Shown: positions 1-64,000 of the stretch, one piece after another
Numbering within the stretch: the first letter of the stretch is position 1
How the letters are laid out: the number at the start of each line of letters is the position of its first letter
Virus record (IMG/VR): IMGVR_UViG_3300023499_000220
Span: 113,645 to 177,644 of that record
Source: a virus
Direction: 5' to 3' (one strand)
DNA length: 64,000 nucleotides
The notes under the pieces: model-generated
What the model saw: only the letters and a program-made list of their open reading frames with translations
What the model was told of the DNA's origin: nothing
The model's database searches: none
Program-made: the position numbers and the translations under genes

Positions 1-92
1 ACCTCCGGATACGGTAGACATTATCTGCGCTGATTCCGCTCAGGTCAATAGTATCGTTCATATTCATAAATCTTACCTCACTTCACTTTTTG

Positions 93-437
93 TCAAGTTG
101 TAGATACAACCGTTTGAATTTTCTCGGCAATCATAGTCGCCATACGCTTTGCTTCTTTTTCCGCACATGCGTCCCAGACCTCAAAATACTGGTAACCATA
201 ATAGCGACCATGAATTTCGGAATCACTCCCGCTTTGGTGGAACCAGATAGCTGAACCTTTTTTATCTTGCATTGCCTGCCGCACAGCGACCACAAAGTTC
301 GTTGCATCAGCATCCCAGAAGGGCCGCTCATAATTGAAGTCAATGCCCCAACCGTGGCAAGAATCTGGCTTGTGAATTCTAATAGGAGAAATAGCTGTCA
401 TTTTCAATTCATTCCTTTCGCAAAAAATAGCGGCCAT
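93..437 (-). CDS. hypothetical protein (114 aa)
   Basis: Intact minus-strand ORF lying directly downstream of family-A promoter copy 1. No recognisable motif. Confidence 0.4.
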   Translation of the reverse strand: MAAIFCERNELKMTAISPIRIHKPDSCHGWGIDFNYERPFWDADATNFVVAVRQAMQDKKGSAIWFHQSGSDSEIHGRYYGYQYFEVWDACAEKEAKRMATMIAEKIQTVVSTT

Positions 438-526
438 CTCTGACGAGATGGTCGCAATGTAACTTGATTTTAAATTAAGATAATAGAAGCTAACAAATAG
501 CGCTTTTTATTTATCTTAGTGCTTTT

Positions 527-554
527 ATTGTAGCTACTTTGCAGCAGTTTGCAA
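527..554 (-). promoter_or_regulatory. Family-A promoter copy 1: -35 TTGCAA, 16-nt spacer containing the TTGCTGCAA palindrome, -10 TACAAT (read on the minus strand)
   Basis: Plus-strand text attgta-gctactttgcagcagt-ttgcaa. One of 7 near-identical copies. Drives the ORF at 93..437. Confidence 0.6.
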
Positions 555-570
555 GAACGGTGTCGTCTTC

Positions 571-2034
571 TTAAGCATGTTCAGGCAACCACTGCTGCGG
601 GTAGGCTCGAAGTTTATTCCGTGGCACACAATCGTTCAGGGCAGAGTTTTCAGCGAGCGCCATGTCGATGATGTAATAATCATCACCATTGCGCATCACA
701 TCAATACTCCACTGTCCTACCAGTTCAACAGCGGAAAGAATCTTCTTGATTTCATCCAAAATCATCCTAGCACTGTCATCATATCGAGACTGCAGGATAT
801 CCTCGTGCATCTGATAGATGACATAATCGTGGCGTTCCTGCGGCGTACTTGCGTTTTTGAACTTACCCTTCATCACATCGGCACGCCAATAAGGACTGAT
901 ACCCAGCACCTCATCAGCGTCGAAATCGACGAATACGCGGTACTCAGTATGCAGCGGCAAACCGTTGTAGATGGTCGGGTTATTTTCCTTGTCTTTGATA
1001 TATTCCCTGAGCACCCACTCGTTTGTGGTATTTGCACCATAGAAGCAGGTATTGTTCAACGGCGAAGCCATAGAACAGGTCAGATGATTCAAAAACAGGA
1101 AATACTCGCCCATCTCATTGATTTCCTTTGGGTCATGGATATGAGCGTTGCGAAACTCATACTTGGAAGAATAAGTTCCGGTCTTGATGAAGTAATCCTC
1201 GTGCTCATCCAGCTTGAATATCCGCTTGCAATAACGGTTCACGATTTCCTTGGTTACGGGATTCAGGGTTTCAAAACCAAGGCGAGTGAGCTGCAGCATC
1301 GGCAGCGGAACACGCAAAATCTTGGTATCAGGAATCCTGAAGAATTTGTTCCCGTACAACGCTTTTGCCAGCGGCGGAAGCCAGAATCCCATCGTGTTGG
1401 GATTCATTTCGAGCATCTGGTAGGTGAAGTCGTCGAGGTCAAGAATATCAAGACCCTGACGGAACTGGTTGTAGTAGAACTTTTTCATGCGGTCATCGCG
1501 TGCATCCTTGTACTCGGCGTAATTCTGAAGCAGAATCTTATACGACGGCTCCGAAATATCGACCTTCACGAGATTTCCTGTCAGCTGAGGTCTGAGCTCT
1601 TCCGGGTATTTTTTCAGGTCATTGTTCGTTACCGGCACAGCGTATCGAGATGCTGCATAGTTTACATAATATCCGCCGCGTTTATCATTGTAGATGTACA
1701 GGCGAGTACCATCTGTTAACTCACCTACGATACGGTCAATGAGTGTTTCAAGGTCCCGCGTAAACGGCACCCTCTTGTCAAGCATAGCTTTGACAGTAGC
1801 AGTATCCCACTGTAAAAAGTTCTCGGATAATGCCCCGCTGTCCAGCACCTGTTTCTTGTAGGTGTCCTCGAATGTTTTGAGGGCATCAGGGCTTGTTTTC
1901 AGCATTGCGGCAAGTTCTTCGTAGGAAAACGATTTATCTTCCCTTTTGGTCATCATTTTACCAATTTTGGCAATCATATTTTCGATTTCCTCCTTTTTGG
2001 GAATCAGGTGTTTGCAAAATTCGGATTCTTCCAA
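571..2034 (-). CDS. ATP-grasp-like domain protein (487 aa)
   Basis: Motifs FIKTGTYSSKYEF, EYRVFVDFD and WSIDVMRNGDDYYIIDM resemble the central and C-terminal signatures of ATP-grasp enzymes. Substrate unknown. Confidence 0.4.
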   Translation of the reverse strand: MEESEFCKHLIPKKEEIENMIAKIGKMMTKREDKSFSYEELAAMLKTSPDALKTFEDTYKKQVLDSGALSENFLQWDTATVKAMLDKRVPFTRDLETLIDRIVGELTDGTRLYIYNDKRGGYYVNYAASRYAVPVTNNDLKKYPEELRPQLTGNLVKVDISEPSYKILLQNYAEYKDARDDRMKKFYYNQFRQGLDILDLDDFTYQMLEMNPNTMGFWLPPLAKALYGNKFFRIPDTKILRVPLPMLQLTRLGFETLNPVTKEIVNRYCKRIFKLDEHEDYFIKTGTYSSKYEFRNAHIHDPKEINEMGEYFLFLNHLTCSMASPLNNTCFYGANTTNEWVLREYIKDKENNPTIYNGLPLHTEYRVFVDFDADEVLGISPYWRADVMKGKFKNASTPQERHDYVIYQMHEDILQSRYDDSARMILDEIKKILSAVELVGQWSIDVMRNGDDYYIIDMALAENSALNDCVPRNKLRAYPQQWLPEHA

Positions 2035-3077
2035 ATCAACTTATTCCCGTAATAGACTTCGGGAATGTACTTGATGGAAATTCTGCGATTGTCTTCGAGT
2101 TGCGAATCGTTGTTCACGATAAACTCCTCGATGCGATTTTCTTCACTGCGCGGGGTGATGTTGCAAGTCGAGAAACCTCCACCGTACAGGATATCACTGT
2201 TCATCATACCTTTGACCGGATACTTTACTTCGGTCGTTTTACCGTTGATGTTCAGGACAAGGCGAACGGTTTCGTATTGCTTAGCAAGTTCCACAAGAAG
2301 CCTGAACATGATTTCCTGAGTGTTCGGACTATTGTACTTTCTCATATACTCTTCCGTCAACTCTTCCACCACAGCCAATGTAATCCCGTATAGGCGTCCA
2401 GACCGCCCGGAATTTGCCTTTTTGATTTTCTCCATCGTCCGTTCAGCCCAGCCGGTTGGATTAGCAAGATAATCCACTACCAGTTCATCGGCATTTGTGG
2501 ATGTCAGGCCAAAGCAAGACCCGTTTCCAATCTCATCGACAATGCTGTCAATAGGGCTGCGATAATTCTTATACCCCTTTATTATGCGACAGAAAGCGTT
2601 CTGTCGTGCTATCTTGTCGTAATGACTGCCCTTGAGAATTTTCTTGTCTTCTTCCGTCACATTCTCTCGGAACATATCGAACAGCTTATGTGCCATTTCC
2701 TCTATGACAGAATCCGAGGTAAAAGAAGAACGGCAGAAAATCGTTTTGAAGTCCTGTGTTTCATTGACGGTTTTGGCATTGTCGACAACGAGGCAAAGGA
2801 AGCGTATCTCTTGGTTGAATGTTACGGGTTTCTTTTCCAAGATTCCATAAAACCGCTGCCCGTACAAGGCATCTACCTTGTGCTCGCCATTGGCGAGCGG
2901 CACACGAATGAAACGGTAGTAGCGCCCGGACGGTTTTCCGGTATCGGGAATTGTGTTGCCTTCGAACACGGATGCGCCGGATTTGATAGCCTGCTCAAAA
3001 TCCTCACGAGTTAAATTGATAGTCATAATTTCTTCCTTTCTGTTTTTATTATTTTTTAGCTGTTTTCTTCGATGCAC
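2004..3077 (-). CDS. hypothetical protein (357 aa; alternative start MTINL near 3026)
   Basis: Long intact ORF flanked by the ATP-grasp-like gene and the radical-SAM gene. No motif recognised. Confidence 0.4.
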   Translation of the reverse strand: MHRRKQLKNNKNRKEEIMTINLTREDFEQAIKSGASVFEGNTIPDTGKPSGRYYRFIRVPLANGEHKVDALYGQRFYGILEKKPVTFNQEIRFLCLVVDNAKTVNETQDFKTIFCRSSFTSDSVIEEMAHKLFDMFRENVTEEDKKILKGSHYDKIARQNAFCRIIKGYKNYRSPIDSIVDEIGNGSCFGLTSTNADELVVDYLANPTGWAERTMEKIKKANSGRSGRLYGITLAVVEELTEEYMRKYNSPNTQEIMFRLLVELAKQYETVRLVLNINGKTTEVKYPVKGMMNSDILYGGGFSTCNITPRSEENRIEEFIVNNDSQLEDNRRISIKYIPEVYYGNKLIWKNPNFANT

Positions 3078-3841
3078 AATTTGCTGCTACGAATGTTTTC
3101 CAACCATTTTTCATCCATAACATTGCCAATACGATACTTCCTCTGGGATTCATAGGACCAGTCACAACCGACGACAACATCACCGATGGCATTCAGATAC
3201 AGTTCTCCATCAGTGATATTGATTCCGGCTTCATTTCTCGGTTTACAATCTCTCTCATATTCAATCACAAGTTCCGAAACTATAGGTTCTCTCTTTAGAA
3301 TCTGATTTGCGTTGATAGTTTTGGCACGACCCTCGTTAATGAGATATTGCTTGCGAAAATCCGTTACTTTATCATTACGATTATATCTCAAACCGCTAAG
3401 AATACTCGCACTTTCGCGGGGAATTTCTTCATGAAAATCATCGCTGCTGATACAAAGACCACACGAATAGTCATCCTTGTCATCGCAATAATTCCACCAT
3501 TCGAGGCTCGCCAAAGCGAGTTCTACCATCTTATCGACGGCTTTCCCGTTGGTTACCATATAAAAACTCCCAACGGAAATGTTTCGCTCTCTTACGGCGT
3601 TCAAAGTATAGCGGATAGCAGGAATATTCAAAGAAATTTCTCCACCCGTAAAGGTCAAGGAACTGATGTATCCTGCATTAGCAAAACTGTCAAGAAACGC
3701 ATCGATATATCTTTCCTGAATATCGACCGCCTCCGCATCACCACGCAAACAATGCGCACAGCACATATTACAGCGACGGGTAACCTCAATTACCACATCA
3801 CACGCGCTCGAAATATACATTCTATTTACTCCTTTCATCAA
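3056..3841 (-). CDS. radical SAM domain protein (261 aa)
   Basis: CNMCCAHC gives the Cx3Cx2C 4Fe-4S/SAM cluster motif near the N-terminus. TFTGGE provides the glycine-rich SAM-binding motif. Activase, QueE-like or maturase cannot be distinguished from sequence alone. Confidence 0.65.
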   Translation of the reverse strand: MMKGVNRMYISSACDVVIEVTRRCNMCCAHCLRGDAEAVDIQERYIDAFLDSFANAGYISSLTFTGGEISLNIPAIRYTLNAVRERNISVGSFYMVTNGKAVDKMVELALASLEWWNYCDDKDDYSCGLCISSDDFHEEIPRESASILSGLRYNRNDKVTDFRKQYLINEGRAKTINANQILKREPIVSELVIEYERDCKPRNEAGINITDGELYLNAIGDVVVGCDWSYESQRKYRIGNVMDEKWLENIRSSKLCIEENS

Positions 3842-4218
3842 TTCTCGTCCGCAAAGCTCTCATTGCGGTCAACGATGATATCCACATCCAGTGGTGTAAT
3901 TTTACCCAGACCGTAATTCAAGAAGAACGAGCCGGGAATGTCATCGACATCGCCCCAGTTCCAGCAACCACAGTTAATTTCAAGCTGTCGTTTGCCTTCG
4001 TCCGTCTTGAGATAATCTTTGATTGCGCCGCGCAGGACACTTTCCGGGTCATGGATTTGCTCCGGATTATAGCTAAACTGAATCAGTGTGCATTCCACTG
4101 CACGGTCAACAACCTCATTAGCAACGATTGTAAAAACCTTTGTCATAGTAATCCTCCTCAATAAACAGTCAGGCACAACGAACGCGAATGACATTATCAT
4201 CATTCGACAAGCAAACAA
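3838..4218 (-). CDS. hypothetical protein (126 aa)
   Basis: Intact ORF, probably translationally coupled to its neighbours. Confidence 0.35.
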   Translation of the reverse strand: MFACRMMIMSFAFVVPDCLLRRITMTKVFTIVANEVVDRAVECTLIQFSYNPEQIHDPESVLRGAIKDYLKTDEGKRQLEINCGCWNWGDVDDIPGSFFLNYGLGKITPLDVDIIVDRNESFADEN

Positions 4219-4624
4219 TCACGTCCACATCCGGTCCCTCTTTCTCAAGAGCACCTTCAAGGATTGGCTTGATTTTGTGCCATTGATTTTCTGTGATTTT
4301 ACAGCCGGGGCTCATAAGCAGAATATTTGCTTCGGCCAGCTTTGCTTTCATGACCACTTGTAGGAAACAACCGTATAGGTATCCGTAATTCACCTTGTTA
4401 CTTTCAAGACAAATCATATCTGCTATTACGGTCCTTTTATTACCATAGCAGTTCACAACATGTCCCAAGCGATGCTCAGATTTGTCATACCGTACCTTGG
4501 CATCCGGAAACATGCTTTCAATAGATTCGTTTTTGAAAACACCACTGCTATCACAAAAAACACAAACGATATTTTTGCCGGGAAACTCCTGACTTGATAA
4601 ACAGCTTTTTGTCTTTTTTATCAA
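4169..4624 (-). CDS. hypothetical protein (151 aa)
   Basis: Intact ORF lying immediately downstream of family-A promoter copy 2. Confidence 0.4.
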   Translation of the reverse strand: MIKKTKSCLSSQEFPGKNIVCVFCDSSGVFKNESIESMFPDAKVRYDKSEHRLGHVVNCYGNKRTVIADMICLESNKVNYGYLYGCFLQVVMKAKLAEANILLMSPGCKITENQWHKIKPILEGALEKEGPDVDVIVCLSNDDNVIRVRCA

Positions 4625-4732
4625 TTCTTCTTCATCATCCTTTCGGCGATAACAAAAAATACCGCCACCTCTTACGAGATAGCGGTATGTTGATTTTGAA
4701 TTTTTATTGTTTTTTATCTATCGGATATACTT

Positions 4733-4760
4733 AGTATATCGATTTTGCAGCAATTTGCAA
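4733..4760 (-). promoter_or_regulatory. Family-A promoter copy 2 (TTGCAA-16-TATACT)
   Basis: Plus-strand text agtata-tcgattttgcagcaat-ttgcaa. Conserved downstream element ccgatagataaaaaa. Confidence 0.6.
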
Positions 4761-4812
4761 GCGCAGCTATGGCGCTTCAACTTTTTTCGGGGGTTTTATT
4801 TTTTCGCTTTAC

Positions 4813-5610
4813 TTACAGCAAACTCATCTCTGCACGATATGCATCGGCATCGTAGCCCCAGATATTACAAGCAAAATCGATTGCTGCGTTACCTTCGCTG
4901 GGATAACCGTCGTCAACAAAATCTCCTTTGCAAAGCGCATACCAGCCACAATTACTTCCGATATCCTCATCCGCATATTTTACACGAATATTGGCGTGTG
5001 GGAATTTACGGCTCAGTTCGACAATGGCGCATGCAGGTGTATTCCAAGGGGTTTTAAAATTGATGGCAATTTCCGTATCATTTATTCTACGGATATTCAC
5101 ATCAAAAACATCCCACTTTACGCCCCAGTTTGCGACACGCCAATAATACCATGAAGCATATCCATATTTTACGGCATTTTCCAAAGCACGCTCCGCTACA
5201 GTATCGAACTCTTCGACATTATAGGGGATACGTTTCAGGTTGATGAGTTTGCTATCTTTCACGTGTTCCAGTTTGGAGCGAGCTTCCGCAGCTTCCTTGC
5301 AAACACCAACCATATCTGATGCAGTAAGTTTTTCCTTCCTGTGCAGGAGAAAAGTTTCTCTGCAAATAGCCTTTCTTACGTTTTCCGGATACTTCTCCGG
5401 GTCAATTCCGTATTTATTTACGGCCGCCCATGCGAGCATCCTGTCACATGGCGATACGATTTGCAGTGATTCCGGCATAGGAACAACAGACTGAAGCGAA
5501 AAATCTTTTTCGCCATCATCGTCTTTTCCCTTGACACGATTCAGAAAATCCTCCAACTCTGCCTGAGAATTGAAAGAAACAGACATGATATTCATGATAT
5601 TGTTTGCCAT
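4813..5610 (-). CDS. hypothetical protein (265 aa)
   Basis: Intact ORF with conserved-looking motifs VPMPESL and NWGVKWD. Family not confidently recognised. Confidence 0.45.
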   Translation of the reverse strand: MANNIMNIMSVSFNSQAELEDFLNRVKGKDDDGEKDFSLQSVVPMPESLQIVSPCDRMLAWAAVNKYGIDPEKYPENVRKAICRETFLLHRKEKLTASDMVGVCKEAAEARSKLEHVKDSKLINLKRIPYNVEEFDTVAERALENAVKYGYASWYYWRVANWGVKWDVFDVNIRRINDTEIAINFKTPWNTPACAIVELSRKFPHANIRVKYADEDIGSNCGWYALCKGDFVDDGYPSEGNAAIDFACNIWGYDADAYRAEMSLL

Positions 5611-5627
5611 TTATTTTCTCCTTTGTC

Positions 5628-5816
5628 TTACGCGGGTACGCGTACGCAAGAATAGTGGCAAGCTCCACAATTCAGGAACTTTGCCCGCTTCATCGCCTCA
5701 TCCAAGCTGAACCGCGTCGCTTCGTTAATGTTGGCAGTATCACTCTTACACTCTACGTAAAAACGCACATCTCCAAAAAACGGGTCTTTACGGCTTAGCG
5801 CATACATATTTTCCAA
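5628..5816 (-). CDS. small Cys-containing hypothetical protein (62 aa)
   Basis: Intact ORF. A decayed paralogous copy of its N-terminus lies at about 6365..6400. Confidence 0.35.
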   Translation of the reverse strand: MENMYALSRKDPFFGDVRFYVECKSDTANINEATRFSLDEAMKRAKFLNCGACHYSCVRVPA

Positions 5817-5845
5817 AATAAGTCCTCCTCAAATATATTTCTCTC

Positions 5846-5925
5846 AGAACTTCTCGAATTCCTCGCTCGGCATCTGTGCTTTCGCTTCATCCAGCAGTCT
5901 TTTGTAGGAATCGCTGGAAACATTT
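5846..5925 (-). pseudogene. C-terminal remnant of a paralogue of the 253-aa gene at 6403..7164
   Basis: The minus-frame translation VSSDSYKRLLDEAKAQMPSEEFEKF* matches the C-terminus (SSDSYERLLDETEAQMPSEEFEKFWERYI) of the downstream gene, but no upstream part of that gene remains. Confidence 0.5.
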
Positions 5926-5943
5926 CCTTTCTATTTATTTTCG

Positions 5944-6285
5944 TCAAATGATAACGGCTTCCAATGCTACAGCACCAGACCCGATTTCATCAGCAACTTT
6001 TGATGCTGTTGCAAAATCGTTGTGAGCATACGGTCCTTGCGAATCCATATAAGTGACTCGGTAGGCATAATCTGGCTCAAATGATGGGCTTACAATAATG
6101 TAAATACCAGTGTTTAACTGATATGTGATGGCATCAGCTTTTTCGATTTGAGCGATGATTTCCTTTCGACGCTTAGCTTCCGACTGCAAGTATTCAGATG
6201 CTGCCTCTTTAATAGGGTCACAAAGGAAAATATCGTCTGGATTACCCGTAATCGGGGGTAGGTCACCCGGATAATAGGATATCAT
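5944..6285 (-). CDS. hypothetical protein (113 aa)
   Basis: Intact ORF. Confidence 0.35.
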   Translation of the reverse strand: MISYYPGDLPPITGNPDDIFLCDPIKEAASEYLQSEAKRRKEIIAQIEKADAITYQLNTGIYIIVSPSFEPDYAYRVTYMDSQGPYAHNDFATASKVADEIGSGAVALEAVII

Positions 6286-6402
6286 GCTTTCATCTCCTTC
6301 TTTTTGTCTTCAGCGATGACTTTTTGGAACACGTTAATGTTGGTGGTATCGCTCTTACGCTTTACGGCTCAACACATACATATTTTCCATAATAAGTCCT
6401 CC

Positions 6403-7164
6403 TCAAATGTACCTCTCCCAGAACTTTTCGAATTCCTCGCTCGGCATCTGTGCTTCTGTTTCATCCAACAGTCTTTCGTAAGAATCACTGGAAACATCGG
6501 TGCCAATAAAATCGGCAACGGCATCATGACCGCGCTGCATCAAAGCGTCTTTCAGAATCGCCCAACGGCATTCGTGAATGGCATCATCCAGCGTTTTGTT
6601 GCCATCAGGCTGCCAATACTCGCCTGTCTGCTGAATTCTATAAAACTCATCCAGCGCATCATCAACATTGTTTTCGAGAAGAATATCGTCAATAAAATTG
6701 ACAGGATAATCCTTGCCGTTGATTTTCACTTCTGCATAACTGAAACAGTCGTCGTCACACGGCATTGCTGCGCATGTGACATCGAAAATTTCGTGCGTTT
6801 CCTTGTTTACCTTGCAAGGCAACTGAAATGTTGCTCCGGACTCGAAACAAGAAAAGACAACCGCTTCCTCAACATCGTTGTCGGGGCACTTTGCAGACTG
6901 GATAAATTCCGGCATGGACAGCACATCAATACTCTCCCTTCGGTCACCCATGGCAGGATAAACCTTCATGATTGTATAACCATCATGCTGCAGCTTTCGG
7001 ATAGCACGGCACAGGTCGAGATGCATTTCATGAAGACTGATGCCACTGCCTCGTCCGTCTTTTTTGGTATAGATTTCGACAACTACATCTTCAGAGGTGG
7101 TCTGAACAACATAATAAGTCTTATCATTACAAATCTTAAACATAGCACTTATCTCCCTTCTCAA
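6403..7164 (-). CDS. hypothetical protein (253 aa)
   Basis: Intact ORF. Its 3' end is duplicated at 5846..5925. Confidence 0.4.
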   Translation of the reverse strand: MRREISAMFKICNDKTYYVVQTTSEDVVVEIYTKKDGRGSGISLHEMHLDLCRAIRKLQHDGYTIMKVYPAMGDRRESIDVLSMPEFIQSAKCPDNDVEEAVVFSCFESGATFQLPCKVNKETHEIFDVTCAAMPCDDDCFSYAEVKINGKDYPVNFIDDILLENNVDDALDEFYRIQQTGEYWQPDGNKTLDDAIHECRWAILKDALMQRGHDAVADFIGTDVSSDSYERLLDETEAQMPSEEFEKFWERYI

Positions 7165-7446
7165 TCAAACAAAAGCCAGAAAATCGTTGGCCGGAATCTG
7201 TCGCTGGGCATCGTAAGCGGTGCCGTAGACATCATCACCCCAACTGATTTGCACATCCTTCGTCCACAGAGCAAGCTCAGACATTTTTGCTGCCACGGCT
7301 TTTGCGGAGCTGCAGATATACTTCTTGACGGCGTTGTTTTCTTTTACGTTAATTGTAAACATTTCAATTTCCTCCTTAACACAACAAAAAACAGCCATCT
7401 CGATTGAGATGGCTGCACGAACAGATTTTGAACTAAAACAAGTCAA
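7165..7446 (-). CDS. hypothetical protein (93 aa)
   Basis: Intact ORF directly downstream of family-A promoter copy 3. Confidence 0.35.
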   Translation of the reverse strand: MTCFSSKSVRAAISIEMAVFCCVKEEIEMFTINVKENNAVKKYICSSAKAVAAKMSELALWTKDVQISWGDDVYGTAYDAQRQIPANDFLAFV

Positions 7447-7479
7447 GGAATTGATACTTTGATTTATCTTAGTTCCTTA

Positions 7480-7507
7480 ATTATATCTACTTTGCAGCAA
7501 TTGACAA
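7480..7507 (-). promoter_or_regulatory. Family-A promoter copy 3 (TTGTCA-16-TATAAT)
   Basis: Plus-strand text attata-tctactttgcagcaat-tgacaa. Confidence 0.6.
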
Positions 7508-7537
7508 GATAGCCACAACAGGAATGCAACATCGTAT

Positions 7538-7759
7538 TCACGGTACTTTTTCAACGACATCTTCACCGTAAACCACGAACAGACCAGAGCCGTTATCCCA
7601 GCGAACCATGATACTGCCGGTATCGTCTATACCTGAAACTGTGCCGAGTGTTCCAATAGGTGGAGCCTGAATATCATCCATTTTCAGCAGTTTCACGCGT
7701 GTTCCGGCTGGATATTCGGCACGGAGCGCAGCGACGATTTCTCGATTTGGGAAAGTCAT
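7538..7759 (-). CDS. DUF4314-like small protein (73 aa)
   Basis: The VSGIDDTGSIMVRWDNGSGL motif is typical of DUF4314, which is common on phages and conjugative elements. Confidence 0.45.
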   Translation of the reverse strand: MTFPNREIVAALRAEYPAGTRVKLLKMDDIQAPPIGTLGTVSGIDDTGSIMVRWDNGSGLFVVYGEDVVEKVP

Positions 7760-7775
7760 AAATGTACCTCGCTTC

Positions 7776-8345
7776 TTAATATGTCACGGTGTCAAAGAAC
7801 TCCTGACATTCCTCATCGTTCAACACAACGCCAAAGTACGCAACACGCTCGACGGTGGTTTCCCACACCTTAACGGTACGCGTCATAGGCTGAACGACCC
7901 ACGAATGCTGTCGCCAAAGGCCATCTTCACTTAAAGCGTACCCGGTTGCAATCTGACATCTGCCACGATTTGCATCCCACAGATAAGCAGCGTTCTGATG
8001 GCAACGACAATCCTCGCCCTTCTTCATGTACTTGGAACCATAGAAGAACTGTCCTCGTTCCAGAACTTTTTCCGCATCCTCATCACGGGTATTGAGCAAA
8101 ACCTCATCACCGCCGAAAGTTAAAATTCTATCACGCAGAGCGCGCAAAGTCTTTTTCATTTCGTTTGTGAGCCAAGGCGCGGTGGCGTCCTCGTTGTACA
8201 GCTGCATTGCCTCTACTCGTTTTTTCCATTCCTTATCCATCGGATTCCAGCGGACATGGTTCGCAACCATATCAGGAGAGGTCATGGGCGTTTTGGCATT
8301 CCAACTAAATTTCTTATTTGCCATTATAATACTCCTTTTCAACAA
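7776..8345 (-). CDS. hypothetical protein (189 aa)
   Basis: Intact ORF. Confidence 0.35.
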   Translation of the reverse strand: MLKRSIIMANKKFSWNAKTPMTSPDMVANHVRWNPMDKEWKKRVEAMQLYNEDATAPWLTNEMKKTLRALRDRILTFGGDEVLLNTRDEDAEKVLERGQFFYGSKYMKKGEDCRCHQNAAYLWDANRGRCQIATGYALSEDGLWRQHSWVVQPMTRTVKVWETTVERVAYFGVVLNDEECQEFFDTVTY

Positions 8346-8383
8346 ATCCGCTTACCTGAAAAAGGTAAGCGGTTATATTTTGA

Positions 8384-9094
8384 TTATGCGAGCATGGGAT
8401 ATATTTCTTTCTTTACCGCCCTCATAAGAGCGGCAGCATGTGCGGCGTTTTGTGCATTGCCAACACCTGCGCGAGATATTTTTGGATTCACACGCTCAAT
8501 GAAATTTTTCTTATACGGAGCAGAAATGCTCCTTGCAGCATCGATAATCTGTTTCATGTTTTCAGCGTCGATTTTTTGCTGAACGCATAATTTTTGTAAC
8601 CGTGTGCAAAAAGCGTCTTTGTTGTCCCGTACAGAAGTAGAATGATTTTTTGTTTCTTTATGTGGGATGACTGCCTCACAGGCTATCCGTTTAACGCTTA
8701 ACCCTTTACTGCACATGGTCTGAATAAGCCCGTCATATCCCTTGTCTGCCGACACGATGATATAATTGCTTTTCTTTCCTGTTGTGCAAAGACTACCAAG
8801 TTTAGCAACAACGTGGAAATCCATGCTGTTTTTCCCTGCATTGGAGACGCAGAACTCTACTTGGTTGACTGGGTACTTTGCCAGAAAAACCTGCAATTCT
8901 TTAAGTGACATGTATGTGGCTTCCGGACCGATGAAGATAATCAGCTTGTCCTTTTTGGTTTTAAAATGCACTACATTTAGCCATTTCTTTTGGACATTCT
9001 CGGTATCTATCAGCCAAACGGTTCGAGTGCAGCTCACACATTTCACCCCCACACTTCGGTGACTTTTCTGGGGATTCCGTGCTTGTCGATACAC
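8384..9094 (-). CDS. NYN/PIN-like nuclease domain protein (236 aa)
   Basis: WLIDTENV, LIIFIGP and IIVSADKGYDGLI resemble the acidic-residue motifs of the NYN/LabA fold. Confidence 0.4.
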   Translation of the reverse strand: MYRQARNPQKSHRSVGVKCVSCTRTVWLIDTENVQKKWLNVVHFKTKKDKLIIFIGPEATYMSLKELQVFLAKYPVNQVEFCVSNAGKNSMDFHVVAKLGSLCTTGKKSNYIIVSADKGYDGLIQTMCSKGLSVKRIACEAVIPHKETKNHSTSVRDNKDAFCTRLQKLCVQQKIDAENMKQIIDAARSISAPYKKNFIERVNPKISRAGVGNAQNAAHAAALMRAVKKEIYPMLA

Positions 9095-9339
9095 TGCCGG
9101 TAAATTGTAAACTTACTGTTCGGGTGCGCCTTCATATAGTCAGCGCGTGCCGCGTCCGTGTTCGCAATCAGTAGATTTTTATCGGCAATAAGAACGCTTT
9201 CCCATCCGGAATCGAGAAGCGTACTGGCAACATCTTTGAAAGATACGTCTGCAGGCGTATCGCACTTACAAACACCTCGTGCGATAGGATGCGCAGTGGC
9301 AATGATTTTTGCTGCCGTCATCACAGTCTCGTAACTCAT
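9043..9339 (-). CDS. hypothetical protein (98 aa)
   Basis: Intact ORF. Confidence 0.3.
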   Translation of the reverse strand: MSYETVMTAAKIIATAHPIARGVCKCDTPADVSFKDVASTLLDSGWESVLIADKNLLIANTDAARADYMKAHPNSKFTIYRQCIDKHGIPRKVTEVWG

Positions 9340-9351
9340 AGTGTCCTCCTA

Positions 9352-9609
9352 TCACGCCACCTCGAAATACTTTTCGACATCGCTGTTGATAGAACGCGCA
9401 GGAACACCCTTGGTCTTCTCACTGTAGTAGCCACGCTTTTTCAGCGTGTTCTTAACAATAGAAATGCTCTTGTCGCTGCGCATGGTACGCTTTCTCTTTT
9501 CGATGCGTGCAGAACGAATGCGCTTTTCGTACTTCTGCATACGCACAACATCCATGATGATAGGAGCAGTAGTCTCCGCGATATACTCATTAAAAGTTTT
9601 CATATTCAC
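9352..9609 (-). CDS. hypothetical basic small protein (85 aa)
   Basis: Intact ORF with a GGAGG ribosome-binding site 4-10 nt upstream. It lies downstream of family-A promoter copy 4 and an intrinsic-terminator-like hairpin. Confidence 0.4.
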   Translation of the reverse strand: MNMKTFNEYIAETTAPIIMDVVRMQKYEKRIRSARIEKRKRTMRSDKSISIVKNTLKKRGYYSEKTKGVPARSINSDVEKYFEVA

Positions 9610-9766
9610 ATATCCTCCGTAATATATTATTTTTCTAAATAAAAAAGGCAGCTATTTTTTCAAAAATAGCTACCTTTAGTACATTGTGATTGGCGATAAT
9701 TCAATCATGCACGCCCATAAAACTCTGGTGCGATGCATTGTGTGATTTTATTTATCGGATAACTAT

Positions 9767-9794
9767 ATATTATTAACTTTGCAGCAATTTGCAA
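9767..9794 (-). promoter_or_regulatory. Family-A promoter copy 4 (TTGCAA-16-TAATAT)
   Basis: Plus-strand text atatta-ttaactttgcagcaat-ttgcaa. Confidence 0.6.
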
Positions 9795-9805
9795 GCGCAG
9801 CATAC

Positions 9806-9841
9806 AATAAAAAGCGCCTCCCGTATTACGGGGAAGCGCCT
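9806..9841 (-). terminator. rho-independent terminator downstream of 9851..10450
   Basis: Minus-strand RNA GCGCUUCCC-loop-GGGAGGCGC followed by UUUUUAUU. Confidence 0.5.
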
Positions 9842-9850
9842 TAGTGTTAT

Positions 9851-10450
9851 TTATTCTTTGTTATCCGAAGGAATTTTCGGAGACTTCTTCTTCTCAACGA
9901 AAGCATCAATCGTTCGGCCGAAACGATTAAGAAGCATTGCGCCAAGATAAAGAATGATGCCGCTAATCATGATACCAACATCAAGCGTCTCAAATCCTGC
10001 AAAACTCTTGCAATAAATAGAACTGACTGCGAGAGCGCCAAGCGTTGGCAGCGAAGCAATCGTTACCGTAAGTGCCGCATACACAACACTATTCAGAACA
10101 GTACCAATACTTGCAATGATGCCGCGCTTTTTAAAAGTGCGCTGCTTATCGTAGGACATCTGATAAGCCCCGATAAGACTTGGTTCACGAATAATGTCGC
10201 GCAGATGCAGCAGGCACCACGCCAAAACAGCACACCCGATGCCGCAGCCGACCTTATAGGCACTCATGCGAGAACCCCACAGGTCATTTGCGTTGGCGGG
10301 AACGACGAACGCCAGAATATTGAACAGGACGGCAAACAAGACGAACATTGCCATGTGGGGATTCTTGGCAGTGTTGCGAGCCTCGTTCTTTGCCTTACTG
10401 GCGACTTCCTCGGTCTGATTGTGAATTTTTACATTGAGAATTTTTTCCAT
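9851..10450 (-). CDS. integral membrane protein (199 aa)
   Basis: Several hydrophobic helices. No signal peptidase site. Confidence 0.45.
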   Translation of the reverse strand: MEKILNVKIHNQTEEVASKAKNEARNTAKNPHMAMFVLFAVLFNILAFVVPANANDLWGSRMSAYKVGCGIGCAVLAWCLLHLRDIIREPSLIGAYQMSYDKQRTFKKRGIIASIGTVLNSVVYAALTVTIASLPTLGALAVSSIYCKSFAGFETLDVGIMISGIILYLGAMLLNRFGRTIDAFVEKKKSPKIPSDNKE

Positions 10451-10494
10451 TTTTTACCTTTCCTTTCGTGTGGACGATTTAGTTGTAAATCGTT

Positions 10495-10827
10495 TTAATC
10501 TCTGTGATAGCGCTGCATCATACCGAACATAGCCGCAAGCGCCAATGCAAGGTAGATGTAAGTGTATCCCTTTTCAATCATGTTCAGAATCACGATGGTA
10601 AAGCTCGAAAAAGCACCACAATAAAAAGCGGCACCAAGTTTATCGACCAAAAACATCAACATCTGGGCAACGACTGCCGCAGGAACAAGAAGCTTGAGAC
10701 GCTTGGCCTCAATGATTCCGTCCCAGTCAAGAACAGCAATGAAGCTGGCTCCCATGCAGATGACCCAAACAAAAGCGAAAATAAGGGTTGCTGTGTCAAA
10801 AAAGTTACTCATATCAGTTACCTCCAA
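10495..10827 (-). CDS. small polytopic membrane protein, paralogue 1 (110 aa)
   Basis: Shares about 45% identity with the adjacent ORF 10868..11197, with the same length and hydropathy profile and an identical 3' end (tctgtgatagcgc). Tandem duplication. Confidence 0.5.
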   Translation of the reverse strand: MEVTDMSNFFDTATLIFAFVWVICMGASFIAVLDWDGIIEAKRLKLLVPAAVVAQMLMFLVDKLGAAFYCGAFSSFTIVILNMIEKGYTYIYLALALAAMFGMMQRYHRD

Positions 10828-10867
10828 AATTACTGATGGTTTACGGGTTTATGGACATCGAATCGCA

Positions 10868-11197
10868 TTATCTGTGATAGCGCTTTGTCATGCCAAACAT
10901 AGCTGCAATCATAATCGCCAAATATGCGTACAAATACAAGTTCTCAATCATTCCAAGAACTGAAATTGTAAGACTGGCGAACATACCGCAATACAGAACA
11001 GCACCAATTTTTTTGATGATGAACAGCGTGGCTTGCGCAATGATGGCGACAACGAGAAAAACTTTGATGTATTTAGCCTCAAATAAACCATCCCAATCGA
11101 TGGCAAGGAAGATACAAGCCCCCACAGCGAGAGCCCAAACCAAAGCAGCAACAGATGCAACAGCGTCAAAGAAGCTTAACATAGCGAATACCTCCAT
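10868..11197 (-). CDS. small polytopic membrane protein, paralogue 2 (109 aa)
   Basis: See paralogue 1. Lies directly downstream of family-A promoter copy 5. Confidence 0.5.
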   Translation of the reverse strand: MEVFAMLSFFDAVASVAALVWALAVGACIFLAIDWDGLFEAKYIKVFLVVAIIAQATLFIIKKIGAVLYCGMFASLTISVLGMIENLYLYAYLAIMIAAMFGMTKRYHR

Positions 11198-11324
11198 GTT
11201 TTAAATAGGTTAATGTTCGGACATCTATATAAACAGCAAAAAGCCGCCAATGGGACAATCCACTGGCGGCTCAGTTGCCGATTGCAATAATACAGTTAAA
11301 TCATTTGATTTATGTTATGTCTCA

Positions 11325-11352
11325 ATTATATTAACTTCGCAGCATAATGCAA
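11325..11352 (-). promoter_or_regulatory. Family-A promoter copy 5 (TTGCAT-16-TATAAT)
   Basis: Plus-strand text attata-ttaacttcgcagcata-atgcaa. Confidence 0.55.
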
Positions 11353-11360
11353 GAGCTTTT

Positions 11361-12332
11361 TCAGAAGACTTCGTCAAGTTTTGCACATACAATAAAACGA
11401 GTATCGTAATTATCACTGCCTGAACAGGTGGACAAAATCAAAACCTTATCATTCAATCCAACTTCTGTGGCGTACTGATTGTAAGAGTAAGCTTTCATAC
11501 TTGCAATCTCTGTCAGAAAATACGAATCATCCGGATTCGCAATGGTATAACTTGGGTCAATAGGATAATCGGCAACGGCAAAGATTTTCCATCGTGTCTG
11601 TTGTTCACCCAAAGTAAGATAAATATACCGATGTTCCTTTGCAAAGTTGACATCGCGAAAGTATTTCAAAACACTGAATTTCTTGTGCATACTATTTCCG
11701 TTGCTATGTCCAAAAATAACAGTTACTCTGTACATATCGTCAACATTGCTGACATTCCATTCGGAGGGAACAAAATAAGCGCCCCAGATACTTTCCCTAT
11801 CGAACTCATTGTGAGTCAGGTAATAATCATCGTCTGTGGGATGCTGCAAAATGGGCTCATCTGTAACATCAACGCCGGGAACAGTTAAGTAACCAACGGT
11901 GTTCTTGGAATACGCTGGCTTTGGTGTTGGTTCCGGTTCTGAATCACTCTCACTTGAATTAGAAGACGGGATAAGAATCGAGGGAGTAGAAACGGGTTCT
12001 TCTACATCGTCGGAGATGTTTCCTGTCTCATATGCAGGGATATGATAGTAATCATACGCCTTCCATCCAATATAGCCAATCATGGCAATAAGAACGATGC
12101 AAATTACGACCAACAAAACTGTCCAGATGGAAAATCGCCGTTTCTCTTTGCCCTCTGACACGTCCATCGCATCCATCGATTCATTGTCATCCTCGTCATG
12201 GCTTGCCTTTTGATGAGGGAAGTTTTCACCAGTTCCATCATCCTCATCATTTGGAATGTAATTGTACGCACCAAGTTCCTGTTCGAAATGTTCTTCTTCG
12301 GGCAGTGGTGGAATAATAGGTGTTTTTGCCAT
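11361..12332 (-). CDS. srtB: class B sortase (323 aa)
   Basis: N-terminal membrane anchor. SrtB-type VGYLTVPGVDV motif. Catalytic triad: His in IFGHSNG, Cys in LILSTCS, Arg in YDTRFIV. Confidence 0.75.
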   Translation of the reverse strand: MAKTPIIPPLPEEEHFEQELGAYNYIPNDEDDGTGENFPHQKASHDEDDNESMDAMDVSEGKEKRRFSIWTVLLVVICIVLIAMIGYIGWKAYDYYHIPAYETGNISDDVEEPVSTPSILIPSSNSSESDSEPEPTPKPAYSKNTVGYLTVPGVDVTDEPILQHPTDDDYYLTHNEFDRESIWGAYFVPSEWNVSNVDDMYRVTVIFGHSNGNSMHKKFSVLKYFRDVNFAKEHRYIYLTLGEQQTRWKIFAVADYPIDPSYTIANPDDSYFLTEIASMKAYSYNQYATEVGLNDKVLILSTCSGSDNYDTRFIVCAKLDEVF

Positions 12333-12343
12333 AATACATCACC

Positions 12344-13507
12344 TTACTCAGCTGCGGCAGACCGCTCGTACACATCAATGCAGTAGTTGCCCATAATCTT
12401 GTTGTACATGCACTCCTGTGCCAAAGGACCTGCCCCATAGGTATCAACGGCGTTATCGTAGTTACCGCCAATATAAGCTTTCACTTCATCGACAGACGGT
12501 TTATAGTCCTGTTCCTCTGCCAGATACTGCGCAACAAGGCTCAGTAAAACATTTTCTTCCGTCTGACTACGAAGACTTTCTGAATACTCCTCCGAGGTCT
12601 TATAATTGCTGTATGTCTGAACGAATGTCTCCAAGTCCATATTGTAGGCAGTTGCTTCGTTTTCGACATACTTCAAGTTGGTTTCAAGACTCAGGTTGAC
12701 AAGGTCTGTCGTATCCTTTTTGAGTTTTACATTGTCAATGAAATACTGTTCAATCTCATTCTGAATCTTATTCATACGAAGATTCTCTTCAACATATTCA
12801 CGAAGCAGGTCTACTGTAGTTACAGCAGTGCCGTCTTGCAGCTTGTAGCCACTCATGATACCGGCAACATCAGCATCTGTCATGCTATATTGAGAAATCT
12901 TATTAAGCGTTACATGGAAAACAGCTTCCTTGTTGGCGAGCTCGATAGTCTGCTCGCCTGTAGTTCTATCTGTTGTACTGCTATATCCATCAGGGAATGT
13001 TACCGTAACATCAAACGAATCCCCCGTGTTATGCCCGACGATTTGCTCTTCAAATCCGTCAATAAAGGTATTGGAACCGAGTTCCAAATCGTAGTCTTCT
13101 GTTGTTCCACCGGTAAAAGCAACACCATCAACCGTACCCTCATAGTCAATGTTCACAACATCACCTTCCTGTGCGGCGCGGTCTGTTACCTCTGTCGTCA
13201 GCTTGTAATTGGACTGAAAATAATCCAACTCGCTTTGAATCTCCTCGTCTGTAACGGCGTATACATCTTTGCTGACCGTATACTTCTTATAATCCTTGGG
13301 CATCTTTATGTATTTGGACGCAGTCACATCACGAAAATACCCGTCATCATCAAGACCGAGGTCATACTCAACAGCGGAAGCTGTTTCGGAGGTGGCTGTT
13401 TCCGCAGTCTCAGATGCACTTGTATCGGCCGTATCTTTACTGCACGCGGTCAATGCAATACATGCGGCACTGATGACTGCCAAAATCTCTTTTGCATTTT
13501 TTTTCAT
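12344..13507 (-). CDS. secreted lipoprotein with trigger-factor-like FKBP-type PPIase domain (387 aa)
   Basis: Signal peptide plus lipobox ALTAC. The stretch GDVVNIDYEGTVDGVAFTGGTTEDYDLELGSNTFIDGFEEQIVGH closely follows the trigger-factor PPIase-domain consensus. Confidence 0.65.
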   Translation of the reverse strand: MKKNAKEILAVISAACIALTACSKDTADTSASETAETATSETASAVEYDLGLDDDGYFRDVTASKYIKMPKDYKKYTVSKDVYAVTDEEIQSELDYFQSNYKLTTEVTDRAAQEGDVVNIDYEGTVDGVAFTGGTTEDYDLELGSNTFIDGFEEQIVGHNTGDSFDVTVTFPDGYSSTTDRTTGEQTIELANKEAVFHVTLNKISQYSMTDADVAGIMSGYKLQDGTAVTTVDLLREYVEENLRMNKIQNEIEQYFIDNVKLKKDTTDLVNLSLETNLKYVENEATAYNMDLETFVQTYSNYKTSEEYSESLRSQTEENVLLSLVAQYLAEEQDYKPSVDEVKAYIGGNYDNAVDTYGAGPLAQECMYNKIMGNYCIDVYERSAAAE

Positions 13508-13565
13508 AAAAAAACTCCTTTATAAAAAAGACCCCGGCAGACAGGTTGCCTACCGGGGCAGTATT

Positions 13566-13817
13566 TTAAACGAACAGGAACGGAACGTGAAGCAACAGAG
13601 CGTATGCCGCATCCATAATGCCAATAATAACGGCGGATACAGCACTCACAACAAGAACTGCTCCGGTTCGATGGAGCGTGTTGTGCATACTCGGCCAAGT
13701 CACATTTTTGGGTGCAACCAAATTGTGAAGCTTCTTAGGCGTGCTCTTGACGAAAGAAGGAATTGCCTTCACGAAATTCGCAATAGCCGTTCCTACCTTT
13801 TTCAGTTTATCTTTCAT
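13566..13817 (-). CDS. secE: SecE-like translocon subunit (about 84 aa from MKDKLKK; ORF extends to 13883)
   Basis: KNVTWPSMHNTLHRTGAVLVVSAVSAVIIGIMD matches the SecE consensus (KKVsWPtrkE..t..Vi...i...lD) with a single C-terminal TM segment. Its start overlaps the SecG stop by 4 nt. Confidence 0.65.
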   Translation of the reverse strand: MKDKLKKVGTAIANFVKAIPSFVKSTPKKLHNLVAPKNVTWPSMHNTLHRTGAVLVVSAVSAVIIGIMDAAYALLLHVPFLFV

Positions 13818-14068
13818 GCCGCACCTCCTACTCCGGTTACTACGAACATGATGATTGCAATAACAAGCAGAATAGCTGTACATACAGCAACCAGTTTATT
13901 TGCGGACGTTTTCGTGCTGTCTTTAGCACTCGAGCGCATTGTATCACTGATTCCGGTGATAACACTAAGACTGTTCTTGTCGGCCTTATCCATGGAAAGC
14001 GTAACCGCACAAACCAGAACAGAAACCAACAGAATCAAGATGCACAGAATGATTTCATAAATTGCCAT
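13814..14068 (-). CDS. secG: SecG-like translocon subunit (84 aa)
   Basis: Two TM helices flank a loop LSMDKADKNSLSVITG, comparable to the SecG LQssKsaGLSGAisGG loop. Immediately follows secY. Confidence 0.55.
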   Translation of the reverse strand: MAIYEIILCILILLVSVLVCAVTLSMDKADKNSLSVITGISDTMRSSAKDSTKTSANKLVAVCTAILLVIAIIMFVVTGVGGAA

Positions 14069-14083
14069 TGTGTTGCCCTCCCG

Positions 14084-15424
14084 TCAATTCAAGAAACCCT
14101 TGTGATGGCGAACCACCAAATGGCTGTTAAGAGAATCGATAACTTCAAGCGTAACACCTGTGACAATCAACAGACTGGTACCGCCAAAGTGCATGTTCAG
14201 ACCTGTAACCGCAGTTGCCAAGATAGGCACACATGCAATAACCGAAAGAACAAATGCTCCCGAACCGGCGAGAGAATGGCAAGCATTGCGCAGATAATCA
14301 CTGGTAGCTTTGCCTGCTCGAATACCGGGGATACTGCCGCCGTTCTTGCGCAGGTTGTTTGCCATTTCGATGGGGTCGAATGTGATGTCGATGTAGAATA
14401 AGTTGAATGCGAAAATCAGGGCTACATACGCAACATCATAAATCCAATTCCGCGAATTCCAAGATGCCAGCGCCATATACAGGCTGGGGTGCTTGTTGTA
14501 ATCGAGGAACATCGTCACGAGAGACGGCATACTGCAAATGGTGGACGAGAAAATAATAGGCATAACACCCGACATAATCAGTTTGATGGGGATATAACTG
14601 GACTGACCAGTGGATGCTTTGTTCCCTACATTTTTACCGGCATACTGAACAGGAACGCGGCGCTCTGCATCGCTTGCGAAAACGACATAGAAGGTGGCCG
14701 CCAAAACAAAGAGGATGACGCCGGGAATCATCAGATAATACCACCATCCATTTTCTTTGCCCATTGCAATAGAGTTCTGGAACAACGAGATGACAGCATC
14801 CCATCTGGAAATGATACCGGTAAAGATGATAAGGGAAATACCGTTGCCAATACCTTTTTCGTCAATCAGCCATCCAAGCCAGATGACGATTTGAGAACCA
14901 GCAGTCAGAATGGCAATAACAGTAATGGCTTCCACGACCTGCGAAATGCCGGAAGTGTATTTCATCGCACCGTAGTTCTTCATAATAAAGAAGTACCCGA
15001 TAGCTGTTACGACCGCCAAACTACAACCAACATACTGCGTGATTTTATTGATTTGCTTCTGCCCGCCGATGTCCTTGCTGATTTCTTCCAGTTTCGGAAT
15101 CGCAACAGTCAAAAGCTGGATAATGATGCTTGCGTTGATGTATGCAGATACGCCAATCGCAAATACCGCACACTGAGAAAGTGCGCCACCGGAAACCAGA
15201 TTGTAATAATCCAGTACAGAGGTGCTTCCGAACATAGTCTGAAGCGCAGCGGTGTTTACGAACGGAATCGTAATACCGCAACCCAGACGATAAATCAGAA
15301 GACAAAGGATGGTGAAGAGAATCTTGTTGCGAACATCATCCACCATCAGCTTCTGAAAGATGGTGCTGTTCGAATAAGACTTTTTGAGTTTCGGCTTTTT
15401 CGCCGGATTTTTAATGTTGTCCAA
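14084..15424 (-). CDS. secY: SecY paralogue (accessory preprotein translocase channel, 446 aa, TTG start)
   Basis: Clear SecY signatures: ASIIIQLLTV, GIGNGISLIIF, PGIRAGKAT, FGGTSLLIV. Not part of an rplO-secY-adk operon. Confidence 0.9.
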   Translation of the reverse strand: MDNIKNPAKKPKLKKSYSNSTIFQKLMVDDVRNKILFTILCLLIYRLGCGITIPFVNTAALQTMFGSTSVLDYYNLVSGGALSQCAVFAIGVSAYINASIIIQLLTVAIPKLEEISKDIGGQKQINKITQYVGCSLAVVTAIGYFFIMKNYGAMKYTSGISQVVEAITVIAILTAGSQIVIWLGWLIDEKGIGNGISLIIFTGIISRWDAVISLFQNSIAMGKENGWWYYLMIPGVILFVLAATFYVVFASDAERRVPVQYAGKNVGNKASTGQSSYIPIKLIMSGVMPIIFSSTICSMPSLVTMFLDYNKHPSLYMALASWNSRNWIYDVAYVALIFAFNLFYIDITFDPIEMANNLRKNGGSIPGIRAGKATSDYLRNACHSLAGSGAFVLSVIACVPILATAVTGLNMHFGGTSLLIVTGVTLEVIDSLNSHLVVRHHKGFLN

Positions 15425-15448
15425 TGCTTACTCCTTCCGCGACTGAGA

Positions 15449-15724
15449 TTATCGAGCAAAGAAAGCAACGATGATTCGCATCAGAAAGGCTACAACGGCC
15501 AACTTCGTTGCAAGCCACATGAACCAATCGAGTTTGTCGATACCTTCGTCGAATACATTTGTTGCGGCAGCATCTTTTTTGTTACTGTCGCAATCCCCGT
15601 CAACATGGTTTTTTTTGATTTTGTTGCGATTAAGCACAAACAAAGTTCGAAACAAAGCCCATGTTGCAATACAGAATCCGTATACGATTAGAAGCTCGAT
15701 ACAGAAACTGTGCAAAGACGACAT
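15449..15724 (-). CDS. small two-TM membrane protein (91 aa)
   Basis: Two hydrophobic helices. First gene upstream of secY in the same orientation. Confidence 0.4.
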   Translation of the reverse strand: MSSLHSFCIELLIVYGFCIATWALFRTLFVLNRNKIKKNHVDGDCDSNKKDAAATNVFDEGIDKLDWFMWLATKLAVVAFLMRIIVAFFAR

Positions 15725-16401
15725 TAAGCGGATGCGCCGTTGGCGTCAGGAGTCGTATTGGAGGCGGTCTCGGCAACGGTCTCTACCGGAGTTTCCGTGA
15801 CAGTCTCTGCGGAAGAAGTAATATCCCCAGTGATTGCGGGGACATTGGCATCTTCTGCGACCGACTCATTGATGGGCGCTTCAATAACCGCATCCTTGAC
15901 TCCATCAGCAGTCACTTTCTTTGCTGCGATTTTTGCGAAGTGCTCATTGCGCTTTTCACGGCAAGCCTTGCAGCGGGTGGGGAGCTTGTAGTCATGGACG
16001 ACATACCAGTACAGCTCGCGATTGGTAAACTGCAGCTTCTGACCGCAATCTGCGCAAGTGTCTTCCAGACCGATGTTATCCAGTCCGCGCTTCACGAAGT
16101 CGCGATGAATCTTGCGGCATTCCGGGCAGTGGTTCGGCAGAGAATAACCGTGGCTCTCGAAGAAATCGCGGTCACGATTGGTGATGTCGAATTCATGACC
16201 GCAGTCAACGCACTTGCGGGTCTCAAACACCTCATTGCTCTTTGCATCAGCTTCCTTGCGAGCTTCATCCTCTGCGCGGCGCTTTGCGAAATCGTCACGC
16301 ATACGACACTCGCGGCACAGCACCTCGCTCTCATTGGCGGTGCTGAACGGCTTGTTGCACTTCTCACAGGTCTTGCGGAATTTCTTTGCTGCATCTTTCA
16401 T
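15724..16401 (-). CDS. triple zinc-ribbon repeat protein (225 aa)
   Basis: Three CxxC-(n)-CxxC units: CEKCN...CRECR, CVDCG...CPECR, CADCG...CKACR. Confidence 0.5.
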   Translation of the reverse strand: MKDAAKKFRKTCEKCNKPFSTANESEVLCRECRMRDDFAKRRAEDEARKEADAKSNEVFETRKCVDCGHEFDITNRDRDFFESHGYSLPNHCPECRKIHRDFVKRGLDNIGLEDTCADCGQKLQFTNRELYWYVVHDYKLPTRCKACREKRNEHFAKIAAKKVTADGVKDAVIEAPINESVAEDANVPAITGDITSSAETVTETPVETVAETASNTTPDANGASA

Positions 16402-16445
16402 GGTTTAAGTCTCCTTTATGGTAAAAAAATTAAAATAATGATTGA

Positions 16446-16961
16446 TTAGGCGTTGGGACCAGAAAAAGAATCAATAATTTCATCAACGTGGACGTTCAAG
16501 TCGGACTTGTCATCATCTTTCTTGGCGGGCTGTTTTACAGGAACAACGATATCAGGCTCATTCTTCTTTTTCTCCGCCGCCTTTTCTTCAACAGGCTTCT
16601 CTGCGGATTCATCCTTGGCCTCAGTGACCTCGGACGCACTATCGGAATCCACCTTGCCGGATTCATCCTTACCGGCATCAGGATTCGCCTCGGTTGCCTT
16701 ATCAGTATCCTTTTTCGTCTCATCATGCTTGCGTTCTACGCGGATGACATGAACGGCAGCCACGGGCGCGTGATGAATGTCATCGATGCGCTCATCACAA
16801 CCGCAGCACTCATCACAGTCATCACAATCGTCGTCATCATAAAGATAACCGTCATCCTCCAACTCTTTGATGACCTCGTTCTTCACATACTTGGTCGTGA
16901 GTTTCAGGGCAACGGCTGCAACAGTGGCGGCACCAATAACGGACAGAATGTTCTTCTTCAT
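16446..16961 (-). CDS. membrane-anchored acidic Cys/Asp-cluster protein (171 aa)
   Basis: N-terminal signal anchor. DDDDCDDCDECCGCDE cluster. Lys/Glu-rich tail. Lies downstream of family-B promoter copy 1. Confidence 0.45.
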   Translation of the reverse strand: MKKNILSVIGAATVAAVALKLTTKYVKNEVIKELEDDGYLYDDDDCDDCDECCGCDERIDDIHHAPVAAVHVIRVERKHDETKKDTDKATEANPDAGKDESGKVDSDSASEVTEAKDESAEKPVEEKAAEKKKNEPDIVVPVKQPAKKDDDKSDLNVHVDEIIDSFSGPNA

Positions 16962-17008
16962 AAATTTCTCCTTTGACTAAAAAGCAATGTTTCGCTTGGA
17001 ATATTTAT

Positions 17009-17037
17009 ATTATACCACATAAATATAATGTGGTCAA
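17009..17037 (-). promoter_or_regulatory. Family-B promoter copy 1 (TTGACC-17-TGGTATAAT)
   Basis: Plus-strand text attataccacataaatataatgtggtcaa. Probable promoter of the operon running from 16961 down through secYGE and srtB. Confidence 0.55.
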
Positions 17038-17098
17038 TACAAATTGCGAATAAAAAAATGCCCCGCCGAAGCAGGGCATGTGAAATATCAGAAGTGCC

Positions 17099-17809
17099 TT
17101 ATCGAATGCCGTACCCCATATCTTGTCGTACGAGTTTTATTTCTGAAGTGTTTTTCAGACTATCGGGGAACATTTCTTTAGCGTAATCCTGATAGCGTTT
17201 CGTAACATACTTTACGCCGAGTTCTTCCGGTTTGATATCTGCTACAGTTTTTCTGATACGTTGATTCGATGCGCGAGAAGAACATTTCTTGCATAAGCAA
17301 AGCGCGACATTAGAAATGCCTTCATTCCCGCAGACGGCGCATTTTGCATGCGTCTTATCTCTGTCCCATTCCTTTATTTCTTTTCCGTTTTCCGGGTCTA
17401 TTACAAGGCGGTTGCGCTTACAGCGGCGCACATAGAACACGCTTTGGCAGCAGGCAACGCATAAGCCTAAATCTTTGCGGTAGTGAGAAGAGAGACCATC
17501 TGTGACTTCACCGCACAAAAGGCATTTATTTTGAGAAACAATATTCTTGTACTTATTAGCCTTGTTCTCTAATAGTTTTTTTATGATTTCGCCGGTCTTA
17601 TCGGGTTCAGGAGGATACGCATCCCATCCGTTTACAGGAAAAAAGCTGGAAAAGTCGTTCCATTCATCATCAGAAAACGAACAGCCGACAGGCTTGAGTA
17701 TCTTAGGAAGTTTATTGGACCATACTTTTTCTGCATTAGACTTCTTCGGCATACAGGCTCCTCCTTTGGAAGGAGTGACAGAATCAATATTCTGCCACGA
17801 TGTTATCAT
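17099..17809 (-). CDS. Cys-rich zinc-ribbon protein (236 aa; start possibly MPKKSN at about 17752)
   Basis: Multiple CxxC pairs: CLLCG, CVACC, CAVCG, CKKCS. Confidence 0.45.
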
Positions 17810-19208
17810 CGGGTTTTTTCTTTATTAAAGAGTCCCCGAATCGATTTACATGTTCTTTCGGCGGTTCAATGACCTCGATATCGGTATCCTCCACCTTTTC
17901 GATTTCGTCAGAGGAATCGTCATCTTTTTCGTTCTGAACCTTATCCGATGGATTGGTGATTTGTGCATCCTCTTTTGCAACATTTGAAAGCAAATCAAAT
18001 GTCAACTGAGAATTCGAGGACGCTGGTTTCTTTTCTCTTTTCTTGGTTGTTTGGCGTTTTTTGGAAGTTCTTTTTGACTTTACAGGTTCATTGGAACCAC
18101 CATCGTTTGTTTTTGCACTTGCTGTGTTTGAATCAACAACCGCATCCGCTGAAGCCTTATCCTTGTTTGTTTCTGTGACGGGTTCCTGAACCTTTTTGTT
18201 TTTTGATAAATCATCTTTGTCTGATTGTTTTGATTCCAAAGCAGAAGACTCTTGTGCGTTTGAGCCTTGCTCTTCTTGCACTACAGATTCTTCCTTTACT
18301 GGAACCTTGGCAGTTCCCTTCTGCAAAAGGCCATCGATTGCTACAACGGCCTCAGACTTCTTTTCTTCGGACTCCGCCTTTTGTACTGCACGGCGAATCG
18401 CCTCAGTTTTTTCTTTCTTTTCTTTTTCTGCTGATGCGGTATTTTCGCTTTCCTTTATCTCAGCAGGCACATTCATGGCAGATTTCGAATTCCACCACTT
18501 CTCAATAGTAGTAATCGTTCTTTCTACTAATATTATACCACAAAATTTGTGGTTTGACAACTTGCGGCTCGGCACAAAGCATACAATACCGCACAGAGAA
18601 ACAACCAGTAAAACAATAGCAAGTCCTGCATCAAAAATAAAACAGATAAACGACACCGGAATCAGCAGCTCGCAGATACCGCGCATGATAAATACTGTTT
18701 TATCTCCTTGGTCTTTTCGGTTTTGCATAAAACTGTCTCTCCCCTTCTGCGGGTGATAAGACAAACCACTTGACAAGCCGTTTGTTGCCCAATCACAAGG
18801 TATCTCGTAAGTCTTTTCTCCTAAGCTGTCTGTGTACTGAATTACAGCAATATCAAAATATTCACCATTCTTCTGTGATGCCAAGAATGCACGTAAGAAT
18901 TCATTTCCAACAGACCGCGCAGGAACAATAATCGTTTCGATGCCGTCAGAATCTTTTGCGGCGATATCTACTACATAGGTATCATCTTCACCGCGCCATA
19001 CGTTCTGCACAATACCGCGCACCAATATACCGCGCTTATGAACACGCCTTCCCATAAAAGTAAAGGAGTTTTCAGAATACCACGTGTTTACCATGCAATA
19101 CGCAGCAATAATAAGCAATGTAAGGTACTTAACATTTATGGTGATAATGCTTAAAGAAAAAATATACGGAACGAGCATCAGCAAGACGAATGATACAAAG
19201 CTATTCAC
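17784..19208 (-). CDS. membrane protein with disordered Lys/Glu/Ser-rich C-terminal region (474 aa)
   Basis: Two N-terminal TM segments and internal TM segments. Low-complexity tail. Confidence 0.45.
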
Positions 19209-19888
19209 TTTGAATCACCGCCTTCGCCAAATCCGTCCAAAAAGACAAGATTTTCTTTTGTGTGTTTCTTTTTTTGTTCAATAACTTCTTTTTCAGCTTC
19301 TTGTTTGACTTTATCGTACGCTTCCAACGGACTCATAGAAGGTACTGATTTCTGCGTATCAGCAGGGACGATAGTATCATCGTTTTTGACGGCTGTCGTT
19401 ACACGACTGCAGGTTACGAGATTTCTGTCATTAAACGCAGTTACGCCATCCTCATTTGATTTAAAAATAAAGTCATACATAGCACCAACGAAGAAAGAGT
19501 TTTTAACGTTTTTCTTTGATTCGTTGACGCTGAGGAAAAAATCGTATTTTCCGTTTTTGTCGATAAACTCTCCATCCTCATTGACAGGGATGATTCGATA
19601 GGTTGAAATCTGCTGGCGAATCATATTTTTGCTGGACTCATCGGATACAACAATTCCCTTAACAGTCTTATACCGTTCATTTTTTTCATCATTATGAATC
19701 TCATAAATTTGAAAAATAAAATAAGCGGCGCACATCAAGCCGATGAGAAGAATCTTCCACTCCTGCATTACAACAACACCGAAAATAGAAGCAATCAAGA
19801 ACAGAATAGCGATAAGCCCATTCTTCACATACATAGATGTGATAAGAGATTTGCAATCCGGATGATAAATCTTAGACATTTTATTCAC
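19205..19888 (-). CDS. membrane protein (227 aa)
   Basis: Two TM helices near the N-terminus. Confidence 0.4.
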
Positions 19889-20942
19889 CGCCTTCTACGT
19901 TAGAATCTTTATCTGCGCTGTTTGTCGTACTGGCAGACTGTAAAATGCTTGCACCCTGCTCATTCAGAACATCCTCGATTGTCTTGTCGCGTAGTTTAAT
20001 GCTGGACAAGACGACATCGTAAGACTCCCCAGACGAAGTAGTTACCCGTGCGATATATTGAATGGTCGTATCCCCCGCAAGCAATGCGCCATCTATTGTT
20101 TGCTTCTGACGATTTCCATCTTTATCTTCGGTCTCAACCACATACATATCCTGTGACGCTTTTTGTGCAGATACAGAAGACGTCATAACAATATCTCCGG
20201 CCTTCATATCAGAGGTCGCGAACTTGTTTACGATAGAACCTGTTCTATCCACAAAGAACACGGGAGTATCCTGCTGCATCTTCCCGTCGCCGTCTACGAA
20301 ATGCGAACCGCATAAGGATTCGTATTCGTTGACACTCAAAGTCTTATAGCTGAGTTCTGAATCCTCGATGGTATCCCCGGAAGGAATATCCACATTTACG
20401 ACAGCAACTTTATATTCTCCGGTAAGCTGTCCACTGATTTGGACCCAGTTTGTGTATACGAAGAAGCCAATAGCGATGGCGACAACGGCAACAATGAACA
20501 TTGCGATACCGATATTACGCTTGTTATTGTTTTTAATGATTTGTGCCTGTTCTAGGATTTCCTTACTGGCATGCTTAGTATCTTTAAGCGTCTGGTTTGC
20601 TTCATCCAGTGTATCGCTTGTCTTTGTAAGCACTTCGTAAGCTTTGGTCTCTCTATGGCCGACATTCACATTCAGCCCTTTTGCGCCATTGTTGTTGGCA
20701 GACTTTGCATTGTTATATTCGGCGCGAAGCGTTTCCACAACGGAATCGTCAAGCGTCATCTGTTCCCCGTTGGGCAGAATTACCGTACCATCATCATAGA
20801 CATCGAAAACACGTTCCTTGCCTTCATACATGGCGCGTACCTGACCGATAACGTAATGTTCGTTCATGTTTATCACACCCCTTATCTCTTGTACTTTTCG
20901 AACACCTTGCGCGAAGGAGCTCTCGGGCCGCACATCTTGCAC
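19881..20942 (-). CDS. single-pass membrane protein with possible SAF/CpaB-like domain (353 aa)
   Basis: The TM segment FIVAVVAIAIGFFVY is followed by YKVAVVNVDIPSGDTIEDSEL, which resembles CpaB/SAF. Weak. Confidence 0.35.
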   Translation of the reverse strand: MQDVRPESSFAQGVRKVQEIRGVINMNEHYVIGQVRAMYEGKERVFDVYDDGTVILPNGEQMTLDDSVVETLRAEYNNAKSANNNGAKGLNVNVGHRETKAYEVLTKTSDTLDEANQTLKDTKHASKEILEQAQIIKNNNKRNIGIAMFIVAVVAIAIGFFVYTNWVQISGQLTGEYKVAVVNVDIPSGDTIEDSELSYKTLSVNEYESLCGSHFVDGDGKMQQDTPVFFVDRTGSIVNKFATSDMKAGDIVMTSSVSAQKASQDMYVVETEDKDGNRQKQTIDGALLAGDTTIQYIARVTTSSGESYDVVLSSIKLRDKTIEDVLNEQGASILQSASTTNSADKDSNVEGGE

Positions 20943-21376
20943 TTTTTACTCTGCTCAACATAATCAATGAGCATCTGACGTTCCCATTCAAGGTATTCGT
21001 CCATATTTTTTTCTTTCCATGAATCGAATTTGCCGTATGAAACACCGAGATAACTGGCGAATATGCTGACAGCATTCAGCATATAATCATTCGGGATTAC
21101 AACCCTTTTCCCGTCCAGATTGTAAGCATGTCCCGTAGTGATTTTGTTTCTTGTCTGTCCTATCTTCATTCGCCTCGTTTCTGTGTTCTTCTTTACCTGA
21201 GTTTCTCTTCTTAGGGTACTGCAGGACTTGCAATATTGAGTATTTTTGGCGGTAGAATAAAAAATTCTGCCGCATTCCTTGCATTTGCGTTCGTACGTTA
21301 TGGTTTTAGGAGTTGTACTTTGTTTTTGGGTTTCTGTATGGTTGCTGTTTTCAGAAGTACAATGATTCCGAGCCAT
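20882..21376 (-). CDS. zinc-ribbon protein (164 aa)
   Basis: CKECG...CKSCS and CKMCG motifs. Confidence 0.4.
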   Translation of the reverse strand: MARNHCTSENSNHTETQKQSTTPKTITYERKCKECGRIFYSTAKNTQYCKSCSTLRRETQVKKNTETRRMKIGQTRNKITTGHAYNLDGKRVVIPNDYMLNAVSIFASYLGVSYGKFDSWKEKNMDEYLEWERQMLIDYVEQSKKCKMCGPRAPSRKVFEKYKR

Positions 21377-21392
21377 AATCTGTACCTCTTAT

Positions 21393-22454
21393 TTAAACGC
21401 GAGCGTCAATCAGGCAATTCAGCAGCCCGTTCGCGTCACAGCCAAACAATAAGCATCCGAACACACCAATGGCATGTCCTTTTCTGGTAGAGAATGTTCC
21501 TGCCGTAACACCAAGATGCCCGGCAATCTGCTCATCTGTCCAGTTGTACTTTTTCCCCTCAATCATTGCAAGGATAACGTCATAATAACGTTGACCAAGC
21601 GGAAACTGTTTCATGATTTCGACAGCCCCTCGTATGAGTTTCACATACTCCACAATGAGATAGGCATCGCTTCTGTTTTTATCAGAAACTTTGATTTTAC
21701 TCAAATCTTCGTACGAAGAAGACCCAAGCAGCTTCATGGCGGGGTCCTTTGACCGTGAGGCACGATACAGAATACGCGTGTATTCCGTAAGGAGCAGCGG
21801 AACATTATGATAAAGGCTTGCTTCTTCTACCCCGTCCACATCACTGCTTGTCATCAGGATTTTATAATATTCCTTGATAACACTACCTGCTGTATTGTAA
21901 ACGGATTCAATGCACCGCTCGCAATACTTCATGATTTTGATGCGTCCATTCTTCGGAAGAACGGCGGGATTCAAAAAGCAATCAAACACCTCCCGCATGC
22001 TGGAACAATAATCGACTTCGTACAAGAGTTCTAACCGCGACTCCTCAATGGCGTCAAGAAGCATCTGACAACTTTCGAAGTATTCTTTGCGTTTCCTGAA
22101 ATGCAAAGACTCTTCCTCAATGTTCGGAGCCAGCCAGCTCTGAATACGGCGCAAACGGGAAATGGCTTCGACATCGCACATCTCATCGTCGTGAACGTTT
22201 TCACAGTTCTGCATCATGACATCAAGGTCTTGTGCCTGCATCATCCATTTGAGTGCCGGATACAATATCATCAGAACAGCCGCTTCTTTCAGTTCCGGCC
22301 GCTCTTCCACAACACGGTTTACGCACTTTGTCAGCACATAAGAATTGGGGATGTCTCCGCCAAAACTTCTACGCAGAACAATGTTGTCCTGCATAATAGC
22401 ATCGAGCAATGCGTAAAGCTGCTGTTCTTGGGCTTTATTCAATGCTTCGGACAA
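21393..22454 (-). CDS. divergent sigma-factor-like protein (353 aa)
   Basis: The C-terminal LGQRYYDVILAMIEGKKYNWTDEQIAGHLGVTAGTFSTRKGHA fits the sigma-70 region 4 HTH pattern (RxVfxLrxxeGxsxxEIAxxLGxsxgTVKSRlhRA). Confidence 0.4.
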   Translation of the reverse strand: MSEALNKAQEQQLYALLDAIMQDNIVLRRSFGGDIPNSYVLTKCVNRVVEERPELKEAAVLMILYPALKWMMQAQDLDVMMQNCENVHDDEMCDVEAISRLRRIQSWLAPNIEEESLHFRKRKEYFESCQMLLDAIEESRLELLYEVDYCSSMREVFDCFLNPAVLPKNGRIKIMKYCERCIESVYNTAGSVIKEYYKILMTSSDVDGVEEASLYHNVPLLLTEYTRILYRASRSKDPAMKLLGSSSYEDLSKIKVSDKNRSDAYLIVEYVKLIRGAVEIMKQFPLGQRYYDVILAMIEGKKYNWTDEQIAGHLGVTAGTFSTRKGHAIGVFGCLLFGCDANGLLNCLIDARV

Positions 22455-22894
22455 TTTGCCTTCCCTCCTTTCGCAAGATTCGTTTCAATATGAATATGTG
22501 TGTTATCATGTACGGTTTCGGACAAAAGGCCACTATAATGGAACATGACCTTGTACTTCTTTGCGCTACAGGCATATTTGAGTCGTGCCCAAAGGTCTTT
22601 GTTATGACTGGGCTCAGTATCGCCGTCCTCTACGCCAAAAGAAGCTCCAGTACGCGCAATCGCATTATCGCTGCTGAATACGACAATCTGAGACCCTGTT
22701 GGCAAACCGATGTTCTCGATAATGCGGCAGAGCTCTGCCAATTTCAGCCTTGTATAACCAATTGGAGTAGCCATAAAATAAGTATCCTTCTGTCTATCCG
22801 ACTTGGCGGAAGGATTTACGACAAAACTGTGAACGCACACCTCCCCATTCAGTTCCGGCGTTTTGACGATATCAAGATAAATAATAGCGGCCAT
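22439..22894 (-). CDS. RNase H-like protein (151 aa)
   Basis: The ordered acidic residues (IYLDI, LAELC, VFSSDN, DLWARL...HYSGL) are compatible with RNase HI. Confidence 0.35.
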   Translation of the reverse strand: MAAIIYLDIVKTPELNGEVCVHSFVVNPSAKSDRQKDTYFMATPIGYTRLKLAELCRIIENIGLPTGSQIVVFSSDNAIARTGASFGVEDGDTEPSHNKDLWARLKYACSAKKYKVMFHYSGLLSETVHDNTHIHIETNLAKGGKANCPKH

Positions 22895-22920
22895 AAATCG
22901 CTCCCCCTAATGTACAGTAA

Positions 22921-22949
22921 TTGACTTTTTCGCGTTTTTGTGGTATTAT
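22921..22949 (+). promoter_or_regulatory. Family-B promoter copy on the plus strand (TTGACT-17-TGGTATTAT)
   Basis: ttgact-ttttcgcgtttttgtgg-tattat. Drives the plus-strand gene 23049..23711. Confidence 0.5.
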
Positions 22950-23048
22950 ATAAGTGCAGTAAAGGTATAATTTATATTACCGGTTACAAAGATTGTTGTT
23001 TTCGGTAATTATATAAACTTGTCTGTTAAACCAAGCAGGAGGGAAATT

Positions 23049-23711
23049 ATGAGTAACAATATCAACAACAACCACGAATCGGTAGAGAATATCTTCAATG
23101 CTTTCTTGATGGGAGGTAAAATGAACACTGCTTCCAAGCAAGAACGGGCAAAAATTGTAGATACCTTTATGGAACAGGCAAAATCTTGCTTTGTTGACAC
23201 GGAGAATACCGTGAAATATCTGAATGTTCTGATGGAACGGACGAGACTCCGTTATGGGTTTACCGCTGATGAATTTGCAGCAATGTTGGGATACAGCAGC
23301 ACTGCCGCTTACAACAAGACATTCATGCAACCAAATGCAAATTTTGGAACTGTAGTATTTCCTTATGTGGTTCAGTTTTGCTATCTGTTTGGCTATAATT
23401 TGTCAATTCCTGATTCCGTGTCTGCTCCGCAAACAGTGGCAGACCTATACTCTTTGGAACTGGCTTCTTTTCTGATTTCTCTTGGCCCCGATGCAATGGA
23501 TGATATTTCAAGAACATTGGTCGGTGCCGAATACCTTGACCCGAATTTAAGAAAAACAAGTTCTCAAATACTTTCAAAGGCAAAGAAATACTTCTATGGT
23601 AATGATGGTGAAGCGTTACCCAATGAAGTTCAGTACCGCAACAGATTAGATAACGCTGAGAATAAGATTAAGCGTCTCGATAAAATAGAGAAAGCCAATC
23701 ACGACAAATGA
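23049..23711 (+). CDS. hypothetical protein (about 221 aa from the ATG following AGGAGG)
   Basis: Strong ribosome-binding site aggaggg 7 nt before the ATG. One of only two plus-strand genes. Confidence 0.5.
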   Translation: MSNNINNNHESVENIFNAFLMGGKMNTASKQERAKIVDTFMEQAKSCFVDTENTVKYLNVLMERTRLRYGFTADEFAAMLGYSSTAAYNKTFMQPNANFGTVVFPYVVQFCYLFGYNLSIPDSVSAPQTVADLYSLELASFLISLGPDAMDDISRTLVGAEYLDPNLRKTSSQILSKAKKYFYGNDGEALPNEVQYRNRLDNAENKIKRLDKIEKANHDK

Positions 23712-24176
23712 TTAGCCGCCAAACATATCGGCTAACTGTAATGCAAGCATCGCTTCTTCTGAAATAGGAGGCGGTGCTTCTTCTGTTTTGGGAGTTGTGT
23801 TGATGGTTTGTGTGTCTGTAATGTTTTGGGGGGAGTAATTTGAAGCTGGCGCAGCTACCGCAATCCCGTTTTTCTGAATGCTGCTTGTCACTGCATCTAC
23901 AATCTGAGGAATACAGCTTCTGATTTCTTCTGCTATTGTGTTTTGCAGTTCCTCTTTTAAGATGGACTGCGCTTCTTGCATCTCATGTTGTTTTGTAGCC
24001 TTGTCGATTATAGCATTCACAACCGCATCGGTTTTTCCGCCGCGTTGCAAACTGTTCAGATAATCATATACAAGTACATGATTGTCTTTGCTTAAATCAA
24101 AAACAAGTGTGGTTCGTACCGTCGTGCCAACGGTCTCTTTTTCTGTTTCATTCTTTTTGGGACGTCCACGCGGCAT
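23712..24176 (-). CDS. parR: ParR-like centromere-binding adaptor (154 aa)
   Basis: Immediately downstream of parM. N-terminal AT-hook-like GRPKK and a ribbon-helix-helix-like segment TLVFDLSKDNHVLVYDYLNSL. Confidence 0.45.
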   Translation of the reverse strand: MPRGRPKKNETEKETVGTTVRTTLVFDLSKDNHVLVYDYLNSLQRGGKTDAVVNAIIDKATKQHEMQEAQSILKEELQNTIAEEIRSCIPQIVDAVTSSIQKNGIAVAAPASNYSPQNITDTQTINTTPKTEEAPPPISEEAMLALQLADMFGG

Positions 24177-24209
24177 TCAGTGCTCACCACGCTTTCGAAA
24201 ACGGTGCTC

Positions 24210-25169
24210 TTAAATTTCACCGCTCATGGTCAGCTTTGCACGAGCCATGATTTCATATCCTTTTGCATTTGCGGTTACATCCGTCAAGAAGAAAAGGTTC
24301 TTGGTGTCAATGGCTCGCTCGATGCTTTCGCGCATCATAGCAGAACCACCACCCATAAAGATGAAATAGGATGTTTTGAAATCGTCCTTGATTTTTTCGG
24401 AAATCGTACGAATCAATGCTGTTGCATAATTGTCTGCGGTTTCCTTGGCAATTTTCACGGCGTTTTCATCGACCAGCATGTTGTTGTTCCCTGCAAGGAT
24501 TGCCTCAGCCATGTAGTCATCGACCGACAAGGAACAATGGACACGCAGCTCGCTCTCGACAGTGCTCAGGAGTTCAATGACTCCACGGTCATAGCTTTCG
24601 CAGAAAGAAAGGTCCGGAGCATAAGTGTTGCTGCGACCAGAGAAACGAATCACATCCGTGGTATACCCGCCGATGTCTACAACATAAGAACGGGGATAGC
24701 GCTTGATTTCCTTCTGAATCTCGCCTGCTGCCGTAATAGAAAAGCCCTGAGGATAGACAAAGACGTGCTTGACAGTAATCTCGAACGGGATATCTTTGTA
24801 CATGAAATTGATGAGTTTCCCGTTTTTGCCGAAATACTCATCATACTTCGCTTTCAGGGACATATGCTGCGGGGGCAAGCCCATCGCGAGGCATACATCG
24901 TATTTGTAGAATTTCTGATTGGGATACTTCTTTATAAGGTTCTTTGCTACGGCAATCAGCGTCAGCAAAAAGTAAGTATCATCCTTCGTCTTATCCTGCT
25001 GATAAGGCGTGCGGCTGTCATTGAGAGAATAATACTTCCCCATATAGCACATCGTCTCTCCCTTGATAGCCGGTTCAGTCGTACCGTGACGAACAAGACC
25101 AGTGGGAAACGGCTCACAGCCAGGCGTCTTCATTGCCTTGTTTCCGGTATCTACTCCAATAATCTCCAT
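24210..25169 (-). CDS. parM: ParM/StbA-type actin-like segregation ATPase (320 aa from MEIIGVD; ORF open to 25346)
   Basis: Phosphate-1 motif IGVDTGNKAMK and phosphate-2 motif VVDIGGYTTDV. GGAGG ribosome-binding site 7 nt upstream of the ATG at 25169. Confidence 0.8.
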   Translation of the reverse strand: MEIIGVDTGNKAMKTPGCEPFPTGLVRHGTTEPAIKGETMCYMGKYYSLNDSRTPYQQDKTKDDTYFLLTLIAVAKNLIKKYPNQKFYKYDVCLAMGLPPQHMSLKAKYDEYFGKNGKLINFMYKDIPFEITVKHVFVYPQGFSITAAGEIQKEIKRYPRSYVVDIGGYTTDVIRFSGRSNTYAPDLSFCESYDRGVIELLSTVESELRVHCSLSVDDYMAEAILAGNNNMLVDENAVKIAKETADNYATALIRTISEKIKDDFKTSYFIFMGGGSAMMRESIERAIDTKNLFFLTDVTANAKGYEIMARAKLTMSGEI

Positions 25170-25406
25170 AAAAAATCCTCCGAACGAGTCGCAATATAGT
25201 TGAAAGTACGAATTTTGGGATACTCTGCGTGATAAAATATAAGTGTCTACCAGATAACAATGGGACTCACTGACTGATGCATAGCGGTTGTTAAAATGGA
25301 AAGAACAACTAATATACAACTGTCTGTTGTTATCATGATACCACACATGCAGTTGTCCAGCAACGAACTTTTGTTCGCATAGGCAACAAAAAGAAAGGAG
25401 TTATTT

Positions 25407-25637
25407 ATGCCATCCACCTTTGATACCATGGTAGGAAAGCGAATCAAAAAGCAACGAATGGAAATCAATTACAGCCAAGAACAGTTGGCGGCAAGCACGA
25501 ATTGTTCCTATCGCTGCATCCAAAAATGGGAGTCAGGAAAGACGATGCCGCGAGCACAAATGCTATGCAATTTAGCAAAAGCCTTACATGTTTCGTCTGA
25601 CTGGCTGCTTGGTATTTCCAATGACAGGAACGGTTAA
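25407..25637 (+). CDS. XRE-family HTH transcriptional regulator (76 aa)
   Basis: QEQLAASTNCSYRCIQKWESGKTMP is a typical Cro/C1 HTH. Divergent from parM. Confidence 0.75.
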   Translation: MPSTFDTMVGKRIKKQRMEINYSQEQLAASTNCSYRCIQKWESGKTMPRAQMLCNLAKALHVSSDWLLGISNDRNG

Positions 25638-26983
25638 TTGTTTACCGGAAAAACCAGCGTCTTAGCGATTGTCTCAGCAAGGTCTTGAAACTCGCTCTCA
25701 ACGTGCTCCGGGATAAAACCGATAGCAGCTTCCCTCTTCAAAACGTCGATAGCCTTCGTAAACTGAGAACGGGTGTACGAATACCCCCAACGAAGACCAT
25801 CGGCGTTTTGCTGTAGAATTTCGCAAAGTGGGTCCAGTACAACAAACATGATTTCCTTCACGTTGTTTTCCGTGCAGATACGCATAGCCTCGATAGCTCC
25901 GGCAAAGCCGTACTCCCATTCATCGCTCGTGTGTCCACACATACCGTGGATGATTCGCTTGTCTCCCATATCTACCACGATACCGTAAGCGCCTTCACGC
26001 GTCTCGTCGTTGTAAACGCAAGTGAGGAATACATTCGTACGGAATGCATTCGAAGCCTTCATGGCGGAATCATATTTTGAACCACGGTCGCTCTTCATCG
26101 GAACAATGCCGGTAATAGAAAGCTTGTCTGTCTTAGGCTTCTCCATCTGCATACCGGACTGTCCACGAGCCATGATTGCACTATTCCCTTTCTGAGGAGA
26201 TTCTGTGCGCTGTGCAGGCTGTGAAACAGGCTTCTGAACGGGTTTCGCCTCTGACTTCATTTCCGGTGCAGAAGCCGTCTTATCCGTCACGGGCTTTTTA
26301 TCCTTAGCCGGAATGACAGGAGGCTTGGGCTGTTCCGAAATCTGTTCGGAAACAGGAGGCTTTGCAATCACCGGAGCGACCTTCTTCTGTTCCGGTTCGG
26401 CATCTTTCGGCCCTTGTTCGTTTTCTTCCGTTTTGTTCAGAACCGTTTCAAAAACATGGAGCGCTTCCTTCGTTTTAGACTCGGTAGCCTCATTTTTGGA
26501 TTCGTCCTTTACAGGAAGAGATTCTTCTTTTACGGGTTCATCCTTTGTTGCAGGCTTGACGGCGGGATTTGATTGCGGTTTCGGTTCTTTCTTAGCGGTG
26601 ACACCGAAAAGGTTTGCGAGACGTTCTTCCTCTTTCTTCTTCCTTTCAGCTTCCTGCTTCTTGCGTTCTTCCGCAAGCTTACGTTCCTGCTCTGCCTTTT
26701 CGGCTTCTTCTTTTTCAATTTGCTTGCGCATCTTTGCGCGGCGAGCTTCCTCGATGCGCTTTGCTTCTTCTTCTTCTTTCTTTTTCTTTTCGAGATACTC
26801 AGAGTGAATCGGACGAGATGTCGTGGGAGCTGCCTGCAGAGGCTTCTTTGCTTCCACCTGTTCCCCCTTATTCTCCTCCTTCTTGAGTTTTTCCTTTTCT
26901 GCGGCATCAACTTTGCGCTGTGTCATATTGTTGAACAGCTTATTCAACGCCTCAGACTCGGCGATATAAGACTCCTTACTCAT
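25634..26983 (-). CDS. Lys/Glu-rich low-complexity protein with C-terminal RNase H-like domain (449 aa)
   Basis: Long KE-repeat segment. The C-terminal 150 aa (VFLTCVYND...TSDEWEYGFAGAIEAM...FVVLDP...ESEFQDLAE) has RNase H-like D-E-D-D spacing. Confidence 0.4.
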   Translation of the reverse strand: MSKESYIAESEALNKLFNNMTQRKVDAAEKEKLKKEENKGEQVEAKKPLQAAPTTSRPIHSEYLEKKKKEEEEAKRIEEARRAKMRKQIEKEEAEKAEQERKLAEERKKQEAERKKKEEERLANLFGVTAKKEPKPQSNPAVKPATKDEPVKEESLPVKDESKNEATESKTKEALHVFETVLNKTEENEQGPKDAEPEQKKVAPVIAKPPVSEQISEQPKPPVIPAKDKKPVTDKTASAPEMKSEAKPVQKPVSQPAQRTESPQKGNSAIMARGQSGMQMEKPKTDKLSITGIVPMKSDRGSKYDSAMKASNAFRTNVFLTCVYNDETREGAYGIVVDMGDKRIIHGMCGHTSDEWEYGFAGAIEAMRICTENNVKEIMFVVLDPLCEILQQNADGLRWGYSYTRSQFTKAIDVLKREAAIGFIPEHVESEFQDLAETIAKTLVFPVNN

Positions 26984-28646
26984 TACCGGTTGCCTCCTTT
27001 TTCGTGATGAGTGTATAGATTAACTCCTCTGTAAGAGGAATAGATGTAACATTGGGCAGATGCTCGAATCGAATACCACGAGCCTTACAAATCTGCTTCG
27101 CCTTTCCGTACAAAGAATGACTCATCTGTGTAACACGGAAAATAACAATGTCACTGTTTGCGATAAGCGCATCGCAGGTAGCCAGATTACACTGGTCAAC
27201 ATACGAGATGTCCGGCTGTGCATTACGAAGCATGTTGACAAAGTTCTGCTGTCCACCGCAGAAAACAATTTTCTTGTTCTTTGCCATCTGATTCAGCTCT
27301 TTATGATAGTCTATGACTTCTGTTTCCTGTTCACAGATACCTGCATCGGAATCATCAAAGTCATCAAACTCGGAAGTTTCTGGCCGAAGCTGAATGAGCT
27401 TTCGCTCTGCGTTCGCCAACAGCTTTTCCAGTTCATGGATTCTACTCTCGGCATCATCGTTCTTTTTGCGCAAAGCCGTTTCTCGTTTCATGGATGTGGC
27501 CTTGAAATCGTAAAGTTCTTTCTTGACCTTTTCCAGTTTGGCGTTTGTACTTGCCTCAGCCACTTCCTTTTTGACTTCGGAAGCTTTTTGCTTTAGCTGC
27601 TCCTCGTATTTTTTGTTTTCGAGTTCGCGTTTTCTCAGCTTTCTCTGGTTATAGATTGTAGTGCTCTTTTCGAGAATCGCATTCTTTTGCTGCTTTTCTC
27701 CAAAAGAAGAAACAACATATTGCCAGACAAGAGCAATATAAGCATCACGAATTCCTCTGTCGATAGACGCTCTATGTACCATCTTTCTCGGGTCTACTGT
27801 GCAGCTCATTGCCATAATTGCGCAAATTCGCTCTTTCATTTTCTCCGTGATGGGGAACTTATAAAGCGAATGATGATTGACACCAATACTGGTAGAAATC
27901 CGGAAAGAACTCATACACATATCGATACGCGGACGACTGGACATATTTAACGGAGGCGCTGGAGCGACGCCATTCTTGACGGCTTGCGTAAAGAAATCCG
28001 CCATTTCCGGCATATCCCAGCTGTTACAGTCACTGTCGTATCGCAGCGCATAAATCATATCGCCGAGTGTGGCGACATCCCAGATATCGGACACTGCTTC
28101 TTTCACAAAGGCCATCATCGCTTCCGTGCCGCTGTCAGAGAAGGAGTTATCGAAATCTTTGACGATTTTCCTGATACTGTCTCCGTCCTTCACGGATGCT
28201 GCCTGAAAAATGTCCAATGCAGCCTTAAATCCACGCGTAATGGTTCTCTTACTCAAATCATTCTCGTGGAACATCTTTTCGAATAGCTTATCCGATTCGC
28301 CGTCGATTTTCTTTACAATCTGGTACAGCGTGGGATTCGTCTTATCGGCTTTGATGACCAGATACGAAAGGATATCAAGTGCCGTATCTGTCAATCCATC
28401 ATTCCCTGCAAGAATGATGGTAAGGTCATTTTCGCCTTTAAGGATTTTCCTTTTCATCTTCTGGCAATCGTTGTCTGACTGAGCCAGTTCAATGATTTCC
28501 TTCCTCAAAGGGAAGCACTCGATTAGAAAAGCAATCCGCTGATACACAAAATCAACGGTGCTGATTTTAAATTCTCGCGGGAAATCCCTGATTTCAGCAA
28601 TATCATCAGGAATCACAAAGCCGTTAATCACATTCTGTGTAACCAA
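26976..28646 (-). CDS. hypothetical coiled-coil protein (556 aa)
   Basis: Intact ORF with a central coiled-coil and a C-terminal domain of unknown function. Confidence 0.4.
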   Translation of the reverse strand: MVTQNVINGFVIPDDIAEIRDFPREFKISTVDFVYQRIAFLIECFPLRKEIIELAQSDNDCQKMKRKILKGENDLTIILAGNDGLTDTALDILSYLVIKADKTNPTLYQIVKKIDGESDKLFEKMFHENDLSKRTITRGFKAALDIFQAASVKDGDSIRKIVKDFDNSFSDSGTEAMMAFVKEAVSDIWDVATLGDMIYALRYDSDCNSWDMPEMADFFTQAVKNGVAPAPPLNMSSRPRIDMCMSSFRISTSIGVNHHSLYKFPITEKMKERICAIMAMSCTVDPRKMVHRASIDRGIRDAYIALVWQYVVSSFGEKQQKNAILEKSTTIYNQRKLRKRELENKKYEEQLKQKASEVKKEVAEASTNAKLEKVKKELYDFKATSMKRETALRKKNDDAESRIHELEKLLANAERKLIQLRPETSEFDDFDDSDAGICEQETEVIDYHKELNQMAKNKKIVFCGGQQNFVNMLRNAQPDISYVDQCNLATCDALIANSDIVIFRVTQMSHSLYGKAKQICKARGIRFEHLPNVTSIPLTEELIYTLITKKEATGNE

Positions 28647-28670
28647 GTTATCAACTCCTTCACCGGCAGT

Positions 28671-28952
28671 TTAAGTTCGATGAACTTTGTTTTTCATACA
28701 ACAAGGAAGGCAACAGACACCGTATGTGTTATTGCCCCACTCGCAATGCGCTCGACTGCAAATAACACCGCGTTGGGCTTTGACGGTTTTCTTCTCTTCT
28801 TTCTTCTTTTCGATTTCGCCTTCCCGAAGAATGGTCTTTACTTCCTTTGTTGTGATACCATACTTTCTGGCAATCTGAACGACCGTTTTTCCTCCGTTGA
28901 ATTCCTCTACAGCCTGTTCATGTGTTACGCCACAGCCAAATTTTCCGTACAT
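28671..28952 (-). CDS. HTH plus Cys-rich small protein (93 aa)
   Basis: VVQIARKYGITTKEV is HTH-like. C-terminal CxxxC...CCLPCC cluster. Confidence 0.4.
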   Translation of the reverse strand: MYGKFGCGVTHEQAVEEFNGGKTVVQIARKYGITTKEVKTILREGEIEKKKEEKKTVKAQRGVICSRAHCEWGNNTYGVCCLPCCMKNKVHRT

Positions 28953-29036
28953 GATTTAACCCTCACTCTAAATACGGCAAAAAGGCCATGCGCTCTATTT
29001 CCTATAAGAAATGGCGGTATGGCCTGTTTGCCTCGC

Positions 29037-29555
29037 TTAAATAATCGAGAACTTACGCTTTTTGTTTGTGAACTCAACAATCATAGAAGGACGACGACTG
29101 CCGATAGTCTCTTTCCGATTCTCAGAGTCAATGAACAGATAAGGGTTCGTCATCTTGATTCTGGCAGGCAGAAACTTTACCCTTACTCCCTGCTGTCCAT
29201 AAATGTATCTCTGGAACCAGTCAGAGTCCGTAGAAACGGGTAAAAGCATGACGACCGTGGTATTCTTTTTCCTTGACTCCTCGTACGCCTTGCGCACCCA
29301 CAACTTAAAGGACTTATGCCCTGTCGGGGGATTGCAAAATACTGTTTCACCTTTCCAGTCCTGCAAGAGGCCATCGACACGCTCCGTGTAATATTTCTTG
29401 CATTTATGATTTTTGTCCGATGCAGCCGCATCCAGAGTGAAACCGTATTCCTTGTTCAGGTCATCGAAAAGCCCCTGAGGCGTCTCCCATTCCTGTTTGT
29501 GAGTATTCTTGACTGCATAAGTCTTATCCGTTGTTTTCGTTTCTACGCTGTTCAT
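29037..29555 (-). CDS. dam: phage-type DNA N6-adenine methyltransferase (Dam family, 172 aa)
   Basis: EWETPQGLFDDLNKEYGFTLDAAAS and the catalytic-loop variant NPPTG match the small phage Dam family (PF05869-like). Confidence 0.65.
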   Translation of the reverse strand: MNSVETKTTDKTYAVKNTHKQEWETPQGLFDDLNKEYGFTLDAAASDKNHKCKKYYTERVDGLLQDWKGETVFCNPPTGHKSFKLWVRKAYEESRKKNTTVVMLLPVSTDSDWFQRYIYGQQGVRVKFLPARIKMTNPYLFIDSENRKETIGSRRPSMIVEFTNKKRKFSII

Positions 29556-29584
29556 GGCAATCTTCCCCTTACGATTGATGATGT

Positions 29585-30223
29585 TTATTTCGTGGTCTTT
29601 GGGCCTTTTAAAAGCCCCTTGGTTCTGAGAATGTTCCGCACATATGCAAGGCGTCTTCTGCCAAAGCCATGTGCATTCTGCTTACTTTTGTTTTCGGCAT
29701 AAGCCATATCAGAATACTTGATGCCGTCTTTGTAATGCTTCAAGAGATAATCTGTAACAGTCGTATCTCTGATTGCAAGAATAGCATCGACAATTCTCGC
29801 TTCTTCTTTTTTCGAATAAGGATAATCGTCGATGTTATACCTGACCCCGTCCAGCCCGCAAATGATATTCACGGGCCAACCCTTACGGAAGGCAATGTTT
29901 GCTTCGCGGATATTCCGTTCTGTCATGACATCGCCGGTCTTATCTCTTCTGTGCCTATACAATGTTCGCTGCGCACAGGCTTTGCATATACCCCGCGCAT
30001 ATATGATAGAAAGCCTATTACAAATAGGGCATTCTTCGATTCGGACATGCTTTCCAGACTTAACGGTTTGATAATCCAACCCGTTGATGTAAGTCTTATT
30101 GTTAAAGGTGATTGTTTCCGCACCCTTGTATTCAGGAAACTCATCTCCCGTATAAGTTCCCTTCATCTCTGCGGGAAGGGTATCTGCGTCGCTTTGAAGT
30201 ACGTAGAATTTCTTTTTGCTCAT
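29585..30223 (-). CDS. zinc-ribbon hypothetical protein (212 aa)
   Basis: CPICN...CKACAQ motif. Confidence 0.35.
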   Translation of the reverse strand: MSKKKFYVLQSDADTLPAEMKGTYTGDEFPEYKGAETITFNNKTYINGLDYQTVKSGKHVRIEECPICNRLSIIYARGICKACAQRTLYRHRRDKTGDVMTERNIREANIAFRKGWPVNIICGLDGVRYNIDDYPYSKKEEARIVDAILAIRDTTVTDYLLKHYKDGIKYSDMAYAENKSKQNAHGFGRRRLAYVRNILRTKGLLKGPKTTK

Positions 30224-30242
30224 AGTCTACCACCGTTTCTGC

Positions 30243-30962
30243 TTATCCTGCGATGCTGCTTTCAGCAACCTCGAATGGCTTTACATCAACAAGCCTTACA
30301 GAAACAATGGTAGCAAGCAGGTCTTTGGTGCTATTGAAGATGATGTTCTTCTTCTCGCCAAAGGTATCATAGAACTGAGCAGAGCAGCGATTCGGATTGT
30401 CATCGGTATCCAGCATTTTGAATCCACTCTCTCCTCTGCACAGCATCGTGGTAATATAACTACCCATGTTGCAGAAGAAATCGGTTGTAGTAAACCGGAA
30501 TACCGGAGGCGTTTTCTTACGGATGGTGATGTACCGCTCGTAAAGTTCTCCGTTGATTTCCGTAACCATCAGAAGTTCAAAGGTACAGATGAACTGCCCT
30601 GCTGTCGGTGACGGAATTCCGTGCGTAGGAGTTCTCTTGTGCTGCGCCGCACTCTCCGCCTCGTACATGATTCCGTACTGTGTGACGTTGACGGTGCCGA
30701 GATTGTCAATCTTCTTGACAGTCTGATGTTTGACGAGATAGCCGTCGTACATAAGACGGTCAATAATTCTCTCGCCCTTGGCTTTCAAATTGTCGCCCTC
30801 AATCGTTGAAACGACTTCGTCAGAACCCTCGTACTGATAGCCAACGACACGACCAAAACATGCAGGCGCATCGTTTTCACTTTCTACTTTCAGGGACATA
30901 ACTGACCCGAAAGGGCAATACTCCGGAATTCTTTTCTTTGCTACATAACGTTTTTCTACCAT
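30243..30962 (-). CDS. hypothetical protein (239 aa)
   Basis: Intact ORF downstream of family-B promoter copy 2. Confidence 0.4.
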   Translation of the reverse strand: MVEKRYVAKKRIPEYCPFGSVMSLKVESENDAPACFGRVVGYQYEGSDEVVSTIEGDNLKAKGERIIDRLMYDGYLVKHQTVKKIDNLGTVNVTQYGIMYEAESAAQHKRTPTHGIPSPTAGQFICTFELLMVTEINGELYERYITIRKKTPPVFRFTTTDFFCNMGSYITTMLCRGESGFKMLDTDDNPNRCSAQFYDTFGEKKNIIFNSTKDLLATIVSVRLVDVKPFEVAESSIAG

Positions 30963-31126
30963 TGAATCTGTCCCCCGTGTTTGCTTGTTGATTCGTATGA
31001 TATTGCCTATTTATTCTAATATAGTCAACATCAAAAAACTGCGTAAAAAATCGCACAGATGTTCTTCTGCGCTGTTCCACCATAGAAATATCACCGATAT
31101 TCCCTGTTCATCTTGAACATATCTAT

Positions 31127-31155
31127 ATTATACCACATTAAAACAAGGTAGTCAA
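31127..31155 (-). promoter_or_regulatory. Family-B promoter copy 2 (TTGACT-17-TGGTATAAT)
   Basis: Plus-strand text attataccacattaaaacaaggtagtcaa. Confidence 0.55.
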
Positions 31156-31223
31156 CGACAAAAACCGTCGCAAATGTTAGTTTTCGCATTTACGACGGCT
31201 GAAGTTATATTTTTTTGAGCAAA

Positions 31224-32759
31224 TTATTTTATATCGCTTGCGTTTTCGTCAGGTTCGATGTGTGCATTGTCATCAGCCTTCTCGATTACAGGCAAACCGT
31301 GAATGTTGATATTGCGGTCAGTCTTAGCATTGATACTGTTCGCACGAACGATATCGGCCATATCGATACCGGTAGCTTCCTTGACGGTCTGCATGGTCTG
31401 TGCCATCAGCACGGGAACATTCCCAGACACGCCGGAAACGCCAGATGCATCGCCGCCAATGATAGACACCTTATCGATTGCGGACAAGGGCTGAGCCACA
31501 TTCTTAGCAATATCAGGCAGGACCTTGATAAGCATTTCAGCGACAGCAGCATCGTTGTACTGCTTGTAAGCTTCCGCCTTTTGCTTCATAGCTTCGGCTT
31601 CAGCAATACCCTTCTGACGGATAGCCTCAGCTTCTGCCTTACCTACAAGGGCAATACCTTCGGCTTCCTGCTGCTTTGCAAATTTCTGAGCCTCAGCAGC
31701 GCGTTCGGCTTCGTATTTTTTTGCTTCTGCTTCTTTTTGGCGTTTATACAATTCGGCATCCGCAGCTTTGCGAACCTCTGCATCCAGTTTTCTCTGCTGA
31801 ACCTCGGCTTCCTGTGCAGCAAGGTCGACCATCTTCTTCTGCTTTGCGATTTCCGCATCAGCTTCGGCTTCCTTGATTTCCTTGGCGCGAAGATTTGTCT
31901 GAATCTGTCCTGCAGCGTTGGCATCAGCAGCAGCCTTGTCAGCCTCGGCTTTCAATTTGGCCTTTGCCAGCTGCAATTCATTGTTGCGCTGTGCAATAGC
32001 AGTCTGGGCTTCAACTTCCTTTTCATTGGCTGCCATTTCAGCGTCAGCCTTTGCGCGAGCAATATCACGAGCGGCTTCGGCACGAGCAATCTCTGCACGT
32101 TTCTTGACGGCTTCTTCCTGCTCAATACCAATAGCCTCAATGACGCCGTGATTGTGACCCTGCGCATCAACGGCGTCTTTTACATCCTGCACATTGAATG
32201 TTACAACTTCGAGGCCCATCTTTGCAAGGTCAGGACGGGCATTTTCGATTACTGACAGCGCCATTTGTTTACGATTTGTGAGAATCTGGTCAACCGTCAT
32301 ATCCGAAACGATTTCGCGCAGGTTGCCTTGCAAGACATCATTTACTTTATCATTGATGCCTTTTTCGTCCATGCCAAGGAAGTTCGAAATAGCCGACTGC
32401 TGACGACCCGTAATATATTCCTTGACATCCTTTGCACCAGATGCCTGAACCTCAGAGTCGAGAACAGTAGAATTATCGCTGTATACCTGAATCGTTACAA
32501 CAGAATCAATCCAGAGCGATACGCCTTCTTTTGTCTTGACACCCGTCTCAGGGGTTTTGACATCAATTTTCAGAAGACGCATATTCAGCTTATCTGCACG
32601 CTGCAGCACAGGGATGACAAATGTACCCTTTCCACAAACGACCTTGGGCTTTTTCAAGCCGAATCCAGTCACAACGATGGCTGCTGTGGGAGGCGCTTTT
32701 TTGTAGCATGTGAATGCGAACAAAACAAACAATACGACAATGATGATTCCTAAAAACAT
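31224..32759 (-). CDS. flotillin / SPFH (band-7) domain protein (511 aa)
   Basis: N-terminal TM segment, SPFH domain, and a long Ala/Glu/Lys-rich coiled-coil (EA-repeat) region typical of FloT/YqiK flotillins. Confidence 0.85.
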   Translation of the reverse strand: MFLGIIIVVLFVLFAFTCYKKAPPTAAIVVTGFGLKKPKVVCGKGTFVIPVLQRADKLNMRLLKIDVKTPETGVKTKEGVSLWIDSVVTIQVYSDNSTVLDSEVQASGAKDVKEYITGRQQSAISNFLGMDEKGINDKVNDVLQGNLREIVSDMTVDQILTNRKQMALSVIENARPDLAKMGLEVVTFNVQDVKDAVDAQGHNHGVIEAIGIEQEEAVKKRAEIARAEAARDIARAKADAEMAANEKEVEAQTAIAQRNNELQLAKAKLKAEADKAAADANAAGQIQTNLRAKEIKEAEADAEIAKQKKMVDLAAQEAEVQQRKLDAEVRKAADAELYKRQKEAEAKKYEAERAAEAQKFAKQQEAEGIALVGKAEAEAIRQKGIAEAEAMKQKAEAYKQYNDAAVAEMLIKVLPDIAKNVAQPLSAIDKVSIIGGDASGVSGVSGNVPVLMAQTMQTVKEATGIDMADIVRANSINAKTDRNINIHGLPVIEKADDNAHIEPDENASDIK

Positions 32760-32774
32760 GGTATACTCCTTTTC

Positions 32775-33005
32775 TTATCTGCAATGGGATTTGCAATACT
32801 TTGACACTTTGCTGGCGACCTCTTTCTTGAATGCATATTCATCACATTGTGCCAAACGCATTTTATATATCTCCTGCTGTTTGGCAACACGAGCCGAATA
32901 GCCTTCGCATACGGAATGACATCCAGCTTTGCGATGTGGGCATTGATAACAGGTTCTAAAAATGTCGTGTTCGCTCGCACTTCCAGTATTGCTGTTCGAT
33001 GTCAT
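32775..33005 (-). CDS. Cys-rich small protein (76 aa)
   Basis: CYQCPHRKAGCHSVCEG plus a C-terminal CKSHC motif. Downstream of family-B promoter copy 3. Confidence 0.35.
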   Translation of the reverse strand: MTSNSNTGSASEHDIFRTCYQCPHRKAGCHSVCEGYSARVAKQQEIYKMRLAQCDEYAFKKEVASKVSKYCKSHCR

Positions 33006-33043
33006 AAATGGAATTCCCCCTGTCTTTCCAATTGATATATTAT

Positions 33044-33072
33044 ATTATACCACAAATAGGCGAATGAATCAA
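33044..33072 (-). promoter_or_regulatory. Family-B promoter copy 3 (TTGATT-17-TGGTATAAT)
   Basis: Plus-strand text attataccacaaataggcgaatgaatcaa. Confidence 0.45.
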
Positions 33073-33124
33073 TGAAAAAAGACGAGCAAGATATTTCTCA
33101 CTCGCCTTCTGCTCTTTTGTGTTG

Positions 33125-34213
33125 TTAGGCTTCTTCGCTGCCTTCGCTATCTTCTTCTTTGCGACTATCCTTAGAGAACCCAACAAAACCGCATGCGCCT
33201 GCAGAAATTCCAAAGATTACTGCCATGATGGGCATGATGAGTCTGTTTCGATATACAGCACCTACAATGAAATTAGCGTTAGCTACCTGCTCCAATACAT
33301 AGTGTGCAATCGCGCAAATTGTAAGTTCAGAAGCGTTACCGAACGATTCATCAAGACCGATGCTGAGCAGCGACATGGAATAGGTTGCACTGGCTACATA
33401 CTTGATTTCGATAGGTGCAGCGGTTTCATATACAGCTACATAACTCTTGCCGGTATTCTTTTGACCGTAGATAGACAGTGTGCGGTAGAATCCGCCTTCT
33501 GCCCTTGCTACTGGGTCGCTTGTCCACTTACCGCCTGTGATTTTATAGGAATCACTGTTCAGACCGATGGCAGACATCAAATCGCTCTTATAACCATCCC
33601 AAAGCGGTGTGGCGGGATTGTATGTGTGGACTTTTCCGAGATAGACATATGCGGTGGCACCTTCCGGAATTACGACTTGTCCATCAATCGTGAAATCGAC
33701 CCATGTATCGGTGTCCTCGACTTCATTGACCTCTTTCAGAACGCCTTCAACTTCCGTACCATCATCAAGAGTGAAGGTCTTGTTTTGCGGGGCGTTCGGT
33801 TTCTTGTCTTCGCCCTTGTACTCCACTGTCATTTCTGTGGGAATATCGGCTTGTTCTTCCGTGTACTGAACATCTTCGAGCGGCAATTCATACTGTTCTC
33901 CGCCCAGCGTTACAGTATAGGTCTGAGGAACTTCTTTTACAGTCAAATCCGTATATTCTACGGTTTCTTGATACTTGGTATTGAGTTCCCTTTGCTGATA
34001 ATCTACGCTGTCTTCGTCGAGGACATAGGTATTACCGTTCTCCTCAATCTCCTTCGGAAGAGGATTGGCATCAGCTTCTTCTTGGTCCTTGTAATTGAAC
34101 TCACGAGTGATATCAATATCAATATCACCAAGAGAAGTCAACGCTTGTGTAGAAATGCATCCTACGCAAAGCAGCGCACTTACAAAAGCAAGCACTCTCA
34201 TTATATTCTTCAT
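33125..34213 (-). CDS. secreted, C-terminally membrane-anchored surface protein (about 362 aa from MKNIMRV; ORF open to 34330)
   Basis: Signal peptide MKNIMRVLAFVSALLCVGC. Acidic beta-rich body. C-terminal TM segment plus charged tail. Downstream of family-A promoter copy 6. Confidence 0.5.
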   Translation of the reverse strand: MKNIMRVLAFVSALLCVGCISTQALTSLGDIDIDITREFNYKDQEEADANPLPKEIEENGNTYVLDEDSVDYQQRELNTKYQETVEYTDLTVKEVPQTYTVTLGGEQYELPLEDVQYTEEQADIPTEMTVEYKGEDKKPNAPQNKTFTLDDGTEVEGVLKEVNEVEDTDTWVDFTIDGQVVIPEGATAYVYLGKVHTYNPATPLWDGYKSDLMSAIGLNSDSYKITGGKWTSDPVARAEGGFYRTLSIYGQKNTGKSYVAVYETAAPIEIKYVASATYSMSLLSIGLDESFGNASELTICAIAHYVLEQVANANFIVGAVYRNRLIMPIMAVIFGISAGACGFVGFSKDSRKEEDSEGSEEA

Positions 34214-34277
34214 AGCTTTTTTTGGCGTCTTAGCAGCTTGTCTGCCTGTACGCCGCCTCCTTTCGAATTCTCCTTTT

Positions 34278-34305
34278 ATTGTATCTACTTTGCAGCAAAT
34301 AGCAA
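34278..34305 (-). promoter_or_regulatory. Family-A promoter copy 6 (TTGCTA-16-TACAAT)
   Basis: Plus-strand text attgta-tctactttgcagcaaa-tagcaa. Confidence 0.5.
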
Positions 34306-34352
34306 AGAAAAAAGCCGAGCGGCTTATCACCGCTCGGCATCCCCATCACATA

Positions 34353-34913
34353 TCAATCTTCATCGACGTCTTCGTTGACAGTCGTGTTTACTCGTTCCTC
34401 TTTCGGAATGTACTTAGGTGTGGGCTCACAACGACATTTGAGTACATATTCACTATCGCCAAACGCAAGTTCCTTTAATGCTAACGGGTAGGCAAAAAAC
34501 AGCTTCTTGGCAAATGCTTCATCCTTATCAAACGCTTTTGCCAGTTTCTTGTAGAAGAACCAGCAATAAGCAGACAATGCAAGAGTGTAAGCAATGGAAT
34601 CGAACTGGAACATTGTAAATCCAGTTCCCAACTCGACATGGTTCATAAAATACCACACCCAAAGCCAAGACGGAACACACTGAATGATAGAGCCTACACC
34701 GTATACCAGCGGATACACGCCATAGGTACCATAGGCGAAAATAAGCGGAGAAGCTCCCTTCTTATATGCCTTATAGGACATTTTCATAACACAAACAAAA
34801 ATAAAAAGAAGTGTTACGGTAGTCAGCAGATTAGCAATGAAGTGTAAGAAGCCAAGCCCCTTCGTACAAAGATGTAAAGTCAATCCTAAATAAAGAATAA
34901 TCGGCATTTTCAT
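34353..34913 (-). CDS. polytopic membrane protein (186 aa)
   Basis: Five or six hydrophobic helices. Downstream of family-B promoter copy 4. Confidence 0.45.
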   Translation of the reverse strand: MKMPIILYLGLTLHLCTKGLGFLHFIANLLTTVTLLFIFVCVMKMSYKAYKKGASPLIFAYGTYGVYPLVYGVGSIIQCVPSWLWVWYFMNHVELGTGFTMFQFDSIAYTLALSAYCWFFYKKLAKAFDKDEAFAKKLFFAYPLALKELAFGDSEYVLKCRCEPTPKYIPKEERVNTTVNEDVDED

Positions 34914-34929
34914 TCCTCCTCTTTTCTAT

Positions 34930-34958
34930 ATTATACCACATTTTGCCTTAATGGTCAA
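34930..34958 (-). promoter_or_regulatory. Family-B promoter copy 4 (TTGACC-17-TGGTATAAT)
   Basis: Plus-strand text attataccacattttgccttaatggtcaa. Confidence 0.55.
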
Positions 34959-35155
34959 CTTGTATAATACAAAAAAGATAGCCACCCATTTCTGAGCGGC
35001 TATCTGAAGATTTGAGGTCCACATTCAGCGCCTAAACCCTGTTCTGCTTCCCTGATGACTGGTTTTATCGTTGCTCGCCAACCGCAGGTCTATACATCCT
35101 GCATCGCACTTTGAGAAAATAATCGAGTTTATGTGCCAGCCTCACAAGGCGTCTT

Positions 35156-35860
35156 TTAGCCTACTGCAGTTTCGTCAGCAGGGGCCTCGGACTCAGCAGC
35201 AGAATCAGCCTCGGCAGTATCCTCAGAGGAAGCCTCCTCAGTGGATTCGGCGGCATCGCCATCAGTCTCGGCGCTTTCAGCCTCGCTGTCGGAAGCCTCA
35301 CTGTCAGCAGCTTCAGATTCAGCAGTGCTCTCAGCCTCGGATGCAGCCGCTTCCTCAGCAGGCACGGAGGTAGCCACCAGCAGATTGCCCTCGGCATCAG
35401 CCTGACCACAGTTGTACAGATATGCGAACGCAGCACTCAGATTGTCGAACTTGGACAGGTCAGGAACCTCAACAGTAGAACCGTCATCAGCGGTCTTGGT
35501 ACCGTCGAAATGAACGCTGCCATCCTCGTCATAGCGAACGGTGACGGTATAGCCATCGCTTGCCAGAGCTTCAGTCATATAAGCGGCATAAGCGTTCATG
35601 GTGGTCTTCATCTGGTCCTCACTCAGAGAAACACCATCGGGCATCTCAGTCAGCTTGCTGTTGTCCAGAACCTCAACTGCGGACTCACTGGTCGCGCCGC
35701 TTGCACTGGCAGCATCATCCTTCTTGCCACAACCAACAAATGCAGTGCAGGCCATTGCCATAGCGAGACACAGCGCAGCACCCTTCTTTACAGAACTCTT
35801 GTTAACCTTCTGCATGAGTAACTTCTCCTTTTTCATGTGTGTTTGATGTGCATATTTCAA
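35156..35860 (-). CDS. acidic lipoprotein (234 aa; lipobox FVGC)
   Basis: Signal peptide with lipobox AFVGC. Asp/Glu/Ala/Ser-rich C-terminus. Preceded by a ~330-nt leader containing tandem palindromic repeats. Confidence 0.5.
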   Translation of the reverse strand: MKYAHQTHMKKEKLLMQKVNKSSVKKGAALCLAMAMACTAFVGCGKKDDAASASGATSESAVEVLDNSKLTEMPDGVSLSEDQMKTTMNAYAAYMTEALASDGYTVTVRYDEDGSVHFDGTKTADDGSTVEVPDLSKFDNLSAAFAYLYNCGQADAEGNLLVATSVPAEEAAASEAESTAESEAADSEASDSEAESAETDGDAAESTEEASSEDTAEADSAAESEAPADETAVG

Positions 35861-36040
35861 TCTAACGCAACCCGTGCAGGTTGCAACTGAAAGCAGCGCA
35901 CGATGCTAGTCTATTTCAATCTAACGCAACCCATGCGGGTTGCAACAGCAAACTTACACATTTTCATGTGTGTTTGTTCGATGTGCATATTTCAATCTAA
36001 CGCAACCCGTGCGGGTTGCAACAGCAAACTTGCACAAACG
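35830..36040. repeat. three tandem ~60-75-bp repeats, each with the core ATTTCAATCTAACGCAACCCGTGCGGGTTGCAAC (an 18-bp palindrome)
   Basis: Cores at 35854..35887, 35913..35946 and 35989..36022. The flanking ttttcatgtgtgtttg(ttc)gatgtgcat and agcaaactt(a/g)caca segments are also repeated. Confidence 0.8.
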
Positions 36041-36176
36041 GAGCAATAAGTTGTCATGCATTTTGTACAGTGTTTGTCTGTTTTTTGACCATACAATATG
36101 GTCAGATGCTACTTACTGCAATGGAATCATATCCTTTCATCATATTGTTTGAACAAGCTTCATGCACTATGCTTAT

Positions 36177-36205
36177 ATTATACCACTAAAAGTATAAATA
36201 GTCAA
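36177..36205 (-). promoter_or_regulatory. Family-B promoter copy 5 (TTGACT-17-TGGTATAAT)
   Basis: Plus-strand text attataccactaaaagtataaatagtcaa. The transcript would traverse the tandem palindromic repeats before reaching the lipoprotein gene. Confidence 0.5.
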
Positions 36206-36212
36206 CAAAGAA

Positions 36213-36246
36213 TAGCGCCCCACAGATTTTTCTGCGGAGCGCTATA
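36213..36246 (-). terminator. probable intrinsic terminator of the 2,672-aa adhesin gene
   Basis: Inverted repeat agcgctccgcag / ctgtggggcgct followed by a T-rich tract on the minus strand, directly after the stop at 36285. Confidence 0.45.
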
Positions 36247-36284
36247 TGTTATCTCTTACACGGAGTAGAGATTATTTCAGTTGG

Positions 36285-39200
36285 TTACTGCTTCTTTTCC
36301 TCGGTTTTATCCTCAGGCTTTTCAGCAGCTTTTTCTTCGCTATCGCCATTCTTCTTCTTGACGATGACAAATGCGCCAACACCAATCAGAGCAACAACAA
36401 CGATAACAGGAACGATAACTTCTGCGCCAAAACCAACGCCAGTCTTGTAGTTGACTACAACAGGTGCCGGAGTGGGAGCGGGTTCATTCTTGACTACAGG
36501 AGTCGGAGTCGGTCTGCTTTCTTCCGGAGGATTCTCCAGCTTAACACTTGCTACCCGAACATCACCGTAGTTGCCTGCCTTATCGACTGTACGGGTCACA
36601 ATGTAACCAGTCCAATCGGGGCTCAGCTTAAAGGTGACGTAACCGTTGTCCTTATCAATGTTTGTAACATTGACAGTCTCGAACTTGGTTTCGTCGAAGG
36701 TGTAATCGCCATCAGCACTCTTGGCAATAGCAGAACCATTGACCTTGTAATACTGAATCTTAGCGACACCGGAGTTGTACTCGCCATCCAGAGCGGAGAT
36801 AGCAGGAACGGAATCCTTGACCTTTACAACAGGCACGAAGTCGGGGTCTTCGGTATCATCCTTGCCACCGTTTTCGTCGGGAGTAGCAACGACATCGTTA
36901 CCGTTTTCATCACCGGTCTCGTCGCCGGTTGTGAAGAGAGCGGGCTTACCATGAGCAATACGAAGCGTAGTGGCTTCGGTCTTGTCATTGGTCGTTTCGG
37001 TCTTTTCGGACTCGGCGGGAACCTTCTCATCTGTACCGGATTCGGTTTTATCCTTCTTACCGGAATCTTCCTTCTTGTCGGTATCGTCCTTCTTATCGTC
37101 CTTCTTATCGTCGTCCTTTTCGGGAGCCTTGCCAGTCTCTTCACCAGTAATGAACACATTGATGGTGCTCTCGAACTTGACGAACTTCTCGTTCAGCAAA
37201 TCGGTCTTATTGGTGGAATCAACCTTATCGGCAGCGAAAGCAGAAGCAACGACAGGAGCTTCGGTATCAACAGATGTGGTGATAGTTCCCATCTCGGTAA
37301 TGGCACCGGTCTTCAGGTCAATCAGGTAATAGGTAGAAGTAACCTTCTCACTATTAGCGGAAATGACCATCTTCTCGGCCCACTCAGCATCGGTCAGGGA
37401 ATCGCTGGTTCCGATTGCGTAACCCTTAGGAGCGATAACTTCAACCTTAGAGTTGAAGTACAGGCCACTCAGGTCATCAGTCGTCTTCTTGGTAACCTCA
37501 ACAGGCTTACCGGTCTTTTCGTCAGCCACAGTACCAACGATAGTTGCGGGTTCTACATCGGCAAGATGCAGACGCTGAACTTCGAGGTCTCCGGTGGTAG
37601 GCAGGTAATTGTAGTTGTCGTAAGCGCCGCCAACATACTTGAAAGCGTCCTTCGTCAAACCAACATTACCGAAGATACCATCGATGCTGGAAGCAACAAT
37701 GAGTTCGAAGGAAGGCAGCTTAACGGTTTCAGCAGTCTCGTCGAAAGCGTAACCACTGGTCTTGATTTCGGGAATCTCCGTCTTAGTGCCATACAGCTTG
37801 ACGACGGGGTTCGGGTCGAGAGTAACCGTCAGGTCTTTACGAGCGATAACGAACTGACCATCGGCTTCGTTCTTATCGGCATCGACGACATTGATTGTTA
37901 CTGCGTAATTCTGCTCAACAGCAGCATCGTAATCAGAGGTAACGGTGTAGGTGTAAGTACCAGCGTTCTTGACGTTTTCAGTCTTGAACTGGCTGTCACT
38001 CTCCACGCCGTCATCGCCGCTTGCAATATCAGGAGTCAGAGTAGCCTTTGCATCAGCGGTCAAGGGAGCAGTCTGTGCATTGTCGGTGGTCTTGTCATTC
38101 TCGAAAGGAGTATAAACAAGCGCCATTTTCAGGCCCAGAGAATCAGGCTTGACAGCTGCACCGTGCGTACCATCGCCATTGGTGGCAACAGCATTTACGG
38201 TGAAGTCTGGGTTAGTGGTATCGCCATAGACGATATCCTTGGGCTCGGTGACAGTGACTTCGACCAGACGCTCGCCAATAGTATAAACGCCATTAACAAT
38301 CGTAATCAGGTAATCGTCATTGTCGTAAGAACCGACCATGTCGTATGCACCGTAATTCTTGACAGATTCGGGCACGCTCTCCGCAACCAGAGAAGCAGCA
38401 CCATCAGCAGACTTCATGGAAATCTCTTCGGCAACCGCATTCTCAACATCCTTCTGAGTGATGCTGATAATAGCTTTCAGGTCATCGCCATTTACGATGG
38501 TCTTCTTATCGGCATCGCCAGTATAGGTAAGAGTATTGCTCAGTTCAGCCATTTCATTGCCGTAGACAGAACCAACAGTGCCGATGGTCCAAGTCAGAGG
38601 ACGCTGAGTGACCGTGTAAGTGCCGTTCATAGCAGTTACCAGATAATCCTGATAAGAAGCCTGACCGACGCGGTGAGCCAGACCGGAGAAGGAAGGAACA
38701 ATGTCATAGCCTCCGACATGGCTTGCAGAAGTGACGAGGCACAGGTTCGTGCCTTCCAGAATATCACCATTGACCAGAGCTGCCTTGGCAGTGTCACCAG
38801 TGTATTCCAGAACGTTCACGGTACCGTAATCAGACCAATCTTCAACAGCAACATCGTCGCCATAGATAGAAGTCTGGGGTTTAGCGGTGACAGTGATGGG
38901 ACGCTTGTCGATAACAAAATCAACGGGAGCGTAAACAAAGGTGTAGTTGTTTGCTGCGGCATTCTCAACATTTGCAGGAACGACCTTGCCGGTACCAGCG
39001 TGAGAAGCTACCGTTGCGGGAGCTCCCTCAGCATCGGTGAAGTTGAAGGTCAGGTTTGCAATGCTCAGGACACCAGCATCATCAGGAGTGGTGTTGCCCT
39101 TGACGGGTTTCACAACGAATCCATCGAAAATCAGGTCGTCGCCGGAGAGAACAGGGTTCTCATCGCCGTAAATCTTGCTCTGGGGAGCCAGAGTAACATT

Positions 39201-42200
39201 CAGCGTAGCAGGAGTGATTTCAAAGGTGTTGTTTACGCGGGTGATATTGAAGTTGGCATCATCGCCCTCGATAATCATCGGGTGCTTGCCGACATCTTCA
39301 CCAGCATCGGTGCCAGCGTCAGGACGAACAACCTTCAGATTTGCAAGGTCGCCTGCATCCTCGCTCACATAGTAAGCGCCGTCGCCAGTTGCAGTCCAAG
39401 TCAGTGCGGGGTCAGCCTCACCGTAGACCTTCTTCTGGCCTTCGTCAACAACCACGATTACATCGCGCTTATCGACATGCAGAGAACCATCAACAAAGAC
39501 GATGGGGTCATAGTTCTTTGCGCCCTTGTTTTCCAGACCGCTCATGGTGATGACATAATCGCCAGCAGCAGGACGAGCAGGAATCTCGGACAGAGAACCG
39601 TCAGCATTCTTGATGTTGTAGACAACCGAGCCAGTGAATGCGGAAGCAACGGTGTCATTGTTCTTCAAGCCAGTAACGGTGTAGCTGAACGTGGGAACGG
39701 TGCCGCCATAAATCATGGAGTAACCGCCAGCCACAGTAAAGGTGACCTTAACGGGCTTGATGGTCAGAGTAGCAACTTCCATAGCTTCGGGCTCGGTGGT
39801 GGAAGAACCAACATCGACGGAAGTGCCGGAGCCAGTCACGATGGTGATGGCGTAGTTGCCGTACTTGTTGTACAGAGTGGAGCTGATGGGATATTCACCG
39901 ACATCCTCACCGGCTTTGCGAGTGACAGAGCCGCTCAGAGCACCAGTAGTCAGTTCCAGCGTATTCTTCTTCAGACCATCGTTGGAAATGTTGCCGGAAA
40001 TCTCGGTGTAAGAGAATGCGGGGTCTGCATCGCCGTAATCCTTCTCGTAGTTGGAGAAAGTCAGGGTGATGGGACGAGGAGTGATGGTGATGGTGGAGTC
40101 AATCACCGTCAGGTCGTAGTTGGCAGGCTGTGCGTAGATAGCTTTCAGAGCATAAGTGCCAACGCTTGCGGAAGCAGAAGTTGCACCGGAAGTCAGGGTA
40201 ATGCCCTTAAGAATCTTTTCGGCTTCTGCTGCCTGAACATCAGTAGTAGTCAGCAGACCAGTGCCGCCCTTGATGTAATCCTTCACGTTCATAGAAGTGA
40301 GGGTCTCACCATAGGTCTTTTCGGTTTCGAGCAGGTTGATAACGGCAGTACGCTTATTGATGGTAAAGCGAACATCATTGGTGAAGCTGATACGATAGTT
40401 CTTTGCCATCGTCTGCTCATAGATGTTACCGCTGTAAATCGGATAAGTGCCAGCGTTCTCGCCTGCTTCACGGCTCAGACGAGCCTGTGCGAAGTCGGCC
40501 TTGGGCTCTGCGAAGCTGGTGGTGTTGTAGTCGAAGATGACATAGGTATCGTTGACTGCAAAGCTGGGGTCAGTCTCGCCGTAAGTCTTGGACAGGCCAT
40601 AGCGAGGAGTGATGGTCAGGGGCATCTGATGAACAATCAGCATGTTCTTGCCATCGGGTTCAGACAGCTTAACGCTGTTTGCGGGCTGGTTATCCAGACG
40701 GAAGGTCAGGTTGTAAGAACCTGCATCGTACAGACCAGAAGCGTTCGCAGTAGCCTCAACGGCGATACGAACAACACCCAGAGAAACATCCTTGCCGTCC
40801 ATCTTGATATTGACGGTTTCGCCATCGTGGTAAATCTGAGTGCCATCGGAGGTATTTACGTTGACAGAAACTTCCTTGGCGATGGTGTCGGGCTTCTTCT
40901 CACCGTAAGTAGTCTGCAGTGCGTTGAAGGTGACAGAGACATCAGCCTCTGTGACTTGGAACGTAGCCTGCGGGGCAATCGTTACGATGTAGTTGGGGTT
41001 CTCATCATAAGAGATGGTAGCCTCATAGTTGCCGACAACCGTGGTGGGGTCTTCCCACTTGGTCAGGTCGATGTGGATGTTCAGCGGGCTGCCCTGCGGG
41101 TCAACCACATTGATAGCCTGAGAACCGGTCTCGTCATACAGCGCATAGCTGGGGGTGTTCTTACCGGCAACGCCGTACTTACGGACGCTGTTGGTAGTAC
41201 CCTTGATGGTGACAGGCAGTGCATTGATAGTCAGCGTACCGCTTGTACCATCGCTGTAAGTGCCGGTGTAAACGATGTTGTAGTTGGGGTTGGTGTAACC
41301 GGAAACAACAATAGGATAGGTACCAACACCAGTCAGCTTACCAACGGTATTGTCAACGCCATACTTGATGGTGACAGTGCCGCCCAGAGAAGCGACGGTA
41401 TCATGGATGCCAATTTCATCGTTGCTTGCGAAGTTCTTGTATTCCAGTGCGCCGGTAATGTCGGCATCGCTGGGATTCTCGGAACCATACAGACGCTCAC
41501 GATTCGGAACGGTGATGGTCAGAGTACGCTTGGTGATAGTGTACTTATCGGGAGCATTGAAGGTGATGTCGTAGTTCTTGGCGATTTCAGCAGTCTGGAA
41601 CTGTGCATCGCTGTAAGCGTAAGAGCCAACGGTCTCGCCAACCTCACGAGTCACAACGCAGCCAGCAAAATCGGAACCAACACGGCCACCCTTGCCATTG
41701 ACGGGGTCAAGAGTAAAGGCAACGCCGCCCTTGGCATCACTGTCGCCGTAAACCTTCGTCTGACCGCCCATCACATTGATGGCGATAGGACGCTTGGTGA
41801 CGGTCAGCTTGCTGTTGACAAAACGAACCAGATAGTTGTCGTAACGGTCATAGTTCTTGCCATCGGCATTGGGGTCCCAGTCAGAAGACCAACGCTCCTG
41901 AGAAGCACCCTGCACAGATGCGCTGACAGTGTATTCGCCAACATTGGCAGTTGTAGGAGTGCCGCTGTTGCCAGCCGCATCCACCATGGTAAAGCCAAGC
42001 TTATCCTCGGTCAAACCGATGCTTGCCTGTGTATCGTTCAGCTTGAAACCTTCGATGGATTTAATCTTGCCAGAACGAGCAGCACCATACATTGCGGACA
42101 GGTCATCGAGAGTGACAGTCAGCATTGCAGGATGGATGATGTACTTGCTGTTGATGACCTTGACGTCATAGTAAGCAGTGCATGCAGGGGGAACTTCGAC

Positions 42201-44303
42201 AGTCATCGGATATTCGCCAACATTCTTATTGTCGATATCCTGACGCTGTGTTGTCAGAACCATGCTGACCAGTTTGTTCACACCGTCATCAGCGGTGATG
42301 TCAGAACCAGCGACAATACGCTTATCGGAGGCCACTGCCTGAGCAGCACCGTTATAAGCAACAGCGTCGAAGGTGATGGTGGAAGACTTGCCCTTTTCAG
42401 CCTCACCATAGATGGCATCAATCTGGTCGTTGGTGATGGTTACGTTACGCTTGGTAATTTCAAACGTTGCGGTAGCAAGGTTGATGTTATAGCCATTGAT
42501 AGGCGCATTCGTCTGGATATTGCCGATTGTAACAGTATAGCCACCGGGAGCAGAGGTGATGCTGGGCAGAACAACGGTGGGTTCACCGCTCAGACCAAGC
42601 ATCTCTTTCAGAGCAACTGCGTTGGACTTGTGTTCGTTGTTGGTCTTATACTCGAAATTCGTCTTATCGGTATCAGACCAGCCAGTAATCACGAAGTCAA
42701 CCTGAGGATTCTGCTGACCATACTGACGAGTGGCTTTGCTGCCGGTCGTCTGTACGCCATCATTGCCCTTGAAGACAAATACAGGAGTCAGGGTCAGAGT
42801 TTTTTCGGAAACGACAACATACACATCGCCGGTATTGGGCTGAATGTCGATGTTGTAGTTTGTGTTGCTCTTCGCGGAGGAACCTAAGATGATTTTGTAA
42901 GAACCGGTAGTGTCCTTATCAAAGTTCTCTGTGGTCAGAACATCCGCAGGAAGCAGGTCGCCGTCAACCAGACCACCATTGGTATCCATAACGGTGTAGT
43001 TAATCTGGCTGATGGTATTGCCCTTCGTAACATAGGTGGTATGAGGGACAATGTAAATCTGACGCTTGTTGATAGTCACACCCGTGTCATTGCGGATGTT
43101 TTTGGAAGAATCCAAGTTGGAACCATCAATGATGGTGTAATTCAGACCATTCACAGTAACGCTTGTGGCACCTGTATCAACATAAGTCGGATAAGTACCG
43201 GCATTGCAATGAATGTCTGTGGGATTCTGGCCGTCGCCGTCAGCCGGAGCATACATGATGAAGCTCAGACCGTCGATAGCTGCCTGAATATCCTTTTCGA
43301 CTTCCTGAGAAGTACGGGAATCAGCAGTGCTGTATTCGATGGTCAGACCCTTAGACTTGAAGGAGTCACCGTAGGTGTAGGTAACAGTCTGAGGCAGAAT
43401 GCGAATAACATTCTCCTGACCGCTAATCTTGGTATACTGAATACCAGTTCCTGCGGCAATCTGCTTACCAGTCTCAGCAGCGGTGATTGCCTGATAGTCC
43501 CCGATGACAGTCGTAGAACCGCCGCCATCAAACGCGCTGGCACCGCTGTTGTCTACAGGGTTTTCCTGACGGTCGCAAACCTGCAGATACAGGTCAGACA
43601 TGTCAAGGTATGCGTCCATGACGGGCTCGGCGACCTGCTCATCCTCGCTCAGAGAATAATACATGTCCTCAATGGGTTCCCAGTCATAAACTGCATCCAG
43701 TTCCTCAGTGCGACGCGTGACCATCGCATCAAGAACCGCGTTTTCCTTGTCAGCCTGCCATGCCTTGCTTGCAAGACCGAAGTTGTTTGCAGCAGTCAGA
43801 ATTTCATCTTTACGGCTTACAAGGGCGTTAGCCGCATCGATAAATGCCTGTGCTGCTTCACTGATGCTGCCAGTGGTAGAAGCTTCGCTGGAAGTGCTGG
43901 TGCTTGCACCAGTATCAGAGGCAGCACTGTTTGCGTAGGCAGTGGTCGTTTCAGACCCCGCCTGACTTGTAGCCTCAGAAGAAACATCGCTCGTCACAGA
44001 AGTGTCGCTGGACGCGGAACTTGCTGTGTCGGTAACATCGCTTTTCGGCGCGGGAGTAGTAGCGGAAGAGTCGGAGTTTGTTGTCGTAGTGCTGAGTGCA
44101 TCAGTTTCCTTCGGAGCTTCTTCACTCTGCGTGATTCCACTCGCGCTCTCCACTGCATAAGCAGTGACAGGAGCAAACTGAGACAGGCACATTGCTACGG
44201 CGACAATCGCACTCAAAAACCGCTTACGAGGTTTCTGCATGTTAGTTGCCCTCCTAATAATGTGAGTGTTCTGTGGTTTTACCACAGCCGGATTTATATA
44301 CAC
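36285..44303 (-). CDS. giant cell-surface adhesin with MBG-type repeats (2,672 aa; likely start MQKPRK at about 44240)
   Basis: Signal peptide. About 100 aa Ser/Thr-rich segment. Dozens of repeats of the KxYGxxDPxxTYxV...G...NYxI...GxLTIxKR type. KDD-rich spacer. Pro/Thr linker. C-terminal VVNYKTGVGFG plus TM segment plus KKK tail. Confidence 0.85.
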   Translation of the reverse strand: MYINPAVVKPQNTHIIRRATNMQKPRKRFLSAIVAVAMCLSQFAPVTAYAVESASGITQSEEAPKETDALSTTTTNSDSSATTPAPKSDVTDTASSASSDTSVTSDVSSEATSQAGSETTTAYANSAASDTGASTSTSSEASTTGSISEAAQAFIDAANALVSRKDEILTAANNFGLASKAWQADKENAVLDAMVTRRTEELDAVYDWEPIEDMYYSLSEDEQVAEPVMDAYLDMSDLYLQVCDRQENPVDNSGASAFDGGGSTTVIGDYQAITAAETGKQIAAGTGIQYTKISGQENVIRILPQTVTYTYGDSFKSKGLTIEYSTADSRTSQEVEKDIQAAIDGLSFIMYAPADGDGQNPTDIHCNAGTYPTYVDTGATSVTVNGLNYTIIDGSNLDSSKNIRNDTGVTINKRQIYIVPHTTYVTKGNTISQINYTVMDTNGGLVDGDLLPADVLTTENFDKDTTGSYKIILGSSAKSNTNYNIDIQPNTGDVYVVVSEKTLTLTPVFVFKGNDGVQTTGSKATRQYGQQNPQVDFVITGWSDTDKTNFEYKTNNEHKSNAVALKEMLGLSGEPTVVLPSITSAPGGYTVTIGNIQTNAPINGYNINLATATFEITKRNVTITNDQIDAIYGEAEKGKSSTITFDAVAYNGAAQAVASDKRIVAGSDITADDGVNKLVSMVLTTQRQDIDNKNVGEYPMTVEVPPACTAYYDVKVINSKYIIHPAMLTVTLDDLSAMYGAARSGKIKSIEGFKLNDTQASIGLTEDKLGFTMVDAAGNSGTPTTANVGEYTVSASVQGASQERWSSDWDPNADGKNYDRYDNYLVRFVNSKLTVTKRPIAINVMGGQTKVYGDSDAKGGVAFTLDPVNGKGGRVGSDFAGCVVTREVGETVGSYAYSDAQFQTAEIAKNYDITFNAPDKYTITKRTLTITVPNRERLYGSENPSDADITGALEYKNFASNDEIGIHDTVASLGGTVTIKYGVDNTVGKLTGVGTYPIVVSGYTNPNYNIVYTGTYSDGTSGTLTINALPVTIKGTTNSVRKYGVAGKNTPSYALYDETGSQAINVVDPQGSPLNIHIDLTKWEDPTTVVGNYEATISYDENPNYIVTIAPQATFQVTEADVSVTFNALQTTYGEKKPDTIAKEVSVNVNTSDGTQIYHDGETVNIKMDGKDVSLGVVRIAVEATANASGLYDAGSYNLTFRLDNQPANSVKLSEPDGKNMLIVHQMPLTITPRYGLSKTYGETDPSFAVNDTYVIFDYNTTSFAEPKADFAQARLSREAGENAGTYPIYSGNIYEQTMAKNYRISFTNDVRFTINKRTAVINLLETEKTYGETLTSMNVKDYIKGGTGLLTTTDVQAAEAEKILKGITLTSGATSASASVGTYALKAIYAQPANYDLTVIDSTITITPRPITLTFSNYEKDYGDADPAFSYTEISGNISNDGLKKNTLELTTGALSGSVTRKAGEDVGEYPISSTLYNKYGNYAITIVTGSGTSVDVGSSTTEPEAMEVATLTIKPVKVTFTVAGGYSMIYGGTVPTFSYTVTGLKNNDTVASAFTGSVVYNIKNADGSLSEIPARPAAGDYVITMSGLENKGAKNYDPIVFVDGSLHVDKRDVIVVVDEGQKKVYGEADPALTWTATGDGAYYVSEDAGDLANLKVVRPDAGTDAGEDVGKHPMIIEGDDANFNITRVNNTFEITPATLNVTLAPQSKIYGDENPVLSGDDLIFDGFVVKPVKGNTTPDDAGVLSIANLTFNFTDAEGAPATVASHAGTGKVVPANVENAAANNYTFVYAPVDFVIDKRPITVTAKPQTSIYGDDVAVEDWSDYGTVNVLEYTGDTAKAALVNGDILEGTNLCLVTSASHVGGYDIVPSFSGLAHRVGQASYQDYLVTAMNGTYTVTQRPLTWTIGTVGSVYGNEMAELSNTLTYTGDADKKTIVNGDDLKAIISITQKDVENAVAEEISMKSADGAASLVAESVPESVKNYGAYDMVGSYDNDDYLITIVNGVYTIGERLVEVTVTEPKDIVYGDTTNPDFTVNAVATNGDGTHGAAVKPDSLGLKMALVYTPFENDKTTDNAQTAPLTADAKATLTPDIASGDDGVESDSQFKTENVKNAGTYTYTVTSDYDAAVEQNYAVTINVVDADKNEADGQFVIARKDLTVTLDPNPVVKLYGTKTEIPEIKTSGYAFDETAETVKLPSFELIVASSIDGIFGNVGLTKDAFKYVGGAYDNYNYLPTTGDLEVQRLHLADVEPATIVGTVADEKTGKPVEVTKKTTDDLSGLYFNSKVEVIAPKGYAIGTSDSLTDAEWAEKMVISANSEKVTSTYYLIDLKTGAITEMGTITTSVDTEAPVVASAFAADKVDSTNKTDLLNEKFVKFESTINVFITGEETGKAPEKDDDKKDDKKDDTDKKEDSGKKDKTESGTDEKVPAESEKTETTNDKTEATTLRIAHGKPALFTTGDETGDENGNDVVATPDENGGKDDTEDPDFVPVVKVKDSVPAISALDGEYNSGVAKIQYYKVNGSAIAKSADGDYTFDETKFETVNVTNIDKDNGYVTFKLSPDWTGYIVTRTVDKAGNYGDVRVASVKLENPPEESRPTPTPVVKNEPAPTPAPVVVNYKTGVGFGAEVIVPVIVVVALIGVGAFVIVKKKNGDSEEKAAEKPEDKTEEKKQ

Positions 44304-44557
44304 CCTTACCTACTCCCTAGTGTGCAGCCTCGATTGTAGATAAGAAAGTATATCAAAACACAAGCAATCAAATTGCATATTTACAATATGCCACAAAAAG
44401 ACAGAAAAGTCAATCAAAAATTTTGGCACAAAAATGCCACCCATGAACGCATTCTCATATTTCGTATGGACATGGATGGTTGAAACATTAACGCAAAACC
44501 TGCTTGACTATAGCTATTATTTGTTCTAAGAAATTTGATGCTGTATTTATATCTATT

Positions 44558-44585
44558 ATATTACTTACTTTGCAGCAACGGTCAA
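44558..44585 (-). promoter_or_regulatory. Family-A promoter copy 7 (TTGACC-16-TAATAT) upstream of the 2,672-aa adhesin gene
   Basis: Plus-strand text atatta-cttactttgcagcaac-ggtcaa. Confidence 0.55.
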
Positions 44586-44611
44586 TAATTATTCTGAAAG
44601 TTAGAAGTTTT

Positions 44612-44662
44612 TTACGCAAAAAAAAGAGCGGCAGCTCTTTCGAACCACCGCTCTATTGTTTT
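44612..44662 (-). terminator. rho-independent terminator of the >6,442-aa adhesin gene
   Basis: Minus-strand RNA AGAGCGG...GAGCUGCCGCUC hairpin followed by UUUUUUUU, immediately after the stop at 44668. Confidence 0.6.
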
Positions 44663-44667
44663 ACCGC

Positions 44668-47600
44668 TTATTCAGCGGAATCATCCTTATGGTTATCTTT
44701 GTTGTCGTTTTCGTCCTTCTTGCGCTTGTGGTTTACTACCACCAGAGCAGCGACGCCAATGCCAACCATTGCTACCAGACCAACAATGCTCTGTGCAAAT
44801 CCGATACCCGTCTTCTTGTTGCTCGTGAAGATAGAGAAGAGGGAGAAGGGTTTGCCGTCTACCTTGAAGATATCGAGCCAACCAATCGGCGGGGTCTTGG
44901 GCTTCTCAGTAGGAACAGGGGTCGGAGTAGGCTTCGGGTTGTCGGGAGTCGGAGTCGGTTTAGGCTCGTCAGGCGTTGTGGGAGTAGAGGGCTTCACAAC
45001 AGGGACTTTCACCTCGTTGGAAGGTTTCTCTACATCTTCATCAATCGGCTTGGACGGGTCCTTACCATGACCCGGATTCTCGGGGTCTTCGGGATTCTGA
45101 CCCGGAGCCTTAGCGACAGCCACGTTAATGACATCGTGTCCGGCATCCGCGTCAACGGCAACATAAGAATAGGTCAGAGTGAAGGATTCGCCAACAGGGA
45201 TACGAGCAATAGTGAACGTTGTCGTTGCGCTATTGTAAGTATATCCATCACCGTTCTGGGCTTCAATATGGCTTGCGCCGTCATTGTTGTCCTTTACGGT
45301 TACATTGACAAGGTCTACTTCACCGGTATTGGTTACTACCACACGATAATTGATGGTTTCACCGACATTGACTTTCGTCTTGTCAGCACTCTTCACAATC
45401 GTGAGGCTCTTTTCGAGCGGAATATCAGTTTCCGTACCGGAACCCGGAACTTCCACATCGACCTTGTTGGACGGAATATCCGTATCAGGGTCAATCGGTT
45501 TCGTCGGGTCTTTACCCTGTCCGGGATTCTCCGGGTCTTCGGGGTTCGTACCGGGAACATGAATCGTCGCTACGTTTTCAAGAATGTGCGTAGTCACATC
45601 GGCGATACCGACAGTATAAACGTAGTGGACAACCACATCGCCACCAGCAGGAATCGTGTCGATGGTGAATACACCATTCTCATAGTGATAACCAGCGCCA
45701 TCCACTGCGAAAATGCTTCCGGAGAAGTTATTCTCATCAGTCAGAGCAGCATTCTGAATATCGTGGTCTTTGCCATTGTGTACCGTTACGGTATAGGTGA
45801 CAGTCTCACCCGGCTTTGCGACAGTCTTGTTTGCAGACTTCCAGATGGTGACAACGCCATCATCAGGCTTCTTCACATCGACTGTATTGGACGGGATATT
45901 ATACTGCTCGCCATCGTGCGTGTACTTAATGGTTGCGGTATTTTCCATAACGCTCTCATCGGTCGTCTCTACCGTATAGGTATAAACGATATCAAGAGCC
46001 TCACCGGCATCCAGATAACCGATAGTCCAAGTACCGTCTCCGTTATAGGTATAGCGGTTAGAACTCTCAGCCGTAACATCACCCGCAAAGTTGTTATGGT
46101 CTGCGACAGTGATATCGTTTACGGTTTCGTCTGTCATATTCTTCACCGTAATGGTGTAGGTCACAACATCTGTCACCTTAGCGATATACTTATCGGCATC
46201 CTTTTCAACATCGATAGGCGGTGTCGGGTCTTTCACAACAGCAGCGTTCAGAACCTTAGGAGCATCAGCGGTAACTACCACATAGGTGAAGTTAAGCGTT
46301 ACGCTCTCGCCAGCCTTTACAGTGCTGATGGTATAGGAGTTGTCGCCGTTATCCGCAACGCCATCCATGGGCACAAAGTTGAGCGTTCCGTTGCCATCGA
46401 AGAAGTCTTCGACCACAACATTTTCTGCATCAGCCTTGCCCTTGTTGGCGACAGTAACCGTATAGTTGAGCGTATCGCCAACCTTGGCTTCTGCCTTATC
46501 AACGGACTTGGTGATTTCGATTACAGGAATCTCTGTTTCGGTTTCAGAGCCGGGAACTTCCACATCAACCTTGTTGGACGGAATCTCCGTATCGGGGTCA
46601 ATGGGCTTCTCGGGGTCTTTGCCGTGACCCGGATTATTCGGGTCTTCAGGATTCGTGCCGGGAACATGGATTGTTGCAATGTTTTCGAGAATCTGCGTGG
46701 GCACATCAGCAATTTCAACCGTATAGGTGTAGTGGATAACCACATCACCGCCTGCGGGAATCTTATTGATTGTGAATTCGCCGTTCTCGAAGGTGTAATC
46801 TGCACCGTCAACGCTTACGATTTCACCAGCAAAGTTGTTGGTATCTGTCAGACGAGCGTTTTCGATGTCGTGATTCTTTCCGTTATGAACCGTGACGGTA
46901 TAGGTTACAACCTCACCCGGCTCAGCCTTTGTCTTATCTGCAGCCTTGCGGATGGTAACAACACCATCATCGGGCTTCTCGACATCGACGGGGTTAGAGG
47001 GAATATTGTAATCTGTGCCATCCTTGCTGTAAGTCACATTTGCAATGTTTTCGATGACGGTGGCATCCTCAGCCTGCATCGTATAGGTGTAGGTGATATG
47101 GATGGTCTCGCCAGCGGCAATAGTCGGAATAGTCCATGTCTTATTGCCATTGTAAGTGTACTTGTCAGCGTTTTCGGCCTTGATTTCGCCCTTGAAGTTG
47201 TTAGTATCGGTGACGGTTACATTGTCAACAGGCTCAGAAGTGGTGTTCTTCACGGAAATCGTGTAGGTTACAACCTCATCTACCTTTGCAATGTGCTTGT
47301 CGGCTTCCTTCTCAACGTCAACAGGCGGTGTCGGGTCTTTGATTACTGCGGCGTTCAGTACGAGAGGTTCGTCTCCTTCAACTACAACATAGCTGAAACG
47401 AAGTTTTACGCTCTCCCCTGCCTTGACCGTAGAAATTGTGTAGGTGTTGTCTCCGTTATCTGTCACGCCATCCATGGCCTTGAAGTTCAGCGTTCCGTTT
47501 CCGTCAAAGAAATCCTTAATCAGGATATTCTCAGCATCCGCGTTACCGCCGTTCTTGACAGTGACGGTGTAGTTTAGCGTATCACCAATCTTGGCAGTAG

Positions 47601-50600
47601 GCTTATCTACAGACTTGGTAATAGAGATTTCCGGAATCTCTGTCTCAACTTCGGAACCGGGGACTTCCACTTCGACCTTATTGGACGGAATGTCCGTATC
47701 GGGGTCAATAGGTTTATCCGGGTCATTGCCGTGTCCGGGATTCTCAGGGTCTTCCGGATTCGTGCCGGGCACATGTGCCGTGGCAACATTTTCCAGAATG
47801 TGAGTGGGTACATCTGCAATCTGCACCGTGTAGGTGTAGGTCAGAACAGCGTCTGCACCAGCAGCAATCTTATCGATTACAAAGTGTCCGTCAACGAACT
47901 TGTAGCCGACACCATTTGTGCCGGTAATCGTTCCAGCAAAGTTGTTGGAATCGCTTACGACCACATTGGTGATGTCATGCGCCTTGCCGTTGTGAATCGT
48001 AACTGTGTAGGTCACGACCTCACCGGGTTCTGCAATCTTCTTGTCACCGCTCTTGACAATCGTAACTTCGCCATCCTTCGGGACAACGACTTCAACGGGG
48101 TCTGCCTTGATGACATACTCGCCGTCATCGGTCGTGTAGCGAACATCAGCTTCGTTGACCAGCGTAGAGGGGTCGGTAGTCTTCACCGTATAGGTGTAGA
48201 GAATATCGATGCTTTCACCAGCCTTGATGCTGGGGATAGTCCAAGTATGGTTGCCATTGTAGGTGTACTTGGCGTTGTCTTTAGAGGTGATTGCACCTGT
48301 AAAGTTGTTGGTATCGCTGACCAGCAGGTCGGTAACGGCCTTATCGGTCGTGTTCTTCACCGTGATGGTGTAGTTGACGACTTCGTCGACCATCGCTACA
48401 TGCTTGTCTGCGGTCTTCTCGATGTCAACAGGAGGAGTCGGGTCTTTCACAACAGCAGCGTTCAGGACCATCGGCGCATCTCCGGCAACGACCGTGTAAG
48501 TGAAGCGGAGCGTAATGCTCTGACCCTTCTCCACATTCGCAACCGTATAGGTGTAATCACCGTTATCCGTCACACCGTCCATCGGAACGAAGTTCAGGAC
48601 ACCGTTACCGTCAAAGAAATCCTTGACGACAGCGTTCTTGACTGCCTGTCCGCCAACATTCGTCAGCGTAATCGTGTAGTTCAGCGTATCGCCAACCTTG
48701 GCTTCCGTTTTGTCTACACTCTTAACGATTTCGAGCTTGCCTTCCGGCACATCAACATGCGTGCCGTCACCGGGAACCTCAACATCGACCTTGTTGGAAG
48801 GAATCTCCTCGTCAGGGTCGCCGGGGTTCTTGCCGGGGACATGAGCCGTTGCAACATTTTCAAGAATCTTGGTCGGAACATCGGCAATCTGGACTGTGTA
48901 GGTGTAGTGAACCACTGCGTCACCGCCAGCAGGAATCTTGTCAATGACAAATTCGCCGTTGATGAACTTGTAGCCAGCACCGTCAACGCCCTCAATCTTG
49001 CCTGCGAAGTTGTTCGCGTCAGTCAGACGGACATTCTTGATGTCGTAATCCTTACCGTTATGAATCGTAACCGTATAGGTAACGACCTCGTTCGGTTCAG
49101 CCTTGGTCTTGTCGGCAGTCTTAAAGATGGTAACGACACCATCGTTAGGCTTTTCGACTTCGACGGGGTTGGACGGAATATCGTAGTCAGTACCGTTGTA
49201 GCTATAACGCACATCGGCAGTGTTTTCAATGACAGTTTCATCGCTTGCCTGCATCGTATAGGTGTAGGTAATGTCGATGGACTTGCCGGATTCGAGCGTT
49301 GCGATGGTCCAAGTCTTATCACCGTTGTAGGTGTAGCCCTTGCCATCCTTGCCTTCGATTTCGCCCTTGAAGTTGTTCGTATCGCTTACCAGCAGGTTCG
49401 TCAGCGTGTCCTTGGAATTGTTCTTCACCGTGATGGTGTATGTAACAATCTCATTGACCTTGGCGATATGCTTGTCAGCGCTCTTCACAATATCCGTGGG
49501 CGGTTCGGGAGTTGTGATAACTGCCGCGTTCAGAACCTCAGGTGCGTCACCGTCAACCACCACATAGGTGAAGTTAAGCGTTACGCTCTCGCCAGCCTTG
49601 ACACTTGCAATCGTGTAAGTGTCATCACCGTTATCGGTGACGCCATCCATAGCCACGAAGTTCAGTGTGCCCTTGCCGTCGAAGAAGTCTTTGACTGTGA
49701 CATTCTCAGCATCGCCCTTGCCGTTGTTCTTGACAGTAATCGTGTAGTTCAGAGTATCACCGACAACGGCTTCATTTTTATCCACACTCTTTGTCAGAAC
49801 AAGGTCAGGAATCTTGGTTTCAGTCTCGGAACCCGGAACCTCAACATCGACAGGATTCGAAGGAATCTTCTCATCGTTATCGATAGGCTTGTTCGGGTCT
49901 TTACCGTGACCGGGGTTGTTCGGGTCTTCGGGGTTCGTTCCGGGAACATCAGCCGTAGCGATATTCTCCAGAATCTGAGTAGGCACATCACCAATTTCAA
50001 CCGTGTAGGTATAGGTCAGAGTGACCGAAGCGCCTGCGGCAATCTCAGCAATATGGAACTCACCGTTCTCGAAGGTGTAATCTGCGCCGTCAACGCCAGT
50101 GATTTCACCAGCGAAGTTATTAGCATCGGTTACTACAACATCGTGAACATCGAAGCCCTTGTTGTTGGTAACGGTGACATTGTAGGTGACGACCTCACCC
50201 GGCTTTGCCATCTTCTTGTCAGCTTCCTTGTGGATGGAGACAGTGCCCTTATCGGGTACGACCACATCGACAGTCGGCGTATCAAGTTTCACGGTATCGC
50301 CGTTCTCGGAATACGTCACATCAGCCTTGTTCTCGAGGAGCTTCTCATCATTGCTCTGTACCGTGTAGGTATAGGTAATGTCGATGGTCTCCCCTGCTCC
50401 GATTTCCGGAATCGTCCAAGTATTATCGCCGTTATAGGTGTACTTGTCTGTATTGGCGGCATTGATGCTGCCAACAAAGTTATTGGTATCCTTGACAGTG
50501 ACATTCGTCTTTGCCTTGGTATCGGGGTTATACACGCTGATGGTGTAAGTCACGATTTCATCGACAAATGCGAACTTCTTGTCAGCCGTCTTGGTGGGTT

Positions 50601-53600
50601 CGAGCGGCGGGTCAACGGGCGGTGTCGTGACGACAGCGGCGTTCAGGACCTCAGGCTCATCGCCTTCCACGATAACATAGGTGAAGCGGAGCTCCATGAA
50701 TGTACCGGCAGGCAGTTTGTTGATGGTGTAAGTGCCATCACCGTTCACTACAACACCGACAGCCGGGATGTAGTTGAGTTTACCGTGTCCATCGAAGAAG
50801 TCTTCGACCAGAATATTTTTCAGTTCGCCATCGCCAACATTAGACACCTTAACGGTGTAATGCAGCATATCGCCAACAGAAGCACTCTTCTTGTCTACGA
50901 ATTTCTCGACTTTCAACTTGCCCTCGGGCGGGTTGACAGGAACAGGTACATCACTGCCGGGAACCTTGACGGTGACCTCGTTAGAAGGCTTCGTCTTTTC
51001 ATTCTCAGGAGTCTGGTCTTCGTCAGCGAACCAGTAATGCAGCGTAGCCACATTCTTCAGCTCGTTGTAAGTATCCTGACCCTTACCGGCATCGGTGTTC
51101 AACACAATGTAATCATATTCTACCGTGACAGTCTTGCCAGCCGGAATAGTGCCGACCTTGATGACTGCGGAACCTGCAGATGCAGATTCCAGAGTACCGT
51201 TCTTGACATTCGTGATAACGCCGTTGAAGTTGTTCTTGTCGTGCAGCGCTGCATTCACATAGTCAACAGTGTCATTGTTGTGCATGACGACGGTGTAATG
51301 CACCGTATCGCCGATGTTTGCAATGGCCTTGTCTGCCTGTTTTACAACGGTGGGTCCGACATGTTCCGGCGTGGGAGTTTCGGGGATGACAGGGATATCA
51401 ACCTCATTGGAAGGAATCTTTACCTTGCCAGAATCCGTCACATATGTCATTTCGGCGTTATTGACAAGCATGGTATTGGGAGCATCTTCATTCATTACCG
51501 TGTAGGTGTAGACAATGTCTACGCTCTCACCAGCGCCGATAGAAGAAATATTCCAGACCTTATCGCCAATATAGCTTACAACATCAGTGTTTTCGGCAGG
51601 CGTGATAACGCCCGTGAAGTTGTTTGTATCCTTGACCTCAACATTCGTCTTGGTCTCGTTAGTCGTATTGGTAACGGTAATGGTGTAAGTCACCACTTCG
51701 CCAACCACTACGGTCTGTTTATCTGCCTTCTTCTCGATTTCGGGAACTTCCGGAATCTCAACAGCAGCATTGTTCACGACATCCTTGTCGCCTTCCTGTA
51801 CGGTATAGGTGACAGGAATCTCAACAACCTCACCAGCCGCAATTTCTGCGATGGTGAAGGAATGAGTCGCTGCGTCATAGGTGTACTTGTCAGAACTTGC
51901 AGCATTGATTTCGCCAATGCCGTCATTGAAGTCGCGCACAACTACATTCTGAGCAGTCATTGTGCCGTTGTTCGTAACGGTAATGGTGTAGTGAATGGTA
52001 TCGCCAATCATCACACTGGATTCAAGAGAAGTCTTCACAACGCGAATATCGCGGTCAGGCACTTCGCCTACATGGACAGTCTCAGTATCGGGGTCGCTCG
52101 TAACAGTCTTGTTGTCGGGGTTCTTGCCCTCAGCAACAGCCGTATTCACGATGTTACCGTTATCGAGGTTCATATCCTCTGCCACAGCAGTGTAGATATA
52201 AGTGATTTCAACGGATTCGCCTGCGTTCAACTCAGGAATCATCCACTTGCCGTTTCCGTCATACATCAAATCGCCAGTGTACTCGACAGTGCCGTTGCCG
52301 TTGGACGTATCGGTAACGATAACATTCGTCAGCTTGGTATTGCCGCTGTTCTTAACGGTCAGAGTATAGGTTACGGTCGTGTCATTGCCGTTCATATCAA
52401 CGAAGCTCTTGTCAGCGTTCTTTACGATGGTCAGTTCATCACGGAGCACATCAACCTCAACAGGCTTAGAAGGCTCTTCGATGTCCTTGTCACCCGGAAT
52501 CTCAGTATCGGGATTCTTGGGAGCGTGAGCAGTAGCTACGTTGATAATCGTTTCGGGGTCACCGTTCTGCACAATATACAGGTAATTCAGCGTAACGGAA
52601 TCGCCGACATTCAGAGCAGGAATGGTGAACAATCTGGTTTCGGGGTTATAGGTATATCCGTCGCCAGTAGAGACGATAAACATACCCAGAGCATTGGTGT
52701 TATCGGAGACGGTAACATTCGTCATATCGACAGTGCCGTCGTTCGTGACAGTGACCTGATACTTGACGACTTCGCCGGGATAAGCGTGGTCGCGGTCTGC
52801 AGACTTGACAATCGTCAGGTGCTTGTAGTACAGCGGCACGATTACTTCGTTGGAATCGACAGGTTTCTCAGGAATAGTCGGGTCTTCGCGAGCAGGAATC
52901 GTTGCGGTAGCAATGTTATCCAGCTTGCCGTTTGCGAGGTCATCTGCAACAACCGTGTACTTATAGGTGATGGTTACGGACTTACCAACGCCAAGGCTGG
53001 TGATTGTCCATGTTCCATCATCGTTGACACGATAGCCGAAGTGGAGCTTCGTGTTCTCGACAGGCTCGCCCATGAAGTTGTTCGTATCCTTTACGACAAC
53101 ATTTTCAAGCTTCGTGTTGCCCGTATTGGTGACTTTCAGCGTGTAAGTGACGACATCACCTACGCCAGCCTCAGTCTTATCAGCACTCTTTTCGATGGTC
53201 AGATTCTGACGGATGATTTCCACATCAACATCAGGAGTCTCGACCAACCAATCCTTGTTAGGCTCGGTATAGTTCGGAGTGGTGCTGCCATCAGGGTTCT
53301 CAGTATAGTTCTCGACTACCTTCATATCGGTAATCTTAGCGTTGTTTTCGAGGATATCGTTGTTGTTGGTGCCGTGGTCGGTCGGGTCTACCGTGTAGGT
53401 ATAGGTGAACGTTACGGCATTGGTATGGGTTTCATCGCGCAGATGGGAAATCTCTGCGATAACGAACTCGCCCTTCTCTGCATCATAGGTCACACCGTTT
53501 GCCTGAGACAGGACAGGAACACCAACGAAGTTGTTGGTATCTTTAACGATGACGTTGTGCAGGTCATGACTGGTCGCGTTCGTAACGGTAATCGTGTAGC

Positions 53601-56600
53601 GAATCACATCGTAATCCGTAGCGCGTTCACGGTCAGCAGATTTCTCGATAGAGACAATTTCCTTATCGCGAACGGTCAGAGTACCATCCACATACTTGAT
53701 GATGTAGTTGGCATTGCTGCCGCTGCCATCTTCGGTGTTGATGATAACTGCATCGCTGGAAACGTTCTTGCTGGAACCCACTTCGGTCTGAGAACCGGTT
53801 ACGGTCACAGAATCCATCTTATCGTGAATGCCAAGCAGGTCGTTATCTACGAGTTCCGGAGCGTAGGTATAGCCGGGTTCCGTCAACGGAGTGCCGTCAT
53901 ATACCTTTTCTGCGGAGTTTGCAGTAATGGTTACCTCACGCGGGTCAATGAAGAAATGTCCGGGAGTTACTGTGCCAATCTCAATATTATCCACCTCAGT
54001 ATAGGTAGGAACAATGGAATAGCCGGGGTTCTCGGTACGAACATTCTCACCCGGAACACGAGCTGCATCCAGATTCAGGGCACGGTCGATATAATCGCGC
54101 AGGTCCTTATCCGGAGTGTAAGGCTCATCCTTCTCGTTCGTGAGCGTATAGGAAACATTGAACTTATCGGGGTCGTTATCACCGTAGGTCTTGCGGTCGT
54201 CTTCTGCCTTGATGTTAATAATCAAGGGTTTGACGGTCAGCTTACCATCGATGTAAACGAAATCGTAGTTCGGGTTATGGAAAGTAGAATCCTTGGCAGA
54301 TACAGGGTATTCACCAACAGGGCTCCACTTCTCTGCATCAGTCTTGGTCTTGAGCGCATCTTTACCACCGATATCATCGATGGTGTCACCGCGCTTATAG
54401 CCGGTAATGGTTACGTTGGGTGTCGGGTTATCTTCGCCGAAATACTTTTCGTCGTCAATAACTGTAACAACGATGGTTGCAGGAACAATGGTCAGAGTTC
54501 CGGGAGTGGTAATGATTTCGTAGTTGCCGGACGGGTCAGTGCCATCAATGGTGATGGGATACTTGCCTACCTGCTCACCGTCATCAGTATCAGCGCCGGG
54601 ACGCTTTGTGGTGATATCGAAGAAGTCTTCGTCACCGGGATTGACCAGTTCTTCGGGGTCAGTAATCGTCCAAGTCAGCGGGTCGGGGTCTTTCTCTCCG
54701 TAAACCTTCTGCTGGTCATCTGCCTTCACATGGATAGGTTTCTTACCAATCGTCAGGTCACCGCCAACATAGATAAACTTGTAATTGCTGTTGTCAGCAA
54801 CCAACTGCTGTCTATCGTAGTTGATGGGATAATTACCAACTTTCGTCTTATTCGTTACGGGATTGCCAGCGTTATCGTTGCAGTACATTGTAGCAGTGCC
54901 GGAGACCTTGGATTCATCGTCCTTGATACCGGTACCGGTTTCGTCCTTAACGTCACGACCGACAAAACCTGTGATGGAATAAGTGAATTCGGGAATCTCA
55001 TCGCCGTAGGTGGTCTTGTATCCGCCATCGACCGTAACAGTGAGCGTTGCGGGGATGATTTTCAGAGAACCATCGTATACGGTAACGGCATAGTTCTTGT
55101 TGTTTGTATCGTACTTTGCGGAAATGAGGTAATCACCATCATAGAGGGTAGTTCCCCACTTATTGAGAGAATCTGCTGCAGTGACATCGCCGCGCACAAC
55201 ATTCTCACCCTTGGTGCGGTACAACTCAACATTCAGCGGGCTGTTTTCGGGGTCAATCAGGCCAATCACATTGCCAGCATTGTCTTCGTAATGGAAGGTA
55301 AATGCCGGGTCAGCGGTGCCGTAGGTCTTGACCTTATGGTCAATGCGAACAATCAGTTCCTTCGGGTTGACAGTGATATCGCCATTGACATAGCGGATAA
55401 CATAGTTCTTCTCGAAGTTTGTGTTGCTCTTGACTTCGAAAGTGGAGCCGATATGCTCTTCACCGTCTTCCAGAACAACGCAATCCGGGTTCACCGCATC
55501 CTCATTGTTGTTGCCAGCAGTTACGATGTACTTGCCAGCGTCAGACAGGTCGAAGCACAGAGTAGCGAAGCCAAGTTCACCGTTCAGAACGGTTTCCTTC
55601 GTGTCATCACGCTTGAAGCCGGTAATATCGGCATCAAATGCGGGATTCTCTTCGCCATAGGTCTTGGAATAGCCACCCTTTACGGTAACAACCAGCTCAG
55701 CCGGAGTAATCGTAAAGTTGCCATTCTCCATGGTAATAACGTAGTTGGTGATGCCATCCTTGCTGACAGGGCTGATATCGTTGGCGTTGATGGCGTAAGC
55801 CTTGCCGAACGAATGCTCGCCAGTCCAGACATCTTCACCGGGTTCACGAGTCACGCCAGTACCTTCGAGGTCGCCGGGCTGGACAGGCACATCCGCGCCT
55901 TCCTTCTCGGTGAGAACAGGGCCATTCGCGTACTCAATGTAGTAGTTGCCATCTTCGCCACGGACACCGTCATGGAGCGTGTACTTCAATTCGGGGTCAG
56001 CGTCGCCGTAAACCTTGGTGTTATCCGCAGCAATAACGGAAACGGGGCGAGGAATGATAGTCAGGTTGCCAGCGGTAATCGTGATGTCGTCATCATCATA
56101 GATGGTGCTGTGGACACCGGACAGGCTGATGCAATCCTTGTAAGTGCCGCTGGAACTGGTCTGCGTATCCAGATGGGTAAAGGTAAAGGAATTGGTGTTG
56201 ATACCGGCTTCCTCTGCCGTGATTTCAACAGCCTCGCCGTTTTCTACCTTAAACACATGATAGGTGTAATCGGTAGAACCATCGTAGAAGCGGTTGACAC
56301 GGTCGCCGTAATAGCGAACCTTATCATCAACGGTAATCATCAGACCCTGACGCTTGACAATGAGGTCGTTTGCGTAACGGTACTCAAAGTCGTAGTTCGG
56401 GTTATCCAGCTCAAGCTGTTTCTGGTCGTTTGCTGCGAGGTTTCCAATCTGACGGTCCTGCGGCGTGGAGTAGACGGGATAAGAACCGACTTCTTCACCC
56501 TCTGCACGAACCAGATTGAAGACGATGGGAACCTTATCGGGGTTCACAACAACGCTTGCATCCGTGATACGGCTGCCTGCGCCGAGCTTCTGCTGACCAT

Positions 56601-59600
56601 TTACGGAATTATGGGTAATCATATCGGTCAGGGTGAAATCCTGAACCTTATCAGCATCGCCCAGTTCCTTCTGCCAGCCAGTGACTTCCAGCAGCATCGG
56701 ACGAGGTTTGATAGTCAGAACACCGGGCGTGTAGTTCGCAATCGTATAGTTATAACCGCCATCTGCGTTTTCACGAGGTACGAGAATCGTATGCTCTTCG
56801 CAGTAACTCTTATCGCCATACAGGTAATTGGAACCGACATCGGTGTACTTATTGTAGGTCAGGTTGATGTAATCGCTCAGAGTATTCTTTGCGGTTTCAA
56901 GAACCTTTGCGGTTGCGCCATCGTTATTCTTTAAAGCAACATCAGCGGTATCGCCGTGCTTCAAACCAACAACGGTCAGCGTGTAGTCGTTTTTGTTATC
57001 TTCGCCGTAGTAACGCTCCTGATTACTAAATACGATTGTCAGCGGGACAGGCGTAATAGTCATCTTAGCGTCGTTCGTTTCGACGATATAGTTGCTTGCT
57101 GTGCTCTTTTCGTAAGAGATGCGGATGGTATAGCCTTCGTCACGGACATTCTCGCCGCTGTCACGAACTGCCTTGATGCCGAGCATTTCGCTGGTAGGCT
57201 TAATGATTTCGCCATCAACAGTCCACTTCAATGCGGGTTCCGTGCCGCCGTATGCCTTCGTTGCATCCAGAGCCGCAATGCGAATCAGACGAGGATGTAC
57301 TTTCAGAACATTGGACTCGTAAACGAGTTCGTAGTTGGAAACTACTTGTCCTTCACTGTTCGTGACGGTCTTGATGCCAAGAGTATTGCCGTAACCAGTG
57401 TTTTCGTTCACGGATACAGGATATCCGTTTACAGGAACATGGGTATGCGGATGGTCATCGTCATGATAATGCTCATGACCTTTGTGCATTTCATTGTATT
57501 TCTCCAAGCAGTAAGCGCATTCTTCTTCGGGAACATCCGTCTGATAGATTACATCACTGCTCTGTGTAGCGGTTGTCAGATAAGGCAGATTAGAAGTGCC
57601 GTTCTTGAATGCCAGAGCGGTACGAGAAGCGCCGTTTACGACTTCAACTACATTACCGATGGTATCATTGCCAATCAGATGCATGTTGTTGTAATCAACG
57701 GTAGCGTCATCACCCAGAACGGTCCAGTTGTTCTCGTCCGAAACATCCAGCTCATTGCCTTGGTCATCTGTGCCAAGAACCTTGAATGTGGAGTTGAAGA
57801 ACGGGTTCGTTGTACCGTAAATCTTCTGGCTTTCGTCAACGGAAATCATAATCTTGCGGGGCTTGACCTCGATAGAACCGGGGTCTTCCGTGACAACATA
57901 GTTCTTCAATACATCATAGTTGAACTCGTTCAGACCAATGTAAGATACAGGGTAAGAACCAGCATCCGTTGTTTCACTCGGTACTACATTGTAAACGAAC
58001 TTGCTCTGATAGTTGTTTGTTTTCTTCGCTTTCAGGTCGAGTTTTTCATCGTCCTGTGCAGCAGTCTTATGGTCTTCGACCAGACCTTCCATGGTCAGCC
58101 AGCTATCAGAACCCTTATTCCAGTAGTAGACATCGTCTGCATACGGAAGTTTGATATTCTTGAAGCCATGTCCATAAGTGGTGCTTACGCTCTTGACCTG
58201 CGCACGCAGCGTCGTACGGTAAATACCACCGCTGAAAGTCTTGTCTGCGATATAGTAGTCGTTGTAGTTATTGTTCACAAGGTACATTTCATTGTTCTGT
58301 TCAATGTCACGCACCAGCGCGTTCGTATCATCGATATCCTGTACGGTGTACTCAAATACGATGTTTACGGTGCCGCCAACCGGAATTGTGTCAATGTAGA
58401 ACTCTGTGCCCTGCTGGTTCATACGAATGCCATTTGTGGATTTCAGGGTGATGGGACCATTACCTGCAAATCTGCTCTTCAGACGCAGGTTCTGGATAGC
58501 AACAGGAGCAACATAATTGTTCTGCGCTGCCAGACCATATCCGGTATCCTTGTTCGTTACTGCAATCGTAACAGTCATCTTCTGACCAACCTGCGGGGTG
58601 GTCGTGCTGTAGCTGTACTTTACAGAATACGGCAGATGGCGAATCGTATTCGTCGAAAGACCATTGTAACGGTCTTCCTTGATGACACCATTGTCGCCGT
58701 TTGCATCATACCCGGTCAGCTGTTCGCCAGCATTGCTGTCAGCATAAGAACCAACATAGGTCTGAGCATTCAGTTCAACGGAATCGTAGTTGGTGATATT
58801 ATCAATATAGATATTTCCCTGTCCTTCTTCACCGATATTGGCGTTGTAGTAGGAATCATATACCTTGATGTTGTTCGGATTCACTACCGTGTTCTGGTAG
58901 TTATCCTGTTCGGTCTTGGTATAGCGGGTAATATCGATGTTTTCCTGTTTACCAGCAAGAATCATTTCATATGCCTGCTCGATAGTCACATTCTGATTAT
59001 CGTAGACAGTCGTGTCGGTCAGATACTTGCCGTTTCCGATATCATTGGAGTTACCATCGTAGTTCCACTTGTATTTGTTCACATCATGATACTGACTGTG
59101 GACATACAGAGGACGAGGATTGATGGTACCAGTGAAATCTTCACTTGCAATATAATAGTTGTCGAACGGATTGTTAATCAGTTCAAGAATCGTAACGGTC
59201 TTAATACTGTGCAGACCCGTGTGGATGGACTCTCTGAAACTCGTCTTTGCGAAGTCCTCAGGAGCATAGTTTTCGCAATAATAGCCGTAAGCCAGTGTGC
59301 TGTTCAGCGCGACAGTATCGCCGTGAACAATACCGGAATCAGCAGTTGCTGCTTTGATTTTAATATCAGATACCTTTGCGGTGCTGATATTGTCGTAAAT
59401 CTTATTGTTGTCATAGCTGTAAAGATGCAGCGGGCGCGGATAAATATCGAAGTATACGACATTACCGTTGCCGGATACATATTCATCAGGTGTAGTGCTT
59501 TCGCCACGGACTACATAAGTCTTGCCGGGTTTCGTGTTTTCCCAGCAGAAAGTAACTTCGTACTTGCCCGTGTAGGTTGCCGTAGCAGTGTAGGAGCCGG

Positions 59601-62600
59601 TACGAACGAGAGGCTTCTTCTTGCTATCGGTAGTAGCGTTGGTAGGATATGTGATGTTGGGAGATTCGTTGTTTGAATAGGTGATGTTTACACCGCGCAG
59701 GACTTCCTGTTCGTTGATGCCTGCATCGGTATCGCCGTCCCATACAACGTGTGCGGTAACAGTCAACTGGTTGCCGTCGTACATCTTGTTAGCAACAGTC
59801 AGCATGACCTTGGCACGAGTAGGAGTGCATTCGTTTGCATCCTCGAAGCCAATATCCATTGCGTTCTTGCCAACGCGACGATACAGACGCTTGTTCAGGT
59901 CAACGACCTTGATTTTAGCACGACCAGCCTGACCAATACCGGAACCGGCACCGTCATTCAGCTGGTTTGCACCAGTGACGTTTGCTTTAATGATGATGTT
60001 GCCGTTGTCAAGGTTTTCACCAACAGAAGCGGCATAAGAAGAACCACGCAATGCACCATCGGTAGAAGCAGACTGCCAACCAGAACCGCCGCCGTTTTCG
60101 TGCAGAGTGTTGTTGTAGCCTTCCTCGTCTTCTCGCTGCATTTTGATATCACTGCTGTGGGTGCCACTGTAAGTCCAGCCACAGATATCGCCATGATGGT
60201 ATTCGTAGCCATCGCTGAAGACCTTGTCTTCCTTTAATGCACAGTGATAACGCTGACCACTGTAGTCTGAACCAGAACCGCCGACACCACGCTCGGTGTA
60301 TCCATTGCCGGAGATAATTGCAGCACCGGAACCGCCGCCAGCAACGCCGAACATCGACGAGCCGTCACCGTAGTTCTTCAGCTGTCCGTCACCAATAAGG
60401 CCGAATGCAACCGTGGTAGCGCCACCACCACCGCCAAAGCCTATGGGAGAATTGCTGTGGTAGCTGTGGTCAGGGTCGCCTCCCCCTTTATAGCAGTCAT
60501 AGAACACTGCGCCGACACCACCGGAACCACCGCCGTTATAGCCACCGGAACCACCGGAACCACTGCCGGTAGAACCGCCACCGGAACCACCACCGGAACC
60601 GCCACCGCCTGCACCGCCAGCGACAAAGTAGAGGGTCGTGCCTTCCTTAATGTCTGCTGTGATAATGGTGTGGCTGCCGGAGTTGCCGCTGATACCATCT
60701 GTCATACTTGCATTGCCGCCGCCAGCACCCCACAGGTCAATCTGATAGGTTGCATCGAACGGAGCGGTCCAAGAAGAAGTGGGATTGTTTCCGTCATTGG
60801 CTTTGAACGACTTGTCGGCCGCACGAACATTCTTTTCATCGATGTAGAAGAAAACCTGTTCGTTGGTGCCGTCAAACTCTTCCATGTCGTAGCAATGATA
60901 CTGGATAGCATTGCGCCAGAACCATTGCCAGATTTCCTTCGGGTAAGAATAATCGGACCATAATGCATAGCCGTGGTCCAGATAAGGCGCATAGTCCTCG
61001 TTGTTCTTGTCCAGATATCCGCGTTCATCGAGGGAAATGCCAAGTTCAGCCATCGTCTTGCCCTGAACATCAATCTGAGAAGGATTGCCGTTCATGTCAT
61101 AACGAGTAACGGTTGTCATTTGTCCACGATACTGAGTACCGAGATTGACGCTCAGATGGTCACTCTGGTTAAACACAGTACGAGAAGTGTCTCTGTGCTT
61201 GCCATACGGGAACTCATTCACAATCTGATAGCGGGACATAATGTACCGAAGTCCATTAGGCGCTTCAATTGTCAGTTCGGGATACATGAAAATAGAGTGC
61301 TTATCAACGCCGCAACTAACAAGATTGCGCTCGTTTGCATGGATACTGATATTGTAATCCAGCCACAACTCTGCACCAGTGTCGGTGTTATCTTCATCGA
61401 TACCGCCGTTCACATAGTCAAAGTTATGAGCAAGGGTATTTGTGATGGTCTGACTCTTCAGTTTCGTGCTGTTGTAGCCGCGAATGTATTCCAGATACGG
61501 CTTGCACTGGAAATAGAAGTGCTCAGTACCGAAGTCCATCGGGTTCGTTGCGGATTCAATGTGCAGGCTCGTGGTAATGCTCCACTTAGCATATGCACTG
61601 TTGATGTCAAACGGCTGACCATTCAACATCGTATCCTCAACAGGTTTGATATCATCAATGGTGATGTAGGCGGTGAACTTGCCGAACGGAGAACCGGAAT
61701 GCTCAGTTTCGATTGCGTCCACGACCTGCTTCATCACAGAACTGTCATCTGTATTGATGTCGTATCTGGTTTTGACGATATTTGCCCAGTCTTTGTAGTT
61801 TTCGGTAGTCAAACCGTTACCGTTGTTAGCGTACCCGTTGATATTGATGGGGTTGATGACGGGCTTATAATCGGTAGATTCCGAATTCAAGTCGTCTTGG
61901 AAGCCCCACTGCAATACAGGGATAAGGATACGGTTTCCGGATTCTGTCAATTTGCTGGGAGAGAATGTGATAGTCGTTGTATAAACGGCCACGTTCTTAT
62001 CAGAAATCAACGGGTTATTGGAATCGCCTCTGCTGGCATTCCAGTTATCCACTTGGTCTTGCGTTGTCTCAACAGACCAGTAATTCTGACCAAAATCGCC
62101 AGTCGCATCGCCCTCGCTGTTATGCTCTTGCATCATCAATGCACGAGCTTCCAGCATAGTTGCGGAAACGAAAGGCGCATCGACCTGCAACAGGCCATAA
62201 CGGGAAGTATCGAATCCTGCGTTGTCAGCATCGCCGATTGCGCTGTAGGAGTTCTCGACCTTGGTTCTCTTTTCGTTAAAACGATAGCTTGCAACGATAC
62301 GGAAATAATATCCGGACCAGTTGTAATCTGCCGCGTGCAGGGTAAGGGTGATAGTAGTGTGTTTCTGAGCACACTGCTGGTCAGTGAAACCATCAGGACG
62401 CCAGAAATCAGCAGGCAGCCATTTGTTGTCATGAATCATGCTTGCGGTCTCTTTCCCCTTTGCGAGGGTATCGACCGTATGTGCTTCGATGTCAACCTTG
62501 TTTACCTGACTATTATCTACGGTATTCAGTGTATAAGTACCGCCGAATGTAACGGATGTGGCAAGAGTCTGCCAATCGTCATCATAGGGGTCTTTGTACT

Positions 62601-64000
62601 GAACATCGTAGCTGTAGCCCTTATCATCAAGGCCCTTCCAGTAATCTGTTTCAAATACGAAGGTTGCTTCGTCCTGAGTCATAACACGCTGATTCGGTGC
62701 CTGCGTCATGGACATGGGGCGTTCTTCGATTTGAATGATACCGGAAGCTTCCGGAGTGATTACGCCGGGGTCGATGGTGGAATAAGTCTTACCCTCAACC
62801 TCGTAGTCTGTACGAAGCTGAATAGCGTTTCCTGTATATGCCAGCATTTGCAGCTGTACATCCACGGAACTGTGCGGGTAATTGTATACACCATCATTGC
62901 CGTCGTGGAATACCGGCGTTTTGATGATACCTGTTACGGCACCGTCTTCGGTAGTGAACTGACCGTAATGACCAATCTTGACCCAGTCACTCAGAGCATT
63001 ATTGGTATTACGCAGGTCAACCACGCGGTAATACCATGTTACAGATTCATTGCTGATGGGCTGATTGTAGATGATACCGGAACCTTCGAGAACCTTAGTG
63101 GTCTCGCCTTCCCAGTAACGGTAGTTCTCAATAGGTGTTGCTTCGATTGTCAGCAGTTCCAGAGGAACCGTTTCGCAGTCGTTCCAGAAATGAGGAGGAA
63201 CCTTTGCAACGATAGGACCGTATTTGGTGACCTCATTGCCAGCCTTGTCATATACGCGGGCACGAAGAATCGTTTTACCGCCTACATAGATACAGGGCAG
63301 GTTAGAAATACAATACTGGTCTACGTTGTTGACTACACAGCTGAAATCGTCGCCCGGCTGTAATAGTGCCGTGTTATCCTCGTACCGGATATGAACGGTA
63401 TATCCCTCGTGAACCTGACCATCGTTGAACAACTTTGCGTCGCTCAGCTTGCCGTAGATACGAGCGATACCGGTGGTACGAACAGACGGAGAGCTGTTAC
63501 CGCTGTCCTTAAAGACAGTGTCCCAACCTTTCAGTCTGTCAGTACCAAGGTTCCAGTCGTTGCCGTCTCCGGTACGGTATGCACCCAAATCACCGGTGGT
63601 GTTATCGAACAGAGCACCGTCTTTGGGAACTTTTACATCGAAGTATTTGCTGTTCCAGTGACCTGTGAAGTTCTTGATGGGCTTCCAAGTCGTGGAATCA
63701 AAGCCCAGCTTCGTCAGGTCGAGGTCTTCCATCAGTTCGTAGCAATCGCTCAGAGGATACCAGTAGCTGCCGCCGTTGGCGAGAGCCGTCAGAATCTTCT
63801 TGGCGTTTGCCGCATTGACACGATGGACGAAGTGCGTCATCTGCTGGTCGGCTTGGTCAGCGGCACAGACTTCACACTGCTTGCGCTGAGAAATCCACAT
63901 CAGGGTGTTGACGCAAAGCTGCATCTCTTCGGTTGTTGCAGCATTCAACTTATGGCCACCAATCGTTTCAATCGGCAAGTGACCAATCTGGTTCATAACA
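44668..64000 (-). CDS. giant cell-surface protein, 5'-truncated by the window edge (>6,442 aa)
   Basis: The N-terminal part (57-64 kb) has non-repetitive domains and a Gly-rich low-complexity stretch. MBG-type repeats lie at about 53.7-57 kb. About 32 DUF11-type repeats (VKDTNNF...TYTYTV) lie at about 44.95-53.67 kb, organised in ~1.1-kb triplet super-repeats. Pro/Thr linker. C-terminal SNKKTGIGFA plus TM segment plus HKRKK tail. The frame is open to the end of the window, so the true start lies upstream. Confidence 0.85.
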   Translation of the reverse strand, partial: VMNQIGHLPIETIGGHKLNAATTEEMQLCVNTLMWISQRKQCEVCAADQADQQMTHFVHRVNAANAKKILTALANGGSYWYPLSDCYELMEDLDLTKLGFDSTTWKPIKNFTGHWNSKYFDVKVPKDGALFDNTTGDLGAYRTGDGNDWNLGTDRLKGWDTVFKDSGNSSPSVRTTGIARIYGKLSDAKLFNDGQVHEGYTVHIRYEDNTALLQPGDDFSCVVNNVDQYCISNLPCIYVGGKTILRARVYDKAGNEVTKYGPIVAKVPPHFWNDCETVPLELLTIEATPIENYRYWEGETTKVLEGSGIIYNQPISNESVTWYYRVVDLRNTNNALSDWVKIGHYGQFTTEDGAVTGIIKTPVFHDGNDGVYNYPHSSVDVQLQMLAYTGNAIQLRTDYEVEGKTYSTIDPGVITPEASGIIQIEERPMSMTQAPNQRVMTQDEATFVFETDYWKGLDDKGYSYDVQYKDPYDDDWQTLATSVTFGGTYTLNTVDNSQVNKVDIEAHTVDTLAKGKETASMIHDNKWLPADFWRPDGFTDQQCAQKHTTITLTLHAADYNWSGYYFRIVASYRFNEKRTKVENSYSAIGDADNAGFDTSRYGLLQVDAPFVSATMLEARALMMQEHNSEGDATGDFGQNYWSVETTQDQVDNWNASRGDSNNPLISDKNVAVYTTTITFSPSKLTESGNRILIPVLQWGFQDDLNSESTDYKPVINPININGYANNGNGLTTENYKDWANIVKTRYDINTDDSSVMKQVVDAIETEHSGSPFGKFTAYITIDDIKPVEDTMLNGQPFDINSAYAKWSITTSLHIESATNPMDFGTEHFYFQCKPYLEYIRGYNSTKLKSQTITNTLAHNFDYVNGGIDEDNTDTGAELWLDYNISIHANERNLVSCGVDKHSIFMYPELTIEAPNGLRYIMSRYQIVNEFPYGKHRDTSRTVFNQSDHLSVNLGTQYRGQMTTVTRYDMNGNPSQIDVQGKTMAELGISLDERGYLDKNNEDYAPYLDHGYALWSDYSYPKEIWQWFWRNAIQYHCYDMEEFDGTNEQVFFYIDEKNVRAADKSFKANDGNNPTSSWTAPFDATYQIDLWGAGGGNASMTDGISGNSGSHTIITADIKEGTTLYFVAGGAGGGGSGGGSGGGSTGSGSGGSGGYNGGGSGGVGAVFYDCYKGGGDPDHSYHSNSPIGFGGGGGATTVAFGLIGDGQLKNYGDGSSMFGVAGGGSGAAIISGNGYTERGVGGSGSDYSGQRYHCALKEDKVFSDGYEYHHGDICGWTYSGTHSSDIKMQREDEEGYNNTLHENGGGSGWQSASTDGALRGSSYAASVGENLDNGNIIIKANVTGANQLNDGAGSGIGQAGRAKIKVVDLNKRLYRRVGKNAMDIGFEDANECTPTRAKVMLTVANKMYDGNQLTVTAHVVWDGDTDAGINEQEVLRGVNITYSNNESPNITYPTNATTDSKKKPLVRTGSYTATATYTGKYEVTFCWENTKPGKTYVVRGESTTPDEYVSGNGNVVYFDIYPRPLHLYSYDNNKIYDNISTAKVSDIKIKAATADSGIVHGDTVALNSTLAYGYYCENYAPEDFAKTSFRESIHTGLHSIKTVTILELINNPFDNYYIASEDFTGTINPRPLYVHSQYHDVNKYKWNYDGNSNDIGNGKYLTDTTVYDNQNVTIEQAYEMILAGKQENIDITRYTKTEQDNYQNTVVNPNNIKVYDSYYNANIGEEGQGNIYIDNITNYDSVELNAQTYVGSYADSNAGEQLTGYDANGDNGVIKEDRYNGLSTNTIRHLPYSVKYSYSTTTPQVGQKMTVTIAVTNKDTGYGLAAQNNYVAPVAIQNLRLKSRFAGNGPITLKSTNGIRMNQQGTEFYIDTIPVGGTVNIVFEYTVQDIDDTNALVRDIEQNNEMYLVNNNYNDYYIADKTFSGGIYRTTLRAQVKSVSTTYGHGFKNIKLPYADDVYYWNKGSDSWLTMEGLVEDHKTAAQDDEKLDLKAKKTNNYQSKFVYNVVPSETTDAGSYPVSYIGLNEFNYDVLKNYVVTEDPGSIEVKPRKIMISVDESQKIYGTTNPFFNSTFKVLGTDDQGNELDVSDENNWTVLGDDATVDYNNMHLIGNDTIGNVVEVVNGASRTALAFKNGTSNLPYLTTATQSSDVIYQTDVPEEECAYCLEKYNEMHKGHEHYHDDDHPHTHVPVNGYPVSVNENTGYGNTLGIKTVTNSEGQVVSNYELVYESNVLKVHPRLIRIAALDATKAYGGTEPALKWTVDGEIIKPTSEMLGIKAVRDSGENVRDEGYTIRISYEKSTASNYIVETNDAKMTITPVPLTIVFSNQERYYGEDNKNDYTLTVVGLKHGDTADVALKNNDGATAKVLETAKNTLSDYINLTYNKYTDVGSNYLYGDKSYCEEHTILVPRENADGGYNYTIANYTPGVLTIKPRPMLLEVTGWQKELGDADKVQDFTLTDMITHNSVNGQQKLGAGSRITDASVVVNPDKVPIVFNLVRAEGEEVGSYPVYSTPQDRQIGNLAANDQKQLELDNPNYDFEYRYANDLIVKRQGLMITVDDKVRYYGDRVNRFYDGSTDYTYHVFKVENGEAVEITAEEAGINTNSFTFTHLDTQTSSSGTYKDCISLSGVHSTIYDDDDITITAGNLTIIPRPVSVIAADNTKVYGDADPELKYTLHDGVRGEDGNYYIEYANGPVLTEKEGADVPVQPGDLEGTGVTREPGEDVWTGEHSFGKAYAINANDISPVSKDGITNYVITMENGNFTITPAELVVTVKGGYSKTYGEENPAFDADITGFKRDDTKETVLNGELGFATLCFDLSDAGKYIVTAGNNNEDAVNPDCVVLEDGEEHIGSTFEVKSNTNFEKNYVIRYVNGDITVNPKELIVRIDHKVKTYGTADPAFTFHYEDNAGNVIGLIDPENSPLNVELYRTKGENVVRGDVTAADSLNKWGTTLYDGDYLISAKYDTNNKNYAVTVYDGSLKIIPATLTVTVDGGYKTTYGDEIPEFTYSITGFVGRDVKDETGTGIKDDESKVSGTATMYCNDNAGNPVTNKTKVGNYPINYDRQQLVADNSNYKFIYVGGDLTIGKKPIHVKADDQQKVYGEKDPDPLTWTITDPEELVNPGDEDFFDITTKRPGADTDDGEQVGKYPITIDGTDPSGNYEIITTPGTLTIVPATIVVTVIDDEKYFGEDNPTPNVTITGYKRGDTIDDIGGKDALKTKTDAEKWSPVGEYPVSAKDSTFHNPNYDFVYIDGKLTVKPLIINIKAEDDRKTYGDNDPDKFNVSYTLTNEKDEPYTPDKDLRDYIDRALNLDAARVPGENVRTENPGYSIVPTYTEVDNIEIGTVTPGHFFIDPREVTITANSAEKVYDGTPLTEPGYTYAPELVDNDLLGIHDKMDSVTVTGSQTEVGSSKNVSSDAVIINTEDGSGSNANYIIKYVDGTLTVRDKEIVSIEKSADRERATDYDVIRYTITVTNATSHDLHNVIVKDTNNFVGVPVLSQANGVTYDAEKGEFVIAEISHLRDETHTNAVTFTYTYTVDPTDHGTNNNDILENNAKITDMKVVENYTENPDGSTTPNYTEPNKDWLVETPDVDVEIIRQNLTIEKSADKTEAGVGDVVTYTLKVTNTGNTKLENVVVKDTNNFMGEPVENTKLHFGYRVNDDGTWTITSLGVGKSVTITYKYTVVADDLANGKLDNIATATIPAREDPTIPEKPVDSNEVIVPLYYKHLTIVKSADRDHAYPGEVVKYQVTVTNDGTVDMTNVTVSDNTNALGMFIVSTGDGYTYNPETRLFTIPALNVGDSVTLNYLYIVQNGDPETIINVATAHAPKNPDTEIPGDKDIEEPSKPVEVDVLRDELTIVKNADKSFVDMNGNDTTVTYTLTVKNSGNTKLTNVIVTDTSNGNGTVEYTGDLMYDGNGKWMIPELNAGESVEITYIYTAVAEDMNLDNGNIVNTAVAEGKNPDNKTVTSDPDTETVHVGEVPDRDIRVVKTSLESSVMIGDTIHYTITVTNNGTMTAQNVVVRDFNDGIGEINAASSDKYTYDAATHSFTIAEIAAGEVVEIPVTYTVQEGDKDVVNNAAVEIPEVPEIEKKADKQTVVVGEVVTYTITVTNTTNETKTNVEVKDTNNFTGVITPAENTDVVSYIGDKVWNISSIGAGESVDIVYTYTVMNEDAPNTMLVNNAEMTYVTDSGKVKIPSNEVDIPVIPETPTPEHVGPTVVKQADKAIANIGDTVHYTVVMHNNDTVDYVNAALHDKNNFNGVITNVKNGTLESASAGSAVIKVGTIPAGKTVTVEYDYIVLNTDAGKGQDTYNELKNVATLHYWFADEDQTPENEKTKPSNEVTVKVPGSDVPVPVNPPEGKLKVEKFVDKKSASVGDMLHYTVKVSNVGDGELKNILVEDFFDGHGKLNYIPAVGVVVNGDGTYTINKLPAGTFMELRFTYVIVEGDEPEVLNAAVVTTPPVDPPLEPTKTADKKFAFVDEIVTYTISVYNPDTKAKTNVTVKDTNNFVGSINAANTDKYTYNGDNTWTIPEIGAGETIDITYTYTVQSNDEKLLENKADVTYSENGDTVKLDTPTVDVVVPDKGTVSIHKEADKKMAKPGEVVTYNVTVTNNKGFDVHDVVVTDANNFAGEITGVDGADYTFENGEFHIAEIAAGASVTLTYTYTVEIGDVPTQILENIATADVPGTNPEDPNNPGHGKDPNKPIDNDEKIPSNPVDVEVPGSETETKIPDLVLTKSVDKNEAVVGDTLNYTITVKNNGKGDAENVTVKDFFDGKGTLNFVAMDGVTDNGDDTYTIASVKAGESVTLNFTYVVVDGDAPEVLNAAVITTPEPPTDIVKSADKHIAKVNEIVTYTITVKNNSKDTLTNLLVSDTNNFKGEIEGKDGKGYTYNGDKTWTIATLESGKSIDITYTYTMQASDETVIENTADVRYSYNGTDYDIPSNPVEVEKPNDGVVTIFKTADKTKAEPNEVVTYTVTIHNGKDYDIKNVRLTDANNFAGKIEGVDGAGYKFINGEFVIDKIPAGGDAVVHYTYTVQIADVPTKILENVATAHVPGKNPGDPDEEIPSNKVDVEVPGDGTHVDVPEGKLEIVKSVDKTEAKVGDTLNYTITLTNVGGQAVKNAVVKDFFDGNGVLNFVPMDGVTDNGDYTYTVANVEKGQSITLRFTYTVVAGDAPMVLNAAVVKDPTPPVDIEKTADKHVAMVDEVVNYTITVKNTTDKAVTDLLVSDTNNFTGAITSKDNAKYTYNGNHTWTIPSIKAGESIDILYTYTVKTTDPSTLVNEADVRYTTDDGEYVIKADPVEVVVPKDGEVTIVKSGDKKIAEPGEVVTYTVTIHNGKAHDITNVVVSDSNNFAGTITGTNGVGYKFVDGHFVIDKIAAGADAVLTYTYTVQIADVPTHILENVATAHVPGTNPEDPENPGHGNDPDKPIDPDTDIPSNKVEVEVPGSEVETEIPEISITKSVDKPTAKIGDTLNYTVTVKNGGNADAENILIKDFFDGNGTLNFKAMDGVTDNGDNTYTISTVKAGESVKLRFSYVVVEGDEPLVLNAAVIKDPTPPVDVEKEADKHIAKVDEVVTYTISVKNTTSEPVDNVTVTDTNNFKGEIKAENADKYTYNGNKTWTIPTIAAGETIHITYTYTMQAEDATVIENIANVTYSKDGTDYNIPSNPVDVEKPDDGVVTIRKAADKTKAEPGEVVTYTVTVHNGKNHDIENARLTDTNNFAGEIVSVDGADYTFENGEFTINKIPAGGDVVIHYTYTVEIADVPTQILENIATIHVPGTNPEDPNNPGHGKDPEKPIDPDTEIPSNKVDVEVPGSETETEIPVIEITKSVDKAEAKVGDTLNYTVTVANKGKADAENVVVEDFFDGNGTLNFVPMDGVADNGDNSYTISTVKAGESVTLNFTYVVVTADAPKVLNAAVVKDPTPPIDVEKDADKYIAKVTDVVTYTITVKNMTDETVNDITVADHNNFAGDVTAESSNRYTYNGDGTWTIGYLDAGEALDIVYTYTVETTDESVMENTATIKYTHDGEQYNIPSNTVDVKKPDDGVVTIWKSANKTVAKPGETVTYTVTVHNGKDHDIQNAALTDENNFSGSIFAVDGAGYHYENGVFTIDTIPAGGDVVVHYVYTVGIADVTTHILENVATIHVPGTNPEDPENPGQGKDPTKPIDPDTDIPSNKVDVEVPGSGTETDIPLEKSLTIVKSADKTKVNVGETINYRVVVTNTGEVDLVNVTVKDNNDGASHIEAQNGDGYTYNSATTTFTIARIPVGESFTLTYSYVAVDADAGHDVINVAVAKAPGQNPEDPENPGHGKDPSKPIDEDVEKPSNEVKVPVVKPSTPTTPDEPKPTPTPDNPKPTPTPVPTEKPKTPPIGWLDIFKVDGKPFSLFSIFTSNKKTGIGFAQSIVGLVAMVGIGVAALVVVNHKRKKDENDNKDNHKDDSAE
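44950..53670 (-). repeat. DUF11-type Ig-like repeat array inside the giant gene
   Basis: Recurring encoded motifs: KSADK...VTYTITVxN...VxVxDTNNFxGxI...YTYTV. The junction peptide VPGTNPEDPENPGHGKDPxKPIDPDTDIPSNKVDVEVPGSE recurs at least 5 times. Nucleotide periodicity is about 1.1 kb, with landmarks near 45550, 46660, 47770, 48850 and 49950. Confidence 0.8.

Follow-up and report, generated by a model that had tools for sequence, protein, structure and literature searches.

The window, as we call the whole 64-kb stretch of DNA analyzed here, carries a promoter-like sequence that recurs nearly unchanged at seven sites, spacer included. What kind of element maintains such a sequence, and what might read a spacer that is better conserved than the hexamers around it?

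One promoter recurs seven times in the window

The sequence-only reading had placed seven sites of this promoter, family A, on the minus strand, and all seven are present at those positions (Table 1). A 32-nt matrix made from the seven sites and scanned over both strands of the 64 kb scored them at 36–45 bits, versus 9 bits for the next-best position on either strand; the window holds exactly seven sites and no intermediates. A 19-mer pattern matched 5 times in the window, with 0.00 matches expected from 100 shuffles. Each copy comprises a TTGCAA-like hexamer, 1 nt, the 12-mer TTGCTGCAAAGT with 0–2 mismatches, 3 nt, and a TAnAAT-like hexamer. The resulting 16-nt spacer is found in all copies with zero indels. 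Within it, the 13-base box (T)TTGCTGCAAAGT occupies a fixed register, −28 to −16, between TTGc (−35) and TAnAMT (−10). All seven copies sit between minus-strand ORFs, on the coding strand.

Conservation had also been claimed to extend beyond the −10, and it does, through ...GATAAATAAAA, ~10–11 nt past that hexamer. Two other early descriptions hold in part. The spacer, described as invariant, is nearly rather than strictly so, with deviations at CTGCTG (527), AAAAT (4733), and ATGCTGCG (11325). The 9-bp palindrome TTGCTGCAA, said to be perfect throughout, is present in that form in five of the seven copies. The geometry excludes σ54, T7-like, and Bacteroidetes promoters, and also MerR-type promoters, whose spacer must be 19–20 nt. 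A single-stranded DNA (Frpo-like) promoter was set aside too, since the promoter region lacks a complementary stretch with which to pair.

Table 1. Family-A promoters, their leaders, and the candidate factor in the window. Promoter rows span −36 to −7, so that the lower coordinate marks the end of the −10 hexamer; features lacking a value have empty cells.
Feature	Position	Strand	Matrix score (bits)	Inferred start	Structure z	Remarks
Promoter copy 1	527..556	−	44.7	~520		TCTTGCAAACTGCTGCAAAGTAGCTACAAT
Promoter copy 2	4733..4762	−	41.9	~4726
Promoter copy 3	7480..7509	−	44.7	~7473		11/12 consensus
Promoter copy 4	9767..9796	−	42.9	~9760
Promoter copy 5	11325..11354	−	37.1	~11318		Most divergent box, ATGCTGCGAAGT; two paralogous small membrane proteins downstream
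Promoter copy 6	34278..34307	−	42.0			No leader terminator; GGAGG immediately downstream; terminator upstream at 34314–34338
Promoter copy 7	44558..44587	−	35.9	~44551		−35 TTGACC; preceded by giant-ORF terminator (44625–44654)
Leader 1	421..520	−			−2.7	5' hairpin, TTTAAAATC box, terminator hairpin 430–455 + U-run; covariance-model match 421–475, 50 bits; gene 93–401 begins ~20 nt after leader
Leader 2	4651..4726	−			−6.2	ATCCGATAGATAAAAAA, TTCAAAATC box, terminator hairpin 4659–4688 (GNRA loop) + U-run; covariance model 68 bits
Leader 3	7384..7473	−			−5.4	Hairpin from +1, TTCAAAATC box, terminator hairpin 7391–7416 + U-run; covariance model 54.6 bits
Leader 4	9637..9760	−			−5.5	5' hairpin, terminator hairpin 9644–9677 + U-run
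Leader 5	11234..11318	−			−7.0	Terminator hairpin 11241–11272 + U-run
Leader 7	44416..44551	−			+0.97 (not significant)	Atypical; two weak hairpin + T-run candidates, 44437–44479 and 44424–44439
Candidate trans-acting factor	21393..22454	−				353 aa; C-terminal HTH resembles σ region 4

The promoter is a plasmid-wide class of Hodor megaplasmids

Judged by the genes in the window, the host element is a "Hodor" conjugative megaplasmid, a type found in >9,000 human-gut and wastewater metagenomes (bioRxiv 2026, PMC12934698). Hodor traits seen here include a SecY–SecG–SecE–trigger factor–sortase module, ParM, ~45% GC, giant (>7,300 aa) and ~2,640-aa surface proteins, and human-gut contigs of >300 kb; Rep_3, VirB4, and VirD4 lie outside the window. 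The description of these megaplasmids makes no mention of promoters or terminators; it names a public metatranscriptome paired with DNA reads (RNA SRR7880364, DNA SRR7880223; Hodor23) (PMC12934698). A single window protein is indexed in 5,234 assembly blocks. Comparison of 25 kb of the window to INPHARED phages and PLSDB plasmids by megablast gave no match, and the consensus cassette (promoter plus leader) returned chance matches only from the same two collections by blastn. Literature occurrences of the 12-mer are confined to unrelated primers. Rfam 15 reported nothing at gathering score in the 64-kb window, and a relaxed search of positions 1–12000 yielded only chance-level rliG/rliH matches (E ~0.1). 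A contig scan of species-representative genomes found no multi-copy relatives. Its 50 loci were essentially all single chance matches; one locus had two identical matches in unrelated sequence, and two belonged to conserved promoters of hosts or mobile elements, one ahead of a pncB-like gene in Lactobacillaceae and the other in Gemmiger/Subdoligranulum.

Related IMG/VR contigs contain 133 occurrences of the family-A promoter, representing 114 unique copies, and a single 240.7-kb contig carries 33 of them, all on one strand. What had been taken for a local regulon of seven sites extends across the plasmid, as a class that numbers at least 33 copies in 241 kb. On sequence grounds, the seven sites are copies of the standard regulated promoter of one Hodor megaplasmid lineage.

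Across the 114 unique related copies, anchored on the 12-mer alone, TTG of the −35 element (−34 to −32) is 93–94% conserved and the C that follows (−31) 67%, with the last two positions variable; in the −10 element, TA (−12/−11) is conserved at 94–96% and T (−7) at 92%. At the predicted start, a pyrimidine occupies −1 in 87% of copies and A occupies +1 in 83%. The hexamers, the 16-nt spacing, and this Y−1/A+1 signature uphold the initial assignment to σA: to judge from these features, each family-A copy is a host σA-type promoter, with its predicted start at the conserved Y−1/A+1. The box holds 23 bits of information, versus ~5–6 bits per hexamer. Within it, TTGCTGCAA lies at −27 to −19, centered at ~−23, with every base at least 91% conserved, and conservation is asymmetric, running on to AGT at the right. 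Variable positions (−30, −29, and −15 to −13) are interleaved with invariant ones among the 114 copies, which favors selection on specific bases over recent copying. Family A has no TG extended −10, and its spacer of 16 nt is preceded by TTGc alone; the other family of promoters on the plasmid comes close to the ideal (TTGACy-N14-TGTGGTATAAT). The concern that the motif might be frequent within coding regions, raised at the outset as a reason to doubt the promoter reading, is not borne out: an open frame of ≥100 codons spans 5 of 97 copies, compared with 78.5% of random same-strand positions.

Most family-A promoters are followed by a terminator-bearing leader

The sequence-only reading overlooked an intrinsic terminator that stands before the gene in five of the seven window copies; with a terminator in between, expression of the gene depends on more than the promoter. 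The arrangement is general in the family, with a leader bearing a hairpin and T-run following 83 of 97 copies, as opposed to 93 of 400 random controls (23%). The T-run starts at narrowly clustered positions, with a median of +76 (range about +55 to +120), a median of 44 nt ahead of the next start codon. This places the terminator just upstream of the ribosome-binding site of the following gene. The distance to the Shine-Dalgarno sequence (SD) and start codon is typically 27–44 nt, and in most cases no further promoter is recognizable for that gene; an SD and ORF follow 68 of 77 cassettes.

Most leaders begin AT... at +1, are A-rich from +6 to +15, and then carry the UUCAAAAUC box and the intrinsic terminator. 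Compensatory changes in 8 of 10 pairs of the leader hairpin, together with many G·U pairs, indicate a strand-specific structure that acts at the level of RNA. Of the 63 unique matches to a covariance model of box plus terminator, 60 have a family-A core 52–88 nt upstream, and the leader module occurs almost only behind this promoter. No terminator lies close by in 14% of copies; in the sister lineage described below, the figure is 46%. Copy 7 is a special case. The adjacent 2,672-aa gene, which had been counted in the regulon, possesses a separate consensus promoter (44413–44385, −) that lies beyond the weak terminator-like region of leader 7. The gene's membership is indirect.

A promoter, a short transcript, and a terminator are also the anatomy of an sRNA gene. 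Read in this way, the cassettes would produce ~55–130-nt trans-acting RNAs, with their conserved 5' sequence and internal box, and transcription of the genes behind them would come from other promoters, as after copy 7, or from leakage. We regard this as the least probable of the explanations considered: leader RNA bodies are not conserved between copies (sub-families have leader sequences in common), the leader has no Rfam match, and the terminator lies within 27–44 nt of the SD and start of a gene usually lacking another recognizable promoter. At least 30 different sRNAs per plasmid without a conserved target-pairing region would, moreover, be unlikely.

Two additional leader structures were rejected as general features. 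A 5'-terminal hairpin occurs in 36% of leaders, versus 17% in shuffles. In a long-range helix that would join the terminator U-tail to the A-rich 5' leader, cognate pairs gain only marginally over non-cognate ones (−7.9 versus −6.8 kcal/mol, p = 0.003). This helix is striking in some copies (4733; L031).

A sister lineage uses the same register with a different box

Promoters of a sister plasmid lineage share the −35/−10 register (TTGC 87–98%, TA 84/98%) and carry another box, GTGCGAAYTG, in 124 unique copies. Each box is all but absent from the other lineage, with no window-type sites in 1.0 Mb of sister loci, and the leader covariance model (G2) has no matches in the sister lineage. The two lineages swap genes at 97% identity yet keep distinct boxes. 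An equal register with a different box strengthens the earlier idea of an element-encoded factor, and the box looks like a putative docking site for a lineage-specific plasmid protein. The palindrome fares less well as the proposed functional unit; it is incidental, since the sister box is non-palindromic, and conservation of the window-type box is itself asymmetric. A third lineage-specific box, TTGTGACAAAGT (locus L129), was considered and rejected; it is not multi-copy in viral and metagenome collections, where isolated variants alone were found.

The distribution of the cassettes invites a different explanation, in which they are mainly recombination or mobility modules kept uniform by gene conversion, with no dedicated regulator. 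Cassettes flank small accessory ORFs, one lies between an orthologous gene pair in the window and is missing from related loci, and leader sequences are common within sub-families. Similar modules are known in the PeSLs of T4-type phages, repeated composite promoter/terminator motifs that mediate indels (PMC2839356, PMC4122927). We nevertheless consider this account highly improbable. Variable bases interleaved with invariant ones are unlike conversion tracts, and boxes stay distinct between lineages that trade genes at 97% identity. A role in recombination would in any event be compatible with regulation and is no substitute for it.

A σ region 4-like protein is the leading candidate factor

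Among the regulators proposed from the window, ORF 21393–22454 has gained support, from a σ4-like fold and from distant relatives of the LtrB/DUF1492 type, which give weak DUF1492 matches; the XRE protein (25407–25637) and the 93-aa HTH protein (28671–28952) have gained none. We therefore treat this 353-aa ORF as the leading candidate for the factor that recognizes the box; an alignment of its family now comprises ~70 full-length representatives. σ4-like HTH folds are common. The ORF matches nothing in Pfam or PHROGs, sequence and profile searches with the protein against PDB returned nothing, and its predicted model is poor (pLDDT 59). Nor does Pfam recognize the 230-aa ORF (23019–23711), which is transcribed divergently. 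The candidate's operon bears a cognate promoter in the sister lineage and has no family-A promoter in the window lineage. The recognition helix of the candidate and the box diverge in parallel in three lineages, as any backbone gene would.

Such a protein might be a plasmid-encoded alternative σ-like factor that reads the promoters itself, with the box falling within its recognition sequence. This would accommodate the σ region 4-like C-terminal domain and the concentration of information in the box (23 bits, versus ~5–6 per hexamer). The cognate promoter of the sister factor operon is reminiscent of autoregulated σ factors, and helix and box diverge in parallel, which is again expected of any backbone gene. 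However, neither Pfam nor a PDB sequence search detected σ region 2, and fold comparison gave no confident sign of it. Both hexamers and the 16-nt spacing match σA. Known holoenzymes make no σ region 4 contacts at −28 to −16, where the box lies, and the factor's operon has no family-A promoter in the window lineage. An alternative σ thus strikes us as rather improbable.

A proposed switch acting on promoter-bound polymerase

The promoter and leader family points to an undescribed plasmid-wide gene switch. Coupling of the box to a promoter-proximal terminator makes the logic of λ Q and Pseudomonas aeruginosa AlpA the likeliest, and a Q/AlpA-like cassette, consisting of a promoter-embedded site and a downstream terminator, is our best reading, which we put forward tentatively. 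A plasmid-encoded, lineage-specific DNA-binding protein would dock on the box and act on promoter-bound RNA polymerase. Polymerase starting at a family-A promoter would become terminator-resistant only with the factor bound between −35 and −10, and dozens of accessory-gene cassettes would switch together from short abortive leader RNAs to full mRNAs. AlpA (ABE at −25 to −20; PMC9371919) and Q (PMC6606751) provide precedents, each combining an intrinsic terminator with a factor site that lies upstream of it, between −35 and −10.

Several observations count against this reading. We found no homologue of a Q or AlpA family protein encoded on the element. A −10-like pause element (NANNNT, ≥4/6 matches) is present in 68% of copies versus 60±5% of shuffles (44% versus 33±4% in the sister lineage) and is not demonstrably enriched above composition. 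Copies without a nearby terminator, 14% here and 46% in the sister lineage, also weigh against it. An antiterminator loaded on DNA would not need the conserved RNA features, namely the UUCAAAAUC box and the top of the hairpin, which hint at a player at the RNA level. Known Q-type systems load at one or two sites per element, whereas here there would be dozens. A more specific version of the Q/AlpA-like reading would have a hitherto unrecognized σ4-like family (the 353-aa ORF and ~120 representative relatives) dock on 30–50 or more promoters and confer plasmid-wide, promoter-loaded processive antitermination on Hodor. Such a system would amount to a Q/AlpA-type mechanism operating on the scale of a genome in Bacillota, in which box and factor had diverged together between plasmid lineages, much as immunity groups do; we consider it unlikely.

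Control might instead be confined to initiation, a possibility we take seriously but somewhat doubt. The box would then be a repressor operator or an activator site, and the leader terminator, whether constitutive or RNA-regulated, a separate attenuator or insulator. As an operator, it could serve a global plasmid repressor comparable to KorA/KorB of IncP plasmids or P1 C1; an activator would offset the weak −35 and suboptimal spacer, as do P1 Lpa, T4 MotA, and Ltr/RinA-type proteins. Both forms fit a box with a fixed register and lineage-specific divergence. Activation in particular would suit the weakness of family A (no TG, TTGc, 16-nt spacer) relative to the near-perfect other promoter family, the 9-bp inverted repeat that forms the Lpa site of P1 late promoters (PMC10695390), and the resemblance of relatives of ORF 21393–22454 to LtrB/DUF1492 late activators. 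Other points in favor are that some promoters lack the terminator and that the conserved RNA box suggests a distinct RNA-level mechanism. Left unexplained are the near-restriction of the leader module to the family-A promoter (60/63) and the efficient-looking terminator behind ~85% of family-A promoters. The palindrome expected of a dimeric repressor is, moreover, missing in the sister lineage.

Implications

A 30-nt promoter code and a leader attenuator ahead of dozens of accessory genes would give direct access to the timing of their expression, and the promoter family suggests regulator candidates that can be tested. The two mutually exclusive boxes provide a simple sequence tag by which Hodor lineages can be recognized and classified. 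Should the Q/AlpA-like reading be correct, this may be the first replicon-scale instance of such cassette logic in Gram-positive bacteria, and the orthogonal pair of promoter and factor specificities could supply genetic parts.

Comparison with known systems

The repeat in P1 late promoters is centered near −22. Lpa-dependent late promoters resemble family A as a multi-copy class (11 in P1) of a plasmid-like element, and in combining a 9-bp inverted repeat near −22 with a −10 hexamer (TTGCTGCAA here, at ~−23). They have no −35 element, whereas TTG at −34 to −32 is 93–94% conserved in family A, which also differs in its asymmetric conservation past the palindrome, its non-palindromic sister box, and its leader terminators. 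In the KorA/KorB systems of IncP plasmids and the C1 system of P1, one plasmid protein acts at many promoters that have the same operator at a fixed place. These regulons would share with family A the coordinated control of backbone and accessory genes through a repeated promoter site. KorA/KorB operators are palindromic, however, C1 operators are variably positioned, and we know of no leader terminator in any of these systems.

The Q proteins of λ and of phages 21 and 82, and AlpA, likewise involve a σ70-type promoter with a factor-binding element between −35 and −10 (PMC9371919, PMC6606751). The AlpA ABE lies at −25 to −20 (PMC9371919); the box, a putative factor site, lies at −28 to −16 here. 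A conserved initially transcribed region and an intrinsic terminator shortly downstream, ahead of the regulated genes, are further likenesses. Family A differs in that we found no Q or AlpA homologue, the pause element is not demonstrably enriched, and leader-RNA motifs are conserved; there are dozens of cassettes per replicon rather than one or two, and the host element is a Bacillota megaplasmid.

The PeSLs of T4-type phages are repeated intergenic σ70-like promoters with a stem-loop, located before small accessory ORFs and linked to gene gain and loss (PMC2839356, PMC4122927), as the cassettes are. PeSLs have no extra spacer box, and their layout differs (PMC2839356): the stem-loop here lies 50–120 nt downstream of the start and would stop the promoter's own transcripts too.

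Small σ region 4-like activators of the Ltr superfamily (RinA, ArpU, the σ70_r4-like LtrA, and the DUF1492 protein LtrB) occur on Gram-positive mobile elements and are specific for their cognate promoter (PMC3753634). Distant relatives of ORF 21393–22454 give weak DUF1492 matches. Ltr proteins are shorter, at ~100–190 aa, and each works at one terS promoter, whereas the candidate has 353 aa, no direct Pfam match, and a putative target.

Element-encoded antitermination is known from Gram-positive conjugative elements in conAn (pLS20) and canT (Tn916), which, like the system proposed here, belong to conjugative elements of Bacillota and use terminators as insulators (PMC8191782, PMC11658703). 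In those systems one large cis-acting RNA element heads one long operon; in Hodor, many genes are each preceded by a copy of a short cassette whose conserved determinant is promoter DNA.

A plasmid-wide promoter class with a fixed box

Seven minus-strand sites make up the family-A promoter class in the window (see the table), at the positions given by the sequence-only reading. A 19-mer pattern with at most two mismatches recovered five of them (0.00 expected), and a 12-mer core recovered the remaining two. Aligned without gaps, all seven comprise a TTGCAA-like hexamer, 1 nt, TTGCTGCAAAGT with 0–2 mismatches, 3 nt and a TAnAAT-like hexamer, and all are flanked by minus-strand ORFs. Under a matrix derived from these sites, the seven reach 36–45 bits and the best other window position, on either strand, 9 bits; there are thus exactly seven copies in the window, without intermediates. 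A consensus scan listed five as promoters with a 16-nt spacer; for the copies at 9767 and 11325, absent from that list, this spacing is taken from the gap-free alignment.

IMG/VR, searched for exact occurrences of TTG-N4-TTGCTGCAAAGT-N3-TA-N3-T, gave 133 matches at 72 loci on 19 contigs, all on the same strand within any one contig and 33 of them in a single 240.7-kb contig. Core proteins of the matching loci share 97–100% identity with those of the window, which places these loci in the same lineage. An unbiased profile anchored on the 12-mer alone (at most one mismatch) comprised 114 unique copies. It shows TTG at −34 to −32 (93–94%), C at −31 (67%), variable bases at −30 and −29, T at −28 (71%), the box at −27 to −16 (at least 91% for each base), variable bases at −15 to −13, TA at −12 and −11 (94–96%), T at −7 (92%), a pyrimidine at −1 (87%), A at +1 (83%) and an A-rich stretch at +6 to +15. 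No copy has an indel between the hexamers. Of 97 promoter-like copies, 5 are spanned by a same-strand open frame of 100 codons or more, versus 78.5% of same-strand positions taken at random; this makes the motif an intergenic one, as opposed to a repeat dispersed in coding DNA. The earlier interpretation, which had named frequent occurrence in coding DNA as evidence against promoters, holds on this count; it missed the plasmid-wide scale and the leader terminators.

Promoter and leader terminator form one cassette

A strict perfect-stem finder placed a terminator in 71 of the 114 copies, which puts the median transcript end at +84. By a looser definition, a hairpin at −8 kcal/mol or better directly adjoining a T-run at +15 to +165, 83 of 97 copies have a terminator, versus 93 of 400 random same-strand windows, and the T-run starts at a median of +76 (5–95% range, 55–119). 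We refer to promoter, short leader and terminator together as a cassette. That cassettes are sRNA genes is a less likely reading; in 68 of 77 evaluable cassettes a Shine-Dalgarno sequence and an ORF of at least 40 aa follow, with a median of 44 nt from T-run to start codon. An additional terminator lies upstream of the promoter in 36 of the 77.

A leader box, TNANAAT(C/T), typically UUCAAAAUC, is found 8–21 nt 5′ of the hairpin in 49 of 83 leaders, versus 4.7% of random windows. In 29 aligned segments of box and terminator, the 10-bp consensus stem has compensatory changes in eight pairs and frequent G·U pairs; by its predicted pairing, the stem is a strand-specific RNA structure. A covariance model of box plus terminator yielded 63 unique matches in 0.64 Mb, 60 of which have a family-A core 52–88 nt upstream, so promoter and leader constitute one cassette. 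Of the remaining three, two are antisense echoes.

In the window, copies 527, 4733, 7480, 9767 and 11325 are followed by a G+C-rich hairpin and U-run, located 75–125 nt past the inferred start and ahead of the next gene's ribosome-binding site (RBS). These five leaders fold with z of −2.7 to −7.0, several with a 5′ hairpin from +1 to +4. Copy 34278 has GGAGG directly downstream. At copy 44558 the hairpin and T-run candidates are all weak (z = +0.97), and a separate near-consensus promoter downstream of it precedes the 2,672-aa gene. Downstream of the fifth copy lie tandem paralogous small membrane proteins, neither with a match in a Pfam search.

Between orthologous genes, a cassette can be there in one locus and missing in another. 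One separates two window genes whose counterparts in locus L154 are adjacent, with an RBS only; cassettes are thus gained or lost between orthologous genes. A purely recombinational, PeSL-like nature of the cassettes is less likely.

Coordinates of features in the window and in related or matching loci (L-numbers)
Feature	Position	Strand	Remark
Family-A copy 527	554→527	minus	
Family-A copy 4733	4760→4733	minus	
Family-A copy 7480	7507→7480	minus	
Family-A copy 9767	9767	minus	
Family-A copy 11325	11325	minus	
Family-A copy 34278	34305→34278	minus	
Family-A copy 44558	44585→44558	minus	
Separate promoter, 2,672-aa gene	44413→44385		
Cassette	421–556		between genes 571–2034 and 93–437; L154 8717–10474
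Small membrane paralogues	10868–11197, 10495–10827		109–110 aa
353-aa ORF	21393–22454	minus	
230-aa ORF	23019–23711	plus	
XRE-type HTH ORF	25407–25637	plus	
Family B, window	17009–17037, 18532–18560, 31127–31155, 33044–33072, 34930–34958, 36177–36205	minus	
Family B, window	22921–22949	plus	
Family B, elsewhere	L127 ~4625, ~9065; L129 ~9190, ~13540, ~19200		
Sister-box promoters, window lineage	L008 ~offset 1416	minus	
Sister-box promoters, window lineage	L011, L022, L031, L048, L151 7921		
Chromosomal CCTTGACGATTGCTGCAAAGTACTTACGAT	L074, L079, L093 1447–1560, L107, L119		
ATTTGCATTTTGCTGCAAAGTATTTATACT/pncB-like loci	L077, L078, L080–L082, L086, L096, L106, L114, L117, L118, L120, L122		Lactobacillaceae
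CRISPR-like arrays	L127 14101–14895, 15538–16202		repeat ATTTCAATCTTATGCAGTCATACAGACTGCGAC
CRISPR-like array	L032 ~4300–4460		repeat GTTGCAACCCACACAGGTTGCGTTAGATTGAAAT
TnpB/IS605-family gene	L125 15488–16591		

The replicon is a Hodor-type megaplasmid

Products of the window include SecY, SecG-like, SecE, FKBP/trigger-factor-like and ParM/Alp7A-like actin proteins, flotillin and a Dam methylase, and its large ORFs encode 2,672 and more than 6,442 aa. No close DNA relative was found among GenBank phages and PLSDB plasmids. Assembly blocks indexed for the exact 353-aa protein number 5,234, and the contigs that carry it reach 354 kb. A February 2026 preprint describes conjugative megaplasmids of the human gut, named "Hodor", that average ~357 kb and form two deeply diverged groups with a common surface and secretion module (PMC12934698); the window matches them. 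Matching features are the SecY/SecG/SecE/trigger-factor/sortase module, ParM and giant surface proteins (whole window; L123–L126). The replicon is already described; the promoter–leader–terminator code is absent from the preprint, in whose text the words promoter, terminator, intergenic and sigma have zero occurrences.

CRISPR-like direct-repeat arrays in L127 and L032, the latter with a leader-like terminator immediately after it, fit the degraded type I-C array that the preprint mentions (PMC12934698). Four plasmid copies are identical except that one has a TnpB/IS605-family gene inserted between two backbone genes.

SecY homologues form a series of 99%, ~90%, 71% and 59% identity, then ~49% for Gemmiger SecY, the chromosomal SecY nearest to the plasmid's. 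In Gemmiger, Subdoligranulum and Allofournierella, chromosomal contigs contain CCTTGACGATTGCTGCAAAGTACTTACGAT, with the same 12-mer in the same register, then a ~75-nt leader and a hairpin plus T-run; tyrosine-recombinase genes lie on either side. These sites and the nearest chromosomal SecY may be a clue to the plasmid host. Many Lactobacillaceae species share an identical promoter, ATTTGCATTTTGCTGCAAAGTATTTATACT, upstream of a pncB-like gene (MNLQLLTDLYEFSMANG); this is probably one horizontally spread segment containing the 12-mer by chance.

A sister lineage keeps the register and changes the box

The 90%-SecY lineage is L127, a 368-kb contig whose ParM, 353-aa and 2,672-aa proteins are 44%, 30% and 84% identical to the window's; the relationship is the one described for the two Hodor groups (PMC12934698). 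The window-type matrix found zero sites in L127. Its intergenic regions carry TTGCAc-a-ttcGTGCGAAyTG-ca-TAnAAT, a pattern found at 120 or more IMG/VR loci. Among 124 unique copies anchored on GTGCGAAYT alone, TTGC (87–98%) and the −10 TA/AAT (84–98%) stand at the window-lineage offsets, with G at +19 (88%). The predicted promoters of the two lineages are identical in register and differ in spacer word. Leader terminators accompany 54 of 100 sister copies.

No window-type site occurs in 1.0 Mb of sister-lineage loci, and window-lineage loci hold 5 sister-like versus 91 own-type sites. The lineages nevertheless have accessory genes in common, at up to 97% identity. A few sister-box promoters (e.g., CTTGCATGTTTGTGCGAACCGAATAGAAT) lie on window-lineage plasmids, and in at least one case, L151, the neighboring gene matches one in sister-lineage loci. 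This suggests an exchange of modules between lineages, together with the foreign promoter.

The sequence-only reading had highlighted a spacer palindrome, and on this point it was wrong. The sister box has no palindrome, and window-lineage conservation runs asymmetrically past the one in the window-type box, so the palindrome is not the functional unit. That reading overlooked the lineage-specific box; its element-encoded factor remains likely.

Family B (TTGACy-N14-TGTGGTATAAT) combines a near-perfect σA consensus and an extended −10; the window contains seven such sites, versus 0.22 expected. It is common to all Hodor-like lineages examined and has no leader terminator, which makes family A a special class beside ordinary strong σA promoters.

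Candidate box readers

The alternation of invariant and free bases, together with a box switch between lineages at constant geometry, requires a sequence-specific reader, which would be plasmid-encoded and act in register with RNA polymerase. The 353-aa "sigma-like" protein had no Pfam match even at E < 1; its C-terminus reads like a σ region-4 HTH. A full-library profile search with it gave 121 representatives, the weakest being 170–190-aa proteins aligned to its C-terminal 150 residues, with weak matches to DUF1492, the LtrB late-activator family (PMC3753634). The homologue's operon in the sister lineage lies behind a sister-type family-A promoter; the matrix scan of the window found no family-A promoter for the window operon. 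The protein's recognition helix is identical or similar where boxes are similar and different where the box differs; any backbone gene would give this phylogenetic pattern. We regard the protein as a candidate and a reasonable first one to test, nothing more. An alternative σ reading family-A promoters is less likely.

The only two plus-strand backbone genes encode an XRE-type HTH protein and a 230-aa protein without a Pfam match, the latter with a family-B promoter and a position conserved in all lineages. Both are divergent-regulator-like, putative box readers.

Comparison with known antitermination systems

The sequence itself establishes three elements: a promoter of σA type, a lineage-specific 13-bp box in fixed register within it, and a leader terminator coupled to the promoter directly ahead of genes. 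A terminator downstream of a promoter also stops that promoter's own transcripts; the family-A layout would be easiest to understand if polymerase that starts there could become terminator-resistant. The main rival, a serious one that we hold somewhat doubtful, places control at initiation: the box would be an activator or repressor site, and the attenuator would be separate from it. Its analogues are P1 Lpa, whose site is a 9-bp inverted repeat (PMC10695390), Ltr activators, and KorA- or C1-type global repressors.

Our best reading, tentatively preferred, is a logic like that of λ Q and AlpA, with a promoter-embedded site and a downstream terminator. Against it, some family-A promoters lack a terminator, and a DNA-loaded factor does not account for the conserved leader RNA motifs; we found no Q or AlpA homologue. 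Q and AlpA also depend on a −10-like element early in the transcript, in addition to a downstream terminator (PMC6606751, PMC9371919), whereas −10-like pause elements in early family-A transcripts are not enriched above composition. The likeness would lie in the architecture: the DNA site of λ Q and AlpA is between −35 and −10 (the AlpA ABE at −25 to −20; PMC6606751, PMC9371919), as is the family-A box, and a terminator lies downstream.

Follow-up and report, generated by a model that had tools for sequence, protein, structure and literature searches.

Why would a mobile element carry a second set of Sec translocon genes, and which proteins would use the channel? The question is raised by a 64,000-nt stretch of IMG/VR record IMGVR_UViG_3300023499_000220 (positions 113,645 to 177,644; hereafter, the window), in which an initial annotation, made from the sequence alone, had recognised a co-directional cluster of secY, secG, secE, a lipoprotein gene and a sortase gene. 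Five minus-strand open reading frames, in that order of transcription, do fill positions 11361–15424 exactly. The features on which the analysis draws are:

11241..11272, minus strand: terminator-like hairpin 3' of the sortase gene, at the end of the foldase-sortase unit
11361..12332, minus strand: class-B-type sortase, 323 aa (sub-cut-off TIGR03064 match, PDB SrtB matches, motifs)
12344..13507, minus strand: lipoprotein foldase, 387 aa (FKBP_C, TIGR00115, lipobox, AlphaFold model)
13531..13559, minus strand: strong intrinsic-terminator-like hairpin between secE and the foldase gene (13-bp stem, 8 G-C pairs, then a T-run)
13566..13817, minus strand: secE, 83 aa, single-helix type (PF00584 and TIGR00964 above cut-off)
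13814..14068, minus strand: divergent secG-like gene, 84 aa, two transmembrane helices (family-level SecG matches, position between secY and secE)
14084..15424, minus strand: secY, full-length, canonical-type, 446 aa, TTG start (Pfam SecY and TIGR00967 above cut-offs)
15449..15724, minus strand: 91-aa protein with two hydrophobic segments (gene called in L009–L014)
15724..16401, minus strand: 225-aa cytoplasmic zinc-finger protein (zf_Tbcl; PF13451, 37.3 bits; three CxxC...CxxC treble-clef repeats)
16446..16961, minus strand: 171-aa protein whose N-terminal part includes a hydrophobic segment and whose tail is acidic and rich in Cys (first gene past the promoter; in identical-SecY contigs)
17005..17037, minus strand: sigma-70-type promoter (TTGACC, 17 nt, TGGTATAAT), read directly, lying past the terminator (about 17075..17050) that closes the preceding unit
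24210..25346, minus strand: ParM/Alp7A-type segregation protein, a plasmid context (PF21522, PF17989, PF22128; PHROG 7e-29)
36285..44303, minus strand: surface protein of ~2650 aa (listed ORF 2672 aa, GTG start) with a Sec signal peptide and five MBG_2 repeats
44668..63996, minus strand: giant surface protein of >6442 aa, its N-terminus beyond the window end, with MBG_2, 22 DUF11 and 18 DUF7507 repeats

The SecY protein scored 290.9 bits against Pfam SecY (cut-off 32.2) and 329.8 bits against TIGR00967 (cut-off 253.6), compared with 147 bits against SecY2 models whose cut-offs are 249.6 and 353; these scores mark it as a canonical-type SecY, not a SecY2. It is collinear with a chromosomal SecY except for an extra 17 aa, basic in character, at the N-terminus, and its TTG start, as first annotated, is preceded by a GGAG ribosome-binding site conserved in the sister group. 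SecE likewise passed its curated models (PF00584, 32.6 bits, cut-off 22.7; TIGR00964, 30.1 bits, cut-off 27.55), whereas the best Pfam match of the window's SecG was indeed SecG but sub-threshold (18.4 versus 29.2 bits; TIGR00810, 20.3 versus 30.85). The assignment of SecG was recovered at the family level: 14 of 15 homologues matched Pfam SecG at E ≤ 0.01 (best 3.4e-7), the top PDB match of the family profile was the SecG chain 3dl8_E (E = 0.067), and secG lies between secY and secE in every element lineage examined. The 4-nt overlap between the secG stop and the secE start (ATGA) is real. Both small genes had been annotated as encoding 84 aa, which is correct for secG; secE encodes 83 aa (13817..13566), and a 105-aa ORF considered for it was rejected.

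The fourth gene encodes, as proposed, a secreted lipoprotein with a trigger-factor-type PPIase domain. A signal peptide with the lipobox L-T-A-C (Cys22) is followed by a disordered linker of ~25 aa and by a mature part consisting of the trigger-factor FKBP PPIase and C-terminal chaperone domains, with the ribosome-binding N-domain missing. FKBP_C scored 61 bits, and TIGR00115 (trigger factor) 171.5 bits over profile positions 108–368 only, slightly short of the equivalog cut-off of 180.2; the protein matches trigger-factor residues 125–388 (PDB 8p7x, E = 6e-20). The top PDB folds for its AlphaFold model (pLDDT 86, residues 1–44 disordered) were trigger factors without exception, and no PrsA or SurA structure was among the top 50 fold matches. 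In nearly all of the 32 family members examined, among them a chromosomal copy of Faecalibacterium prausnitzii, the N-terminus bears either a lipobox or a membrane anchor, and the lipobox Cys is nearly invariant. Being membrane-tethered, the foldase therefore probably acts outside the cell, in a PrsA-like manner. PrsA and SurA, PPIase-chaperones that are membrane-tethered or periplasmic, act on proteins once these have been translocated; with them the foldase would share a lipoprotein anchor, a PPIase domain, a helical chaperone module and a position at the SecYEG exit. Unlike that of PrsA, its PPIase is FKBP-type and not parvulin-type, and homology to domains 2 and 3 of trigger factor extends over the entire mature protein. 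It has the FKBP domain and C-terminal arms of trigger factor (Tig), but a lipoprotein signal peptide stands in place of the ribosome-binding domain, so it cannot work on ribosomes in Tig fashion.

For the last gene, the SrtB-type label was borne out by PDB sequence matches and motifs but not by the curated models. All nine PDB sequence matches were class B sortases (including 5b23, 5jcv, 5gyj, 4ux7, 1ng5 and 1qwz), and the motifs FGHSNGN, LSTC and TRF, kept in orthologues, surround the expected catalytic residues; TIGR03064 (srtB), however, gave 78 bits, under its cut-off of 153.75, and a Pfam search gave no match. The protein's acidic N-terminal tail (~65 aa) is cytoplasmic; a single transmembrane helix follows, and a Ser/Glu/Pro-rich linker connects this helix to the catalytic domain.

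A search for synteny, as the initial annotation had suggested, found the order of all five genes unchanged in relatives with 90% and 59% SecY identity. Relative to the 90% group, dN/dS was about 0.05–0.08 for secY, secG and secE (0.05 for secY), which shows purifying selection, and together with the conserved order this excludes a chance arrangement. In one relative with 71% SecY identity (L017) secYGE is kept with no adjoining foldase or sortase gene, so the two units are separable; a second element clade (L018) carries secY-secG-secE alone. The promoter at 17005..17037, a promoter-like motif that occurs in six copies (families D2/D3), probably starts the operon containing secYGE. Its first gene, for the 171-aa protein, had no match in Pfam or NCBIfam. 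The zinc-finger gene holds a conserved position directly upstream of secY, with orthologues (48–62% identity) there in L001 and L016, and is probably the 'hyp' of a published module described below. The 91-aa product encoded between them resembles a membrane protein with two helices; it had no Pfam or NCBIfam match, and its gene is limited to the window's own element group, being missing from the 90% sister group (L001). The promoter and terminators delimit two transcription units, secYGE and foldase-sortase, and the hairpin at 13531..13559 agrees with a published report of two separate co-transcribed sets (PMC12934698).

That report also settles the matter of novelty: the arrangement, which the initial annotation took to be undescribed, is already known. 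Yuan et al. (bioRxiv, 22 Feb 2026; PMC12934698) described 'Hodor' conjugative megaplasmids with hyp-SecY-SecG-SecE, a trigger factor, a class B sortase and two giant proteins, reported co-transcription of the module and gave it an equal functional reading. Gene set and order are those of the window, and the two co-transcribed sets (secYGE; trigger factor with srtB) match its terminators. The Hodor giant proteins (~2640 aa and >7300 aa), which have signal peptides, MBG domains and sorting signals for the cell wall, are like those of the window, whose >6442-aa protein corresponds to the published protein of 7309–7704 aa. ParM, a GC content of 44.6–47.1%, a size of 211–389 kb, human-gut origin and listing in viral catalogues are likewise shared with the window and its relatives, and we found no essential difference. 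By this match to the published description, the window is most likely part of a Hodor-type conjugative megaplasmid from human-gut Bacillota, probably of the lower-GC group G2, judging from local GC content.

The proposed link to the two giant proteins is strengthened by their C-termini, which resemble sorting signals: VVNYKTGVGF, a hydrophobic helix and KKKN in the ~2650-aa protein (AQAPTGVGL, helix and KKK in its sister-group orthologue), and SNKKTGIGF, a hydrophobic helix and HKRKK in the >6442-aa protein. Both end in the style of sortase substrates: x-T-G-[VI]-G precedes a hydrophobic helix, which runs into a basic tail. This ending occurs in both plasmid groups, and both proteins are presumably sortase substrates. 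The T-G motif itself (NYKTG, NKKTG, QAPTG) lies outside characterised sortase B signals. Further sortases elsewhere on Hodor plasmids (class A, plus class C in G1; PMC12934698) could be alternative anchoring enzymes.

As a whole explanation we consider it probable that the locus is a Hodor-type surface module, combining a second translocon, a tethered foldase and a sortase for giant proteins. The operon would be transcribed from the strong sigma-70-type promoter to give the zinc-finger protein and canonical-type SecY-SecG-SecE, and these three Sec subunits would come together as a second translocon in the host's membrane. Both giant MBG/DUF11 proteins would pass through this plasmid-encoded channel, be received at the outer membrane face by the tethered trigger-factor-like foldase, PrsA-like and not ribosome-associated, and then be cut at the conserved C-terminal T-G and linked to the cell wall by the sortase. 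Once displayed, they may serve mucus adhesion or cell-cell contact for conjugation. Dedication of the channel to the giant proteins is suggested by gene neighbourhood and by the co-transcription reported in PMC12934698. The window showed neither secA nor a signal peptidase gene. The motor would thus have to come from elsewhere, presumably the host, and the system cannot be fully self-contained, contrary to what had been suggested. Counting against this explanation, the window's SecG and sortase copies fall under curated NCBIfam/Pfam cut-offs.

We regard it as unlikely that the plasmid SecYEG is instead a general secretion or compatibility device, adding Sec capacity or guaranteeing a translocon in any Bacillota host, with the foldase and sortase as loose neighbours. 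Such a role would fit a canonical-type SecY collinear with the housekeeping protein, the separate transcription units, the unaccompanied secYGE of L017 and L018, and the ~21 kb between secY and the nearer of the giant genes, which lie upstream of it. It sits poorly with the retention of foldase and srtB genes beside secYGE in three lineages, the most distant with 59% SecY identity, and with the module and giant proteins being among the few genes common to both deeply diverged plasmid groups (PMC12934698). That the element is a huge phage, with the Sec, foldase and sortase genes as a host-takeover or virion-related module, seems very improbable. Related contigs of 89–389 kb are catalogued as viral in IMG/VR, and more distant secYGE-bearing contigs encode RecJ, RNase H, RecG-like helicase, sigma factor and HNH genes; yet the window encodes a ParM-type actin-like segregation protein, and a PHROG scan of ten window proteins matched just this 'partition protein' and one uncharacterised family. 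Hodor genomes, moreover, encode a type IV secretion system together with Rep_3 and ParA/ParB/ParM, the large terminase is missing from most genomes of both groups, and the terminases detected trace to integrated prophages or to one chimeric assembly (PMC12934698).

We give almost no credence to secY being the host's sole housekeeping copy in an odd location, the case the initial annotation had named against itself, or a member of a SecA2/SecY2 accessory system, even though the protein is full-length, strongly conserved and weakly similar to SecY2 models. Those models stay far under their cut-offs, and SecA2, Asp1-3 and glycosyltransferase genes were not found among the scanned window ORFs. No ribosomal-protein or adk/map neighbours flank the window's secY, unlike in the chromosomal relative L020. 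Its lineage was found solely on metagenome contigs without ribosomal genes (270–389 kb, thus at most about 390 kb; 44–49% GC), at least some of them from samples labelled human gut metagenome, and 185,579 species-representative genomes contained no match to it. The nearest chromosomal SecY (~48% identity) is Gemmiger-like and lies inside a ribosomal-protein operon with 56.6% GC, 8–13 points above the lineage's contigs. As originally proposed, the secYGE set is therefore element-borne, not housekeeping.

The surface-module reading has a parallel in the streptococcal and staphylococcal SecA2-SecY2-Asp1-5 system, also a second translocon gene set beside a very large cell-wall-anchored adhesin (PMC5076819). 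The earlier statement that accessory Sec systems duplicate SecA and SecY only does not hold, since SecY2 was purified in complex with Asp4 and Asp5, its own small partners, suggested to be SecE/SecG-like (PMC5076819). The window differs in its canonical-type SecY, in partners recognisable as SecE and SecG homologues, in the lack of SecA2, Asp1-3 and glycosyltransferases in the window, in being plasmid-borne, and in adding a foldase and a sortase. Inocle elements of oral Streptococcus are likewise giant (~350 kb), belong to the human microbiome and carry many cell-envelope genes besides those for a sortase and LPXTG-like proteins, but they have 24–32% GC and sortase A, SecY is unmentioned in PMC12340149, and they are a different element family.

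The text of PMC12934698 holds nothing on the 'trigger factor' as a membrane-tethered lipoprotein without ribosome-binding domain, on an x-T-G-[VI]-G sorting motif, on a conserved zinc-finger gene upstream of secY or on a second clade with secY-secG-secE alone. The tethered foldase, sorting motif, zinc-finger gene and secYGE-only clade are thus additions to the published Hodor account.

Read in the sequence, the five-gene co-directional cluster at 11361-15424 lies at exactly the coordinates first proposed for it, on the minus strand like every substantial ORF of the window, and the 4-nt overlap between secG and secE described in the initial annotation is present as ATGA. The genes of the cluster, those directly upstream and the signals between them are as follows.

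17037..17005, minus strand: textbook promoter (TTGACC-17 nt-TGGTATAAT) preceding the 171-aa gene
16961..16446, minus strand: 171-aa protein, upstream of secY
16401..15724, minus strand: 225-aa protein with three treble-clef zinc fingers (PF13451), upstream of secY
15724..15449, minus strand: 91-aa protein with two hydrophobic segments, upstream of secY
15424..14084, minus strand: secY, 446 aa, TTG start
14068..13814, minus strand: secG-like ORF, 84 aa
13817..13566, minus strand: secE, 83 aa, its ATG overlapping the preceding stop as ATGA
13559..13531, minus strand: 13-bp G+C-rich hairpin with a T-run, between secE and the foldase gene
13507..12344, minus strand: foldase ORF (trigger-factor-like lipoprotein), 387 aa
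12332..11361, minus strand: sortase ORF, 323 aa
11272..11241, minus strand: hairpin 3' of the sortase gene

The 83-aa start of secE was taken from gene calls on identical contigs, a mechanical ORF list giving a 105-aa frame. Upstream of its TTG, secY has a GGAG ribosome-binding site, and both site and start codon are kept in a sister group of elements with 90% identical SecY (L001, L005-L008, L024-L025). There is no space for a promoter between secY and its three upstream genes, and the terminator of the upstream unit also precedes the 171-aa, zinc-finger and 91-aa genes. Together with the promoter at 17037..17005, the terminators and hairpins thus delimit two probable transcription units, one running from the 171-aa gene through the zinc-finger and 91-aa genes to secY, secG and secE, and the other comprising the foldase and sortase genes. 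Searches with the zinc-finger, 91-aa and 171-aa proteins gave no informative PDB or NCBIfam match. The gene for the zinc-finger protein, which carries a low-complexity tail after its treble-clef repeats, lies directly 5' of secY in three lineages (window, 15724-16401, minus strand; sister-group element L001, 9179-9916; L016, a lineage with 59% SecY identity, 7277-7933; 48-62% identity), and its product is a candidate cytoplasmic partner.

The proposed identity of secY passed the HMM check, with scores above cut-off for both TIGR00967 (329.8 bits versus 253.6, spanning 1-410 of the 414 profile positions) and PF00344 (290.9 bits versus 32.2). The protein is collinear with chromosomal SecY and keeps its conserved blocks, the main difference being a 17-aa basic N-terminal extension. 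Housekeeping secY is found at the end of the spc ribosomal-protein operon, before adk and map. The window gene instead has the zinc-finger gene, secG and secE as neighbours, whereas secY of a chromosomal Gemmiger-like relative (L020) sits in the classical operon; the window copy is therefore a SecY homologue outside the housekeeping locus, as had been stated. In a rough neighbour-joining tree, the window SecY belongs to an element-borne clade (60-100% identity), separate from the chromosomal Gemmiger-like SecYs of classical ribosomal-protein operons (~48% identity), and a second element-borne clade consists of 428-aa SecYs (L018 and L019) with 51-54% identity to that of the window. GC content is 56.6% at the chromosomal Gemmiger-like locus versus 44-49% in the elements.

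A SecY2-type accessory Sec system was considered and rejected, as both SecY2 equivalog models scored far below cut-off (TIGR02920, 147.5 bits versus 249.6; NF009082, 146.7 bits versus 353). SecA2, Asp1-3 and glycosyltransferases were not found among the window ORFs scanned, and the window system thus differs from SecA2/SecY2 export by these membership tests. In the initial annotation, known accessory Sec systems were also said to duplicate SecA and SecY alone; this is contradicted by the complex of SecY2 with Asp4 and Asp5, suggested to be SecE/SecG-like partners (PMC5076819).

SecE, named secE-like in the initial annotation, scored above the cut-offs of PF00584 (32.6 bits versus 22.7) and TIGR00964 (30.1 versus 27.55), and its hydrophobic C-terminal segment is kept in orthologues. 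The 84-aa ORF of the window was sub-threshold for both SecG models (PF03840, 18.4 bits versus 29.2; TIGR00810, 20.3 versus 30.85). Among 15 diverse homologues, SecG was the sole recurrent Pfam family, matched at E<=0.01 in 14 (best 3.4e-7), and the top PDB match of the family profile was Aquifex SecG, a weak one (E=0.067). A profile search retrieved element-borne relatives only and no bona fide SecG. The size and two-helix layout of the ORF fit SecG (~70-110 aa, two transmembrane helices and a loop), and in the lineages examined it always lies between secY and secE. We accept it as a putative divergent SecG, with the window copy itself below curated cut-offs. Relative to the 90% sister group, secY, secG and secE have dN/dS values of 0.05-0.08, indicating strong purifying selection; the estimate is confined to these genes and this group because most gene pairs have saturated dS.

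The protein encoded after secE had been described as a secreted lipoprotein with a trigger-factor-type PPIase domain, and both parts of that description held. Its N-terminus, MKKNAKEILAVISAACIALTAC followed by S, is a lipoprotein signal peptide ending in a lipobox, defined here as [LVI][ASTVI][GAS]C, so that the protein qualifies by sequence as a bacterial lipoprotein with predicted lipidation. Of 32 homologues examined, almost every one starts with either a lipobox or a membrane anchor at its N-terminus: the lipobox Cys is nearly invariant, and most homologues without it carry the anchor instead. TIGR00115 was matched at 171.5 bits (cut-off 180.2) over profile positions 108-368 only, and PDB 8p7x at E=6e-20 over trigger-factor residues 125-388 only, that is, the PPIase and C-terminal domains. 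An AlphaFold model built with the 32 homologues (pLDDT 86; residues 1-44 disordered) had trigger factors as all of its best eight PDB fold matches. True trigger factors are cytoplasmic and have three domains, one of them ribosome-binding; here the N-terminus is a signal peptide and a disordered linker. Judged by these matches, the protein is homologous to domains 2 and 3 of trigger factor without being a trigger factor itself, and since it lacks the ribosome-binding domain and is a predicted lipoprotein, it cannot be a ribosome-bound one. It likely acts on the outer side of the membrane, in a PrsA-like, post-translocation role. No second lipoprotein was found in the window. Similar trigger-factor-like lipoproteins, also without the ribosome-binding domain, are encoded by a stand-alone chromosomal gene of Faecalibacterium prausnitzii annotated "trigger factor" (L021, CP186691.1, 6001-7143) and by contigs of another type carrying mostly unknown genes (L022 and L023, both 6001-7149). 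This family seems to be misnamed and to lack characterisation.

The SrtB-type assignment of the sortase stood on PDB sequence matches and motifs, the family models falling short: TIGR03064 reached 78.1 bits against an equivalog cut-off of 153.75, and no Pfam Sortase match was obtained at E<=1. All nine PDB sequence matches (9/9) are class B enzymes, from C. perfringens, Listeria, C. difficile and S. aureus (E=4.9e-12 for 5b23 to 7e-7). FGHSNGN and LILSTCSG align with 5b23, the best match, and are kept in orthologues, as is TRFIVCAK; by position in these motifs we take the catalytic His, the Cys (TLxTC-like motif) and the Arg to be present. With catalytic motifs and SrtB as the nearest solved structures, the enzyme has the properties expected of a class B sortase. 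Its cytoplasmic N-terminal tail of ~65 aa is unusually acidic.

Class B sortases recognise non-LPXTG signals of the NPxTN, NPKTG or (S/P)PxTG type. The presumed substrates in the window are two giant proteins, besides which a regular-expression search of the window found no further sortases or sorting-signal proteins.

44303..36285, minus strand: 2,672-aa ORF (~2,650 aa from the first ATG) with a Sec signal peptide and five MBG_2 domains
63996..44668, minus strand: >6,442-aa ORF running past the window end, with MBG_2, 22 DUF11 and 18 DUF7507 repeats

Their C-termini consist of VVNYKTGVGF or SNKKTGIGF, a hydrophobic helix and a Lys/Arg-rich tail, and the sister-group orthologue of the smaller protein ends in AQAPTGVGL, a helix and KKK. 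The three tails share a conserved core x-T-G-[VI]-G, and NYKTG and NKKTG (window group) and QAPTG (sister group) are candidate sortase signals.

The surrounding region carries further genes and repeated elements.

31224-32759, minus strand: FloT-like flotillin, 511 aa, with Band_7 and Flot domains (NF058507, 261 bits, below cut-off)
10868-11197 and 10495-10827, minus strand: tandem paralogous small membrane proteins of 109 and 110 aa, just 3' of the sortase terminator
10450..9851, minus strand: 199-aa membrane protein following the tandem pair
17001-17045, 18524-18560, 31119-31163, 33041-33080, 34922-34966 and 36169-36213: promoter-like element, six near-identical copies
522-554, 4728-4760, 7475-7507, 9762-9794, 11304-11359 and 34273-34305: second repeated intergenic motif
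35820-36027: three direct repeats of ~57 nt with the inverted repeat GCAACCCGTGCGGGTTGC, near the start of a 234-aa gene
5723-5923 and 6332-6497: direct repeat of ~138 nt, 88% identity, 574 nt apart, with an adjacent 35-nt repeat

Between the Sec cluster and the genes for the giant surface proteins lies the flotillin gene, and its product, a membrane scaffold in a secretion-rich region, may be part of the same surface module. The 109-, 110- and 199-aa membrane proteins have no family match and are kept in contigs with identical SecY. The six-copy element reads TTGAC, ~17 nt, (TG)GTATAATATA on the minus strand, and the position of several copies just 5' of gene starts suggests that several operons of the region use one common strong sigma-70-type promoter. 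The second motif, partly palindromic (TTTGCAGCAATTTGCAA on the plus strand, TTGCAAATTGCTGCAAA on the minus strand) and with a weaker copy (61% to the family reference) just 3' of the sortase gene, could be an operator or alternative promoter. The ~57-nt repeats, whose 234-aa gene is downstream of the 2,672-aa gene, may form a regulatory or partition-type site; in the ~138-nt repeat region (5723-6497), ORFs were called on both strands. Other recognisable products of the window are a ParM/Alp7A-type actin, a PIN-domain protein and a radical-SAM protein. Its remaining proteins have no family match, and PHROG yielded nothing beyond a partition protein and one unknown-function family.

The SecY family occurs in very many metagenome assemblies, a single 90%-identity cluster holding 1,455 member sequences, on contigs of up to 382 kb in metagenome assemblies and 389 kb in IMG/VR, and the label human gut metagenome is attached to some samples. 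A synteny search of the kind initially recommended recovered the order secY-secG-secE-foldase-sortase in the sister group and at 59% SecY identity (L016). DNA identity between window and sister groups was detectable across the cluster region only over secY-secE (78%). The second element-borne clade has secY with SecG-like and SecE-like genes (L018, 7652-9416; L019, 3908-5672) next to RecJ, RNase H, a RecG-like helicase, NADAR and a sigma factor, without foldase or sortase, and Sec trios thus occur on large gut elements of at least two kinds. The window SecY was absent from GTDB species-representative genomes. PLSDB plasmids and INPHARED phages gave no nucleotide match to the cluster, and their protein matches were housekeeping SecYs only (<=45% identity), many in mis-labelled chromosomal fragments. 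Followed through its NCBI copy and through cluster look-ups, the same SecY could be traced only to a 2.5-kb contig (GCA_900523035.1), other carrying contigs being labelled human gut metagenome. SecY and the foldase both have their closest chromosomal relatives in the Faecalibacterium/Gemmiger group, a weak hint that this may be the donor or host lineage.

The arrangement had been thought undescribed, and it is not: the same module has been published for Hodor, conjugative megaplasmids of the human gut (Yuan et al., bioRxiv 2026; PMC12934698). Hodor elements measure 211-389 kb, fall into two groups with GC of 47.1% and 44.6%, were first spotted among "huge phage" genomes, are present in IMG/VR, and encode Rep_3, ParA/ParB/ParM and a type IV secretion system (PMC12934698). 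Their module comprises a hypothetical gene, SecY, SecG and SecE, a trigger factor, SrtB and two giant MBG proteins (7309-7704 aa and ~2642 aa) with signal peptides and cell-wall sorting signals; these genes are among the few common to both groups, with secY-secG-secE and trigger factor plus srtB forming two co-transcribed sets (PMC12934698). The window shares the surface module, the giant proteins and a ParM-like gene, its GC is 46.6%, and its relatives' contigs are 240-389 kb long, some from human gut; it matches Hodor in every feature visible here. Rep_3, ParA/ParB and the type IV secretion genes would lie beyond these 64 kb, and a formal member would have at least 90% nucleotide identity to a G1 or G2 reference genome. 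Local GC over 21 kb around secY, 43.8% in the window group versus 48.4-48.9% in the sister group, suggests that the window belongs to Hodor group G2. The secY-secG-secE trios themselves extend beyond the two Hodor groups. Inocle, the giant extrachromosomal elements of oral Streptococcus, was rejected as an identity, with GC of 24-32%, sortase A and no SecY in the paper (PMC12340149).

The observation is confirmed, and its reading as an export, folding and anchoring module for giant surface proteins is essentially right. The Hodor authors make a proposal in which the plasmid Sec pore exports, the trigger factor chaperones and the sortases anchor; the claim of novelty was wrong (PMC12934698). 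We infer throughout a mechanism in line with this account, which is plausible. Our reading differs over their "trigger factor", here without a ribosome-binding domain and, by prediction, membrane-tethered; lipoprotein, lipobox and PrsA are unmentioned in the preprint text (PMC12934698). A more elaborate version, which we regard as rather improbable, is that SecYEG would be tuned, and targeted by the zinc-finger protein, to the giant proteins only, with the foldase as an extracellular FKBP-type PrsA analogue and SrtB reading a new x-T-G-[VI]-G signal; such an insulated line would keep the 2,650-aa and >7,300-aa proteins from jamming the host translocon. All three elements are absent from the Hodor preprint text (PMC12934698).

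A transmissible plasmid with complete SecYEG, foldase, sortase and >7,000-residue proteins means that mobile elements can supply core export machinery of their own, a point already made in the 2026 Hodor preprint. Our additions are modest: the tethered foldase, the upstream zinc-finger gene, the second-clade Sec trios and the Faecalibacterium/Gemmiger hint. The foldase defines a family of extracytoplasmic trigger-factor-like foldases that is also chromosomal in Faecalibacterium, and the plasmid SecYEG module is a good system for studying the translocation of extremely long polypeptides.

Follow-up and report, generated by a model that had tools for sequence, protein, structure and literature searches.

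Extended -10 promoters of the sigma-A type are well described in Gram-positive bacteria. The element, TRTGnTATAAT, also called the "-16 region", was defined in Bacillus subtilis and is frequent in Streptococcus pneumoniae (Voskuil & Chambliss, as cited in PMC5036317 and PMC6570832). The closest described replicons are the recently reported G2 "Hodor" conjugative megaplasmids of the gut (bioRxiv 2026; PMC12934698), which measure 211–389 kb with a GC content of about 44.6% and encode a giant protein of 7309–7704 aa whose neighbours include one of about 2642 aa. The G2 marker is a class B sortase beside hyp-SecY-SecG-SecE-trigger factor; Rep_3, ParA/ParB, type IV secretion and type I-C cas genes, together with at least 90% nucleotide identity to a curated Hodor genome, complete the definition (PMC12934698). 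Paired metatranscriptomes are available (SRR7880364, PRJNA492158), and promoters were not discussed in that paper (PMC12934698). In the early promoter clusters of phages, which are read by the host polymerase, near-consensus extended -10 promoters are likewise repeated within one mobile element. The korA/korB regulon of IncP plasmid RK2 is a global operator-bearing promoter set of a broad-host-range plasmid.

The stretch of DNA analysed here (64 kb, hereafter the window) matches a G2 Hodor megaplasmid. It encodes SecY (Pfam, 1.6e-86), SecE (4.4e-08), an FKBP/trigger-factor-like lipoprotein and a weak SecG match (0.0024, below the cut-off), as well as a class B sortase (TIGR03064, E 6e-22, below the equivalog cut-off). 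Gene calls of 7321–7324 aa and 2647–2653 aa were found on contigs of 272–350 kb, and related contigs reach 389 kb. The GC content was 46.6% over the whole window and 44.4% over positions 1–36300. A ParM/Alp-like gene and I-C-like repeats were also present; the remaining defining genes (Rep_3, ParA/ParB, type IV secretion, cas) fall beyond the window.

The window was searched for TTGACY-N14-TGGTATWAT with at most one mismatch, and exactly six sites were returned (Table 1, promoters 1–6; hereafter B sites), against 0.02 expected by shuffling; six were reached in none of 100 shuffles. These are the same six copies that the preliminary description had listed. Their 17-nt spacer is exact throughout, and also at 18532, and the spacer ends in TGG in every copy, with a wider TGTGG at five sites and AGTGG (TG only) at 36177. 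The -10 hexamer is TATAAT in five copies and TATTAT at 22921, as described before, and is directly followed by ATA(R) in all six. The -35 hexamer, given earlier as TTGAC(C/T) for all copies, has this form at five sites (TTGACC or TTGACT, 5/6 bases in agreement with TTGACA), and 33044 carries TTGATT (4/6). When the whole window was scanned, the B sites were the best-scoring sigma-70-type matches in 64 kb, and TG or TRTG upstream of the -10 was essentially confined to them among such matches.

Each of the six sites lies between genes and reads in the same direction as the gene that follows; even the lone plus-strand copy (22921) stands before the one plus-strand gene of the area. Downstream are Shine-Dalgarno sequences and start codons, giving predicted 5′ UTRs of about 16–160 nt, or about 330 nt in the promoter-6 unit, where a CRISPR insert is present. 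Five of the six sites lie 0–15 nt downstream of an intrinsic terminator, so each of these would start an insulated, mostly short unit.

Table 1. Putative promoters, terminators and predicted transcription units in the window.
Feature	Position	Strand	Description
B promoter 1	17009..17037	-	TTGACC-17-TGTGGTATAAT; predicted start ~17002; orthologue in SecY-90% clade (L062 5066)
Terminator	17052..17079	-	directly upstream of promoter 1; -16.0 kcal/mol, T7 tail
Promoter-1 unit	13566..16961	-	16446-16961 (171 aa), 15724-16401 (225 aa, Zn-ribbon), 15449-15724 (91 aa), secY 14084-15424, secG-like 13814-14068, secE 13566-13817
Strong terminator	13521..13559	-	right after secE; -23.5 kcal/mol; 13-bp stem, 8 GC pairs
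B promoter 2	22921..22949	+	TTGACT-17-TGTGGTATTAT; predicted start ~22956
Promoter-2 gene	23049-23711	+	220 aa, soluble, no assigned function
B promoter 3	31127..31155	-	TTGACT-17-TGTGGTATAAT; predicted start ~31120
Terminator hairpin	31159..31199	-	follows flotillin gene, 3 nt before promoter 3; -17.9 kcal/mol, T5 tail
Promoter-3 leader	30963..31122	-	structured RNA, z = -3.5; terminator-like hairpin 31072-31043
Promoter-3 unit		-	160-nt leader, then 30243-30962 (239 aa), 29585-30223 (212 aa), Dam 29037-29555
B promoter 4	33044..33072	-	TTGATT-17-TGTGGTATAAT; predicted start ~33037
Terminator-like hairpin	33075..33106	-	upstream of promoter 4; -14.8 kcal/mol, T6 tail
Promoter-4 unit		-	76-aa Cys-rich ORF 32775-33005, flotillin 31224-32759
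B promoter 5	34930..34958	-	TTGACC-17-TGTGGTATAAT; predicted start ~34923
Terminator	34970..35005	-	upstream of promoter 5, also ends lipoprotein unit; -20.5 kcal/mol
Promoter-5 unit		-	single gene, 186-aa membrane protein 34353-34913; ends at terminator 34338-34307
B promoter 6	36177..36205	-	TTGACT-17-AGTGGTATAAT; predicted start ~36170
Terminator	36206..36245	-	after 2651-aa gene, abuts promoter 6; -25.4 kcal/mol
5′ UTR insert (~297 nt)	35854..36151	-	CRISPR leader 36023-36137; repeats 35989-36022, 35913-35946, 35854-35887
Promoter-6 unit		-	CRISPR mini-array insert, lipoprotein gene 35156-35836
Candidate seventh B promoter	18532..18560	-	TTGTCA-17-TGTGGTATAAT-ATT, within ORF 17784-19208
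Degenerate eighth, B-like	44385..44413	-	TTGACT-N14-TGG-CATATT; ~145 nt upstream of 2651-aa gene

The first unit had been described as an operon running into secYGE, a lipoprotein and srtB. The secYGE part was retained; the lipoprotein and srtB are separated from it by the strong predicted terminator after secE. The predicted end of the unit agrees with the Hodor23 metatranscriptome, where SecY-SecG-SecE are grouped apart from the trigger factor and SrtB (PMC12934698). Gene 30243–30962, earlier placed downstream of a B copy, is the first after the promoter-3 leader, for which an Rfam search gave no match. The small Cys-rich protein was found behind promoter 4 as reported, now with flotillin added to its unit. 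Membrane and surface genes, the proposed common theme, account for four of the six units, but not for those at 22921 (a soluble protein) and 31127 (soluble proteins including the Dam methylase). According to the Hodor paper, the giant gene is co-transcribed with the three neighbours downstream of it (PMC12934698). This sits uneasily with a separate terminator-promoter junction at each of 44.6, 36.2 and 35.0 kb, unless there is read-through at the terminators or the coverage merely runs on without a break.

Among close relatives, positions polymorphic in at least two loci numbered 0/84 in the hexamers, 5/84 in the spacers and 15/420 upstream, a contrast that few variable sites underlie. At promoters 4 and 6 the relatives vary in the spacer, with both hexamers fixed. 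In a clade whose SecY is 90% identical, the sec-unit and plus-strand promoters are kept in diverged flanks, together with the terminator-promoter pairing and the unusual TATTAT -10; the latter belongs to the orthologue of promoter 2 (L062 3794), which lies on the strand opposite SecY. Across the plasmid family, 21 sites were collected (about 20 independent); position -18 is T in 20 of them, and -17 is R in all 21. These two positions had been left free by the search, and they produce exactly TRTGn, the published Gram-positive extended -10 (PMC5036317, PMC6570832). The enrichment, the intergenic and co-oriented placement, the terminators before five sites, the ribosome-binding sites and starts downstream, and the retention of two sites in the diverged clade all support the earlier view of these sites as probable promoters.

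Based on the above results, we suggest that the six B sites are most probably ordinary promoters read by the housekeeping RNA polymerase of the host (sigma-A holoenzyme). They correspond position by position to the Gram-positive "-16 region" promoters in the -35, the 17-bp spacer, TRTG, the -10 and the placement before genes. They depart from the textbook consensus in three respects: the -35 hexamer closes with T or C rather than A, position -14 is always G, and the -10 is followed by ATA. Their starts are predicted ones. In the proposed mechanism, sigma region 4 would contact the -35, region 3.0/2.5 would bind the TRTG "-16 region" and stabilize the open complex, and region 2 would melt the -10, with transcription expected to start about 7 nt downstream of it. 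Such promoters may be strong and constitutively active. Given the match to the general Bacillota consensus and the lack of a shared operator, they should fire without a plasmid-encoded factor, a property that would suit a conjugative megaplasmid moving among Bacillota hosts.

The distribution of the pattern is consistent with this assignment. TTGAC-N15-TGGTATAATATA, a shared pattern that includes the trailing ATA, was found in at least 119 stretches, mostly unrelated viral contigs with a GC content of 21–56%. Thus, the motif is generic and extends well beyond the element and its relatives. Among the 129 unique generic matches listed, 86 have TTGACA and 65% have TRTG; the sixth -35 base is A in these 86, versus only 2 of the 21 family sites, where T or C is used instead. 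One IMG/VR contig (L114) contains seven copies within about 2.6 kb and resembles the phage early clusters. The B sites differ from such clusters in being spread over about 20 kb of plasmid, in being mostly insulated by terminators, and in driving membrane, secretion and CRISPR-array units rather than an early-gene block.

The additional likeness among the B sites may have come from common descent, that is, from a terminator-promoter cassette copied or recombined around the plasmid, whose copies would still function as sigma-A promoters. Over 37 positions that take in the spacer, only 6 distinguish promoter 17009 from 31127, and in the SecY-90% clade L062 611 and 5066 have almost all of the spacer in common, as well as the AGGTGTAT that follows. 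A lineage-specific pyrimidine at the sixth -35 base would also be easier to explain by descent. However, most spacers are unrelated, the similarity ends at the core with no extended flanking homology seen, and the upstream terminators differ in sequence. We regard a copied cassette as a rather unlikely source of the shared bases.

Still less probable is that the B sites form a co-regulated class under a plasmid-encoded sigma factor, activator or repressor, separated from a family A in time or condition. The preliminary description had proposed two sharply conserved promoter classes. The A family does exist: seven copies of TTGCAA-aTGCTGCAAAGT-nnn-TAnAAT share a conserved spacer (TGCTGCAAAGT), leader and terminator, and they cluster at 0.5–11.4 kb, while the B promoters lie at 17–36 kb. 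The bases shared beyond the consensus (a pyrimidine ending the -35, the G at -14 and the trailing ATA) would also suit a B-specific regulator, and an inverted repeat, ACCAC...GTGGT, occupies the spacer in 4 of the 21 family sites (equalled in 0 of 20000 spacer shuffles). This repeat could be an operator, but its gap varies (0, 1, 2, 4 or 7 nt), which is a misfit for a dimeric operator. Moreover, the spacer and flank columns of the 21 family sites showed no consensus outside the RNA polymerase contact positions, which leaves a dedicated "B regulon" unsupported, and the same pattern recurs often in viral contigs that are mostly unrelated. The two families also lack cleanly separate territories, since one A-type promoter lies amid the B units (34278–34305) and a B-like site stands behind an A-type promoter at 44.4 kb. 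Searches of the window proteins (64 kb of a replicon of about 330 kb) with Pfam, PHROGs and NCBIfam detected no sigma or regulator domain. A 353-aa protein with a C-terminus that looked sigma-like by eye gained no support as a candidate (AF2 pLDDT 56; no significant Foldseek match and none to PDB sigma/regulator profiles). B is better described as the generic sigma-A consensus than as a distinctive class, and no sign of the proposed regulon was seen in the window. The likeness to RK2, in which plasmid promoters are of recurrent, recognizable types, fits the A family, whose spacer is conserved; the B sites, having no shared operator-like sequence, do not fit it.

It is scarcely credible that the sites are chance AT-rich intergenic matches or a dispersed mobile repeat lacking promoter function: beyond the general caveat that a consensus match is not proof of function, this reading is opposed by the excess over the shuffled expectation, the correct orientation of every copy, the terminator pairing, the orthologues conserved across clades and the absence of any repeat past the core of about 37 nt.

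With the B sites taken as sigma-A promoters, Table 1 provides the first promoter-and-terminator map of the Hodor surface/secretion module and predicts where transcripts should start and stop. It refines the published operons by separating secYGE from trigger factor/srtB and by assigning each giant-gene neighbour its own terminator-promoter junction. For work on gut Bacillota, the sites could also provide a set of off-the-shelf strong promoters. The value of the result is modest; since the promoter type is a textbook one, the view of transcription mechanisms is unchanged.

The "repeat-laden leader" noted earlier before the lipoprotein gene does contain repeats, which were identified here as a CRISPR leader followed by three type I-C-like repeats. 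The insert is missing in most relatives and represents an insertion/deletion polymorphism. The repeat, GTTGCAACCCGCAyGGGTTGCGTTAGATTGAAAT, has the features of type I-C (32–34 nt, a GC-rich hairpin and a 3′ GATTGAAAT/C tail); the I-C repeat of Bifidobacterium longum, GTCGCACCCCTCACGGGGTGCGTGGATTGAAAT, is given for comparison (PMC5626976). The spacers in the window are 42 and 25 nt, unlike the regular 33–37-nt spacers of the related loci L020–L026, and the 42-nt spacer is a copy of the lipoprotein gene's own 5′ UTR and the end of the leader. Hodor-family mini-arrays have between one and five type I-C-like repeats and lie downstream of strong promoters, and some of their spacers resemble sequences of related elements. 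Short arrays on mobile elements, including solitary repeats and RNA anti-CRISPRs, are known (PMC10651486); the Hodor case differs in that these plasmids have type I-C cas genes of their own (PMC12934698) and in the irregular spacers of the window array.

A two-tier programme in Hodor may also be imagined, though we consider it doubtful: the B promoters would be a factor-independent tier and the A promoters a plasmid-controlled one, with the ACCACA/TGTGGT subset of B tuned by a plasmid factor. If so, the B promoters would have been selected for immediate expression of secretion and surface genes in any Bacillota recipient, and the type I-C mini-CRISPR arrays dispersed on the plasmid would likewise be expressed at once and would act against rival Hodor variants.

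Two further sites resemble the B promoters. The copy at 18532 contains the palindrome ACCACAAA/TTTGTGGT and is probably another sigma-A promoter; it is invariant across nine relatives, but the site is coding sequence. The degenerate copy at 44385, with an A-type promoter upstream of it, is possibly another, and its homologue in L026 precedes, and presumably drives, a five-repeat CRISPR array.

A search of the window for TTGACY-N14-TGGTATWAT, allowing at most one mismatch, returned exactly the six B sites, the candidate promoters at 17009(-), 22921(+), 31127(-), 33044(-), 34930(-) and 36177(-) listed in the preliminary description, against 0.02 matches expected from dinucleotide-preserving shuffles. 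All six have the 17-nt spacer, and in each the core is directly followed by ATA(A/G) on its 3′ side. The TTGACy form of the -35 element holds for five of them, while 33044 reads TTGATT; AGTGG is found at 36177 in place of the TGTGG of the other five. In a whole-window scan of sigma-70-type sites, the B copies scored highest, and a TG or TRTG extension was practically confined to them.

The window and all fetched related loci were searched for TTGNNN-N14-TGGTATWAT, which gave about 20 independent sites. At positions left free by the search, -18 was T in 20/21 sites and -17 was a purine in 21/21, so the core can be written TRTGnTATAAT, corresponding to the extended -10 ("-16 region") described for Bacillus subtilis and also common in Streptococcus pneumoniae and other Gram-positives (PMC5036317; PMC6570832). 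Judged by sequence, the combination of TTGACy, 17 bp and TRTGnTATAAT is the textbook sigma-A promoter pattern. The spacer and flank columns (n = 21) gave no further consensus. The sixth -35 base is preferentially T or C in this plasmid family, with A in only 2/21 sites, which is the one local peculiarity of its B sites. It was also observed that the spacers of some B promoters (4/21 sites) contain ACCACA/TGTGGT inverted repeats with gaps of 0–7 nt, a count reached by 0/20000 spacer shuffles. The 2651-aa gene has a similar repeat in its 5′ UTR, which forms the hairpin CTGTGGT-AAA-ACCACAG.

The placement of the sites was also analyzed. All six are intergenic and aimed at the next gene, the only plus-strand copy preceding the only plus-strand gene of the region. 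A Shine–Dalgarno sequence and a start codon follow each site, and five have an intrinsic terminator (-14.8 to -25.4 kcal/mol) 0–15 nt upstream. The reading of the B sites as promoters is very likely right. The membrane and surface theme proposed for the downstream genes applies to four of the six predicted units and fails for the other two, and the supposed operon running into secYGE-lipoprotein-srtB is broken by a terminator after secE.

Coordinates of the features discussed (window positions unless a locus fetched from a related metagenome or viral contig, L0xx, is named)
Feature	Position	Strand	Remarks
Seventh B copy, TTGTCA-17-TGTGGTATAAT	18532-18560		within ORF 17784-19208
Degenerate eighth B copy, TTGACT-N14-TGG-CATATT	44385-44413		in front of the 2651-aa gene
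Terminators just upstream of B sites	17079-17052; 31199-31159; 33106-33075; 35005-34970; 36245-36206		
Predicted unit	from 17037	-	171-aa, 225-aa zinc-ribbon, 91-aa, SecY, SecG-like, SecE; ends at strong terminator 13559-13521
Predicted unit	from 22921	+	soluble 220-aa protein
Predicted unit	from 31155	-	160-nt structured leader, then 239-aa, 212-aa and Dam methylase genes
Predicted unit	from 33072	-	76-aa Cys-rich ORF (32775-33005), flotillin
Predicted unit	from 34958	-	186-aa membrane protein; ends at terminator 34338-34307
Predicted unit	from 36205	-	CRISPR mini-array, lipoprotein
A-family sites	527-554; 4733-4760; 7480-7507; 9767-9794; 11325-11352; 34278-34305; 44558-44585	-	
ACCACA/TGTGGT-type repeats	17014-17034; 18537-18553; 44271-44287; L020 8526(-); L023 8519(-); L031 5473		
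Mini-array insert	~35854-36151	-	~297 nt, downstream of B site 36177
Dispersed mini-arrays	L020 2732-3040; L021 9489-9795; L023 7070-7376; L022; L024 12780-12860; L025; L026 7434-7960		
Long antisense ORF	36246-42887	+	2213 aa; antisense to giant surface-protein genes
Long antisense ORF	47731-56934	+	3067 aa; as above
Long antisense ORF	56956-59676	+	906 aa; as above
Long antisense ORF	60973-63363	+	796 aa; as above

Most neighbouring genes received no functional assignment in searches with PHROGs, Pfam and NCBIfam. The leader at 30963-31122 (-) is unusually structured (z = -3.5), with a terminator-like hairpin at 31072-31043 ahead of the 239-aa gene, and may be a short RNA or act as an attenuator. 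Rfam at E ≤ 1 gave no match in this leader or in the CRISPR array leader, nor did Rfam at gathering score anywhere in the window, and a tRNA search of the whole window found none. At 22921(+), the AT-rich -10 region overlaps a weak opposite-strand promoter of the gene 22439-22894 (segment 22895-23018), and the plus-strand 5′ UTR contains the inverted repeat TTACCG-N20-CGGTAA (22977-23008); the arrangement at 22895-23018 resembles a small genetic switch.

By its sequence, the B motif is not specific to this element. Scanning IMG/VR for TTGAC-N15-TGGTATAATATA yielded at least 119 stretches, mostly from unrelated samples and with a GC content of 21–56%, including one contig with seven copies inside about 2.6 kb. 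In the 129 unique matches listed, the preferred bases at the free positions are again A for the sixth -35 base (86), T for -18 (104) and a purine for -17 (106), so that these matches have the look of real promoters of this generic type.

Exact-protein look-ups located this region on numerous metagenome contigs (270–350 kb). Among close relatives, none of 84 hexamer positions was polymorphic in at least two loci, compared with 5/84 spacer and 15/420 upstream positions; at 33044 and 36177 several spacer variants occur with fixed hexamers. Because the numbers are small, this contrast only suggests constraint on the B sites. A stronger conservation test is offered by a clade with 90% SecY identity and 48% GC (L062-L065), probably Hodor group G1. 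There, a terminator plus TTGACT-17-TGTGGTATAAT is retained in front of the sec unit while the flanks have diverged, and the opposite-strand promoter is kept with its unusual TATTAT -10. Flotillin-based loci (90% and 76% identity clades) were non-syntenic, had no B sites there and gave no orthologous promoters; such promoters came only from the SecY-90% clade.

Two promoter classes with distinct regulons had been proposed. Both are real as sequence families, but only the second, the A family, looks like a regulatory class. Its seven sites share TTGCAA-a-TGCTGCAAAGT-nnn-TAnAAT (also written TTGCAA-aTGCTGCAAAGT-nnn-TAnAAT) with a 16-nt spacer and without TG. In six of the seven, the promoter is followed by a leader ending in an intrinsic terminator hairpin ahead of the gene, and five of these six leaders contain the conserved sequence AAGATAAATMAAA. 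The whole looks like an attenuator or small-RNA module. Unlike B, the A family shows conservation outside the polymerase contacts, which makes it the better candidate for control specific to the plasmid. A special B regulon found no support, given the absence of such conservation and the generic occurrence of the motif in IMG/VR. Family searches with PHROGs, Pfam and NCBIfam detected neither sigma nor regulator domains in the neighbouring proteins. The 353-aa protein (21393-22454), considered as a plasmid-encoded sigma factor on account of a C-terminus resembling sigma region 4 by eye, is otherwise unsupported in that role: its homologues form only four clusters besides its own, all of unannotated metagenome proteins, its AF2 model is poor (pLDDT 56), Foldseek against PDB gave no significant match, and a PDB profile search gave nothing significant and no sigma factor or regulator. 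The B sites belong to an ordinary promoter type, carried on an interesting plasmid that was described recently.

"Hodor" conjugative megaplasmids, which come from the human gut, are 211–389 kb in size, with 44.6% GC in group G2 (PMC12934698), and the window matches them. The window carries the Hodor genes quoted there and has 44–47% GC; Inocle identity was ruled out by GC content (24–32% vs. about 45%). For 11400-36300, megablast found nothing matching among phage and plasmid records; GTDB scans yielded 0 matches with the CRISPR repeat and no relative with SecY. The closest SecY proteins in PLSDB, from Subdoligranulum (45%) and Vescimonas (42%), only hint at a gut Clostridia host. Promoters are not mentioned in PMC12934698, where the metatranscriptome groups SecY-SecG-SecE apart from trigger factor and SrtB, which fits the terminator after secE. 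The same paper treats the giant gene together with its three downstream neighbours as a single operon, based on RNA coverage. However, at each of these junctions a strong terminator hairpin precedes a promoter (44615-44654, 36206-36245, 34970-35005), an arrangement that seems at odds with a single operon.

The "repeat-laden leader" of the lipoprotein gene turned out to be a CRISPR leader and three type I-C-like repeats inserted in the 5′ UTR. The repeat, GTTGCAACCCGCAyGGGTTGCGTTAGATTGAAAT, resembles published type I-C repeats, and the leader shares homology with the one preceding a true five-repeat array on the related contig L026. The insert is present in the window and L007 (8750-9060), is missing in L001-L006 and L008-L010, and is an insertion/deletion polymorphism among near-identical plasmids. 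Its "spacers" are irregular (42 nt and 25 nt). The first copies the 5′ UTR of the gene itself and the leader end, with one mismatch to the native UTR of variants lacking the array; in the window, the UTR's own copy has a small deletion. Other family loci have mini-arrays of 1–5 repeats with 33–37-nt spacers, in most cases with a B-type or B-like promoter about 200 nt upstream, and some of these spacers resemble sequences in related elements. One is similar to the 3′ end of a nearby tRNA gene (3–4 mismatches), and another to the terminator hairpin located after the leaders of A-type promoters (3 mismatches). In the Hodor paper, the only mention is of a "degraded repeat array" (PMC12934698).

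The long ORFs opposite the two giant surface-protein genes probably arise as a by-product, the coding sequence there being repetitive and biased in composition. Paralogous small membrane-protein genes with about 50% identity (55/110 residues) lie side by side at 10495-10827 and 10868-11197 (-). The close relative L008 (10584-19400) is without about 10 kb between the 186-aa and 154-aa genes and carries an IS605-type OrfB/TnpB insertion, and in the more distant L033 a HEARO RNA and an HDV-like ribozyme lie close to the flotillin gene (5680-5940, 10370-10439).
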